Source of the DNA: Auanema rhodensis
Taxonomy: Eukaryota; Animalia; Nematoda
Direction of reading: 5' to 3'
Length of the DNA stretch: 64,000 nt
Assembly (NCBI GenBank): GCA_964057225.1
Contig: OZ059900.1
Location: forward strand, 930,001-994,000
Shown: positions 1-64,000 of the stretch, in pieces
How positions within the stretch are numbered: position 1 is the stretch's first letter
How the letters are laid out: every line of letters begins with the position of its first letter
Translations under genes and position numbers: made by a program
Notes under the pieces: generated by a model
What the model saw: only the letters and a program-made list of their open reading frames with translations
The model's database searches: none
What the model was told of the DNA's origin: nothing

Positions 1-3000
1 TTATTGGCTATAACAACAAAAGTCATCAATTAAACGCTAGTGATGTTTAAATACTGAATTTCGCTCAAATAGCATTACTACACTAAGTATGGTCGTTTTT
101 ATGCCTTTAACACCATATACTCACCGATTTTTGGTACAAAATCTGTAATACTTGTAAATTTCGATCATATTTGTTAAGATTCGAGAATCAAACACATAAT
201 ACACGAAATAAGTCTATTTTTACAAGTTTGCACTGATATTTATTCATTTTGATCAAAAAAGGTCGAAAATAGAAAGAATTTTTGAAATTTCCGAGTTTTG
301 AGTCCAATTTGGCTAAATCGCTCATATATATGATCAGAAGCATAGTTTTATTGTCTATGACAACAAAAATCATCAATTAAACGCTAGTGATGTTTAAATA
401 CTGATTTTCGCTCAAATAGCATTACTACACTAAGTATGGTCGTTTTTATGCCTTTAACACCATATACTCACCGATTTTTGGTACAAAATCTGTAATACTC
501 GTAAATTTTGATCATATTCGTTAAGATTTGAGAATCAAACATACAATACAAAAAATCAGTCTATTTTTATGAGCTTGCACTGATATATATTCATTTTGAT
601 CAAAAAAGGTCGAAAATAGAAAGAATTTTTGAAATTTCCGAGTTTTGAGTCTAATTTGGCTAAATCGCTCATATATATGATCAAAAGCATAGTTTTACTG
701 TCTATGATAACAAAAGTCTTCAAATATACACTAATAATGATTAAATCACTGAATTTCAGTCAAATAGCATTACTACACTAAGTATGGTCGTTTTTATGCC
801 TTTAACACCATATACTCACCGATTTTTGGTACAAAATCTGTAATACTTGTAAATTTTGATCATATTTGTTAAGATTCGAGAATCAAACACATAATACACA
901 AAATAAGTCTATTTTTACAAGTTTGCACTGATATTTATTCATTTTGATCAAAAAAGGTCGAAAATAGAAAGAATTTTTGAAGTTTCCGAGTTTTGAGTCC
1001 AATTTGGCTAAATCGCTCATATATAAGATCAAAAGCATAGTTTTATTGTCTATAACAACAAAAGTCATCAATTAAACGCTAGTGATGTTTAAATACTGAA
1101 TTTCGCTCAAATAGCATTACTACACTAAGTATGGTCGTTTTTATGCCTTTAACACCATATACTCACCGATTTTTGGTACAAAATCTGTAATACTCGTAAA
1201 TTTTGATCATATTCGTTAAGATTTGAGAATCAAACATACAATACAAAAAATCAGTCTATTTTTATGAGCTTGCACTGATATATATTCATTTTGATCAAAA
1301 AAGGTCGAAAATAGAAAGAATTTTTGAAATTTCCGAGTTTTGAGTCTAATTTGGCTAAATCGCTCATATATATGATCAAAAGCATAGTTTTACTGTCTAT
1401 GATAACAAAAGTCTTCAAATATACACTAATAATGATTAAATCACTGAATTTCAGTCAAATAGCATTACTACACTAAGTATGGTCGTTTTTATGCCTTTAA
1501 CACCATATACTCACCGATTTTTGGTACAAAATCTGTAATACTTGTAAATTTTGATCATATTTGTTAAGATTCGAGAATCAAACACATAATACACGAAATA
1601 AGTCTATTTTTACAAGTTTGCACTGATATTTATTCATTTTGATCAAAAAAGGTCGAAAATAGAAAGAATTTTTGAAGTTTCCGAGTTTTGAGTCCAATTT
1701 GGCTAAATCGCTCATATATAAGATCAAAAGCATAGTTTTATTGTCTATAACAACAAAAGTCATCAATTAAACGCTAGTGATGTTTAAATACTGAATTTCG
1801 CTCAAATAGCATTACTACACTAAGTATGGTCGTTTTTATGCCTTTAACACCATATACTCACCGATTTTTGGTACAAAATCTGTAATACTCGTAAATTTTG
1901 ATCATATTCGTTAAGATTTGAGAATCAAACATACAATACAAAAAATCAGTCTATTTTTATGAGCTTGCACTGATATATATTCATTTTGATCAAAAAAGGT
2001 CGAAAATAGAAAGAATTTTTGAAATTTCCGAGTTTTGAGTCTAATTTGGCTAAATCGCTCATATATATGATCAAAAGCATAGTTTTACTGTCTATGATAA
2101 CAAAAGTCTTCAAATATACACTAATAATGATTAAATCACTGAATTTCAGTCAAATAGCATTACTACACTAAGTATGGTCGTTTTTATGCCTTTAACACCA
2201 TATACTCACCGATTTTTGGTACAAAATCTGTAATACTTGTAAATTTTGATCATATTTGTTAAGATTCGAGAATCAAACACATAATACACGAAATAAATCT
2301 ATTTTTACAAGTTTGCACTGATATTTATTCATTTTGATCAAAAAAGGTCGAAAATAGAAAGAATTTTTGAAATTTCCGAGTTTTGAGTCCAATTTGGCTA
2401 AATCGCTCATATATAAGATCAAAAGCATAGTTTTATTGTCTATAACAACAAAAGTCATCAATTAAACGCTAGTGATGTTTAAATACTGAATTTCGCTCAA
2501 ATAGCATTACTACACTAAGTATGGTCGTTTTTATGCCTTTAACACCATATACTCACCGATTTTTGGTACAAAATCTGTAATACTTGTAAATTTCGATCAT
2601 ATTTGTTAAGATTCGAGAATCAAACACATAATACACGAAATAAGTCTATTTTTACAAGTTTGCACTGATATTTATTCATTTTGATCAAAAAAGGTCGAAA
2701 ATAGAAAGAATTTTTGAAATTTCCGAGTTTTGAGTCCAATTTGGCTAAATCGCTCATATATATGATCAGAAGCATAGTTTTATTGTCTATGACAACAAAA
2801 ATCATCAATTAAACGCTAGTGATGTTTAAATACTGATTTTCGCTCAAATAGCATTACTACACTAAGTATGGTCGTTTTTATGCCTTTAACACCATATACT
2901 CACCGATTTTTGGTACAAAATCTGTAATACTCGTAAATTTTGATCATATTCGTTAAGATTTGAGAATCAAACATACAATACAAAAAATCAGTCTATTTTT

Positions 3001-6000
3001 ATGAGCTTGCACTGATATATATTCATTTTGATCAAAAAAGGTCGAAAATAGAAAGAATTTTCGAAATTTCCGAGTTTTGAGTCTAATTTGGCTAAATCGC
3101 TCATATATATGATCAAAAGCATAGTTTTACTGTCTATGATAACAAAAGTCTTCAAATATACACTAATAATGATTAAATCACTGAATTTCAGTCAAATAGC
3201 ATTACTACACTAAGTATGGTCGTTTTTATGCCTTTAACACCATATACTCACCGATTTTTGGTACAAAATCTGTAATACTTGTAAATTTTGATCATATTTG
3301 TTAAGATTCGAGAATCAAACACATAATACACGAAATAAGTCTATTTTTACAAGTTTGCACTGATATTTATTCATTTTGATCAAAAAAGGTCGAAAATAGA
3401 AAGAATTTTTGAAGTTTCCGAGTTTTGAGTCCAATTTGGCTAAATCGCTCATATATAAGATCAAAAGCATAGTTTTATTGTCTATAACAACAAAAGTCAT
3501 CAATTAAACGCTAGTGATGTTTAAATACTGAATTTCGCTCAAATAGCATTACTACACTAAGTATGGTCGTTTTTATGCCTTTAACACCATATACTCACCG
3601 ATTTTTGGTACAAAATCTGTAATACTCGTAAATTTTGATCATATTCGTTAAGATTTGAGAATCAAACATACAATACAAAAAATCAGTCTATTTTTATGAG
3701 CTTGCACTGATATATATTCATTTTGATCAAAAAAGGTCGAAAATAGAAAGAATTTTTGAAATTTCCGAGTTTTGAGTCTAATTTGGCTAAATCGCTCATA
3801 TATATGATCAAAAGCATAGTTTTACTGTCTATGATAACAAAAGTCTTCAAATATACACTAATAATGATTAAATCACTGAATTTCAGTCAAATAGCATTAC
3901 TACACTAAGTATGGTCGTTTTTATGCCTTTAACACCATATACTCACCGATTTTTGGTACAAAATCTGTAATACTTGTAAATTTTGATCATATTTGTTAAG
4001 ATTCGAGAATCAAACACATAATACACGAAATAAGTCTATTTTTACAAGTTTGCACTGATATTTATTCATTTTGATCAAAAAAGGTCGAAAATAGAAAGAA
4101 TTTTTGAAATTTCCGAGTTTTGAGTCCAATTTGGCTAAATCGCTCATATATAAGATCAAAAGCATAGTTTTATTGTCTATAACAACAAAAGTCATCAATT
4201 AAACGCTAGTGATGTTTAAATACTGAATTTCGCTCAAATAGCATTACTACACTAAGTATGGTCGTTTTTATGCCTTTAACACCATATACTCACCGATTTT
4301 TGGTACAAAATCTGTAATACTTGTAAATTTCGATCATATTTGTTAAGATTCGAGAATCAAACACATAATACACGAAATAAGTCTATTTTTACAAGTTTGC
4401 ACTGATATTTATTCATTTTGATCAAAAAAGGTCGAAAATAGAAAGAATTTTTGAAATTTCCGAGTTTTGAGTCCAATTTGGCTAAATCGCTCATATATAT
4501 GATCAGAAGCATAGTTTTATTGTCTATGACAACAAAAATCATCAATTAAACGCTAGTGATGTTTAAATACTGATTTTCGCTCAAATAGCATTACTACACT
4601 AAGTATGGTCGTTTTTATGCCTTTAACACCATATACTCACCGATTTTTGGTACAAAATCTGTAATACTCGTAAATTTTGATCATATTCGTTAAGATTTGA
4701 GAATCAAACATACAATACAAAAAATCAGTCTATTTTTATGAGCTTGCACTGATATATATTCATTTTGATCAAAAAAGGTCGAAAATAGAAAGAATTTTTG
4801 AAATTTCCGAGTTTTGAGTCTAATTTGGCTAAATCGCTCATATATATGATCAAAAGCATAGTTTTACTGTCTATGATAACAAAAGTCTTCAAATATACAC
4901 TAATAATGATTAAATCACTGAATTTCAGTCAAATAGCATTACTACACTAAGTATGGTCGTTTTTATGCCTTTAACACCATATACTCACCGATTTTTGGTA
5001 CAAAATCTGTAATACTTGTAAATTTTGATCATATTTGTTAAGATTCGAGAATCAAACACATAATACACGAAATAAGTCTATTTTTACAAGTTTGCACTGA
5101 TATTTATTCATTTTGATCAAAAAAGGTCGAAAATAGAAAGAATTTTTGAAGTTTCCGAGTTTTGAGTCCAATTTGGCTAAATCGCTCATATATAAGATCA
5201 AAAGCATAGTTTTATTGTCTATAACAACAAAAGTCATCAATTAAACGCTAGTGATGTTTAAATACTGAATTTCGCTCAAATAGCATTACTACACTAAGTA
5301 TGGTCGTTTTTATGCCTTTAACACCATATACTCACCGATTTTTGGTACAAAATCTGTAATACTCGTAAATTTTGATCATATTCGTTAAGATTTGAGAATC
5401 AAACATACAATACAAAAAATCAGTCTATTTTTATGAGCTTGCACTGATATATATTCATTTTGATCAAAAAAGGTCGAAAATAGAAAGAATTTTTGAAATT
5501 TCCGAGTTTTGAGTCTAATTTGGCTAAATCGCTCATATATATGATCAAAAGCATAGTTTTACTGTCTATGATAACAAAAGTCTTCAAATATACACTAATA
5601 ATGATTAAATCACTGAATTTCAGTCAAATAGCATTACTACACTAAGTATGGTCGTTTTTATGCCTTTAACACCATATACTCACCGAGTTTTGGTACAAAA
5701 TCTGTAATACTTGTAAATTTTGATCATATTTGTTAAGATTCGAGAATCAAACACATAATACACGAAATAAGTCTATTTTTACAAGTTTGCACTGATATTT
5801 ATTCATTTTGATCAAAAAAGGTCGAAAATAGAAAGAATTTTTGAAATTTCCGAGTTTTGAGTCCAATTTGGCTAAATCGCTCATATATAAGATCAAAAGC
5901 ATAGTTTTATTGTCTATAACAACAAAAGTCATCAATTAAACGCTAGTGATGTTTAAATACTGAATTTCGCTCAAATAGCATTACTACACTAAGTATGGTC

Positions 6001-9000
6001 GTTTTTATGCCTTTAACACCATATACTCACCGATTTTTGGTACAAAATCTGTAATACTTGTAAATTTCGATCATATTTGTTAAAATTCGAGAATCAAACA
6101 CATAATACACGAAATAAGTCTATTTTTACAAGTTTGCACTGATATTTATTCATTTTGATCAAAAAAGGTCGAAAATAGAAAGAATTTTTGAAATTTCCGA
6201 GTTTTGAGTCCAATTTGGCTAAATCGCTCATATATATGATCAGAAGCATAGTTTTATTGTCTATGACAACAAAAATCATCAATTAAACGCTAGTGATGTT
6301 TAAATACTGATTTTCGCTCAAATAGCATTACTACACTAAGTATGGTCGTTTTTATGCCTTTAACACCATATACTCACCGATTTTTGGTACAAAATCTGTA
6401 ATACTCGTAAATTTTGATCATATTCGTTAAGATTTGAGAATCAAACATACAATACAAAAAATCAGTCTATTTTTATGAGCTTGCACTGATATATATTCAT
6501 TTTGATCAAAAAAGGTCGAAAATAGAAAGAATTTTTGAAATTTCCGAGTTTTGAGTCTAATTTGGCTAAATCGCTCATATATATGATCAAAAGCATAGTT
6601 TTACTGTCTATGATAACAAAAGTCTTCAAATATACACTAATAATGATTAAATCACTGAATTTCAGTCAAATAGCATTACTACACTAAGTATGGTCGTTTT
6701 TATGCCTTTAACACCATATACTCACCGATTTTTGGTACAAAATCTGTAATACTTGTAAATTTTGATCATATTTGTTAAGATTCGAGAATCAAACACATAA
6801 TACACGAAATAAGTCTATTTTTACAAGTTTGCACTGATATTTATTCATTTTGATCAAAAAAGGTCGAAAATAGAAAGAATTTTTGAAGTTTCCGAGTTTT
6901 GAGTCCAATTTGGCTAAATCGCTCATATATAAGATCAAAAGCATAGTTTTATTGTCTATAACAACAAAAGTCATCAATTAAACGCTAGTGATGTTTAAAT
7001 ACTGAATTTCGCTCAAATAGCATTACTACACTAAGTATGGTCGTTTTTATGCCTTTAACACCATATACTCACCGATTTTTGGTACAAAATCTGTAATACT
7101 CGTAAATTTTGATCATATTCGTTAAGATTTGAGAATCAAACATACAATACAAAAAATCAGTCTATTTTTATGAGCTTGCACTGATATATATTCATTTTGA
7201 TCAAAAAAGGTCGAAAATAGAAAGAATTTTTGAAATTTCCGAGTTTTGAGTCTAATTTGGCTAAATCGCTCATATATATGATCAAAAGCATAGTTTTACT
7301 GTCTATGATAACAAAAGTCTTCAAATATACACTAATAATGATTAAATCACTGAATTTCAGTCAAATAGCATTACTACACTAAGTATGGTCGTTTTTATGC
7401 CTTTAACACCATATACTCACCGATTTTTGGTACAAAATCTGTAATACTTGTAAATTTTGATCATATTTGTTAAGATTCGAGAATCAAACACATAATACAC
7501 GAAATAAATCTATTTTTACAAGTTTGCACTGATATTTATTCATTTTGATCAAAAAAGGTCGAAAATAGAAAGAATTTTTGAAATTTCCGAGTTTTGAGTC
7601 CAATTTGGCTAAATCGCTCATATATAAGATCAAAAGCATAGTTTTATTGTCTATAACAACAAAAGTCATCAATTAAACGCTAGTGATGTTTAAATACTGA
7701 ATTTCGCTCAAATAGCATTACTACACTAAGTATGGTCGTTTTTATGCCTTTAACACCATATACTCACCGATTTTTGGTACAAAATCTGTAATACTTGTAA
7801 ATTTCGATCATATTTGTTAAGATTCGAGAATCAAACACATAATACACGAAATAAGTCTATTTTTACAAGTTTGCACTGATATTTATTCATTTTGATCAAA
7901 AAAGGTCGAAAATAGAAAGAATTTTTGAAATTTCCGAGTTTTGAGTCCAATTTGGCTAAATCGCTCATATATATGATCAAAAGCATAGTTTTACTGTCTA
8001 TGATAACAAAAGTCTTCAAATATACACTAATAATGATTAAATCACTGAATTTCAGTCAAATAGCATTACTACACTAAGTATGGTCGTTTTTATGCCTTTA
8101 ACACCATATACTCACCGATTTTTGGTACAAAATCTGTAATACTTGTAAATTTTGATCATATTTGTTAAGATTCGAGAATCAAACACATAATACACGAAAT
8201 AAGTCTATTTTTACAAGTTTGCACTGATATTTATTCATTTTGATCAAAAAAGGTCGAAAATAGAAAGAATTTTTGAAATTTCCGAGTTTTGAGTCCAATT
8301 TGGCTAAATCGCTCATATATAAGATCAAAAGCATAGTTTTATTGTCTATAACAACAAAAGTCATCAATTAAACGCTAGTGATGTTTAAATACTGAATTTC
8401 GCTCAAATAGCATTACTACACTAAGTATGGTCGTTTTTATGCCTTTAACACCATATACTCACCGATTTTTGGTACAAAATCTGTAATACTTGTAAATTTC
8501 GATCATATTTGTTAAGATTCGAGAATCAAACACATAATACACGAAATAAGTCTATTTTTACAAGTTTGCACTGATATTTATTCATTTTGATCAAAAAAGG
8601 TCGAAAATAGAAAGAATTTTTGAAATTTCCGAGTTTTGAGTCCAATTTGGCTAAATCGCTCATATATATGATCAGAAGCATAGTTTTGTTGTCTATGACA
8701 ACAAAAATCATCAATTAAACGCTAGTGATGTTTAAATACTGATTTTCGCTCAAATAGCATTACTACACTAAGTATGGTCGTTTTTATGCCTTTAACACCA
8801 TATACTCACCGATTTTTGGTACAAAATCTGTAATACTCGTAAATTTTGATCATATTCGTTAAGATTTGAGAATCAAACATACAATACAAAAAATCAGTCT
8901 ATTTTTATGAGCTTGCACTGATATATATTCATTTTGATCAAAAAAGGTCGAAAATAGAAAGAATTTTTGAAATTTCCGAGTTTTGAGTCTAATTTGGCTA

Positions 9001-12000
9001 AATCGCTCATATATATGATCAAAAGCATAGTTTTACTGTCTATGATAACAAAAGTCTTCAAATATACACTAATAATGATTAAATCACTGAATTTCAGTCA
9101 AATAGCATTACTACACTAAGTATGGTCGTTTTTATGCCTTTAACACCATATACTCACCGATTTTTGGTACAAAATCTGTAATACTTGTAAATTTTGATCA
9201 TATTTGTTAAGATTCGAGAATCAAACACATAATACACGAAATAAGTCTATTTTTACAAGTTTGCACTGATATTTATTCATTTTGATCAAAAAAGGTCGAA
9301 AATAGAAAGAATTTTTGAAATTTCCGAGTTTTGAGTCCAATTTGGCTAAATCGCTCATATATAAGATCAAAAGCATAGTTTTATTGTCTATAACAACAAA
9401 AGTCATCAATTAAACGCTAGTGATGTTTAAATACTGAATTTCGCTCAAATAGCATTACTACACTAAGTATGGTCGTTTTTATGCCTTTAACACCATATAC
9501 TCACCGATTTTTGGTACAAAATCTGTAATACTCGTAATTTTTGATCATATTCGTTAAGATTTGAGAATCAAACATACAATACAAAAAATCAGTCTATTTT
9601 TATGAGCTTGCACTGATATATATTCATTTTGATCAAAAAAGGTCGAAAATAGAAAGAATTTTTGAAATTTCCGAGTTTTGAGTCTAATTTGGCTAAATCG
9701 CTCATATATATGATCAAAAGCATAGTTTTACTGTCTATGATAACAAAAGTCTTCAAATATACACTAATAATGATTAAATCACTGAATTTCAGTCAAATAG
9801 CATTACTACACTAAGTATGGTCGTTTTTATGCCTTTAACACCATATACTCACCGATTTTTGGTACAAAATCTGTAATACTTGTAAATTTTGATCATATTT
9901 GTTAAGATTTGAGAATCAAACACATAATACACGAAATAAATCTATTTTTACAAGTTTGCACTGATATTTATTCATTTTGATCAAAAAAGGTCGAAAATAG
10001 AAAGAATTTTTGAAATTTCCGAGTTTTGAGTCCAATTTGGCTAAATCGCTCATATATATGATCAGAAGCATAGTTTTATTGTCTATGACAACAAAAATCA
10101 TCAATTAAACGCTAGTGATGTTTAAATACTGATTTTCGCTCAAATAGCATTACTACACTAAGTATGGTCGTTTTTATGCCTTTAACACCATATACTCACC
10201 GATTTTTGGTACAAAATCTGTAATACTCGTAAATTTTGATCATATTCGTTAAGATTTGAGAATCAAACATACAATACAAAAAATCAGTCTATTTTTATGA
10301 GCTTGCACTGATATATATTCATTTTGATCAAAAAAGGTCGAAAATAGAAAGAATTTTTGAAATTTCCGAGTTTTGAGTCTAATTTGGCTAAATCGCTCAT
10401 ATATATGATCAAAAGCATAGTTTTACTGTCTATGATAACAAAAGTCTTCAAATATACACTAATAATGATTAAATCACTGAATTTCAGTCAAATAGCATTA
10501 CTACACTAAGTATGGTCGTTTTTATGCCTTTAACACCATATACTCACCGATTTTTGGTACAAAATCTGTAATACTTGTAAATTTTGATCATATTTGTTAA
10601 GATTCGAGAATCAAACACATAATACACGAAATAAGTCTATTTTTACAAGTTTGCACTGATATTTATTCATTTTGATCAAAAAAGGTCGAAAATAGAAAGA
10701 ATTTTTGAAGTTTCCGAGTTTTGAGTCCAATTTGGCTAAATCGCTCATATATAAGATCAAAAGCATAGTTTTATTGTCTATAACAACAAAAGTCATCAAT
10801 TAAACGCTAGTGATGTTTAAATACTGAATTTCGCTCAAATAGCATTACTACACTAAGTATGGTCGTTTTTATGCCTTTAACACCATATACTCACCGATTT
10901 TTGGTACAAAATCTGTAATACTCGTAAATTTTGATCATATTCGTTAAGATTTGAGAATCAAACATACAATACAAAAAATCAGTCTATTTTTATGAGCTTG
11001 CACTGATATATATTCATTTTGATCAAAAAAGGTCGAAAATAGAAAGAATTTTTGAAATTTCCGAGTTTTGAGTCTAATTTGGCTAAATCGCTCATATATA
11101 TGATCAAAAGCATAGTTTTACTGTCTATGATAACAAAAGTCTTCAAATATACACTAATAATGATTAAATCACTGAATTTCAGTCAAATAGCATTACTACA
11201 CTAAGTATGGTCGTTTTTATGCCTTTAACACCATATACTCACCGATTTTTGGTACAAAATCTGTAATACTTGTAAATTTTGATCATATTTGTTAAGATTC
11301 GAGAATCAAACACATAATACACGAAATAAATCTATTTTTACAAGTTTGCACTGATATTTATTCATTTTGATCAAAAAAGGTCGAAAATAGAAAGAATTTT
11401 TGAAATTTCCGAGTTTTGAGTCCAATTTGGCTAAATCGCTCATATATAAGATCAAAAGCATAGTTTTATTGTCTATAACAACAAAAGTCATCAATTAAAC
11501 GCTAGTGATGTTTAAATACTGAATTTCGCTCAAATAGCATTACTACACTAAGTATGGTCGTTTTTATGCCTTTAACACCATATACTCACCGATTTTTGGT
11601 ACAAAATCTGTAATACTTGTAAATTTCGATCATATTTGTTAAGATTCGAGAATCAAACACATAATACACGAAATAAGTCTATTTTTACAAGTTTGCACTG
11701 ATATTTATTCATTTTGATCAAAAAAGGTCGAAAATAGAAAGAATTTTTGAAATTTCCGAGTTTTGAGTCCAATTTGGCTAAATCGCTCATATATATGATC
11801 AAAAGCATAGTTTTACTGTCTATGATAACAAAAGTCTTCAAATATACACTAATAATGATTAAATCACTGAATTTCAGTCAAATAGCATTACTACACTAAG
11901 TATGGTCGTTTTTATGCCTTTAACACCATATACTCACCGATTTTTGGTACAAAATCTGTAATACTTGTAAATTTTGATCATATTTGTTAAGATTCGAGAA

Positions 12001-15000
12001 TCAAACACATAATACACGAAATAAGTCTATTTTTACAAGTTTGCACTGATATTTATTCATTTTGATCAAAAAAGGTCGAAAATAGAAAGAATTTTTGAAA
12101 TTTCCGAGTTTTGAGTCCAATTTGGCTAAATCGCTCATATATAAGATCAAAAGCATAGTTTTATTGTCTATAACAACAAAAGTCATCAATTAAACGCTAG
12201 TGATGTTTAAATACTGAATTTCGCTCAAATAGCATTACTACACTAAGTATGGTCGTTTTTATGCCTTTAACACCATATACTCACCGATTTTTGGTACAAA
12301 ATCTGTAATACTTGTAAATTTCGATCATATTTGTTAAGATTCGAGAATCAAACACATAATACACGAAATAAGTCTATTTTTACAAGTTTGCACTGATATT
12401 TATTCATTTTGATCAAAAAAGGTCGAAAATAGAAAGAATTTTTGAAATTTCCGAGTTTTGAGTCCAATTTGGCTAAATCGCTCATATATATGATCAGAAG
12501 CATAGTTTTATTGTCTATGACAACAAAAATCATCAATTAAACGCTAGTGATGTTTAAATACTGATTTTCGCTCAAATAGCATTACTACACTAAGTATGGT
12601 CGTTTTTATGCCTTTAACACCATATACTCACCGATTTTTGGTACAAAATCTGTAATACTCGTAATTTTTGATCATATTCGTTAAGATTTGAGAATCAAAC
12701 ATACAATACAAAAAATCAGTCTATTTTTATGAGCTTGCACTGATATATATTCATTTTGATCAAAAAAGGTCGAAAATAGAAAGAATTTTTGAAATTTCCG
12801 AGTTTTGAGTCTAATTTGGCTAAATCGCTCATATATATGATCAAAAGCATAGTTTTACTGTCTATGATAACAAAAGTCTTCAAATATACACTAATAATGA
12901 TTAAATCACTGAATTTCAGTCAAATAGCATTACTACACTAAGTATGGTCGTTTTTATGCCTTTAACACCATATACTCACCGATTTTTGGTACAAAATCTG
13001 TAATACTTGTAAATTTTGATCATATTTGTTAAGATTCGAGAATCAAACACATAATACACGAAATAAGTCTATTTTTACAAGTTTGCACTGATATATATTC
13101 ATTTTGATCAAAAAAGGTCGAAAATAGAAAGAATTTTTGAAGTTTCCGAGTTTTGAGTCCAATTTGGCTAAATCGCTCATATATAAGATCAAAAGCATAG
13201 TTTTATTGTCTATAACAACAAAAGTCATCAATTAAACGCTAGTGATGTTTAAATACTGATTTTCGCTCAAATAGCATTACTACACTAAGTATGGTCGTTT
13301 TTATGCCTTTAACACCATATACTCACCGATTTTTGGTACAAAATCTGTAATACTTGTAAATTTCGATCATATTTGTTAAGATTCGAGAATCAAACACATA
13401 ATACACGAAATAAGTCTATTTTTACAAGTTTGCACTGATATTTATTCATTTTGATCAAAAAAGGTCGAAAATAGAAAGAATTTTTGAAATTTCCGAGTTT
13501 TGAGTCCAATTTGGCTAAATCGCTCATATATATGATCAGAAGCATAGTTTTATTGTCTATGACAACAAAAATCATCAATTAAACGCTAGTGATGTTTAAA
13601 TACTGATTTTCGCTCAAATAGCATTACTACACTAAGTATGGTCGTTTTTATGCCTTTAACACCATATACTCACCGATTTTTGGTACAAAATCTGTAATAC
13701 TCGTAAATTTTGATCATATTCGTTAAGATTTGAGAATCAAACATACAATACAAAAAATCAGTCGATTTTTATGAGCTTGCACTGATATATATTCATTTTG
13801 ATCAAAAAAGGTCGAAAATAGAAAGAATTTTTGAAATTTCCGAGTTTTGAGTCTAATTTGGCTAAATCGCTCATATATATGATCAAAAGCATAGTTTTAC
13901 TGTCTATGATAACAAAAGTCTTCAAATATACACTAATAATGATTAAATCACTGAATTTCAGTCAAATAGCATTACTACACTAAGTATGGTCGTTTTTATG
14001 CCTTTAACACCATATACTCACCGATTTTTGGTACAAAATCTGTAATACTTGTAAATTTTGATCATATTTGTTAAGATTCGAGAATCAAACACATAATACA
14101 CGAAATAAGTCTATTTTTACAAGTTTGCACTGATATTTATTCATTTTGATCAAAAAAGGTCGAAAATAGAAAGAATTTTTGAAGTTTCCGAGTTTTGAGT
14201 CCAATTTGGCTAAATCGCTCATATATAAGATCAAAAGCATAGTTTTATTGTCTATAACAACAAAAGTCATCAATTAAACGCTAGTGATGTTTAAATACTG
14301 AATTTCGCTCAAATAGCATTACTACACTAAGTATGGTCGTTTTTATGCCTTTAACACCATATACTCACCGATTTTTGGTACAAAATCTGTAATACTCGTA
14401 AATTTTGATCATATTCGTTAAGATTTGAGAATCAAACATACAATACAAAAAATCAGTCTATTTTTATGAGCTTGCACTGATATATATTCATTTTGATCAA
14501 AAAAGGTCGAAAATAGAAAGAATTTTTGAAATTTCCGAGTTTTGAGTCTAATTTGGCTAAATCGCTCATATATATGATCAAAAGCATAGTTTTACTGTCT
14601 ATGATAACAAAAGTCTTCAAATATACACTAATAATGATTAAATCACTGAATTTCAGTCAAATAGCATTACTACACTAAGTATGGTCGTTTTTATGCCTTT
14701 AACACCATATACTCACCGATTTTTGGTACAAAATCTGTAATACTTGTAAATTTTGATCATATTTGTTAAGATTCGAGAATCAAACACATAATACACGAAA
14801 TAAGTCTATTTTTACAAGTTTGCACTGATATTTATTCATTTTGATCAAAAAAGGTCGAAAATAGAAAGAATTTTTGAAGTTTCCGAGTTTTGAGTCCAAT
14901 TTGGCTAAATCGCTCATATATAAGATCAAAAGCATAGTTTTATTGTCTATAACAACAAAAGTCATCAATTGAACGCTAGTGATGTTTAAATACTGAATTT

Positions 15001-18000
15001 CGCTCAAATAGCATTACTACACTAAGTATGGTCGTTTTTATGCCTTTAACACCATATACTCACCGATTTTTGGTACAAAATCTGTAATACTCGTAAATTT
15101 TGATCATATTCGTTAAGATTTGAGAATCAAACATACAATACAAAAAATCAGTCTATTTTTATGAGCTTGCACTGATATATATTCATTTTGATCAAAAAAG
15201 GTCGAAAATAGAAAGAATTTTTGAAATTTCCGAGTTTTGAGTCTAATTTGGCTAAATCGCTCATATATATGATCAAAAGCAAAGTTTTACTGTCTATGAT
15301 AACAAAAGTCTTCAAATATACACTAATAATGATTAAATCACTGAATTTCAGTCAAATAGCATTACTACACTAAGTATGGTCGTTTTTATGCCTTTAACAC
15401 CATATACTCACCGATTTTTGGTACAAAATCTGTAATACTTGTAAATTTTGATCATATTTGTTAAGATTCGAGAATCAAACACATAATACACGAAATAAGT
15501 CTATTTTTACAAGTTTGCACTGATATTTATTCATTTTGATCAAAAAAGGTCGAAAATAGAAAGAATTTTTGAAATTTCCGAGTTTTGAGTCCAATTTGGC
15601 TAAATCGCTCATATATATGATCAGAAGCATAGTTTTATTGTCTATGACAACAAAAATCATCAATTAAACGCTAGTGATGTTTAAATACTGATTTTCGCTC
15701 AAATAGCATTACTACACTAAGTATGGTCGTTTTTATGCCTTTAACACCATATACTCACCGATTTTTGGTACAAAATCTGTAATACTCGTAAATTTTGATC
15801 ATATTCGTTAAGATTTGAGAATCAAACATACAATACAAAAAATCAGTCTATTTTTATGAGCTTGCACTGATATATATTCATTTTGATCAAAAAAGGTCGA
15901 AAATAGAAAGAATTTTTGAAATTTCCGAGTTTTGAGTCCAATTTGGCTAAATCGCTCATATATAAGATCAAAAGCATAGTTTTATTGTCTATAACAACAA
16001 AAGTCATCAATTGAACGCTAGTGATGTTTAAATACTGAATTTCGCTCAAATAGCATTACTACACTAAGTATGGTCGTTTTTATGCCTTTAACACCATATA
16101 CTCACCGATTTTTGGTACAAAATCTGTAATACTCGTAAATTTTGATCATATTCGTTAAGATTTGAGAATCAAACATACAATACAAAAAATCAGTCTATTT
16201 TTATGAGCTTGCACTGATATATATTCATTTTGATCAAAAAAGGTCGAAAATAGAAAGAATTTTTGAAATTTCCGAGTTTTGAGTCTAATTTGGCTAAATC
16301 GCTCATATATATGATCAAAAGCAAAGTTTTACTGTCTATGATAACAAAAGTCTTCAAATATACACTAATAATGATTAAATCACTGAATTTCAGTCAAATA
16401 GCATTACTACACTAAGTATGGTCGTTTTTATGCCTTTAACACCATATACTCACCGATTTTTGGTACAAAATCTGTAATACTTGTAAATTTTGATCATATT
16501 TGTTAAGATTCGAGAATCAAACACATAATACACGAAATAAGTCTATTTTTACAAGTTTGCACTGATATTTATTCATTTTGATCAAAAAAGGTCGAAAATA
16601 GAAAGAATTTTTGAAATTTCCGAGTTTTGAGTCCAATTTGGCTAAATCGCTCATATATAAGATCAAAAGCATAGTTTTATTGTCTATAACAACAAAAGTC
16701 ATCAATTAAACGCTAGTGATGTTTAAATACTGAATTTCGCTCAAATAGCATTACTACACTAAGTATGGTCGTTTTTATGCCTTTAACACCATATACTCAC
16801 CGATTTTTGGTACAAAATCTGTAATACTTGTAAATTTCGATCATATTTGTTAAGATTCGAGAATCAAACACATAATACACGAAATAAGTCTATTTTTACA
16901 AGTTTGCACTGATATTTATTCATTTTGATCAAAAAAGGTCGAAAATAGAAAGAATTTTTGAAATTTCCGAGTTTTGAGTCCAATTTGGCTAAATCGCTCA
17001 TATATATGATCAGAAGCATAGTTTTATTGTCTATGACAACAAAAATCATCAATTAAACGCTAGTGATGTTTAAATACTGATTTTCGCTCAAATAGCATTA
17101 CTACACTAAGTATGGTCGTTTTTATGCCTTTAACACCATATACTCACCGATTTTTGGTACAAAATCTGTAATACTCGTAAATTTTGATCATATTCGTTAA
17201 GATTTGAGAATCAAACATACAATACAAAAAATCAGTCTATTTTTATGAGCTTGCACTGATATATATTCATTTTGATCAAAAAAGGTCGAAAATAGAAAGA
17301 ATTTTTGAAATTTCCGAGTTTTGAGTCTAATTTGGCTAAATCGCTCATATATATGATCAAAAGCATAGTTTTACTGTCTATGATAACAAAAGTCTTCAAA
17401 TATACACTAATAATGATTAAATCACTGAATTTCAGTCAAATAGCATTACTACACTAAGTATGGTCGTTTTTATGCCTTTAACACCATATACTCACCGATT
17501 TTTGGTACAAAATCTGTAATACTTGTAAATTTTGATCATATTTGTTAAGATTCGAGAATCAAACACATAATACACGAAATAAGTCTATTTTTACAAGTTT
17601 GCACTGATATTTATTCATTTTGATCAAAAAAGGTCGAAAATAGAAAGAATTTTTGAAGTTTCCGAGTTTTGAGTCCAATTTGGCTAAATCGCTCATATAT
17701 AAGATCAAAAGCATAGTTTTATTGTCTATAACAACAAAAGTCATCAATTAAACGCTAGTGATGTTTAAATACTGAATTTCGCTCAAATAGCATTACTACA
17801 CTAAGTATGGTCGTTTTTATGCCTTTAACACCATATACTCACCGATTTTTGGTACAAAATCTGTAATACTCGTAAATTTTGATCATATTCGTTAAGATTT
17901 GAGAATCAAACATACAATACAAAAAATCAGTCTATTTTTATGAGCTTGCACTGATATATATTCATTTTGATCAAAAAAGGTCGAAAATAGAAAGAATTTT

Positions 18001-18457
18001 TGAAATTTCCGAGTTTTGAGTCTAATTTGGCTAAATCGCTCATATATATGATCAAAAGCATAGTTTTACTGTCTATGATAACAAAAGTCTTCAAATATAC
18101 ACTAATAATGATTAAATCACTGAATTTCAGTCAAATAGCATTACTACACTAAGTATGGTCGTTTTTATGCCTTTAACACCATATACTCACCGATTTTTGG
18201 TACAAAATCTGTAATACTTGTAAATTTTGATCATATTTGTTAAGATTCGAGAATCAAACACATAATACACGAAATAAGTCTATTTTTACAAGTTTGCACT
18301 GATATTTATTCATTTTGATCAAAAAAGGTCGAAAATAGAAAGAATTTTTGAAATTTCCGAGTTTTGAGTCCAATTTGGCTAAATCGCTCATATATAAGAT
18401 CAAAAGCATAGTTTTATTGTCTATAACAACAAAAGTCATCAATTAAACGCTAGTGAT
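1..18457 (+). repeat. Homogeneous satellite domain, part 1: monomer types A (347 bp), B (348 bp), C (347 bp) in variable higher-order repeats
   Basis: A carries gatcagaagc/tatgacaacaaaaatc; B carries aaacatacaatacaaaaaatcag/aaatatacactaataatgattaaatcac; C carries atataagatc/tataacaacaaaagtc. A-type starts at 2620, 4357, 6094 (period 1737 = ABCBC); 188 to 2620 is 2432 (ABCBCBC). Confidence 0.95.
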
Positions 18458-18477
18458 AGTGATTTTTAATCGGTGAG
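18451..18477. other. Inversion junction (forward to inverted) with tagtga-tagtga duplication; identical copy at 23166-23192
   Basis: Reads tagtgatagtgatttttaatcggtgag. Confidence 0.92.
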
Positions 18478-21173
18478 TATATGGTGTTAAAGGCATAAAA
18501 ACGACCATACTTAGTGTAGTAATGCTATTTGAGCGAAAATCAGTATTTAAACATCACTAGCGTTTAATTGATGATTTTTGTTGTCATAGACAATAAAACT
18601 ATGCTTCTGATCATATATATGAGCGATTTAGCCAAATTAGACTCAAAACTCGGAAATTTCAAAAATTCTTTCTATTTTCGACCTTTTTTGATCAAAATGA
18701 ATAAATATCAGTGCAAACTCATAAAAATAGACTTATTTCGTGTATTATGTGTTTGATTCTCGAATCTTAACAAATATGATCAAAATTTACAAGTATTACA
18801 GATTTTGTACCAAAAATCGGTGAGTATATGGTGTTAAAGGCATAAAAACGACCATACTTAGTGTAGTAATGCTATTTGAGCGAAATTTAGTGATTTAAAC
18901 ATTATTAGTGTTTAATTAATGACTTTTGTTGTCATAGACAATAAAACTATGCTTCTGATCATATATATGAGCGATTTAGCCAAATTAGACTCAAAACTCG
19001 TAAATTTCAAAAATTCTTTCTATTTTCGACCTTTTTTGATCAAAATGAATATATATCAGTGCAAGCTCATAAAAATAGACTGATTTTGTGTACTGTATGT
19101 TTGATTCTCAAATCTTAACGAATATGATCAAAATTTACAAGTATTACAGATTTTGTACCAAAAATCGGTGAGTATATGGTGTTAAAGGCATAAAAACGAC
19201 CATACTTAGTGTAGTAATGCTATTTGAGCGAAATTCAGTATTAAAACATCACTAGCGTTTAATTGAAGACTTTTGTTGTTATAGACAATAGAACTATGCT
19301 TTTGATCATATATATGAGCGATTTAGCCAAATTGGACTCAAAACTCGGAAACTTCAAAAATTCTTTCTATTTTCGACCTTTTTTGATCAAAATGAATAAA
19401 TATCAGTGCAAACTTGTAAAAATAGACTTATTTCGTGTATTATGTGTTTGATTCTCGAATCTTAACAAATATGATCAAAATTTACAAGTATTACAGATTT
19501 TGTACCAAAAATCGGTGAGTATATGGTGTTAAAGGCATAAAAACGACCATACTTAGTGTAGTAATGCTATTTGACTGAAATTCAGTGATTTAATCATTAT
19601 TAGTGTATATTTGAAGACTTTTGTTATCATAGACAGTAAAACTATGCTTTTGATCATATATATGAGCGATTTAGCCAAATTAGACTCAAAACTCGGAAAT
19701 TTCAAAAATTCTTTCTATTTTCGACCTTTTTTGATCAAAATGAATATATATCAGTGCAAGCTCATAAAAATAGACTGATTTTTTGTATTGTATGTTTGAT
19801 TCTCAAATCTTAACGAATATGATCAAAATTTACGAGTATTACAGATTTTGTACCAAAAATCGGTGAGTATATGGTGTTAAAGGCATAAAAACGACCATAC
19901 TTAGTGTAGTAATGCTATTTGAGCGAAAATCAGTATTTAAACATCACTAGCGTTTAATTGATGATTTTTGTTGTCATAGACAATAAAACTATGCTTCTGA
20001 TCATATATATGAGCGATTTAGCCAAATTGGACTCAAAACTCGGAAATTTCAAAAATTCTTTCTATTTTCGACCTTTTTTGATCAAAATGAATAAATATCA
20101 GTGCAAACTTGTAAAAATAGACTTATTTCGTGTATTATGTGTTTGATTCTCGAATCTTAACAAATATGATCGAAATTTACAAGTATTACAGATTTTGTAC
20201 CAAAAATCGGTGAGTATATGGTGTTAAAGGCATAAAAACGACCATACTTAGTGTAGTAATGCTATTTGAGCGAAATTCAGTATTTAAACATCACTAGCGT
20301 TTAATTGATGACTTTTGTTGTTATAGACAATAAAACTATGCTTTTGATCTTATATATGAGCGATTTAGCCAAATTGGACTCAAAACTCGGAAATTTCAAA
20401 AATTCTTTCTATTTTCGACCTTTTTTGATCAAAATGAATAAATATCAGTGCAAACTTGTAAAAATAGACTTATTTCGTGTATTATGTGTTTGATTCTCGA
20501 ATCTTAACAAATATGATCAAAATTTACAAGTATTACAGATTTTGTACCAAAAATCGGTGAGTATATGGTGTTAAAGGCATAAAAACGACCATACTTAGTG
20601 TAGTAATGCTATTTGACTGAAATTCAGTGATTTAATCATTATTAGTGTATATTTGAAGACTTTTGTTATCATAGACAGTAAAACTATGCTTTTGATCATA
20701 TATATGAGCGATTTAGCCCAATTGGACTCAAAACTCGGAAAATTCAAAAATTCTTTCTATTTTCGACCTTTTTTGATCAAAATGAATAAATATCAGTGCA
20801 AACTCGTGAAAATAAACTCATTTCGTGTATTGTGTGTTTGATTCTCGAATCTTAACGAATATGATCGAAATTTACGAGTATCACAGATTTTGTATTTGTA
20901 CCGATTTACTAGCGTTTAATTGATGATTTTTGTTGTCATAGACAATAAAACTATGCTTCTGATCATATATATGAGCGATTTAGCCAAATTAGACTCAAAA
21001 CTAGGAAATTTCAAAAATTCTTTCTATTTTCGACCTTTTTTGATCAAAATGAATAAATATCAGTGCAAACTCATGAAAATAGACTTATTTCGTGTATTAT
21101 GTGTTTGATTCTCGAATCTTAACGAATATGATCAAAATTTACAAGTATTACAGATTTTGTACCAAAAATCGGT
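18468..21173 (-). repeat. Inverted satellite block 1 (7 monomers plus one truncated monomer)
   Basis: Sequence becomes the reverse complement of the monomer at aatcggtgagtatatggtg (18468). The repeat ORF flips to + for 18568-21108, and orientation returns at ...aaaaatc|ggtacaaatacaaaatctg (about 21171). Confidence 0.97.
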
Positions 21174-23172
21174 ACAAATACAAAATCTGTGATACTCGTA
21201 AATTTCGATCATATTCGTTAAGATTCGAGAATCAAACACACAATACACGAAATGAGTTTATTTTCACGAGTTTGCACTGATATTTATTCATTTTGATCAA
21301 AAAAGGTCGAAAATAGAAAGAATTTTTGAATTTTCCGAGTTTTGAGTCCAATTTGGCTAAATCGCTCATATATAAGATCAAAAGCATAGTTTTATTGTCT
21401 ATAACAACAAAAGTCATCAATTAAACGCTAGTGATGTTTAAATACTGATTTTCGCTCAAATAGCATTACTACACTAAGTATGGTCGTTTTTATGCCTTTA
21501 ACACCATATACTCACCGATTTTTGGTACAAAATCTGTAATACTCGTAAATTTTGATCATATTCGTTAAGATTCGAGAATCAAACACATAATACACGAAAT
21601 AAGTCTATTTTTACAAGTTTGCACTGATATTTATTCATTTTGATCAAAAAAGGTCGAAAATAGAAAGAATTTTTGAAATTTCCGAGTTTTGAGTCCAATT
21701 TGGCTAAATCGCTCATATATATGATCAGAAGCATAGTTTTATTGTCTATGACAACAAAAATCATCAATTAAACGCTAGTGATGTTTAAATACTGATTTTC
21801 GCTCAAATAGCATTACTACACTAAGTATGGTCGTTTTTATGCCTTTAACACCATATACTCACCGATTTTTGGTACAAAATCTGTAATACTCGTAAATTTT
21901 GATCATATTCGTTAAGATTTGAGAATCAAACATACAATACAAAAAATCAGTCTATTTTTATGAGCTTGCACTGATATATATTCATTTTGATCAAAAAAGG
22001 TCGAAAATAGAAAGAATTTTTGAAATTTCCGAGTTTTGAGTCTAATTTGGCTAAATCGCTCATATATATGATCAAAAGCATAGTTTTACTGTCTATGATA
22101 ACAAAAGTCTTCAAATATACACTAATAATGATTAAATCACTGAATTTCAGTCAAATAGCATTACTACACTAAGTATGGTCGTTTTTATGCCTTTAACACC
22201 ATATACTCACCGATTTTTGGTACAAAATCTGTAATACTTGTAAATTTTGATCATATTTGTTAAGATTCGAGAATCAAACACATAATACACGAAATAAGTC
22301 TATTTTTACAAGTTTGCACTGATATTTATTCATTTTGATCAAAAAAGGTCGAAAATAGAAAGAATTTTTGAAGTTTCCGAGTTTTGAGTCCAATTTGGCT
22401 AAATCGCTCATATATAAGATCAAAAGCATAGTTTTATTGTCTATAACAACAAAAGTCATCAATTAAACGCTAGTGATGTTTAAATACTGAATTTCGCTCA
22501 AATAGCATTACTACACTAAGTATGGTCGTTTTTATGCCTTTAACACCATATACTCACCGATTTTTGGTACAAAATCTGTAATACTCGTAAATTTTGATCA
22601 TATTCGTTAAGATTTGAGAATCAAACATACAATACAAAAAATCAGTCTATTTTTATGAGCTTGCACTGATATATATTCATTTTGATCAAAAAAGGTCGAA
22701 AATAGAAAGAATTTTTGAAATTTCCGAGTTTTGAGTCTAATTTGGCTAAATCGCTCATATATATGATCAAAAGCATAGTTTTACTGTCTATGATAACAAA
22801 AGTCTTCAAATATACACTAATAATGATTAAATCACTGAATTTCAGTCAAATAGCATTACTACACTAAGTATGGTCGTTTTTATGCCTTTAACACCATATA
22901 CTCACCGATTTTTGGTACAAAATCTGTAATACTTGTAAATTTTGATCATATTTGTTAAGATTCGAGAATCAAACACATAATACACGAAATAAGTCTATTT
23001 TTACAAGTTTGCACTGATATTTATTCATTTTGATCAAAAAAGGTCGAAAATAGAAAGAATTTTTGAAATTTCCGAGTTTTGAGTCCAATTTGGCTAAATC
23101 GCTCATATATAAGATCAAAAGCATAGTTTTATTGTCTATAACAACAAAAGTCATCAATTAAACGCTAGTGAT
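21171..23172 (+). repeat. Forward-orientation satellite between inverted blocks 1 and 2 (hybrid monomer, then A-B-C-B-C)
   Basis: Repeat ORFs on - at 21232, 21579, 22274, 22969. Confidence 0.93.
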
Positions 23173-23182
23173 AGTGATTTTT

Positions 23183-25888
23183 AATCGGTGAGTATATGGT
23201 GTTAAAGGCATAAAAACGACCATACTTAGTGTAGTAATGCTATTTGAGCGAAAATCAGTATTTAAACATCACTAGCGTTTAATTGATGATTTTTGTTGTC
23301 ATAGACAATAAAACTATGCTTCTGATCATATATATGAGCGATTTAGCCAAATTAGACTCAAAACTCGGAAATTTCAAAAATTCTTTCTATTTTCGACCTT
23401 TTTTGATCAAAATGAATAAATATCAGTGCAAACTCATAAAAATAGACTTATTTCGTGTATTATGTGTTTGATTCTCGAATCTTAACAAATATGATCAAAA
23501 TTTACAAGTATTACAGATTTTGTACCAAAAATCGGTGAGTATATGGTGTTAAAGGCATAAAAACGACCATACTTAGTGTAGTAATGCTATTTGAGCGAAA
23601 TTTAGTGATTTAAACATTATTAGTGTTTAATTAATGACTTTTGTTGTCATAGACAATAAAACTATGCTTCTGATCATATATATGAGCGATTTAGCCAAAT
23701 TAGACTCAAAACTCGTAAATTTCAAAAATTCTTTCTATTTTCGACCTTTTTTGATCAAAATGAATATATATCAGTGCAAGCTCATAAAAATAGACTGATT
23801 TTGTGTACTGTATGTTTGATTCTCAAATCTTAACGAATATGATCAAAATTTACAAGTATTACAGATTTTGTACCAAAAATCGGTGAGTATATGGTGTTAA
23901 AGGCATAAAAACGACCATACTTAGTGTAGTAATGCTATTTGAGCGAAATTCAGTATTAAAACATCACTAGCGTTTAATTGAAGACTTTTGTTGTTATAGA
24001 CAATAGAACTATGCTTTTGATCATATATATGAGCGATTTAGCCAAATTGGACTCAAAACTCGGAAACTTCAAAAATTCTTTCTATTTTCGACCTTTTTTG
24101 ATCAAAATGAATAAATATCAGTGCAAACTTGTAAAAATAGACTTATTTCGTGTATTATGTGTTTGATTCTCGAATCTTAACAAATATGATCAAAATTTAC
24201 AAGTATTACAGATTTTGTACCAAAAATCGGTGAGTATATGGTGTTAAAGGCATAAAAACGACCATACTTAGTGTAGTAATGCTATTTGACTGAAATTCAG
24301 TGATTTAATCATTATTAGTGTATATTTGAAGACTTTTGTTATCATAGACAGTAAAACTATGCTTTTGATCATATATATGAGCGATTTAGCCAAATTAGAC
24401 TCAAAACTCGGAAATTTCAAAAATTCTTTCTATTTTCGACCTTTTTTGATCAAAATGAATATATATCAGTGCAAGCTCATAAAAATAGACTGATTTTTTG
24501 TATTGTATGTTTGATTCTCAAATCTTAACGAATATGATCAAAATTTACGAGTATTACAGATTTTGTACCAAAAATCGGTGAGTATATGGTGTTAAAGGCA
24601 TAAAAACGACCATACTTAGTGTAGTAATGCTATTTGAGCGAAAATCAGTATTTAAACATCACTAGCGTTTAATTGATGATTTTTGTTGTCATAGACAATA
24701 AAACTATGCTTCTGATCATATATATGAGCGATTTAGCCAAATTGGACTCAAAACTCGGAAATTTCAAAAATTCTTTCTATTTTCGACCTTTTTTGATCAA
24801 AATGAATAAATATCAGTGCAAACTTGTAAAAATAGACTTATTTCGTGTATTATGTGTTTGATTCTCGAATCTTAACAAATATGATCGAAATTTACAAGTA
24901 TTACAGATTTTGTACCAAAAATCGGTGAGTATATGGTGTTAAAGGCATAAAAACGACCATACTTAGTGTAGTAATGCTATTTGAGCGAAATTCAGTATTT
25001 AAACATCACTAGCGTTTAATTGATGACTTTTGTTGTTATAGACAATAAAACTATGCTTTTGATCTTATATATGAGCGATTTAGCCAAATTGGACTCAAAA
25101 CTCGGAAATTTCAAAAATTCTTTCTATTTTCGACCTTTTTTGATCAAAATGAATAAATATCAGTGCAAACTTGTAAAAATAGACTTATTTCGTGTATTAT
25201 GTGTTTGATTCTCGAATCTTAACAAATATGATCAAAATTTACAAGTATTACAGATTTTGTACCAAAAATCGGTGAGTATATGGTGTTAAAGGCATAAAAA
25301 CGACCATACTTAGTGTAGTAATGCTATTTGACTGAAATTCAGTGATTTAATCATTATTAGTGTATATTTGAAGACTTTTGTTATCATAGACAGTAAAACT
25401 ATGCTTTTGATCATATATATGAGCGATTTAGCCCAATTGGACTCAAAACTCGGAAAATTCAAAAATTCTTTCTATTTTCGACCTTTTTTGATCAAAATGA
25501 ATAAATATCAGTGCAAACTCGTGAAAATAAACTCATTTCGTGTATTGTGTGTTTGATTCTCGAATCTTAACGAATATGATCGAAATTTACGAGTATCACA
25601 GATTTTGTATTTGTACCGATTTACTAGCGTTTAATTGATGATTTTTGTTGTCATAGACAATAAAACTATGCTTCTGATCATATATATGAGCGATTTAGCC
25701 AAATTAGACTCAAAACTAGGAAATTTCAAAAATTCTTTCTATTTTCGACCTTTTTTGATCAAAATGAATAAATATCAGTGCAAACTCATGAAAATAGACT
25801 TATTTCGTGTATTATGTGTTTGATTCTCGAATCTTAACGAATATGATCAAAATTTACAAGTATTACAGATTTTGTACCAAAAATCGGT
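23183..25888 (-). repeat. Inverted satellite block 2, a copy of block 1 offset by 4715 bp
   Basis: Every ORF coordinate and translation equals block 1 plus 4715 (18568/23283, 19263/23978, 20653/25368, 20920/25635); the junction sequences are identical. Confidence 0.97.
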
Positions 25889-28800
25889 ACAAATACAAAA
25901 TCTGTGATACTCGTAAATTTCGATCATATTCGTTAAGATTCGAGAATCAAACACACAATACACGAAATGAGTTTATTTTCACGAGTTTGCACTGATATTT
26001 ATTCATTTTGATCAAAAAAGGTCGAAAATAGAAAGAATTTTTGAATTTTCCGAGTTTTGAGTCCAATTTGGCTAAATCGCTCATATATAAGATCAAAAGC
26101 ATAGTTTTATTGTCTATAACAACAAAAGTCATCAATTAAACGCTAGTGATGTTTAAATACTGAATTTCGCTCAAATAGCATTACTACACTAAGTATGGTC
26201 GTTTTTATGCCTTTAACACCATATACTCACCGATTTTTTGTACAAAATCTGTAATACTCGTAAATTTTGATCATATTCGTTAAGATTTGAGAATCAAACA
26301 TACAATACAAAAAATCAGTCTATTTTTATGAGCTTGCACTGATATATATTCATTTTGATCAAAAAAGGTCGAAAATAGAAAGAATTTTTGAAATTTCCGA
26401 GTTTTGAGTCTAATTTGGCTAAATCGCTCATATATATGATCAAAAGCATAGTTTTACTGTCTATGATAACAAAAGTCTTCAAATATACACTAATAATGAT
26501 TAAATCACTGAATTTCAGTCAAATAGCATTACTACACTAAGTATGGTCGTTTTTATGCCTTTAACACCATATACTCACCGATTTTTGGTACAAAATCTGT
26601 AATACTTGTAAATTTTGATCATATTTGTTAAGATTCGAGAATCAAACACATAATACACGAAATAAGTCTATTTTTACAAGTTTGCACTGATATTTATTCA
26701 TTTTGATCAAAAAAGGTCGAAAATAGAAAGAATTTTTGAAATTTCCGAGTTTTGAGTCCAATTTGGCTAAATCGCTCGTATATAAGATCAAAAGCATAGT
26801 TTTATTGTCTATAACAACAAAAGTCATCAATTAAACGCTAGTGATGTTTAAATACTGAATTTCGCTCAAATAGCATTACTACACTAAGTATGGTCGTTTT
26901 TATGCCTTTAACACCATATACTCACCGATTTTTGGTACAAAATCTGTAATACTTGTAAATTTCGATCATATTTGTTAAGATTCGAGAATCAAACACATAA
27001 TACACAAAATAAGTCTATTTTTACAAGTTTGCACTGATATTTATTCATTTTGATCAAAAAAGGTCGAAAATAGAAAGAATTTTTGAAATTTCCGAGTTTT
27101 GAGTCCAATTTGGCTAAATCGCTCATATATATGATCAGAAGCATAGTTTTATTGTCTATGACAACAAAAATCATCAATTAAACGCTAGTGATGTTTAAAT
27201 ACTGATTTTCGCTCAAATAGCATTACTACACTAAGTATGGTCGTTTTTATGCCTTTAACACCATATACTCACCGATTTTTGGTACAAAATCTGTAATACT
27301 CGTAAATTTTGATCATATTCGTTAAGATTTGAGAATCAAACATACAATACAAAAAATCAGTCTATTTTTATGAGCTTGCACTGATATATATTCATTTTGA
27401 TCAAAAAAGGTCGAAAATAGAAAGAATTTTTGAAATTTCCGAGTTTTGAGTCTAATTTGGCTAAATCGCTCATATATATGATCAAAAGCATAGTTTTACT
27501 GTCTATGATAACAAAAGTCTTCAAATATACACTAATAATGATTAAATCACTGAATTTCAGTCAAATAGCATTACTACACTAAGTATGGTCGTTTTTATGC
27601 CTTTAACACCATATACTCACCGATTTTTGGTACAAAATCTGTAATACTTGTAAATTTTGATCATATTTGTTAAGATTCGAGAATCAAACACATAATACAC
27701 GAAATAAGTCTATTTTTACAAGTTTGCACTGATATTTATTCATTTTGATCAAAAAAGGTCGAAAATAGAAAGAATTTTTGAAGTTTCCGAGTTTTGAGTC
27801 CAATTTGGCTAAATCGCTCATATATAAGATCAAAAGCATAGTTTTATTGTCTATAACAACAAAAGTCATCAATTAAACGCTAGTGATGTTTAAATACTGA
27901 ATTTCGCTCAAATAGCATTACTACACTAAGTATGGTCGTTTTTATGCCTTTAACACCATATACTCACCGATTTTTGGTACAAAATCTGTAATACTCGTAA
28001 ATTTTGATCATATTCGTTAAGATTTGAGAATCAAACATACAATACAAAAAATCAGTCTATTTTTATGAGCTTGCACTGATATATATTCATTTTGATCAAA
28101 AAAGGTCGAAAATAGAAAGAATTTTTGAAATTTCCGAGTTTTGAGTCTAATTTGGCTAAATCGCTCATATATATGATCAAAAGCATAGTTTTACTGTCTA
28201 TGATAACAAAAGTCTTCAAATATACACTAATAATGATTAAATCACTGAATTTCAGTCAAATAGCATTACTACACTAAGTATGGTCGTTTTTATGCCTTTA
28301 ACACCATATACTCACCGATTTTTGGTACAAAATCTGTAATACTTGTAAATTTTGATCATATTTGTTAAGATTCGAGAATCAAACACATAATACACGAAAT
28401 AAGTCTATTTTTACAAGTTTGCACTGATATTTATTCATTTTGATCAAAAAAGGTCGAAAATAGAAAGAATTTTTGAAATTTCCGAGTTTTGAGTCCAATT
28501 TGGCTAAATCGCTCATATATAAGATCAAAAGCATAGTTTTATTGTCTATAACAACAAAAGTCATCAATTAAACGCTAGTGATGTTTAAATACTGAATTTC
28601 GCTCAAATAGCATTACTACACTAAGTATGGTCGTTTTTATGCCTTTAACACCATATACTCACCGATTTTTGGTACAAAATCTGTAATACTTGTAAATTTC
28701 GATCATATTTGTTAAGATTCGAGAATCAAACACATAATACACGAAATAAGTCTATTTTTACAAGTTTGCACTGATATTTATTCATTTTGATCAAAAAGGT

Positions 28801-31800
28801 CGAAAATAGAAAGAATTTTTGAAATTTCCGAGTTTTGAGTCCAATTTGGCTAAATCGCTCATATATATGATCAGAAGCATAGTTTTATTGTCTATGACAA
28901 CAAAAATCATCAATTAAACGCTAGTGATGTTTAAATACTGATTTTCGCTCAAATAGCATTACTACACTAAGTATGGTCGTTTTTATGCCTTTAACACCAT
29001 ATACTCACCGATTTTTGGTACAAAATCTGTAATACTCGTAAATTTTGATCATATTCGTTAAGATTTGAGAATCAAACATACAATACAAAAAATCAGTCTA
29101 TTTTTATGAGCTTGCACTGATATATATTCATTTTGATCAAAAAAGGTCGAAAATAGAAAGAATTTTTGAAATTTCCGAGTTTTGAGTCTAATTTGGCTAA
29201 ATCGCTCATATATATGATCAAAAGCATAGTTTTACTGTCTATGATAACAAAAGTCTTCAAATATACACTAATAATGATTAAATCACTGAATTTCAGTCAA
29301 ATAGCATTACTACACTAAGTATGGTCGTTTTTATGCCTTTAACACCATATACTCACCGATTTTTGGTACAAAATCTGTAATACTTGTAAATTTTGATCAT
29401 ATTTGTTAAGATTCGAGAATCAAACACATAATACACGAAATAAGTCTATTTTTACAAGTTTGCACTGATATTTATTCATTTTGATCAAAAAAGGTCGAAA
29501 ATAGAAAGAATTTTTGAAGTTTCCGAGTTTTGAGTCCAATTTGGCTAAATCGCTCATATATAAGATCAAAAGCATAGTTTTATTGTCTATAACAACAAAA
29601 GTCATCAATTAAACGCTAGTGATGTTTAAATACTGAATTTCGCTCAAATAGCATTACTACACTAAGTATGGTCGTTTTTATGCCTTTAACACCATATACT
29701 CACCGATTTTTGGTACAAAATCTGTAATACTCGTAAATTTTGATCATATTCGTTAAGATTTGAGAATCAAACATACAATACAAAAAATCAGTCTATTTTT
29801 ATGAGCTTGCACTGATATATATTCATTTTGATCAAAAAAGGTCGAAAATAGAAAGAATTTTTGAAATTTCCGAGTTTTGAGTCTAATTTGGCTAAATCGC
29901 TCATATATATGATCAAAAGCATAGTTTTACTGTCTATGATAACAAAAGTCTTCAAATATACACTAATAATGATTAAATCACTGAATTTCAGTCAAATAGC
30001 ATTACTACACTAAGTATGGTCGTTTTTATGCCTTTAACACCATATACTCACCGATTTTTGGTACAAAATCTGTAATACTTGTAAATTTTGATCATATTTG
30101 TTAAGATTCGAGAATCAAACACATAATACACGAAATAAGTCTATTTTTACAAGTTTGCACTGATATTTATTCATTTTGATCAAAAAAGGTCGAAAATAGA
30201 AAGAATTTTTGAAATTTCCGAGTTTTGAGTCCAATTTGGCTAAATCGCTCATATATAAGATCAAAAGCATAGTTTTATTGTCTATAACAACAAAAGTCAT
30301 CAATTAAACGCTAGTGATGTTTAAATACTGAATTTCGCTCAAATAGCATTACTACACTAAGTATGGTCGTTTTTATGCCTTTAACACCATATACTCACCG
30401 ATTTTTGGTACAAAATCTGTAATACTTGTAAATTTCGATCATATTTGTTAAGATTCGAGAATCAAACACATAATACACGAAATAAGTCTATTTTTACAAG
30501 TTTGCACTGATATTTATTCATTTTGATCAAAAAAGGTCGAAAATAGAAAGAATTTTTGAAATTTCCGAGTTTTGAGTCCAATTTGGCTAAATCGCTCATA
30601 TATATGATCAGAAGCATAGTTTTATTGTCTATGACAACAAAAATCATCAATTAAACGCTAGTGATGTTTAAATACTGATTTTCGCTCAAATAGCATTACT
30701 ACACTAAGTATGGTCGTTTTTATGCCTTTAACACCATATACTCACCGATTTTTGGTACAAAATCTGTAATACTCGTAAATTTTGATCATATTCGTTAAGA
30801 TTTGAGAATCAAACATACAATACAAAAAATCAGTCTATTTTTATGAGCTTGCACTGATATATATTCATTTTGATCAAAAAAGGTCGAAAATAGAAAGAAT
30901 TTTTGAAATTTCCGAGTTTTGAGTCTAATTTGGCTAAATCGCTCATATATATGATCAAAAGCATAGTTTTACTGTCTATGATAACAAAAGTCTTCAAATA
31001 TACACTAATAATGATTAAATCACTGAATTTCAGTCAAATAGCATTACTACACTAAGTATGGTCGTTTTTATGCCTTTAACACCATATACTCACCGATTTT
31101 TGGTACAAAATCTGTAATACTTGTAAATTTTGATCATATTTGTTAAGATTCGAGAATCAAACACATAATACACAAAATAAGTCTATTTTTACAAGTTTGC
31201 ACTGATATTTATTCATTTTGATCAAAAAAGGTCGAAAATAGAAAGAATTTTTGAAGTTTCCGAGTTTTGAGTCCAATTTGGCTAAATCGCTCATATATAT
31301 GATCAAAAGCATAGTTTTACTGTCTATGATAACAAAAGTCTTCAAATATACACTAATAATGATTAAATCACTGAATTTCAGTCAAATAGCATTACTACAC
31401 TAAGTATGGTCGTTTTTATGCCTTTAACACCATATACTCACCGATTTTTGGTACAAAATCTGTAATACTTGTAAATTTTGATCATATTTGTTAAGATTCG
31501 AGAATCAAACACATAATACACGAAATAAGTCTATTTTTACAAGTTTGCACTGATATTTATTCATTTTGATCAAAAAAGGTCGAAAATAGAAAGAATTTTT
31601 GAAATTTCCGAGTTTTGAGTCCAATTTGGCTAAATCGCTCATATATAAGATCAAAAGCATAGTTTTATTGTCTATAACAACAAAAGTCATCAATTAAACG
31701 CTAGTGATGTTTAAATACTGAATTTCGCTCAAATAGCATTACTACACTAAGTATGGTCGTTTTTATGCCTTTAACACCATATACTCACCGATTTTTGGTA

Positions 31801-34800
31801 CAAAATCTGTAATACTTGTAAATTTCGATCATATTTGTTAAGATTCGAGAATCAAACACATAATACACGAAATAAGTCTATTTTTACAAGTTTGCACTGA
31901 TATTTATTCATTTTGATCAAAAAAGGTCGAAAATAGAAAGAATTTTTGAAATTTCCGAGTTTTGAGTCCAATTTGGCTAAATCGCTCATATATATGATCA
32001 GAAGCATAGTTTTATTGTCTATGACAACAAAAATCATCAATTAAACGCTAGTGATGTTTAAATACTGATTTTCGCTCAAATAGCATTACTACACTAAGTA
32101 TGGTCGTTTTTATGCCTTTAACACCATATACTCACCGATTTTTGGTACAAAATCTGTAATACTCGTAAATTTTGATCATATTCGTTAAGATTTGAGAATC
32201 AAACATACAATACAAAAAATCAGTCTATTTTTATGAGCTTGCACTGATATATATTCATTTTGATCAAAAAAGGTCGAAAATAGAAAGAATTTTTGAAATT
32301 TCCGAGTTTTGAGTCTAATTTGGCTAAATCGCTCATATATATGATCAAAAGCATAGTTTTACTGTCTATGATAACAAAAGTCTTCAAATATACACTAATA
32401 ATGATTAAATCACTGAATTTCAGTCAAATAGCATTACTACACTAAGTATGGTCGTTTTTATGCCTTTAACACCATATACTCACCGATTTTTGGTACAAAA
32501 TCTGTAATACTTGTAAATTTTGATCATATTTGTTAAGATTCGAGAATCAAACACATAATACACGAAATAAGTCTATTTTTACAAGTTTGCACTGATATTT
32601 ATTCATTTTGATCAAAAAAGGTCGAAAATAGAAAGAATTTTTGAAGTTTCCGAGTTTTGAGTCCAATTTGGCTAAATCGCTCATATATAAGATCAAAAGC
32701 ATAGTTTTATTGTCTATAACAACAAAAGTCATCAATTAAACGCTAGTGATGTTTAAATACTGAATTTCGCTCAAATAGCATTACTACACTAAGTATGGTC
32801 GTTTTTATGCCTTTAACACCATATACTCACCGATTTTTGGTACAAAATCTGTAATACTCGTAAATTTTGATCATATTCGTTAAGATTTGAGAATCAAACA
32901 TACAATACAAAAAATCAGTCTATTTTTATGAGCTTGCACTGATATATATTCATTTTGATCAAAAAAGGTCGAAAATAGAAAGAATTTTTGAAATTTCCGA
33001 GTTTTGAGTCTAATTTGGCTAAATCGCTCATATATATGATCAAAAGCATAGTTTTACTGTCTATGATAACAAAAGTCTTCAAATATACACTAATAATGAT
33101 TAAATCACTGAATTTCAGTCAAATAGCATTACTACACTAAGTATGGTCGTTTTTATGCCTTTAACACCATATACTCACCGATTTTTGGTACAAAATCTGT
33201 AATACTTGTAAATTTTGATCATATTTGTTAAGATTCGAGAATCAAACACATAATACACGAAATAAGTCTATTTTTACAAGTTTGCACTGATATTTATTCA
33301 TTTTGATCAAAAAAGGTCGAAAATAGAAAGAATTTTTGAAGTTTCCGAGTTTTGAGTCCAATTTGGCTAAATCGCTCATATATAAGATCAAAAGCATAGT
33401 TTTATTGTCTATAACAACAAAAGTCATCAATTAAACGCTAGTGATGTTTAAATACTGAATTTCGCTCAAATAGCATTACTACACTAAGTATGGTCGTTTT
33501 TATGCCTTTAACACCATATACTCACCGATTTTTGGTACAAAATCTGTAATACTCGTAAATTTTGATCATATTCGTTAAGATTTGAGAATCAAACATACAA
33601 TACAAAAAATCAGTCTATTTTTATGAGCTTGCACTGATATATATTCATTTTGATCAAAAAAGGTCGAAAATAGAAAGAATTTTTGAAATTTCCGAGTTTT
33701 GAGTCTAATTTGGCTAAATCGCTCATATATATGATCAAAAGCATAGTTTTACTGTCTATGATAACAAAAGTCTTCAAATATACACTAATAATGATTAAAT
33801 CACTGAATTTCAGTCAAATAGCATTACTACACTAAGTATGGTCGTTTTTATGCCTTTAACACCATATACTCACCGATTTTTGGTACAAAATCTGTAATAC
33901 TTGTAAATTTTGATCATATTTGTTAAGATTCGAGAATCAAACACATAATACACAAAATAAGTCTATTTTTACAAGTTTGCACTGATATTTATTCATTTTG
34001 ATCAAAAAAGGTCGAAAATAGAAAGAATTTTTGAAGTTTCCGAGTTTTGAGTCCAATTTGGCTAAATCGCTCATATATAAGATCAAAAGCATAGTTTTAT
34101 TGTCTATAACAACAAAAGTCATCAATTAAACGCTAGTGATGTTTAAATACTGAATTTCGCTCAAATAGCATTACTACACTAAGTATGGTCGTTTTTATGC
34201 CTTTAACACCATATACTCACCGATTTTTGGTACAAAATCTGTAATACTCGTAAATTTTGATCATATTCGTTAAGATTTGAGAATCAAACATACAATACAA
34301 AAAATCAGTCTATTTTTATGAGCTTGCACTGATATATATTCATTTTGATCAAAAAAGGTCGAAAATAGAAAGAATTTTTGAAATTTCCGAGTTTTGAGTC
34401 TAATTTGGCTAAATCGCTCATATATATGATCAAAAGCATAGTTTTACTGTCTATGATAACAAAAGTCTTCAAATATACACTAATAATGATTAAATCACTG
34501 AATTTCAGTCAAATAGCATTACTACACTAAGTATGGTCGTTTTTATGCCTTTAACACCATATACTCACCGATTTTTGGTACAAAATCTGTAATACTTGTA
34601 AATTTTGATCATATTTGTTAAGATTCGAGAATCAAACACATAATACACGAAATAAGTCTATTTTTACAAGTTTGCACTGATATTTATTCATTTTGATCAA
34701 AAAAGGTCGAAAATAGAAAGAATTTTTGAAGTTTCCGAGTTTTGAGTCCAATTTGGCTAAATCGCTCATATATAAGATCAAAAGCATAGTTTTATTGTCT

Positions 34801-37800
34801 ATAACAACAAAAGTCATCAATTAAACGCTAGTGATGTTTAAATACTGAATTTCGCTCAAATAGCATTACTACACTAAGTATGGTCGTTTTTATGCCTTTA
34901 ACACCATATACTCACCGATTTTTGGTACAAAATCTGTAATACTCGTAAATTTTGATCATATTCGTTAAGATTTGAGAATCAAACATACAATACAAAAAAT
35001 CAGTCTATTTTTATGAGCTTGCACTGATATATATTCATTTTGATCAAAAAAGGTCGAAAATAGAAAGAATTTTTGAAATTTCCGAGTTTTGAGTCTAATT
35101 TGGCTAAATCGCTCATATATATGATCAAAAGCATAGTTTTACTGTCTATGATAACAAAAGTCTTCAAATATACACTAATAATGATTAAATCACTGAATTT
35201 CAGTCAAATAGCATTACTACACTAAGTATGGTCGTTTTTATGCCTTTAACACCATATACTCACCGATTTTTGGTACAAAATCTGTAATACTTGTAAATTT
35301 TGATCATATTTGTTAAGATTCGAGAATCAAACACATAATACACGAAATAAATCTATTTTTACAAGTTTGCACTGATATTTATTCATTTTGATCAAAAAAG
35401 GTCGAAAATAGAAAGAATTTTTGAAATTTCCGAGTTTTGAGTCCAATTTGGCTAAATCGCTCATATATAAGATCAAAAGCATAGTTTTATTGTCTATAAC
35501 AACAAAAGTCATCAATTAAACGCTAGTGATGTTTAAATACTGAATTTCGCTCAAATAGCATTACTACACTAAGTATGGTCGTTTTTATGCCTTTAACACC
35601 ATATACTCACCGATTTTTGGTACAAAATCTGTAATACTTGTAAATTTCGATCATATTTGTTAAGATTCGAGAATCAAACACATAATACACGAAATAAGTC
35701 TATTTTTACAAGTTTGCACTGATATTTATTCATTTTGATCAAAAAAGGTCGAAAATAGAAAGAATTTTTGAAATTTCCGAGTTTTGAGTCCAATTTGGCT
35801 AAATCGCTCATATATATGATCAAAAGCATAGTTTTACTGTCTATGATAACAAAAGTCTTCAAATATACACTAATAATGATTAAATCACTGAATTTCAGTC
35901 AAATAGCATTACTACACTAAGTATGGTCGTTTTTATGCCTTTAACACCATATACTCACCGATTTTTGGTACAAAATCTGTAATACTTGTAAATTTTGATC
36001 ATATTTGTTAAGATTCGAGAATCAAACACATAATACACGAAATAAGTCTATTTTTACAAGTTTGCACTGATATTTATTCATTTTGATCAAAAAAGGTCGA
36101 AAATAGAAAGAATTTTTGAAATTTCCGAGTTTTGAGTCCAATTTGGCTAAATCGCTCATATATAAGATCAAAAGCATAGTTTTATTGTCTATAACAACAA
36201 AAGTCATCAATTAAACGCTAGTGATGTTTAAATACTGAATTTCGCTCAAATAGCATTACTACACTAAGTATGGTCGTTTTTATGCCTTTAACACCATATA
36301 CTCACCGATTTTTGGTACAAAATCTGTAATACTTGTAAATTTCGATCATATTTGTTAAGATTCGAGAATCAAACACATAATACACGAAATAAGTCTATTT
36401 TTACAAGTTTGCACTGATATTTATTCATTTTGATCAAAAAAGGTCGAAAATAGAAAGAATTTTTGAAATTTCCGAGTTTTGAGTCCAATTTGGCTAAATC
36501 GCTCATATATATGATCAGAAGCATAGTTTTATTGTCTATGACAACAAAAATCATCAATTAAACGCTAGTGATGTTTAAATACTGATTTTCGCTCAAATAG
36601 CATTACTACACTAAGTATGGTCGTTTTTATGCCTTTAACACCATATACTCACCGATTTTTGGTACAAAATCTGTAATACTCGTAAATTTTGATCATATTC
36701 GTTAAGATTTGAGAATCAAACATACAATACAAAAAATCAGTCTATTTTTATGAGCTTGCACTGATATATATTCATTTTGATCAAAAAAGGTCGAAAATAG
36801 AAAGAATTTTTGAAATTTCCGAGTTTTGAGTCTAATTTGGCTAAATCGCTCATATATATGATCAAAAGCATAGTTTTACTGTCTATGATAACAAAAGTCT
36901 TCAAATATACACTAATAATGATTAAATCACTGAATTTCAGTCAAATAGCATTACTACACTAAGTATGGTCGTTTTTATTCCTTTAACACCATATACTCAC
37001 CGATTTTTGGTACAAAATCTGTAATACTTGTAAATTTTGATCATATTTGTTAAGATTCGAGAATCAAACACATAATACACGAAATAAGTCTATTTTTACA
37101 AGTTTGCACTGATATTTATTCATTTTGATCAAAAAAGGTCGAAAATAGAAAGAATTTTTGAAGTTTCCGAGTTTTGAGTCCAATTTGGCTAAATCGCTCA
37201 TATATAAGATCAAAAGCATAGTTTTATTGTCTATAACAACAAAAGTCATCAATTAAACGCTAGTGATGTTTAAATACTGAATTTCGCTCAAATAGCATTA
37301 CTACACTAAGTATGGTCGTTTTTATGCCTTTAACACCATATACTCACCGATTTTTGGTACAAAATCTGTAATACTCGTAAATTTTGATCATATTCGTTAA
37401 GATTTGAGAATCAAACATACAATACAAAAAATCAGTCTATTTTTATGAGCTTGCACTGATATATATTCATTTTGATCAAAAAAGGTCGAAAATAGAAAGA
37501 ATTTTTGAAATTTCCGAGTTTTGAGTCTAATTTGGCTAAATCGCTCATATATATGATCAAAAGCATAGTTTTACTGTCTATGATAACAAAAGTCTTCAAA
37601 TATACACTAATAATGATTAAATCACTGAATTTCAGTCAAATAGCATTACTACACTAAGTATGGTCGTTTTTATGCCTTTAACACCATATACTCACCGATT
37701 TTTGGTACAAAATCTGTAATACTTGTAAATTTTGATCATATTTGTTAAGATTCGAGAATCAAACACATAATACACGAAATAAGTCTATTTTTACAAGTTT

Positions 37801-40800
37801 GCACTGATATTTATTCATTTTGATCAAAAAAGGTCGAAAATAGAAAGAATTTTTGAAATTTCCGAGTTTTGAGTCCAATTTGGCTAAATCGCTCATATAT
37901 AAGATCAAAAGCATAGTTTTATTGTCTATAACAACAAAAGTCATCAATTAAACGCTAGTGATGTTTAAATACTGAATTTCGCTCAAATAGCATTACTACA
38001 CTAAGTATGGTCGTTTTTATGCCTTTAACACCATATACTCACCGATTTTTGGTACAAAATCTGTAATACTTGTAAATTTCGATCATATTTGTTAAGATTC
38101 GAGAATCAAACACATAATACACGAAATAAGTCTATTTTTACAAGTTTGCACTGATATTTATTCATTTTGATCAAAAAAGGTCGAAAATAGAAAGAATTTT
38201 TGAAATTTCCGAGTTTTGAGTCCAATTTGGCTAAATCGCTCATATATATGATCAGAAGCATAGTTTTATTGTCTATGACAACAAAAATCATCAATTAAAC
38301 GCTAGTGATGTTTAAATACTGATTTTCGCTCAAATAGCATTACTACACTAAGTATGGTCGTTTTTATGCCTTTAACACCATATACTCACCGATTTTTGGT
38401 ACAAAATCTGTAATACTCGTAAATTTTGATCATATTCGTTAAGATTTGAGAATCAAACATACAATACAAAAAATCAGTCTATTTTTATGAGCTTGCACTG
38501 ATATATATTCATTTTGATCAAAAAAGGTCGAAAATAGAAAGAATTTTTGAAATTTCCGAGTTTTGAGTCTAATTTGGCTAAATCGCTCATATATATGATC
38601 AAAAGCATAGTTTTACTGTCTATGATAACAAAAGTCTTCAAATATACACTAATAATGATTAAATCACTGAATTTCAGTCAAATAGCATTACTACACTAAG
38701 TATGGTCGTTTTTATGCCTTTAACACCATATACTCACCGATTTTTGGTACAAAATCTGTAATACTTGTAAATTTTGATCATATTTGTTAAGATTCGAGAA
38801 TCAAACACATAATACACGAAATAAGTCTATTTTTACAAGTTTGCACTGATATTTATTCATTTTGATCAAAAAAGGTCGAAAATAGAAAGAATTTTTGAAG
38901 TTTCCGAGTTTTGAGTCCAATTTGGCTAAATCGCTCATATATAAGATCAAAAGCATAGTTTTATTGTCTATAACAACAAAAGTCATCAATTAAACGCTAG
39001 TGATGTTTAAATACTGAATTTCGCTCAAATAGCATTACTACACTAAGTATGGTCGTTTTTATGCCTTTAACACCATATACTCACCGATTTTTGGTACAAA
39101 ATCTGTAATACTCGTAAATTTTGATCATATTCGTTAAGATTTGAGAATCAAACATACAATACAAAAATTCAGTCTATTTTTATGAGCTTGCACTGATATA
39201 TATTCATTTTGATCAAAAAAGGTCGAAAATAGAAAGAATTTTTGAAATTTCCGAGTTTTGAGTCTAATTTGGCTAAATCGCTCATATATATGATCAAAAG
39301 CATAGTTTTACTGTCTATGATAACAAAAGTCTTCAAATATACACTAATAATGATTAAATCACTGAATTTCAGTCAAATAGCATTACTACACTAAGTATGG
39401 TCGTTTTTATGCCTTTAACACCATATACTCACCGATTTTTGGTACAAAATCTGTAATACTTGTAAATTTTGATCATATTTGTTAAGATTCGAGAATCAAA
39501 CACATAATACACGAAATAAGTCTATTTTTACAAGTTTGCACTGATATTTATTCATTTTGATCAAAAAAGGTCGAAAATAGAAAGAATTTTTGAAATTTCC
39601 GAGTTTTGAGTCCAATTTGGCTAAATCGCTCATATATAAGATCAAAAGCATAGTTTTATTGTCTATAACAACAAAAGTCATCAATTAAACGCTAGTGATG
39701 TTTAAATACTGAATTTCGCTCAAATAGCATTACTACACTAAGTATGGTCGTTTTTATGCCTTTAACACCATATACTCACCGATTTTTGGTACAAAATCTG
39801 TAATACTTGTAAATTTCGATCATATTTGTTAAGATTCGAGAATCAAACACATAATACACGAAATAAGTCTATTTTTACAAGTTTGCACTGATATTTATTC
39901 ATTTTGATCAAAAAAGGTCGAAAATAGAAAGAATTTTTGAAATTTCCGAGTTTTGAGTCCAATTTGGCTAAATCGCTCATATATATGATCAGAAGCATAG
40001 TTTTATTGTCTATGACAACAAAAATCATCAATTAAACGCTAGTGATGTTTAAATACTGATTTTCGCTCAAATAGCATTACTACACTAAGTATGGTCGTTT
40101 TTATGCCTTTAACACCATATACTCACCGATTTTTGGTACAAAATCTGTAATACTCGTAAATTTTGATCATATTCGTTAAGATTTGAGAATCAAACATACA
40201 ATACAAAAAATCAGTCTATTTTTATGAGCTTGCACTGATATATATTCATTTTGATCAAAAAAGGTCGAAAATAGAAAGAATTTTTGAAATTTCCGAGTTT
40301 TGAGTCTAATTTGGCTAAATCGCTCATATATATGATCAAAAGCATAGTTTTACTGTCTATGATAACAAAAGTCTTTAAATATACACTAATAATGATTAAA
40401 TCACTGAATTTCAGTCAAATAGCATTACTACACTAAGTATGGTCGTTTTTATGCCTTTAACACCATATACTCACCGATTTTTGGTACAAAATCTGTAATA
40501 CTTGTAAATTTTGATCATATTTGTTAAGATTCGAGAATCAAACACATAATACACAAAATAAGTCTATTTTTACAAGTTTGCACTGATATTTATTCATTTT
40601 GATCAAAAAAGGTCGAAAATAGAAAGAATTTTTGAAGTTTCCGAGTTTTGAGTCCAATTTGGCTAAATCGCTCATATATAAGATCAAAAGCATAGTTTTA
40701 TTGTCTATAACAACAAAAGTCATCAATTAAACGCTAGTGATGTTTAAATACTGATTTTCGCTCAAATAGCATTACTACACTAAGTATGGTCGTTTTTATG

Positions 40801-43800
40801 CCTTTAACACCATATACTCACCGATTTTTGGTACAAAATCTGTAATACTCGTAAATTTTGATCATATTCGTTAAGATTTGAGAATCAAACATACAATACA
40901 AAAAATCAGTCTATTTTTATGAGCTTGCACTGATATATATTCATTTTGATCAAAAAAGGTCGAAAATAGAAAGAATTTTTGAAATTTCCGAGTTTTGAGT
41001 CTAATTTGGCTAAATCGCTCATATATATGATCAAAAGCATAGTTTTACTGTCTATGATAACAAAAGTCTTCAAATATACACTAATAATGATTAAATCACT
41101 GAATTTCAGTCAAATAGCATTACTACACTAAGTATGGTCGTTTTTATGCCTTTAACACCATATACTCACCGATTTTTGGTACAAAATCTGTAATACTTGT
41201 AAATTTTGATCATATTTGTTAAGATTCGAGAATCAAACACATAATACACGAAATAAGTCTATTTTTACAAGTTTGCACTGATATTTATTCATTTTGATCA
41301 AAAAAGGTCGAAAATAGAAAGAATTTTTGAAGTTTCCGAGTTTTGAGTCCAATTTGGCTAAATCGCTCATATATAAGATCAAAAGCATAGTTTTATTGTC
41401 TATAACAACAAAAGTCATCAATTAAACGCTAGTGATGTTTAAATACTGAATTTCGCTCAAATAGCATTACTACACTAAGTATGGTCGTTTTTATGCCTTT
41501 AACACCATATACTCACCGATTTTTGGTACAAAATCTGTAATACTCGTAAATTTTGATCATATTCGTTAAGATTTGAGAATCAAACATACAATACAAAAAA
41601 TCAGTCTATTTTTATGAGCTTGCACTGATATATATTCATTTTGATCAAAAAAGGTCGAAAATAGAAAGAATTTTTGAAATTTCCGAGTTTTGAGTCTAAT
41701 TTGGCTAAATCGCTCATATATATGATCAAAAGCATAGTTTTACTGTCTATGATAACAAAAGTCTTCAAATATACACTAATAATGATTAAATCACTGAATT
41801 TCAGTCAAATAGCATTACTACACTAAGTATGGTCGTTTTTATGCCTTTAACACCATATACTCACCGATTTTTGGTACAAAATCTGTAATACTTGTAAATT
41901 TTGATCATATTTGTTAAGATTCGAGAATCAAACACATAATACACGAAATAAATCTATTTTTACAAGTTTGCACTGATATTTATTCATTTTGATCAAAAAA
42001 GGTCGAAAATAGAAAGAATTTTTGAAATTTCCGAGTTTTGAGTCCAATTTGGCTAAATCGCTCATATATAAGATCAAAAGCATAGTTTTATTGTCTATAA
42101 CAACAAAAGTCATCAATTAAACGCTAGTGATGTTTAAATACTGAATTTCGCTCAAATAGCATTACTACACTAAGTATGGTCGTTTTTATGCCTTTAACAC
42201 CATATACTCACCGATTTTTGGTACAAAATCTGTAATACTTGTAAATTTCGATCATATTTGTTAAGATTCGAGAATCAAACACATAATACACGAAATAAGT
42301 CTATTTTTACAAGTTTGCACTGATATTTATTCATTTTGATCAAAAAAGGTCGAAAATAGAAAGAATTTTTGAAATTTCCGAGTTTTGAGTCCAATTTGGC
42401 TAAATCGCTCATATATATGATCAAAAGCATAGTTTTACTGTCTATGATAACAAAAGTCTTCAAATATACACTAATAATGATTAAATCACTGAATTTCAGT
42501 CAAATAGCATTACTACACTAAGTATGGTCGTTTTTATGCCTTTAACACCATATACTCACCGATTTTTGGTACAAAATCTGTAATACTTGTAAATTTTGAT
42601 CATATTTGTTAAGATTCGAGAATCAAACACATAATACACGAAATAAGTCTATTTTTACAAGTTTGCACTGATATTTATTCATTTTGATCAAAAAAGGTCG
42701 AAAATAGAAAGAATTTTTGAAATTTCCGAGTTTTGAGTCCAATTTGGCTAAATCGCTCATATATAAGATCAAAAGCATAGTTTTATTGTCTATAACAACA
42801 AAAGTCATCAATTAAACGCTAGTGATGTTTAAATACTGAATTTCGCTCAAATAGCATTACTACACTAAGTATGGTCGTTTTTATGCCTTTAACACCATAT
42901 ACTCACCGATTTTTGGTACAAAATCTGTAATACTTGTAAATTTCGATCATATTTGTTAAGATTCGAGAATCAAACACATAATACACGAAATAAGTCTATT
43001 TTTACAAGTTTGCACTGATATTTATTCATTTTGATCAAAAAAGGTCGAAAATAGAAAGAATTTTTGAAATTTCCGAGTTTTGAGTCCAATTTGGCTAAAT
43101 CGCTCATATATATGATCAGAAGCATAGTTTTATTGTCTATGACAACAAAAATCATCAATTAAACGCTAGTGATGTTTAAATACTGATTTTCGCTCAAATA
43201 GCATTACTACACTAAGTATGGTCGTTTTTATGCCTTTAACACCATATACTCACCGATTTTTGGTACAAAATCTGTAATACTCGTAAATTTTGATCATATT
43301 CGTTAAGATTTGAGAATCAAACATACAATACAAAAAATCAGTCTATTTTTATGAGCTTGCACTGATATATATTCATTTTGATCAAAAAAGGTCGAAAATA
43401 GAAAGAATTTTTGAAATTTCCGAGTTTTGAGTCTAATTTGGCTAAATCGCTCATATATATGATCAAAAGCATAGTTTTACTGTCTATGATAACAAAAGTC
43501 TTCAAATATACACTAATAATGATTAAATCACTGAATTTCAGTCAAATAGCATTACTACACTAAGTATGGTCGTTTTTATGCCTTTAACACCATATACTCA
43601 CCGATTTTTGGTACAAAATCTGTAATACTTGTAAATTTTGATCATATTTGTTAAGATTCGAGAATCAAACACATAATACACGAAATAAGTCTATTTTTAC
43701 AAGTTTGCACTGATATTTATTCATTTTGATCAAAAAAGGTCGAAAATAGAAAGAATTTTTGAAATTTCCGAGTTTTGAGTCCAATTTGGCTAAATCGCTC

Positions 43801-46800
43801 ATATATAAGATCAAAAGCATAGTTTTATTGTCTATAACAACAAAAGTCATCAATTAAACGCTAGTGATGTTTAAATACTGAATTTCGCTCAAATAGCATT
43901 ACTACACTAAGTATGGTCGTTTTTATGCCTTTAACACCATATACTCACCGATTTTTGGTACAAAATCTGTAATACTCGTAATTTTTGATCATATTCGTTA
44001 AGATTTGAGAATCAAACATACAATACAAAAAATCAGTCTATTTTTATGAGCTTGCACTGATATATATTCATTTTGATCAAAAAAGGTCGAAAATAGAAAG
44101 AATTTTTGAAATTTCCGAGTTTTGAGTCTAATTTGGCTAAATCGCTCATATATATGATCAAAAGCATAGTTTTACTGTCTATGATAACAAAAGTCTTCAA
44201 ATATACACTAATAATGATTAAATCACTGAATTTCAGTCAAATAGCATTACTACACTAAGTATGGTCGTTTTTATGCCTTTAACACCATATACTCACCGAT
44301 TTTTGGTACAAAATCTGTAATACTTGTAAATTTCGATCATATTTGTTAAGATTCGAGAATCAAACACATAATACACGAAATAAGTCTATTTTTACAAGTT
44401 TGCACTGATATTTATTCATTTTGATCAAAAAAGGTCGAAAATAGAAAGAATTTTTGAAATTTCCGAGTTTTGAGTCCAATTTGGCTAAATCGCTCATATA
44501 TATGATCAGAAGCATAGTTTTATTGTCTATGACAACAAAAATCATCAATTAAACGCTAGTGATGTTTAAATACTGATTTTCGCTCAAATAGCATTACTAC
44601 ACTAAGTATGGTCGTTTTTATGCCTTTAACACCATATACTCACCGATTTTTGGTACAAAATCTGTAATACTTGTAAATTTCGATCATATTTGTTAAGATT
44701 CGAGAATCAAACACATAATACACGAAATAAGTCTATTTTTACAAGTTTGCACTGATATTTATTCATTTTGATCAAAAAAGGTCGAAAATAGAAAGAATTT
44801 TTGAAATTTCCGAGTTTTGAGTCCAATTTGGCTAAATCGCTCATATATATGATCAGAAGCATAGTTTTATTGTCTATGACAACAAAAATCATCAATTAAA
44901 CGCTAGTGATGTTTAAATACTGATTTTCGCTCAAATAGCATTACTACACTAAGTATGGTCGTTTTTATGCCTTTAACACCATATACTCACCGATTTTTGG
45001 TACAAAATCTGTAATACTCGTAAATTTTGATCATATTCGTTAAGATTTGAGAATCAAACATACAATACAAAAAATCAGTCGATTTTTATGAGCTTGCACT
45101 GATATATATTCATTTTGATCAAAAAAGGTCGAAAATAGAAAGAATTTTTGAAATTTCCGAGTTTTGAGTCTAATTTGGCTAAATCGCTCATATATATGAT
45201 CAAAAGCATAGTTTTACTGTCTATGATAACAAAAGTCTTCAAATATACACTAATAATGATTAAATCACTGAATTTCAGTCAAATAGCATTACTACACTAA
45301 GTATGGTCGTTTTTATGCCTTTAACACCATATACTCACCGATTTTTGGTACAAAATCTGTAATACTTGTAAATTTTGATCATATTTGTTAAGATTCGAGA
45401 ATCAAACACATAATACACGAAATAAGTCTATTTTTACAAGTTTGCACTGATATTTATTCATTTTGATCAAAAAAGGTCGAAAATAGAAAGAATTTTTGAA
45501 GTTTCCGAGTTTTGAGTCCAATTTGGCTAAATCGCTCATATATAAGATCAAAAGCATAGTTTTATTGTCTATAACAACAAAAGTCATCAATTAAACGCTA
45601 GTGATGTTTAAATACTGAATTTCGCTCAAATAGCATTACTACACTAAGTATGGTCGTTTTTATGCCTTTAACACCATATACTCACCGATTTTTGGTACAA
45701 AATCTGTAATACTCGTAAATTTTGATCATATTCGTTAAGATTTGAGAATCAAACATACAATACAAAAAATCAGTCTATTTTTATGAGCTTGCACTGATAT
45801 ATATTCATTTTGATCAAAAAAGGTCGAAAATAGAAAGAATTTTTGAAATTTCCGAGTTTTGAGTCTAATTTGGCTAAATCGCTCATATATATGATCAAAA
45901 GCATAGTTTTACTGTCTATGATAACAAAAGTCTTCAAATATACACTAATAATGATTAAATCACTGAATTTCAGTCAAATAGCATTACTACACTAAGTATG
46001 GTCGTTTTTATGCCTTTAACACCATATACTCACCGATTTTTGGTACAAAATCTGTAATACTTGTAAATTTTGATCATATTTGTTAAGATTCGAGAATCAA
46101 ACACATAATACACGAAATAAGTCTATTTTTACAAGTTTGCACTGATATTTATTCATTTTGATCAAAAAAGGTCGAAAATAGAAAGAATTTTTGAAGTTTC
46201 CGAGTTTTGAGTCCAATTTGGCTAAATCGCTCATATATAAGATCAAAAGCATAGTTTTATTGTCTATAACAACAAAAGTCATCAATTAAACGCTAGTGAT
46301 GTTTAAATACTGAATTTCGCTCAAATAGCATTACTACACTAAGTATGGTCGTTTTTATGCCTTTAACACCATATACTCACCGATTTTTGGTACAAAATCT
46401 GTAATACTCGTAAATTTTGATCATATTCGTTAAGATTTGAGAATCAAACATACAATACAAAAAATCAGTCTATTTTTATGAGCTTGCACTGATATATATT
46501 CATTTTGATCAAAAAAGGTCGAAAATAGAAAGAATTTTTGAAATTTCCGAGTTTTGAGTCTAATTTGGCTAAATCGCTCATATATATGATCAAAAGCATA
46601 GTTTTACTGTCTATGATAACAAAAGTCTTCAAATATACACTAATAATGATTAAATCACTGAATTTCAGTCAAATAGCATTACTACACTAAGTATGGTCGT
46701 TTTTATGCCTTTAACACCATATACTCACCGATTTTTGGTACAAAATCTGTAATACTTGTAAATTTTGATCATATTTGTTAAGATTCGAGAATCAAACACA

Positions 46801-49800
46801 TAATACACGAAATAAGTCTATTTTTACAAGTTTGCACTGATATTTATTCATTTTGATCAAAAAAGGTCGAAAATAGAAAGAATTTTTGAAGTTTCCGAGT
46901 TTTGAGTCCAATTTGGCTAAATCGCTCATATATAAGATCAAAAGCATAGTTTTATTGTCTATAACAACAAAAGTCAACAATTGAACGCTAGTGATGTTTA
47001 AATACTGAATTTCGCTCAAATAGCATTACTACACTAAGTATGGTCGTTTTTATGCCTTTAACACCATATACTCACCGATTTTTGGTACAAAATCTGTAAT
47101 ACTCGTAAATTTTGATCATATTCGTTAAGATTTGAGAATCAAACATACAATACAAAAAATCAGTCTATTTTTATGAGCTTGCACTGATATATATTCATTT
47201 TGATCAAAAAAGGTCGAAAATAGAAAGAATTTTTGAAATTTCCGAGTTTTGAGTCTAATTTGGCTAAATCGCTCATATATATGATCAAAAGCAAAGTTTT
47301 ACTGTCTATGATAACAAAAGTCTTCAAATATACACTAATAATGATTAAATCACTGAATTTCAGTCAAATAGCATTACTACACTAAGTATGGTCGTTTTTA
47401 TGCCTTTAACACCATATACTCACCGATTTTTGGTACAAAATCTGTAATACTTGTAAATTTTGATCATATTTGTTAAGATTCGAGAATCAAACACATAATA
47501 CACGAAATAAGTCTATTTTTACAAGTTTGCACTGATATTTATTCATTTTGATCAAAAAAGGTCGAAAATAGAAAGAATTTTTGAAATTTCCGAGTTTTGA
47601 GTCCAATTTGGCTAAATCGCTCATATATAAGATCAAAAGCATAGTTTTATTGTCTATAACAACAAAAGTCATCAATTAAACGCTAGTGATGTTTAAATAC
47701 TGAATTTCGCTCAAATAGCATTACTACACTAAGTATGGTCGTTTTTATGCCTTTAACACCATATACTCACCGATTTTTGGTACAAAATCTGTAATACTTG
47801 TAAATTTCGATCATATTTGTTAAGATTCGAGAATCAAACACATAATACACGAAATAAGTCTATTTTTACAAGTTTGCACTGATATTTATTCATTTTGATC
47901 AAAAAAGGTCGAAAATAGAAAGAATTTTTGAAATTTCCGAGTTTTGAGTCCAATTTGGCTAAATCGCTCATATATATGATCAGAAGCATAGTTTTATTGT
48001 CTATGACAACAAAAATCATCAATTAAACGCTAGTGATGTTTAAATACTGATTTTCGCTCAAATAGCATTACTACACTAAGTATGGTCGTTTTTATGCCTT
48101 TAACACCATATACTCACCGATTTTTGGTACAAAATCTGTAATACTCGTAAATTTTGATCATATTCGTTAAGATTTGAGAATCAAACATACAATACAAAAA
48201 ATCAGTCTATTTTTATGAGCTTGCACTGATATATATTCATTTTGATCAAAAAAGGTCGAAAATAGAAAGAATTTTTGAAATTTCCGAGTTTTGAGTCTAA
48301 TTTGGCTAAATCGCTCATATATATGATCAAAAGCATAGTTTTACTGTCTATGATAACAAAAGTCTTCAAATATACACTAATAATGATTAAATCACTGAAT
48401 TTCAGTCAAATAGCATTACTACACTAAGTATGGTCGTTTTTATGCCTTTAACACCATATACTCACCGATTTTTGGTACAAAATCTGTAATACTTGTAAAT
48501 TTTGATCATATTTGTTAAGATTCGAGAATCAAACACATAATACACGAAATAAGTCTATTTTTACAAGTTTGCACTGATATTTATTCATTTTGATCAAAAA
48601 AGGTCGAAAATAGAAAGAATTTTTGAAGTTTCCGAGTTTTGAGTCCAATTTGGCTAAATCGCTCATATATAAGATCAAAAGCATAGTTTTATTGTCTATA
48701 ACAACAAAAGTCATCAATTAAACGCTAGTGATGTTTAAATACTGAATTTCGCTCAAATAGCATTACTACACTAAGTATGGTCGTTTTTATGCCTTTAACA
48801 CCATATACTCACCGATTTTTGGTACAAAATCTGTAATACTCGTAAATTTTGATCATATTCGTTAAGATTTGAGAATCAAACATACAATACAAAAAATCAG
48901 TCTATTTTTATGAGCTTGCACTGATATATATTCATTTTGATCAAAAAAGGTCGAAAATAGAAAGAATTTTTGAAATTTCCGAGTTTTGAGTCTAATTTGG
49001 CTAAATCGCTCATATATATGATCAAAAGCATAGTTTTACTGTCTATGATAACAAAAGTCTTCAAATATACACTAATAATGATTAAATCACTGAATTTCAG
49101 TCAAATAGCATTACTACACTAAGTATGGTCGTTTTTATGCCTTTAACACCATATACTCACCGATTTTTGGTACAAAATCTGTAATACTTGTAAATTTTGA
49201 TCATGTTTGTTAAGATTCGAGAATCAAACACATAATACACAAAATAAGTCTATTTTTACAAGTTTGCACTGATATTTATTCATTTTGATCAAAAAAGGTC
49301 GAAAATAGAAAGAATTTTTGAAGTTTCCGAGTTTTGAGTCCAATTTGGCTAAATCGCTCATATATAAGATCAAAAGCATAGTTTTATTGTCTATAACAAC
49401 AAAAGTCATCAATTAAACGCTAGTGATGTTTAAATACTGAATTTCGCTCAAATAGCATTACTACACTAAGTATGGTCGTTTTTATGCCTTTAACACCATA
49501 TACTCACCGATTTTTGGTACAAAATCTGTAATACTCGTAAATTTTGATCATATTCGTTAAGATTTGAGAATCAAACATACAATACAAAAAATCAGTCTAT
49601 TTTTATGAGCTTGCACTGATATATATTCATTTTGATCAAAAAAGGTCGAAAATAGAAAGAATTTTTGAAATTTCCGAGTTTTGAGTCTAATTTGGCTAAA
49701 TCGCTCATATATATGATCAAAAGCATAGTTTTACTGTCTATGATAACAAAAGTCTTCAAATATACACTAATAATGATTAAATCACTGAATTTCAGTCAAA

Positions 49801-50179
49801 TAGCATTACTACACTAAGTATGGTCGTTTTTATGCCTTTAACACCATATACTCACCGATTTTTGGTACAAAATCTGTAATACTTGTAAATTTTGATCATA
49901 TTTGTTAAGATTCGAGAATCAAACACATAATACACGAAATAAGTCTATTTTTACAAGTTTGCACTGATATTTATTCATTTTGATCAAAAAAGGTCGAAAA
50001 TAGAAAGAATTTTTGAAATTTCCGAGTTTTGAGTCCAATTTGGCTAAATCGCTCATATATAAGATCAAAAGCATAGTTTTATTGTCTATAACAACAAAAG
50101 TCATCAATTAAACGCTAGTGATGTTTAAATACTGAATTTCGCTCAAATAGCATTACTACACTAAGTATGGTCGTTTTTA
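25886..50179 (+). repeat. Homogeneous satellite domain, part 2 (A/B/C monomers, dimer/pentamer/heptamer higher-order repeats)
   Basis: Same three diagnostic haplotypes as part 1; A starts at 36369, 38106, 39843 (period 1737). Confidence 0.95.
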
Positions 50180-50225
50180 ATCGGTGAGTATATGGTGTTA
50201 AAGGCATAAAAACGAAAACATCACT
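50168..50225. other. Inversion junction (forward to inverted) followed by a 44-bp deletion in the inverted arm
   Basis: Reads tggtcgtttttaatcggtgag...aaaaacga|aaacatcac; ccatacttagtgtagtaatgctatttgagcgaaaatcagtattt is missing. Confidence 0.92.
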
Positions 50226-52569
50226 AGCGTTTAATTGATGACTTTTGTTGTTATAGACAATAAAACTATGCTTTTGATCTTATATATGAGCGATTTAGCC
50301 AAATTAGACTCAAAACTCGGAAATTTCAAAAATTCTTTCTATTTTCGACCTTTTTTGATCAAAATGAATAAATATCAGTGCAAACTCATAAAAATAGACT
50401 TATTTCGTGTATTATGTGTTTGATTCTCGAATCTTAACGAATATGATCAAAATTTACAAGTATTACAGATTTTGTACCAAAAATCGGTGAGTATATGGTG
50501 TTAAAGGCATAAAAACCACCATACTTAGTGTAGTAATGCTATTTGAGCGAAATTTAGTGATTTAAACATTATTAGTGTTTAATTAATGACTTTTGTTGTC
50601 ATAGACAATAAAACTATGCTTCTGATCATATATATGAGCGATTTAGCCAAATTAGACTCAAAACTCGTAAATTTCAAAAATTCTTTCTATTTTCGACCTT
50701 TTTTGATCAAAATGAATATATATCAGTGCAAGCTCATAAAAATAGACTGATTTTGTGTACTGTATGTTTGATTCTCAAATCTTAACGAATATGATCAAAA
50801 TTTACAAGTATTACAGATTTTGTACCAAAAATCGGTGAGTATATGGTGTTAAAGGCATAAAAACGACCATACTTAGTGTAGTAATGCTATTTGAGCGAAA
50901 TTCAGTATTAAAACATCACTAGCGTTTAATTGAAGACTTTTGTTGTTATAGACAATAGAACTATGCTTTTGATCATATATATGAGCGATTTAGCCAAATT
51001 GGACTCAAAACTCGGAAATTTCAAAAATTCTTTCTATTTTCGACCTTTTTTGATCAAAATGAATAAATATCAGTGCAAACTTATAAAAATAGACTTATTT
51101 CGTGTATTATGTGTTTGATTCTCAAATCTTAACGAATATGATCGAAATTTACAAGTATTACAGATTTTGTACCAAAAATCGGTGAGTATATGGTGTTAAA
51201 GGCATAAAAACGACCATACTTAGTGTAGTAATGCTATTTGAGTGAAATTCAGTGATTTAATCATTACTAGTGTATATTTGAAGACTTTTGTTATCATAGA
51301 CAGTAAAACTATGCTTTTGATCATATATATGAGCGATTTAGCCCAATTGGACTCAAAACTCGGAAAATTCAAAAATTCTTTCTATTTTCGACCTTTTTTG
51401 ATCAAAATGAATAAATATCAGTGCAAACTCGTGAAAATAAACTCATTTCGTGTATTGTGTGTTTGATTCTCGAATCTTAACGAATATGATCGAAATTTAC
51501 GAGTATCACAGATTTTGTACCAAAAATCGGTGAGTATATGGTGTTGAAGGTATAAAAACGACCATACTTAGTGTAGTAATGCTATTTGAGCGAAAATCAG
51601 TATTTAAACATCATTAGTGTTTAATTAATGACTTTTGTTGTCATAGACAATAAAACTATGCTTCTGATCATATATATGAGCGATTTAGCCAAATTAGACT
51701 CAAAACTCGTAAATTTCAAAAATTCTTTCTATTTTCGACCTTTTTTGATCAAAATGAATATATATCAGTGCAAGCTCATAAAAATAGACTGATTTTGTGT
51801 ACTGTATGTTTGATTCTCAAATCTTAACGAATATGATCAAAATTTACAAGTATTACAGATTTTGTACCAAAAATCGGTGAGTATATGGTGTTAAAGGCAT
51901 AAAAACGACCATACTTAGTGTAGTAATGCTATTTGAGCGAAATTCAGTATTAAAACATCACTAGCGTTTAATTGAAGACTTTTGTTGTTATAGACAATAG
52001 AACTATGCTTTTGATCATATATATGAGCGATTTAGCCAAATTGGACTCAAAACTCGGAAATTTCAAAAATTCTTTCTATTTTCGACCTTTTTTGATCAAA
52101 ATGAATAAATATCAGTGCAAACTTATAAAAATAGACTTATTTCGTGTATTATGTGTTTGATTCTCAAATCTTAACGAATATGATCGAAATTTACAAGTAT
52201 TACAGATTTTGTACCAAAAATCGGTGAGTATATGGTGTTAAAGGCATAAAAACGACCATACTTAGTGTAGTAATGCTATTTGAGTGAAATTCAGTGATTT
52301 AATCATTACTAGTGTATATTTGAAGACTTTTGTTATCATAGACAGTAAAACTATGCTTTTGATCATATATATGAGCGATTTAGCCCAATTGGACTCAAAA
52401 CTCGGAAAATTCAAAAATTCTTTCTATTTTCGACCTTTTTTGATCAAAATGAATAAATATCAGTGCAAACTCGTGAAAATAAACTCATTTCGTGTATTGT
52501 GTGTTTGATTCTCGAATCTTAACGAATATGATCGAAATTTACGAGTATCACAGATTTTGTATTTGTACC
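50179..52569 (-). repeat. Inverted satellite block 3 (7 monomers of diverged-domain type) at the domain boundary
   Basis: Switch at ggtcgttttta/atcggtgag (50179) and return at tttgtacc/gatttttggtac (about 52567-52569). ORFs on + for 50235-52508. Confidence 0.97.
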
Positions 52570-52590
52570 GATTTTTGGTACAAAATCTGT
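52551..52590. other. Inversion junction (inverted to forward): fold-back hairpin with 7-nt loop and tttgta-tttgta duplication
   Basis: Reads cagattttgta-tttgtacc-gattttt-ggtacaaa-atctgt. Its reverse complement occurs at 21151-21189 and 25866-25904; a truncated same-strand copy occurs at 20883-20907 and 25598-25622. Confidence 0.92.
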
Positions 52591-55500
52591 AATACTTGTA
52601 AATTTTGATCATATTCGTTAAGATTCGAGAATCAAACACATAATACACGAAATAAGTCTATTTTTATGAGTTTGCACTGATATTTATTCATTTTGATCAA
52701 AAAAGGTCGAAAATAGAAAGAATTTTTGAAATTTCCTAGTTTTGAGTCTAATTTGGCTAAATCGCTCATATATATGATCAGAAGCATAGTTTTATTGTCT
52801 ATGACAACAAAAATCATCAATTAAACGCTAGTGATGTTTAAATACTGATTTTCGCTCAAATAGCATTACTAGACTAAGTATGGTCGTTTTTATGCCTTTA
52901 ACACCATATACTCACCGATTTTTGGTACAAAATCTGTGATACTCGTAAATTTCGATCATATTCGTTAAGATTCGAGAATCAAACACACAATACACGAAAT
53001 GAGTTTATTTTCACGAGTTTGCACTGATATTTATTCATTTTGATCAAAAAAGGTCGAAAATAGAAAGAATTTTTGAATTTTCCGAGTTTTGAGTCCAATT
53101 GGGCTAAATCGCTCATATATATGATCAAAAGCATAGTTTTACTGTCTATGATAACAAAAGTCTTCAAATATACACTAGTAATGATTAAATCACTGAATTT
53201 CACTCAAATAGCATTACTACACTAAGTATGGTCGTTTTTATGCCTTTAACACCATATACTCACCGATTTTTGGTACAAAATCTGTAATACTTGTAAATTT
53301 CGATCATATTCGTTAAGATTTGAGAATCAAACACATAATACACGAAATAAGTCTATTTTTATAAGTTTGCACTGATATTTATTCATTTTGATCAAAAAAG
53401 GTCGAAAATAGAAAGAATTTTTGAAATTTCCGAGTTTTGAGTCCAATTTGGCTAAATCGCTCATATATATGATCAAAAGCATAGTTCTATTGTCTATAAC
53501 AACAAAAGTCTTCAATTAAACGCTAGTGATGTTTTAATACTGAATTTCGCTCAAATAGCATTACTACACTAAGTATGGTCGTTTTTATGCCTTTAACACC
53601 ATATACTCACCGATTTTTGGTACAAAATCTGTAATACTTGTAAATTTTGATCATATTCGTTAAGATTTGAGAATCAAACATACAGTACACAAAATCAGTC
53701 TATTTTTATGAGCTTGCACTGATATATATTCATTTTGATCAAAAAAGGTCGAAAATAGAAAGAATTTTTGAAATTTACGAGTTTTGAGTCTAATTTGGCT
53801 AAATCGCTCATATATATGATCAGAAGCATAGTTTTATTGTCTATGACAACAAAAGTCATTAATTAAACACTAATAATGTTTAAATCACTAAATTTCGCTC
53901 AAATAGCATTACTACACTAAGTATGGTGGTTTTTATGCCTTTAACACCATATACTCACCGATTTTTGGTACAAAATCTGTAATACTTGTAAATTTTGATC
54001 ATATTCGTTAAGATTCGAGAATCAAACACATAATACACGAAATAAGTCTATTTTTATGAGTTTGCACTGATATTTATTCATTTTGATCAAAAAAGGTCGA
54101 AAATAGAAAGAATTTTTGAAATTTCCGAGTTTTGAGTCTAATTTGGCTAAATCGCTCATATATATGATCAGAAGCATAGTTTTATTGTCTATGACAACAA
54201 AAATCATCAATTAAACGCTAGTGATGTTTAAATACTGATTTTCGCTCAAATAGCATTACTACACTAAGTATGGTCGTTTTTATGCCTTTAACACCATATA
54301 CTCACCGATTTTTGGTACAAAATCTGTAATACTTGTAAATTTTGATCATATTCGTTAAGATTTGAGAATCAAACATACAATACACAAAATCAGTCTATTT
54401 TTATGAGCTTGCACTGATATATATTCATTTTGATCAAAAAAGGTCGAAAATAGAAAGAATTTTTGAAATTTCCGAGTTTTGAGTCCAATTTGGCTAAATC
54501 GCTCATATATATGATCAAAAGCATAGTTTTATTGTCTATAACAACAAAAGTCATCAATTAAACGCTAGTGATGTTTTAATACTGAATTTCGCTCAAATAG
54601 CATTACTACACTAAGTATGGTCGTTTTTATGCCTTTAACACCATATACTCACCGATTTTTGGTACAAAATCTTTGATACTCGTAAATTTTGATCATATTC
54701 GGTGAGATTCGAGAATCAAACACTCAATACACGAAACAAGTTTATTTTGACGAGTTTGCACTGATATTTATTCATTTTGATCAAAAAAGGTCGAAAATAG
54801 AAAGATTTTTTGAAATTTACGAGTTTTGAGTCTAATTTGGCTAAATCGCTCATATATATGATCAGAAGCATAGTTTTATTGTCTATGACAACAAAAATCA
54901 TCAATTAAACGCTAGTGATGTTTAAATACTGATTTTCGCTCAAATAGCATTACTACACTAAGTATGGTCGTTTTTATGCCTTTAACACCATATACTCACC
55001 GATTTTTGGTACAAAATCTGTAATACTTGTAAATTTTGATCATATTCGTTAAGATTTGAGAATCAAACATACAATACACAAAATCAGTCTATGTTTATGA
55101 GCTTGCACTGATATATATTCATTTTGATCAAAAAAGGTCGAAAATAGAAAGAATTTTTGAAATTTCCGAGTTTTGAGTCTAATTTGGCTAAATCGCTCAT
55201 ATATATGATCAGAAGCATAGTTTTATTGTCTATGACAACAAAAATCATCAATTAAACGCTAGTGATGTTTAAATACTGATTTTCGCTCAAATAGCATTAC
55301 TACACTAAGTATGGTCGTTTTTATGCCTTTAACACCATATACTCACCGATTTTTGGTACAAAATCTGTAATACTTGTAAATTTTGATCATATTCGTTAAG
55401 ATTCGAGAATCAAACACATAATACACGAAATAAGTCTATTTTTACAAGTTTGCACTGATATTTATTCATTTTGATCAAAAAAGATCGAAAATAGAAAGAA

Positions 55501-58500
55501 TTTTTGAAATTTCCGAGTTTTGAGTCCAATTTGGCTAAATCGCTCATATATATGATCAAAAGCATAGTTTTATTGTCTATAACAACAAAAGTCATCAATT
55601 AAACGCTAGTGATGTTTTAATACTGAATTTCGCTCAAATAGCATTACTACACTAAGTATGGTCGTTTTTATGCCTTTAACACCATATACTCACCGATTTT
55701 TGGTACAAAATCTGTGATACTCGTAAATTTTGATCATATTCGGTGAGATTCGAGAATCAAACACTCAATACACGAAACAAGTTTATTTTGACGAGTTTGC
55801 ACTGATATTTATTCATTTTGATCAAAAAAGGTCGAAAATAGAAAGATTTTTTGAAATTTCCGAGTTTTGAGTCTAATTTGGCTAAATCGCTCATATATAT
55901 GATCAGAAGCATAGATGTATTGTCTATGACAACAAAAGTCATTAATTGAACACTAATGATGTTTAAATCACTGAATTTCGCTCAAATAGCATTACTACAC
56001 TAAGGATGGTCGTTTTTATGCCTTTAACACCATATACTCACCGATTTTTGGTACAAAATCTGTGATACTCGTAAATTTTGATCATATTCGTTAAGATTCA
56101 AGAATCAAACACACAATACACGGAATAAGTTCATTTTTACAAGTTTGCACTGATATTTATTCATTTTGATCAAAAAAGGTCGAAAATAGAAAGAATTTTT
56201 GAAATTTACGAGTTTTGAGTCTAATTTGGCTAAATCGCTCATATATATGATCAGAAGCATAGTTTTATTGTCTATGACAACAAAAGTCATTAATTAAACA
56301 CTAATGATGTTTAAATACTGATTTTCGCTCAAATAGCATTACTACACTAAGTATGGTCGTTTTTATACCTTCAACACCATATACTCACCGATTTTTGGTA
56401 CAAAATCTGTGATACTCGTAAATTTCGATCATATTCGTTAAGATTCGAGAATCAAACACACAATACACGAAATGAGTTTATTTTCACGAGTTTGCACTGA
56501 TATTTATTCAATTTGATCAAAAAAGGTCGAAAATAGAAAGAATTTTTGAATTTTCCGAGTTTTGAGTCCAATTGGGCTAAATCGCTCATATATATGATCA
56601 AAAGCATAGTTTTACTGTCTATGATAACAAAAGTCTTCAAATATACACTAGTAATGATTAAATCACTGAATTTCACTCAAATAGCATTACTACACTAAGT
56701 ATGGTCGTTTTTATGCCTTTAACACCATATACTCACCGATTTTTGGTACAAAATCTGTAATACTTGTAAATTTCGATCATATTCGTTAAGATTTGAGAAT
56801 CAAACACATAATACACGAAATAAGTCTATTTTTACAAGTTTGCACTGATATATATTCATTTTGATCAAAAAAGGTCGAAAATAGAAAGAATTTTTGAAAT
56901 TTACGAGTTTTGAGTCTAATTTGGCTAAATCGCTCATATATATGATCAGAAGCATAGTTTTATTGTCTATGACAACAAAAGTCATTAATTAAACACTAAT
57001 AATGTTTAAATCACTAAATTTCGCTCAAATAGCATTACTACACTAAGTATGGTCGTTTTTATGCCTTTAACACCATATACTCACCGATTTTTGGTACAAA
57101 ATCTGTAATACTTGTAAATTTTGATCATATTCGTTAAGATTCGAGAATCAAACACATAATACACGAAATAAGTCTATTTTTATGAGTTTGCACTGATATT
57201 TATTCATTTTGATCAAAAAAGGTCGAAAATAGAAAGAATTTTTGAAATTTCCTAGTTTTGAGTCTAATTTGGCTAAATCGCTCATATATATGATCAGAAG
57301 CATAGTTTTATTGTCTATGACAACAAAAATCATCAATTAAACGCTAGTGATGTTTAAATACTGATTTTCGCTCAAATAGCATTACTACACTAAGTATGGT
57401 CGTTTTTATGCCTTTAACACCATATACTCACCGATTTTTGGTACAAAATCTGTAATACTTGTAAATTTTGATCATATTCGTTAAGATTTGAGAATCAAAC
57501 ATACAATACACAAAATCAGTCTATTTTTATGAGCTTGCACTGATATATATTCATTTTGATCAAAAAAGGTCGAAAATAGAAAGAATTTTTGAAATTTCCG
57601 AGTTTTGAGTCTAATTTGGCTAAATCGCTCATATATATGATCAGAAGCATAGTTTTATTGTCTATGACAACAAAAATCATCAATTAAACGCTAGTGATGT
57701 TTAAATACTGATTTTCGCTCAAATAGCATTACTAGACTAAGTATGGTCGTTTTTATGCCTTTAACACCATATACTCACCGATTTTTGGTACAAAATCTGT
57801 AATACTTGTAAATTTTGATCATATTCGTTAAGATTCGAGAATCAAACACATAATACACGAAATAAGTCTATTTTTACAAGTTTGCACTGATATTTATTCA
57901 TTTTGATCAAAAAAGATCGAAAATAGAAAGAATTTTTGAAATTTCCGAGTTTTGAGTCCAATTTGGCTAAATCGCTCATATATATGATCAAAAGCATAGT
58001 TTTATTGTCTATAACAACAAAAGTCATCAATTAAACGCTAGTGATGTTTTAATACTGAATTTCGCTCAAATAGCATTACTACACTAAGTATGGTCGTTTT
58101 TATGCCTTTAACACCATATACTCACCGATTTTTGGTACAAAATCTTTGATACTCGTAAATTTTGATCATATTCGGTGAGATTCGAGAATCAAACACTCAA
58201 TACACGAAACAAGTTTATTTTGACGAGTTTGCACTGATATTTATTCATTTTGATCAAAAAAGGTCGAAAATAGAAAGATTTTTTGAAATTTACGAGTTTT
58301 GAGTCTAATTTGGCTAAATCGCTCATATATATGATCAGAAGCATAGCTTTATTGTCTATGACAACAAAAATCATCAATTAAACGCTAGTGATGTTTAAAT
58401 ACTGATTTTCGCTCAAATAGCATTACTACACTAAGTATGGTCGTTTTTATGCCTTTAACACCATATACTCACCGATTTTTGGTACAAAATCTGTAATACT

Positions 58501-61500
58501 TGTAAATTTTGATCATATTCGTTAAGATTTGAGAATCAAACATACAATACACAAAATCAGTCTATGTTTATGAGCTTGCACTGATATATATTCATTTTGA
58601 TCAAAAAAGGTCGAAAATAGAAAGAATTTTTGAAATTTCCGAGTTTTGAGTCTAATTTGGCTAAATCGCTCATATATATGATCAGAAGCATAGTTTTATT
58701 GTCTATGACAACAAAAATCATCAATTAAACGCTAGTGATGTTTAAATACTGATTTTCGCTCAAATAGCATTACTACACTAAGTATGGTCGTTTTTATGCC
58801 TTTAACACCATATACTCACCGATTTTTGGTACAAAATCTGTAATACTTGTAAATTTCGATCATATTCGTTAAGATTCGAGAATCAAACACATAATACACG
58901 AAATAAGTCTATTTTTATGAGTTTGCACTGATATTTATTCATTTTGATCAAAAAAGGTCGAAAATAGAAAGAATTTTTGAAATTTCCGAGTTTTGAGTCT
59001 AATTTGGCTAAATCGCTCATATATATGATCAGAAGCATAGTTTTATTGTCTATGACAACAAAAATCATCAATTAAACGCTAGTGATGTTTAAATACTGAT
59101 TTTCGCTCAAATAGCATTACTACACTAAGTATGGTCGTTTTTATGCCTTTAACACCATATACTCACCGATTTTTGGTACAAAATCTGTAATACTTGTAAA
59201 TTTTGATCATATTCGTTAAGATTTGAGAATCAAACATACAATACACAAAATCAGTCTATTTTTATGAGCTTGCACTGATATATATTCATTTTGATCAAAA
59301 AAGGTCGAAAATAGAAAGAATTTTTGAAATTTCCGAGTTTTGAGTCCAATTTGGCTAAATCGCTCATATATATGATCAAAAGCATAGTTTTATTGTCTAT
59401 AACAACAAAAGTCATCAATTAAACGCTAGTGATGTTTTAATACTGATTTTCGCTCAAATAGCATTACTACACTAAGTATGGTCGTTTTTATGCCTTTAAC
59501 ACCATATACTCACCGATTTTTGGTACAAAATCTGTAATACTTGTAAATTTTGATCATATTCGTTAAGATTTGAGAATCAAACATACAATACACAAAATCA
59601 GTCTATTTTTATGAGCTTGCACTGATATATATTCATTTTGATCAAAAAAGGTCGAAAATAGAAAGAATTTTTGAAATTTCCGAGTTTTGAGTCTAATTTG
59701 GCTAAATCGCTCATATATATGATCAGAAGCATAGTTTTATTGTCTATGACAACAAAAATCATCAATTAAACGCTAGTGATGTTTAAATACTGATTTTCGC
59801 TCAAATAGCATTACTACACTAAGTATGGTCGTTTTTATGCCTTTAACACCATATACTCACCGATTTTTGGTACAAAATCTGTAATACTTGTAAATTTTGA
59901 TCATATTCGTTAAGATTTGAGAATCAAACATACAATACACAAAATCAGTCTATGTTTATGAGCTTGCACTGATATATATTCATTTTGATCAAAAAAGGTC
60001 GAAAATAGAAAGAATTTTTGAAATTTCCGAGTTTTGAGTCTAATTTGGCTAAATCGCTCATATATATGATCAGAAGCATAGTTTTATTGTCTATGACAAC
60101 AAAAATCATCAATTAAACGCTAGTGATGTTTAAATACTGATTTTCGATCAAATAGCATTACTACACTAAGTATGGTCGTTTTTATGCCTTTAACACCATA
60201 TACTCACCGATTTTTGGTACAAAATCTGTAATACTTGTAAATTTTGATCATATTCGTTAAGATTCGAGAATCAAACACATAATACACGAAATAAGTCTAT
60301 TTTTACAAGTTTGCACTGATATTTATTCATTTTGATCAAAAAAGATCGAAAATAGAAAGAATTTTTGAAATTTCCGAGTTTTGAGTCCAATTTGGCTAAA
60401 TCGCTCATATATATGATCAAAAGCATAGTTTTATTGTCTATAACAACAAAAGTCATCAATTAAACGCTAGTGATGTTTTAATACTGAATTTCGCTCAAAT
60501 AGCATTACTACACTAAGTATGGTCGTTTTTATGCCTTTAACACCATATACTCACCGATTTTTGGTACAAAATCTGTGATACTCGTAAATTTTGATCATAT
60601 TCGGTGAGATTCGAGAATCAAACACTCAATACACGAAACAAGTTTATTTTGACGAGTTTGCACTGATATTTATTCATTTTGATCAAAAAAGGTCGAAAAT
60701 AGAAAGATTTTTTGAAATTTCCGAGTTTTGAGTCTAATTTGGCTAAATCGCTCATATATATGATCAGAAGCATAGATGTATTGTCTATGACAACAAAAGT
60801 CATTAATTGAACACTAATGATGTTTAAATCACTGAATTTCGCTCAAATAGCATTACTACACTAAGGATGGTCGTTTTTATGCCTTTAACACCATATACTC
60901 ACCGATTTTTGGTACAAAATCTGTGATACTCGTAAATTTTGATCATATTCGTTAAGATTCAAGAATCAAACACACAATACACGGAATAAGTTCATTTTTA
61001 CAAGTTTGCACTGATATTTATTCATTTTGATCAAAAAAGGTCGAAAATAGAAAGAATTTTTGAAATTTACGAGTTTTGAGTCTAATTTGGCTAAATCGCT
61101 CATATATATGATCAGAAGCATAGTTTTATTGTCTATGACAACAAAAGTCATTAATTAAACACTAATGATGTTTAAATACTGATTTTCGCTCAAATAGCAT
61201 TACTACACTAAGTATGGTCGTTTTTATACCTTCAACACCATATACTCACCGATTTTTGGTACAAAATCTGTGATACTCGTAAATTTTGATCATATTCGTT
61301 AAGATTCGAGAATCAAACACACAATACACGAAATGAGTTTATTTTCACGAGTTTGCACTGATATTTATTCAATTTGATCAAAAAAGGTCGAAAATAGAAA
61401 GAATTTTTGAATTTTCCGAGTTTTGAGTCCAATTGGGCTAAATCGCTCATATATATGATCAAAAGCATAGTTTTACTGTCTATGATAACAAAAGTCTTCA

Positions 61501-64000
61501 AATATACACTAGTAATGATTAAATCACTGAATTTCACTCAAATAGCATTACTACACTAAGTATGGTCGTTTTTATGCCTTTAACACCATATACTCACCGA
61601 TTTTTGGTACAAAATCTGTAATACTTGTAAATTTCGATCATATTCGTTAAGATTTGAGAATCAAACACATAATACACGAAATAAGTCTATTTTTACAAGT
61701 TTGCACTGATATTTATTCATTTTGATCAAAAAAGGTCGAAAATAGAAAGAATTTTTGAAATTTCCGAGTTTTGAGTCCAATTTGGCTAAATCGCTCATAT
61801 ATATGATCAAAAGCATAGTTCTATTGTCTATAACAACAAAAGTCTTCAATTAAACGCTAGTGATGTTTTAATACTGAATTTCGCTCAAATAGCATTACTA
61901 CACTAAGTATGGTCGTTTTTATGCCTTTAACACCATATACTCACCGATTTTTGGTACAAAATCTGTAATACTCGTAAATTTTGATCATATTCGTTAAGAT
62001 TTGAGAATCAAACATACAATACACGAAATCAGTCTACTTTTATGAGCTTGCACTGATATATATTCATTTTGATCAAAAAAGGTCGAAAATAGAAAGAATT
62101 TTTGAAATTTACGAGGTTTGAGTCTAATTTGGCTAAATCGCTCATATATATGATCAGAAGCATAGTTTTATTGTCTATGACAACAAAAGTCATTAATTAA
62201 ACACTAATAATGTTTAAATCACTAAATTTCGCTCAAATAGCATTACTACACTAAGTATGGTCGTTTTTATGCCTTTAACACCATATACTCACCGATTTTT
62301 GGTACAAAATCTGTAATACTTGTAAATTTTGATCATATTCGTTAAGATTCGAGAATCAAACACATAATACACAAAATAAGTCTATTTTTATGAGTTTGCA
62401 CTGATATTTATTCATTTTGATCAAAAAAGGTCGAAAATAGAAAGAATTTTTGAAATTTCCGAGTTTTAAGTCTAATTTGGCTAAATCGCTCATATATATG
62501 ATCAGAAGCATAGTTTTATTGTCTATGACAACAAAAATCATCAATTAAACGCTAGTGATGTTTAAATACTGATTTTCGCTCAAATAGCATTACTACACTA
62601 AGTATGGTCGTTTTTATGCCTTTAACACCATATACTCACCGATTTTTGGTACAAAATCTGTAATACTTGTAAATTTTGATCATATTCGTTAAGATTCGAG
62701 AATCAAACAAATAATACACAAAATAAGTCTATTTTTATGAGTTTGCACTGATATTTATTCATTTTGATCAAAAAAGGTCGAAAATAGAAAGAATTTTTGA
62801 AATTTACGAGGTTTGAGTCTAATTTGGCTAAATCGCTCATATATATGATCAGAAGCATAGTTTTATTGTCTATGACAACAAAAGTCATTAATTAAACACT
62901 AATAATGTTTAAATCACTAAATTTCGCTCAAATAGCATTACTACACTAAGTATGGTCGTTTTTATGCCTTTAACACCATATACTCACCGATTTTTGGTAC
63001 AAAATCTGTAATACTTGTAAATTTTGATCATATTCGTTAAGATTCGAGAATCAAACACATAATACACAAAATAAGTCTATTTTTATGAGTTTGCACTGAT
63101 ATTTATTCATTTTGATCAAAAAAGGTCGAAAATAGAAAGAATTTTTGAAATTTCCGAGTTTTAAGTCTAATTTGGCTAAATCGCTCATATATATGATCAG
63201 AAGCATAGTTTTATTGTCTATGACAACAAAAATCATCAATTAAACGCTAGTGATGTTTAAATACTGATTTTCGCTCAAATAGCATTACTACACTAAGTAT
63301 GGTCGTTTTTATGCCTTTAACACCATATACTCACCGATTTTTGGTACAAAATCTGTAATACTTGTAAATTTTGATCATATTCGTTAAGATTTGAGAATCA
63401 AACATACAATACACAAAATCAGTCTATTTTTATGAGCTTGCACTGATATTTATTCATTTTTATCAAAAAAGGTCGAAAATAGAAAGAATTTTTGAAATTT
63501 CCGAGTTTTGAGTCCAATTGGGCTAAATCGCTCATATATATGATCAAAAGCATAGTTTTACTGTCTATGATAACAAAAGTCTTCAAATATAAACTAATAA
63601 TTATTAAATCACTGAATTTCACTCAAATAGCATTACTACACTAAGTATGGTCGTTTTTATGCCTTTAACACCATATACTCACCGATTTTTGGTACAAAAT
63701 CTGTGATACTCGTAAATTTTGATCATATTCGGTGAGATTCGAGAATCAAACACTCAATACACGAAATAAGTTTATTTTGACGAGTTTGCACTGATATTTA
63801 TTCATTTTGATCAAAAAAGGTCGAAAATAGAAAGATTTTTTGAAATTTCCGAGTTTTGAGTCCAATTTGGCTAAATCGCTCATATATATGATCAAAAGCA
63901 TAGTTTTATTGTCTATAACAACAAAAGTCATCAATTAAACGCTAGTGATGTTTAAATACTGATTTTCGCTCAAATAGCATTACTACACTAAGTATGGTCG
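52567..64000 (+). repeat. Diverged satellite domain with many additional monomer variants
   Basis: Alleles absent from the forward A/B/C arrays: cggtgagattc, aacactcaatac, aaagatcg, taaggatgg, tataccttc, gttttaagtc, gaggtttg. The canonical B monomer and the ABCBC period are lost. Confidence 0.93.

Follow-up and report, generated by a model that had tools for sequence, protein, structure and literature searches.

An inverted satellite block of Auanema rhodensis with left-array alleles in its interior, and a candidate donor at the mirror position

Array layout and the inverted blocks

The window, i.e. the whole stretch of 64,000 nucleotides analysed here, is occupied by satellite arrays that run past both of its ends. 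A homogeneous array of 347-bp monomers with a five-monomer higher-order repeat (HOR) extends over positions 1-50179 and adjoins a diverged sister array (52567-64000). In public sequence runs, the satellite was found to be hugely abundant in three organisms. The monomer labels A to G are our own: A, B and C denote the left array, and D, E, F and G the diverged family. The orientation runs and the main structural features are the following.

1-18457, plus strand: satellite array
18468-21173, minus strand: inverted block 1, from orientation runs, monomer mapping and typing
21179-23172, plus strand: satellite array
23183-25888, minus strand: inverted block 2
25894-50179, plus strand: satellite array
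50179-52561, minus strand: inverted block 3 (D-E-F-G-E-F and a partial G), unconverted state of the interior
52567-64000, plus strand: diverged sister array
52792-54310, plus strand: segment G-F-E-D-A(1-129) of the diverged right array, of which the inverted blocks are reverse-complement copies
18458-18552, no strand: unpaired loop of the left junction J_L in register 37010, from monomer mapping and junction sequence
16849-21448, no strand: first copy of an exact 4600-bp direct duplication (second copy 21564-26163, period 4715)

At the left end of block 1, two inverted arms adjoin with a short spacer, the plus arm ending at 18457 and the minus arm beginning at 18468. In register 37010, the loop between them measures 95 nt and consists of 10 bp of filler (AGTGATTTTT) and 85 bp of the minus-arm monomer, from its position 129 to 45. 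From left to right, block 1 contains a partial A (129 to 1), D, E, an overwritten stretch B-A-C-B, two deleted monomers of 226-267 bp and a right junction that is the flipped isomer of that of block 3. Both of its ends belong to the diverged family, with the partial A, D and E on one side and a partial G on the other. The initial annotation had described blocks 1 and 3 as colinear, and we found them to align without gaps at a fixed offset of +31667 over approximately 18549-20905, with six full monomers spanning 2085 bp in each.

The source of the inverted blocks is found in the diverged array. The reverse complement of 50264-51653 shows 9 differences in 1390 bp to 52792-54181, and that of 18468-18596 none in 129 bp to 54182-54310. 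As 52792-54310 is the sequence that the inverted blocks carry in reverse complement, the F-G-E-F interior of block 3 is ancestral and the B-A-C-B interior of block 1 derived. The E and F monomers of block 3 are 100% identical to those of its right flank and the block contains an internal exact 908-bp repeat, which indicates that block 3 has been remodelled too.

The exact 4600-bp direct repeat at a shift of 4715 identifies block 2, together with its own tract (24024-25400), as an exact copy of block 1. The exchange zone of this duplication (21449-21573) is of mosaic parentage, as is typical of unequal crossover. As for blocks 1 and 3, we rejected the idea that a simple 27-kb tandem duplication links them. 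In their left flanks, the first two monomers match exactly and the third and fourth differ by 2-3 bases, but over longer distances the monomer strings are similar in style without being colinear.

The overwritten tract and its polarity

Three patches of left-array alleles were found in blocks 1 and 3, and the largest of them has an exact counterpart at the mirror position in the left flank.

19309-20685 at most, 19352-20642 at least, minus strand: overwritten tract of block 1, 0/1377 mismatches to the mirror segment
16325-17701, plus strand: mirror-position left-flank segment (B-C-A-B) and nearest candidate donor, an exact reverse-complement match with coordinate sum 37010
18772-18850, at most 18722-18879, minus strand: smaller patch with left-array alleles at 2 informative sites, within monomer D of block 1
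50242-50280, minus strand: four-site patch in block 3, with alleles of that block's own mirror-left partner

The mirror tract proposed in the initial annotation is real, since 16325-17701 matches the reverse complement of 19309-20685 with 100% identity. Its limits are also those given there, the first mirror mismatches falling at 19308/17702 and 20686/16324, and the GAAGTTTCC allele does occur at both 17658 and 19352. The tract comprises four monomers of the left-array type, B-A-C-B from left to right on the plus strand, which together represent the commonest B-C-A-B haplotype. Blocks 1 and 3 differ at 6 sites in 18549-19351, at 52 in 19352-20642 and at none in 20643-20905. All 52 consecutive informative sites in 19352-20642 carry left-array alleles, making this a contiguous converted tract, with a replaced stretch of 1291-1377 bp. 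Both of its ends lie within F/B monomer pairs, the pairs with the greatest similarity between donor and recipient (8 differences per 348 bp). The E monomer, with 11 differences from A, is untouched, and the G monomer, with 21, is wholly replaced.

Closer to the junction, the two arms are less similar. Mirror identity is 96.5% beside the junction and reaches 100% only from 850 bp outward; the inner 756 bp (18553-19308) differ from their mirror at 26 sites, being of D/E type against B/A type. An origin of the block as a fold-back inverted duplication was rejected given this distribution of identity and the fact that both junctions are shared with block 3. Likewise, a fold-back read chimera was rejected, as the perfect mirror identity begins 850 bp from the junction and not at it.

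The small patch described earlier at about 18772-18850 exists but is tiny, with two consecutive informative sites that both match the mirror-arm alleles. Positions 18772 and 18850 are derived relative to both block 3 and the plus-strand source D (53834-54181), and the sites that border them, 18721 and 18880, are unconverted. The patch in block 3 adjoins J_L and a 44-bp deletion. Differences between blocks 1 and 3 are confined to these three patches, with none elsewhere in about 1,066 bp.

An artefact of assembly or polishing might be envisaged in so repetitive a satellite region: the interior of block 1 would have been filled from homogeneous-array reads, and the 4.7-kb duplicate would be a mis-join. 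An exact 4600-bp duplicate together with an exact 1377-bp tract is the kind of outcome that consensus errors can yield. We nevertheless find this explanation improbable, as the tract forms a single clean block, sharply delimited, and carries a genuine HOR haplotype. Furthermore, the monomer most like the array, E, was spared and the least similar one, G, replaced, and the mosaic exchange zone of the duplication has the signature of unequal crossover. Unique junctions also lie no more than 3 kb away on either side of the tract, so that ordinary long reads would anchor it. When four public runs were compared with 18300-21400, the listed contigs were 60-82 bp long, and none of those listed spans the 45-78 bp that mark either tract boundary.

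The left flank consists of standard HOR variants without alleles of the diverged family and is identical to distant copies; there is therefore no reciprocal product, and the transfer was one-way. The opposite polarity, in which block 3 would have been overwritten from its right flank, and a reciprocal exchange, through two arm-to-arm crossovers with toggling of the inversion, both appear highly improbable to us. Block 3 has admittedly been remodelled, and arm-to-arm exchange does occur at this locus, as the flipped junction at the right of block 1 indicates. However, block 1 has diverged-family ends and block 3 reproduces G-F-E-D-A in reverse and colinearly over its whole length, which makes an ancestral mosaic unparsimonious. 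A reciprocal swap also predicts plus-oriented F, G and E monomers at 16325-17701, and monomer typing revealed none in 1-50179, for which reason reciprocal exchange by double inversion was rejected. The mosaic structure, its polarity, the one-way direction and the limits of the tract are shown by the sequence. That alleles of the homogeneous array moved into an inverted block of the diverged family agrees with the transfer between satellite subfamilies that had been proposed.

Candidate donors and course of events

Non-reciprocal homologous copying, by gene conversion or synthesis-dependent strand annealing (SDSA), is well supported by the sequence as the process that would have generated the tract. 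The initial annotation went further, proposing that fold-back pairing rewrote the inverted arm from its mirror partner. The non-reciprocal overwriting by left-array alleles holds, but the mirror partner is one candidate donor among several, as four other plus-strand sites proved 100% identical to the tract in the comparison across the window.

3818-5194, plus strand: site identical to the tract
31313-32689, plus strand: site identical to the tract
37567-38943, plus strand: site identical to the tract
47295-48671, plus strand: site identical to the tract

Nine further sites of the window differ from the tract by 1-2 bases. Close to the mirror segment there is a single private variant, at 16324, which falls outside the tract, and we found none that ties the tract to the mirror arm. 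Three of the four identical plus-strand sites extend the identity by 33 bp beyond that of the mirror arm, to 20718. This extension is uninformative as to the donor because blocks 1 and 3 do not differ within 20643-20905, and we rejected it both as refutation and as support.

It is possible, although we deem it rather unlikely, that the tract was converted from a donor other than the mirror segment and that its in-register fit is a coincidence. Such a donor might be another identical plus-strand B-C-A-B copy of this array or a minus-oriented array elsewhere acting in trans, and trans donors may lie on the sister chromatid, the homologue or another chromosome, in direct orientation. Four exact and nine near-exact copies are present in the window alone, the array exceeds both of its ends, and the satellite abounds in three organisms. 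In addition, there is almost no freedom in the HOR phase, since B-C-A-B alone sets a B opposite both F monomers with the three-monomer spacing. On the other hand, the B-C-A-B phase occurs in 17 of 118 registers (~14%) and exact identity in just 5 of 118 including the real one (~4%), in a register test that is post hoc and in which registers 37010 and 36663 could each pass as natural. The mirror segment is also the nearest exact copy, the other close B-C-A-B copies (26450-27826, 12851-14227 and 11809-13185) having 2-4 mismatches. The small patch of block 3 likewise matches its own mirror partner, and all 58 derived sites of the three patches match their in-register partners. However, the small patches fit 55% and 39% of array registers and were not retained as independent evidence of register; that of block 1 is not independent of the main tract owing to the HOR periodicity. 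Altogether, because of its proximity and of the low chance of in-register identity, the mirror segment is favoured by sequence comparison, short of proof, as the donor, and fold-back pairing in register with that arm is suggested at most.

The donor's identity and the molecular mechanism are both inferred, and we lean slightly towards the following course of events. Block 3, at the array boundary, is an inverted copy, 2.4 kb long, of the initial monomers of the diverged array. A copy of this inverted block with both its junctions would then have been placed 31.7 kb upstream within the homogeneous array, as block 1, which would later have been duplicated in tandem to yield block 2. After placement, homology-guided non-reciprocal copying would have replaced four monomers of block 1 with inverted homogeneous-array sequence, probably through gene conversion, i.e. 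repair of a double-strand break by SDSA. The likeliest template would be the nearest identical copy, the mirror left flank 16325-17701, to which the inverted arm would have gained access by pairing within one chromatid.

It is tempting to speculate that hairpin-like pairing with the flanking arm rewrites inverted blocks in register, far faster than point mutation does, as the contrast between three patches with 58 sites and 0 substitutions in about 1,066 bp might suggest; we consider this generalisation doubtful at present. If it holds, inversion junctions would be conversion hot spots through which the diverged subfamily receives alleles of the homogeneous array but gives none back, so that subfamily boundaries would gradually be erased and long perfect dyads built. 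An in-register donor, if confirmed, would also constitute sequence-level evidence that kilobase-scale satellite dyads pair in vivo, with a bearing on the hairpins and cruciforms proposed at centromeres.

Relation to known systems

As it stands, the locus illustrates known processes, namely gene conversion, unequal crossover and palindrome flipping. It is a clean example of gene-conversion-type homogenisation whose donor is not pinned to the mirror arm, since the fit is equally good at four other places in the array. Within 64 kb lie the sequence from which the inverted blocks derive, an unconverted paralogue and a converted copy, which allows the extent of the tract, the direction of transfer and the relative timing to be read off directly. 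A switch of orientation within a satellite array is commonly regarded as an obstacle to homogenisation, and this locus represents a polarised counter-example.

Arm-to-arm gene conversion is known for the primate Y palindromes P1-P8, whose arms are near-identical throughout; it was reportedly described by Rozen et al. in 2003. The parallel drawn with them in the initial annotation is a loose one. As in sex-chromosome palindromes, a short spacer lies between two inverted arms and a homology-bounded tract shows non-reciprocal copying from the mirror position, the mirror donor being here a candidate. In contrast, the inner 756 bp of the arms, with their 26 differences, belong to another subfamily. 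Moreover, the arms are made of tandem satellite monomers, so that many out-of-register or distant donors are equally good, and transfer goes one way from the array to the inverted block in three patches, without sustained arm identity.

The locus also resembles the concerted evolution of satellites by gene conversion and unequal exchange, known as molecular drive, in that variant monomers are overwritten by the locally dominant HOR haplotype, conversion events outnumber point mutations and a tandem duplication arose by unequal crossover (16849-26163). What sets it apart from the usual case is that a subfamily boundary has been crossed and that the recipient is opposite in orientation to the surrounding array, which requires either inverted-repeat pairing or a minus-oriented donor elsewhere.

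On Saccharomyces chromosome XIV, inverted gene-family repeats flanking a unique 24-kb segment are said to undergo recurrent homogenisation with flip/flop inversion. Conversion and crossover of inverted repeats are common to both systems, the right junction of block 1 being flipped relative to that of block 3, although the repeats are here tandem satellite monomers.

As for the macro-dyad satellite arrays of Tribolium, we do not claim the 347-bp satellite as one of Tribolium's. In the parts of the two papers used here, the architecture and conserved inversion sites are described rather than allele transfer between arms (PMC13081366, PMC12581902). As in these dyads, multi-kb inverted subarrays lie within a satellite, and conserved inversion junctions recur as copies (PMC13081366, PMC12581902).

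The satellite, its inverted blocks and a later duplication

The entire 64-kb window is occupied by a single AT-rich satellite of 347-bp monomers (28% GC), and mapping one reference monomer along it results in seven orientation runs.

Orientation runs in the window, from reference-monomer mapping
1-18457, + strand, satellite run
18468-21173, - strand, block 1 (inverted)
21179-23172, + strand, satellite run
23183-25888, - strand, block 2 (inverted)
25894-50179, + strand, satellite run
50179-52561, - strand, block 3 (inverted)
52567-64000, + strand, satellite run

Monomer types were defined by clustering 177 full monomers. The left array, 1-50179, is a higher-order repeat (HOR) of five monomers in the order C-A-B-A-B and is very homogeneous; the types that the initial annotation called A, B and C are probably our C, A and B. 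The right array, 52567-64000, is a diverged sister family of types D to K with G-F-E-D recurring. Distances between type consensuses are 8 for F/B, 11 for E/A, 17 for E/C and 21 for G/A. In the public runs, which are represented by contigs with pieces of 60-82 bp listed for the satellite, it is enormously abundant in three organisms. At 19444-19547 and 20068-20171, contig word depth is at least 100-fold below neighbouring bins in all four public runs; these HOR-haplotype stretches are apparently rare genome-wide yet common in this array.

The inverted blocks are copied in reverse complement from the beginning of the right array. The + strand segment 52792-54181 (G-F-E-D) and the reverse complement of 50264-51653 (D-E-F-G) differ at 9 of 1390 positions, + strand 54182-54310 is the exact reverse complement of 18468-18596, the junction-proximal partial monomer of block 1, and the E, F and partial G of block 3 are 100% identical to right-flank copies. 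Block 3 also contains an exact 908-bp repeat of three monomers (50612-51519 and 51654-52561, shift 1042). Its outer E-F-partial G is the reverse complement of 52926-53833 at 100%, one monomer out of register relative to the right junction of this block; the in-register partner shows 13 differences over 213 positions.

Both orientation junctions are common to blocks 1 and 3. Given the reverse-copy origin and these common junctions, the block 3 state is ancestral and block 1 is a displaced copy with an altered interior. At the left junction, the minus arms of both blocks start at monomer position about 129-131 (TTTTT / AATCGGTGAG). Block 1 has a deletion of roughly 52 bp on the + side, with filler that is an AGTGAT duplication (18458-18467), and block 3 a 44-bp deletion on the - side at monomer positions about 49-92 (50179-50263); these small deletions arose independently. 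At their right junctions, blocks 1 and 3 are flipped isomers of each other (20641-21391 versus 52349-52832): 52349-52832 and the reverse complement of 20908-21391 show 3 differences in 484 bp, and upstream in block 1 the partial G and part of the loop are present once more as a direct copy (20682-20907; 2 differences from the reverse complement of 21166-21391). A short monomer dyad, GTACC..GGTAC at positions about 121-137, underlies both junctions, and the isomers on it suggest palindrome-centre flipping or a second fold-back.

Block 2 belongs to a tandem duplication: 16849-21448 equals 21564-26163 exactly (4600 bp, period 4715), the unit containing a complete + arm and an inverted block. In the exchange zone, 21449-21573, a chimeric monomer combines left-type (21524) and right-type (21544-21563) sites in a small mosaic and has one private base at 21449, the pattern expected of unequal crossover between + monomers that were misaligned.

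The overwritten tract in block 1

The mirror tract noticed in the initial annotation, 19309-20685 in block 1, is the reverse complement of 16325-17701 in the left flank (the mirror arm), with 0 of 1377 bp mismatched and paired coordinates always adding up to 37010. This pairing is first broken at 19308/17702 and 20686/16324, and an offset of +31667 aligns blocks 1 and 3 without gaps, so that the coordinates, limits and colinearity described there are correct. The two blocks differ at 6 positions in 18549-19351, 52 in 19352-20642 and none in 20643-20905; by clustering, the monomer order is (D)(E)(B)(A)(C)(B) in block 1 versus (D)(E)(F)(G)(E)(F) in block 3. Each tract end is confined to a 43-bp interval inside an F/B pair, the most alike of the donor/recipient monomer pairs. 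The tract of block 2 (24024-25400) reaches past that block's own 1994-bp left arm, and the overwrite is thus older than the duplication.

When differences between blocks 1 and 3 were polarised against the + source monomers, all 52 sites of the main tract proved derived in block 1. A smaller patch, previously placed at about 18772-18850, is real but reduces to two consecutive informative sites in the D monomer of block 1, 18850 and 18772, both derived and matching the mirror arm, bounded by unconverted 18721 and 18880. Block 3 has four derived sites beside its left junction (50242-50280), 4/4 identical to its own mirror partner. Beyond the three patches the blocks show 0 differences in about 1,066 bp, which implies that patchwise copying has been faster than point mutation since their separation.

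The left flank is built of ordinary HOR variants that recur identically in distant copies, and no + oriented diverged-family monomers occur anywhere in 1-50179. Allele transfer was thus one-way, from the left array into the inverted block. A reciprocal swap through two arm-to-arm crossovers is ruled out by the lack of such monomers in 1-50179, and one-way transfer indicates gene conversion or SDSA-type repair. Conversion of some kind very probably made the tract.

Had the mirror arisen from a chimeric fold-back read, or from a fold-back at the origin of the block, it would be perfect starting at the junction. Both readings are rejected: the inner 756 bp of the arms hold 26 differing sites, and the perfect mirror stretch begins 850 bp from the junction. 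We also considered that consensus polishing with mis-mapped array reads wrote the tract. The most array-like monomer should then have been converted first, yet E, with 11 differences from A, kept its own sequence, and G, with 21, was replaced in full.

Candidate donors of the tract

Four other + sites are 100% identical to the tract (3818-5194, 31313-32689, 37567-38943 and 47295-48671), and nine further sites differ from it by 1-2 bases. Three of the exact sites outreach the match of the mirror arm by 33 bp, which is uninformative either way because blocks 1 and 3 are identical in that stretch. The tract contains no variants private to 16325-17701.

As a null, the junction was moved through all 118 possible registers of the homogeneous arrays: 17 (14%) have the required B-C-A-B phase and five (4%), the real case included, give exact identity. 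Homology all but dictates this phase, since no other sets B opposite both F monomers, and the small patches are compatible with 55% and 39% of registers. The mirror arm is the nearest exact copy, other close B-C-A-B copies having 2-4 mismatches. On these comparisons we lean slightly towards the mirror arm as donor, on evidence weaker than that for conversion itself. Of the earlier proposal of fold-back pairing with a mirror donor, the non-reciprocal overwrite by left-array alleles stands; the mirror arm is the favoured candidate donor beside the four other exact sites.

Relation to known systems

Overall, the initial observation is confirmed and extended, and its interpretation is partly supported. 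The papers returned by a phrase search combining satellite with arm-to-arm gene conversion were all on sex chromosomes or ampliconic genes. In Tribolium, satellites have been described with inverted subarrays of several kb whose inversion sites are conserved (PMC13081366, PMC12581902); the searched passages of these two papers say nothing of alleles passing from one arm to the other. The event in block 1 resembles the arm-to-arm conversion of sex-chromosome palindromes. However, near-identity of the arms throughout is a defining feature of those palindromes, unlike the satellite arms here, and the mirror donor is here modestly favoured rather than shown. The tract also fits the ordinary process of concerted evolution of satellites, with the difference that the recipient runs opposite to the array around it.

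Follow-up and report, generated by a model that had tools for sequence, protein, structure and literature searches.

Sister copies of an XT-1 satellite palindrome in Auanema rhodense support two independent deletions on opposite arms of one ancestral centre

Introduction

The arms of sex-chromosome palindromes undergo arm-to-arm gene conversion. Palindromes of the primate X chromosome are treated in PMC8327919. Asymmetric deletions at head-to-head or tail-to-tail junctions are a known stabilizing outcome (PMC8701086), with centre-break revision in mouse cells and transgene concatemer junctions as examples; that source refers to Akgun 1997 and Cunningham 2003. In the C. elegans germline, polymerase theta repairs replication-associated breaks, and the resulting deletions, 50–200 bp long, show templated inserts and 1-nt homology (PMC4032859, PMC4490562). 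Among satellites, macro-dyad symmetries with conserved inversion sites have been described in Tribolium and stated to be so far documented only there (PMC13081366).

XT-1 is an X-terminal germline-restricted repeat of the nematode Auanema rhodense that is removed from somatic cells (bioRxiv 10.64898/2026.08.27.747507). The paper describing this satellite makes no mention of strand switches, which the discarded, multi-megabase, somatically eliminated DNA nevertheless contains. Here, we analyze a stretch of XT-1 DNA in which one palindromic junction occurs in two differently deleted versions.

Results

The window, by which we mean the whole 64,000-nt stretch of DNA analyzed, is a single satellite array of ~180 monomers of 347 or 348 bp. 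Because the published 28-nt FISH probe XT-1_Cy3 from the same preprint matches its monomers exactly (28/28 in 175 monomers, with one mismatch in 2 more), the satellite is, as judged by sequence, XT-1 of the A. rhodense X chromosome. Monomer positions are counted on a consensus built from the window's own array. Six strand switches bound three short inverted blocks (2.4–2.7 kb), which share recurring junction sequences of both the head-to-head and the tail-to-tail kind. The forward array occupies the plus strand from 1 to 18457, its last 44 bp being positions 1–44 of the left arm of the first head-to-head junction, junction A. Both junction A and its duplicate, junction B (23173–23267), lie within a 4715-bp unit present in ~2.4 tandem copies (16460–27815); across 17001–21400, the sequence is 100% identical, with zero mismatches, to the same stretch shifted by 4715 bp. 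Junction C lies at 50180.

The original prediction held that these three junctions share a breakpoint, and the 15-mer TTTTTAATCGGTGAG indeed occurs exactly at 18463, 23178, and 50174, against a chance expectation of 0.02. There, plus-strand position 100/101 meets position 129/128 in reverse complement, one A being ambiguous. Across four monomers (~1.4 kb) next to the junctions, the left flanks are 99.4–100% identical. The inverted blocks that follow, both on the minus strand, measure 2427 bp at A (18468–20894) and 2382 bp at C (50180–52561), and their lengths agree once the 44 bp missing from C are restored (2427 = 2383 + 44). Because breakpoint, left flanks, restored block length, and tail-to-tail junction are all shared, the alignments support descent of the head-to-head junctions from one event. 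Since 18463 and 23178 sit in the zero-mismatch tandem duplicate, there are two lineages (A/B and C), not three; the sites named in the prediction stand, though two of them are one duplicated event and not separate ones.

The ancestor had been proposed to be an inversion. The common origin survives, but the block at C, by monomer identity, duplicates its right flank in inverted orientation and has one dimer repeated, a feature newly recognized here. Its source (52792–54310, plus strand) comprises monomers R1–R4 and positions 1–129 of R5, and the inverted monomers show 0 differences from the right-flank monomers at 53139–53833 and 2 from those at 53834–54181. A simple two-break inversion was rejected. 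It should leave the reverse complement of position 102 joined to forward position 130, and the tail-to-tail junction shows no such reciprocal join; the inverted block is, moreover, an extra right-flank copy. Self fold-back was likewise rejected as the sole origin of the head-to-head junction, whose arms belong to different types of monomer and show 3 differences across positions 1–101. The stretch 50079–50179 is of left-array type (head), and 52567–52791 is of right-array type (tail). At A, the outer ~1.4 kb of the inverted block is 100% complementary to the left arm.

The tail-to-tail junction, J (52562–52578), carries a templated TTTGT insert and then continues forward from position 123 onward. 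This insert recopies its flank, placing TTTGTA twice in tandem, with 3-nt homology. The spacer of J is 17 nt, or 7 nt counting the native stem GTACC/GGTAC; its arms match only ~94%, and it persists in all three copies. A nested rearrangement is present at this junction in A (20895–21178), where J is cut 8 nt into its right arm and the order runs from truncated J through a 266-bp inverted copy of the J right arm to J', the exact reverse complement of J.

Junction alignment bore out both predicted deletions. At junctions A and B (18458 and 23173), 51 bp that C has at 50123–50173 are gone and AGTGA stands in their place, a net loss of 46 bp; in monomer coordinates, the left arm lacks positions 45–95. 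At junction C, 44 bp present in A at 18505–18548 are missing between 50215 and 50216, so that the right arm lacks positions 49–92. Junction A now has an unpaired centre of 95 nt (18458–18552), made up of the AGTGA filler (18458–18462), a TTTTT stub (positions 96–100), a 27/28-nt spacer, and right-arm positions 100–45 without a partner. In C, the intact inner left arm (50079–50179, plus strand, positions 1–101) is followed on the minus strand by the ancestral 27-nt spacer (50180–50206, the reverse complement of positions 102–128, inside the probe match at 50180–50207) and by a 9-nt right-arm stub (positions 101–93) ending at the deletion point (50207–50216); its present spacer is 89 nt (50127–50215). 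These lengths agree with those predicted, as does the loss of every 27-nt-spacer copy: no junction in the 64-kb window has both arms intact. The signature of the ancestral intact centre is GGTCGTTTTTAATCGG and then, 27 nt on, AAAAACGACCATAC.

Two elements of the predicted geometry needed revision. It had been framed as gaps between open reading frames, and the restored 27-nt-spacer ancestor holds while the reading frames themselves are chance 62-codon ORFs in a non-coding satellite. The deletions had also been called central; they are asymmetric and adjacent to the centre, but they do not remove it. Both begin 5–9 nt outside the spacer, leaving the 27-nt spacer and 5–9 nt of stem per side untouched.

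The ancestral state of the undeleted right arm is confirmed by the inner 129 bp of inverted block A, which equal the source copy at 54182–54310 at 129/129 positions. Rebuilt from the C left arm, the A right arm, and this source copy, the ancestral form has a 42–43-bp perfect inner stem around the 27-nt spacer. Its arms are at least 2.3 kb long and 93–97% identical, with 3 mismatches per 100 bp in their inner part. Its predicted folding energy over ~600 nt is −321 kcal/mol, compared with −270 for A and −281 for C. Because each lineage retains the arm missing in the other, and because the A right arm matches the source throughout, these comparisons support two deletions that arose independently on opposite arms. 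The copies differ by 0–0.6% over their shared inner flanks, which dates both deletions to a very short interval.

The repair scars of the two versions are distinct. At A/B, the filler recopies positions 39–43, so that AGTGAT stands twice in tandem with 1-nt homology (T); judged by this match, AGTGA is a templated insertion, newly described here. The C join is blunt, with no insert and 0 nt of microhomology. Abutting it is what the allele pattern indicates is an arm-to-arm conversion tract of 65–90 bp, also new here: across 50216–50280 (minus strand), left-arm alleles occupy 4/4 informative sites, source alleles resume at 50306, and the alternative alleles are retained in the A copy and in the source alike. 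This repair made the next ~90 bp of the C arms perfectly complementary. Templated inserts are present at A/B and J but not at C, and the homology is 1 nt at A/B and 0 nt at C. The scars look like break repair of a polymerase-theta-like kind. A clean microhomology deletion between the GTTT repeats (positions 45–48 and 95–98) fits neither junction, and in-register snap-back priming for the C event would leave a mismatched primer end.

All indels of at least 3 bp in the 64 kb lie within ~60 bp of a strand-switch centre, and a search of the remainder of the ~180 monomers, also new here, returned none. Because no other such indel occurs in the window, the palindrome centre is a real rearrangement hotspot.

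Discussion

We favor, with moderate confidence, an inverted duplication followed by amplification and then by hairpin-provoked breaks repaired separately in the A/B and C lineages. A stretch of approximately 1.7–2.4 kb, lying in the array beyond 52567 on the right, was duplicated as an inverted copy and fused with the left array, making both the head-to-head junction (27-nt spacer, 1-nt homology) and the tail-to-tail junction (3-nt homology, 5-nt templated insert). A ~4-kb unit bearing both junctions would then have been amplified in the array, yielding one copy at 50180 and two at 18458 and 23173. With its perfect stem and 27-nt loop, the ancestral centre may have folded as a hairpin on single-stranded DNA in germline replication, provoking breaks. 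In the A/B lineage, one break repair removed left-arm positions 45–95 and recopied the adjacent AGTGA, leaving 1-nt homology, the polymerase-theta type of scar; in the C lineage, a separate event removed right-arm positions 49–92 and rewrote the next 65–90 bp from the left-arm template. Nearly the same stretch of stem would have been lost from opposite sides, and the unpaired centre would have grown to 95 nt in one lineage and 89 nt in the other.

Several observations sit uneasily with this account. In contrast to the products of classical centre breaks, neither deletion extends across the symmetry centre, and the C join is blunt without an insert, its 44 bp falling just below the 50–200-bp class. 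Mismatches already stood at 3 per 100 bp in the ancestral inner arms. The junction with the much shorter spacer, the tail-to-tail one, escaped deletion, though it was rearranged in A/B. The junctions are also taken from the assembly sequence.

The original prediction interpreted the two spacers as convergence on ~90 bp, suggesting a stability threshold. On such a model, palindromes of this genome would be unstable below a ~90-bp spacer, and selection or repeated breakage would have driven both lineages past it. We consider this unlikely. Present spacers of 95 and 89 nt, the absence of the intact 27-nt form from the window, and the rapid origin of both deletions would all fit, but the events number only two, and J holds its 7–17-nt spacer in every copy, albeit with arms ~94% matched. 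Published protective spacers of 35–52 bp are well under 90 (PMC8701086, PMC3300023). The spacers are similar because the deletions beside the same 27-nt spacer, of 51 and 44 bp, are themselves close in size, and the perfecting of ~90 bp of adjoining stem in C looks unlike selection to reduce the hairpin potential. The claimed convergence is not upheld; the case is a clean natural example of known palindrome-centre instability, sets no numerical stability threshold, and is not evidence for one at 90 bp.

It is less probable still that HiFi misassembly in a multi-megabase satellite made the 4715-bp duplicate, the deletions, or the strand switches. Assembly of satellites is difficult, A and B show 100% identity across 4.4 kb, and the unitigs of four sequencing runs on 49400–53000 are 66–120 nt long; among the pieces listed, none bridged 50179/50215 and none carried a 44- or 51-bp indel. 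The arms near the centre, however, differ (96.5–97.4% identity), unlike those of fold-back read chimeras, and an assembler would not invent the structured scars and conversion tract that separate the two versions. The preprint also gives ~29x HiFi coverage in repeat regions, with long reads mostly mapping uniquely (bioRxiv 10.64898/2026.08.27.747507).

One junction version might instead derive from the other, through inter-arm or inter-copy recombination or conversion. Conversion is clearly active, with a 1.4-kb tract at 100% arm identity in A beside the shorter tract in C, and the deleted intervals are nearly mirror images (45–95 versus 49–92). We regard this derivation as very improbable nonetheless: spacer orientation is the same in both versions, hence no flip occurred, each version has an intact arm missing from the other, and their end points and scars are unlike (filler versus blunt). 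Least credible is a coincidence in which two ordinary monomer indels adjoin the junction by chance and have nothing to do with the palindrome, for which nothing specific speaks beyond the fact that satellites do accumulate indel variants, whereas no other indel of at least 3 bp occurs in ~180 monomers, chance would place two independent events within 60 bp of the junction copies with a probability of only about 1e-4, and one deletion is fused to an arm-templated conversion tract.

This locus is a well-resolved natural example in which the ancestral state is recoverable from sister copies: a short-spacer palindrome centre struck by two independent events within a short time in the germline of an animal, with repair scars that point to the pathways used. 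More speculatively, and doubtful on present evidence, the germline-only satellite blocks of A. rhodense could be a natural mutation-accumulation arena for palindromes, with frequent inverted-duplication switches, centres breaking far above the point-mutation rate, and end-joining or arm-templated repair. If so, genome-wide comparison of spacer length with arm identity could yield the first in vivo rule for how stable long inverted repeats are in the germline of an animal, and there may be a link to the germline-restricted MRE-11 copy reported for A. rhodense.

Comparison with Known Systems

As in stabilized palindromic junctions (PMC8701086), a one-arm deletion near the centre lengthens the unpaired centre of XT-1 and leaves end-joining-type scars. 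The rebuilt ancestor has the long inverted repeat with a short spacer that precedes a centre break; both XT-1 events spared the symmetry centre, their deletions neither covering it nor beginning there. XT-1 also differs in being a natural germline satellite and not a transgene, and in coupling one event to arm-templated conversion. With the polymerase theta scars of C. elegans, it shares deletions of tens of bp, a flank-templated insert with 1-nt homology at A/B, and the templated insert at J; it differs in the blunt C join, in the 44 bp lying just under that class, and in the organism, Auanema, where the role of the enzyme is inferred from scars.

Like sex-chromosome palindromes, XT-1 has tracts with identical arms despite different sources, here of 65 bp to 1.4 kb and in satellite arms rather than gene-bearing amplicons. 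An inverted copy of adjacent sequence, short native inverted repeats at junctions (ACC...GGT at J), and 1–3-nt homology recall replication-based inverted duplication, whether by fold-back/template switching or origin-dependent inverted-repeat amplification, as treated in PMC4689423, although the J arms are two monomers out of register. The orientation switches of the XT-1 window, with their recurring inversion-site sequence, correspond to the macro-dyads of Tribolium: both are strand-switching arrays with multi-kb inverted sub-arrays in which one inversion-site sequence has been propagated to many copies. In XT-1, these features occur in a nematode, in germline-restricted DNA, with short blocks (2.4–2.7 kb) and with site copies that differ by deletions.

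Results

The window is 72% A+T and is made up throughout of a single 347/348-bp tandem repeat, with about 184 monomers in 64 kb that sort into a few recurring types. The 28-nt FISH probe XT-1_Cy3, taken from a preprint (bioRxiv 10.64898/2026.08.27.747507), matches exactly in 175 window monomers and with one mismatch in two more; a search of the preprint text found no mention of strand switches in these arrays. Our orientation map places forward blocks at 1–18457, 21179–23172, 25894–50179, and 52567–64000, separated by reverse blocks at 18468–21173, 23183–25888, and 50180–52561, which follow head-to-head junctions A (18458), B (23173), and C (50180), respectively. Because A and B sit in tandem copies of a 4715-bp unit (about 2.4 copies, zero mismatch over 17001–21400), we counted them as a single lineage. 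Their perfect identity could also derive from assembly duplication.

A breakpoint common to the three junctions had been predicted, and the 15-mer TTTTTAATCGGTGAG bears this out, matching the window only at 18463, 23178, and 50174 (0.02 matches expected by chance). In monomer coordinates, forward 100/101 is joined to the reverse complement of 129/128, with one A shared. Three-way alignment likewise recovered the predicted losses on opposite arms: the left arm of A and B, preceding the centre, lacks 51 bp (50123–50173 in C; monomer positions 45–95) and carries AGTGA instead, and the right arm of C, the inverted copy, lacks 44 bp (18505–18548 in A; positions 49–92). The proposed spacers also stood, at 27 nt ancestrally (50180–50206) and 95 and 89 nt in the present unpaired centres, as did the claim that the window has no copy with both arms intact. 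The "ORF gaps" cited for this geometry hold as geometry, but have no further biological meaning, being distances between mirrored chance 62-codon ORFs.

When each oriented block was aligned to the tandem consensus, no indels of at least 3 bp were found in the window except beside strand-switch centres. Both deletions are tied to the strand-switch centre; from the lengths involved, we estimate the chance of two independent deletions falling within about 110 bp of junction copies as near 1e-4. Over their first four monomers (about 1.4 kb), the left flanks of the two lineages share 99.4–100% identity, and several inverted monomers show zero differences; therefore, both deletions arose while almost no point substitution built up.

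Nearest-neighbour comparison of monomers shows block C to be an inverted duplicate of the array to its right. Inverted monomers 50612–50958 and 51654–52000 are both identical to 53487–53833, 50959–51306 and 52001–52348 are both identical to 53139–53486, and the partial monomer 52349–52561 is identical to the tail of 52792–53138, with 50264–50611 differing from 53834–54181 at two positions. A simple two-break inversion is ruled out, as block C duplicates the right array and its terminal tail-to-tail junction, J (52562–52578), joins the reverse complement of 135/133 to forward 123/126. J coincides with a small native inverted repeat (ACC, 7 nt, GGT), and 5 nt have been inserted there that repeat the adjacent TTTGT. 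The innermost 129 bp of A (18468–18596) are identical to 54182–54310 and thus provide an independent witness of the ancestral undeleted right arm, with C supplying the undeleted left arm. The rebuilt ancestral centre has a perfect 42–43-bp stem (positions 59–100/101) adjoining the 27-nt loop, and arm mismatches lie farther out at positions 58, 22, and 12.

Several further features of the array were observed. Array 1–2533 shares 99.8% identity with the left flank of C (47647–50179, reaching the junction point) and likewise matches that of A (16677–18457). Beyond 2533 the array runs on forward with no switch, so a large segmental repeat is present both with and without the strand switch. Junction C lies on the border between a homogeneous array to the left of ~50180, in which monomer types A, B, and C recur, and more diverged types (D, E, and variants of A) to the right. 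Monomer positions 81–146 and 241–286, which have the same numbering in the first monomer of the window, are nearly invariant (minor-allele share 0.002 or less, mean 0.035); the former block contains all four strand-switch breakpoints (100/101, 128/129, 123–126, and 133–135), the ACC-N7-GGT mini-palindrome, and the FISH probe site. In public runs, viewed as short assembled unitigs over 49400–53000, the satellite reaches very high abundance in three coded organisms, and none of the listed pieces bridges a junction or carries the 44-/51-bp difference. At 51820–51940, three of the four public runs show no contig depth and the fourth very little, with deep adjoining bins; multi-mapping may account for this drop, as the monomer is identical to two others.

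The two deletions left different scars. That of A/B reads CGCT AGTGAT AGTGAT TTTT, in which the filler duplicates the six bases before it, sharing one T with the far side, and is thus a templated insertion with single-nucleotide homology. The same combination is the defining scar of polymerase-theta end joining at replication-associated breaks in germ cells of C. elegans, where most deletions span 50–200 bp and the median is 107 bp (PMC4032859; PMC4490562). The join in C is blunt. Over the 65 bp past the deletion (50216–50280), all four informative sites of C carry the left-arm allele, both A's copy and the source copy carry the other, and source alleles return from 50306. Repair therefore used the left arm to rewrite 65–90 bp of the right, which shows that the two arms interacted physically; as a side effect, the arms of C are now perfectly complementary for about 90 bp beyond the 89-nt centre. 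In A, arm identity is 96.5–96.8% over the two innermost monomers (about 700 bp) and 100% over the outer three, about 1.0–2.3 kb out (16115–17500 versus 19510–20894), where the right arm is like left-array monomer types and unlike the source. This pattern suggests a long arm-to-arm conversion tract in the outer arms.

The tail-to-tail junction in A/B is itself rearranged at 20895–21178 (also 25610–25893): J is truncated after 8 nt and followed by a 266-bp inverted copy of its right arm (one difference from 52567–52791 extended by the leading 41 bp of the monomer at 52792), and finally by J', an exact reverse complement of J, flank variants included. This nested inverted duplication again marks the centre as a hotspot.

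Discussion

That the junction structures are an assembly artefact seems unlikely, given that the arms near the centre are not identical, structured scars set the two junction versions apart, and HiFi reads map mostly uniquely within repeats (bioRxiv 10.64898/2026.08.27.747507).

The original prediction went further, proposing that the two lineages converged on a ~90-bp stability threshold. This is not supported. Two events are too few to define a threshold, and each new centre comprises the old 27 nt, short retained stubs (with the 5-nt filler in A), and whatever part of the opposite arm lost its partner; similar spacers are thus inevitable from deletions of 51 and 44 bp. The idea also sits poorly with J, whose spacer is 17 nt (7 nt counting the native 5-bp stem): C retains it, and A and B retain it in the form of J'. 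Over the first 213 positions its arms show 13 differences; the identity between the arms, and not only the length of the spacer, may account for its survival. Published work places the protective spacer near 35 bp when the palindrome is 40+40 bp and at 52 bp when the repeats are 320-bp Alu elements, and 12 bp was not protective (PMC8701086; PMC3300023), so the ancestral 27 nt ranks as risky, and a deletion of any modest size would have been enough.

These junctions are real and neatly resolved, and they add a new example to a kind of instability that is already known. MRE11 is a hairpin-processing nuclease. A germline-restricted MRE-11 paralogue is among the few eliminated genes (bioRxiv 10.64898/2026.08.27.747507); any connection between it and the palindrome-rich satellites that are eliminated is purely speculative. 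Tribolium satellites have recurring inversion sites, termed macro-dyad symmetries and stated by the authors to have been documented in Tribolium only (PMC13081366), of which the window is a small-scale version in a nematode host. Transgene concatemers and mouse palindromes provide known cases of asymmetric deletion next to the centre of an inverted junction (PMC8701086); the deletions described here share that asymmetry and position, whereas here the centre is spared and conversion is coupled to deletion.
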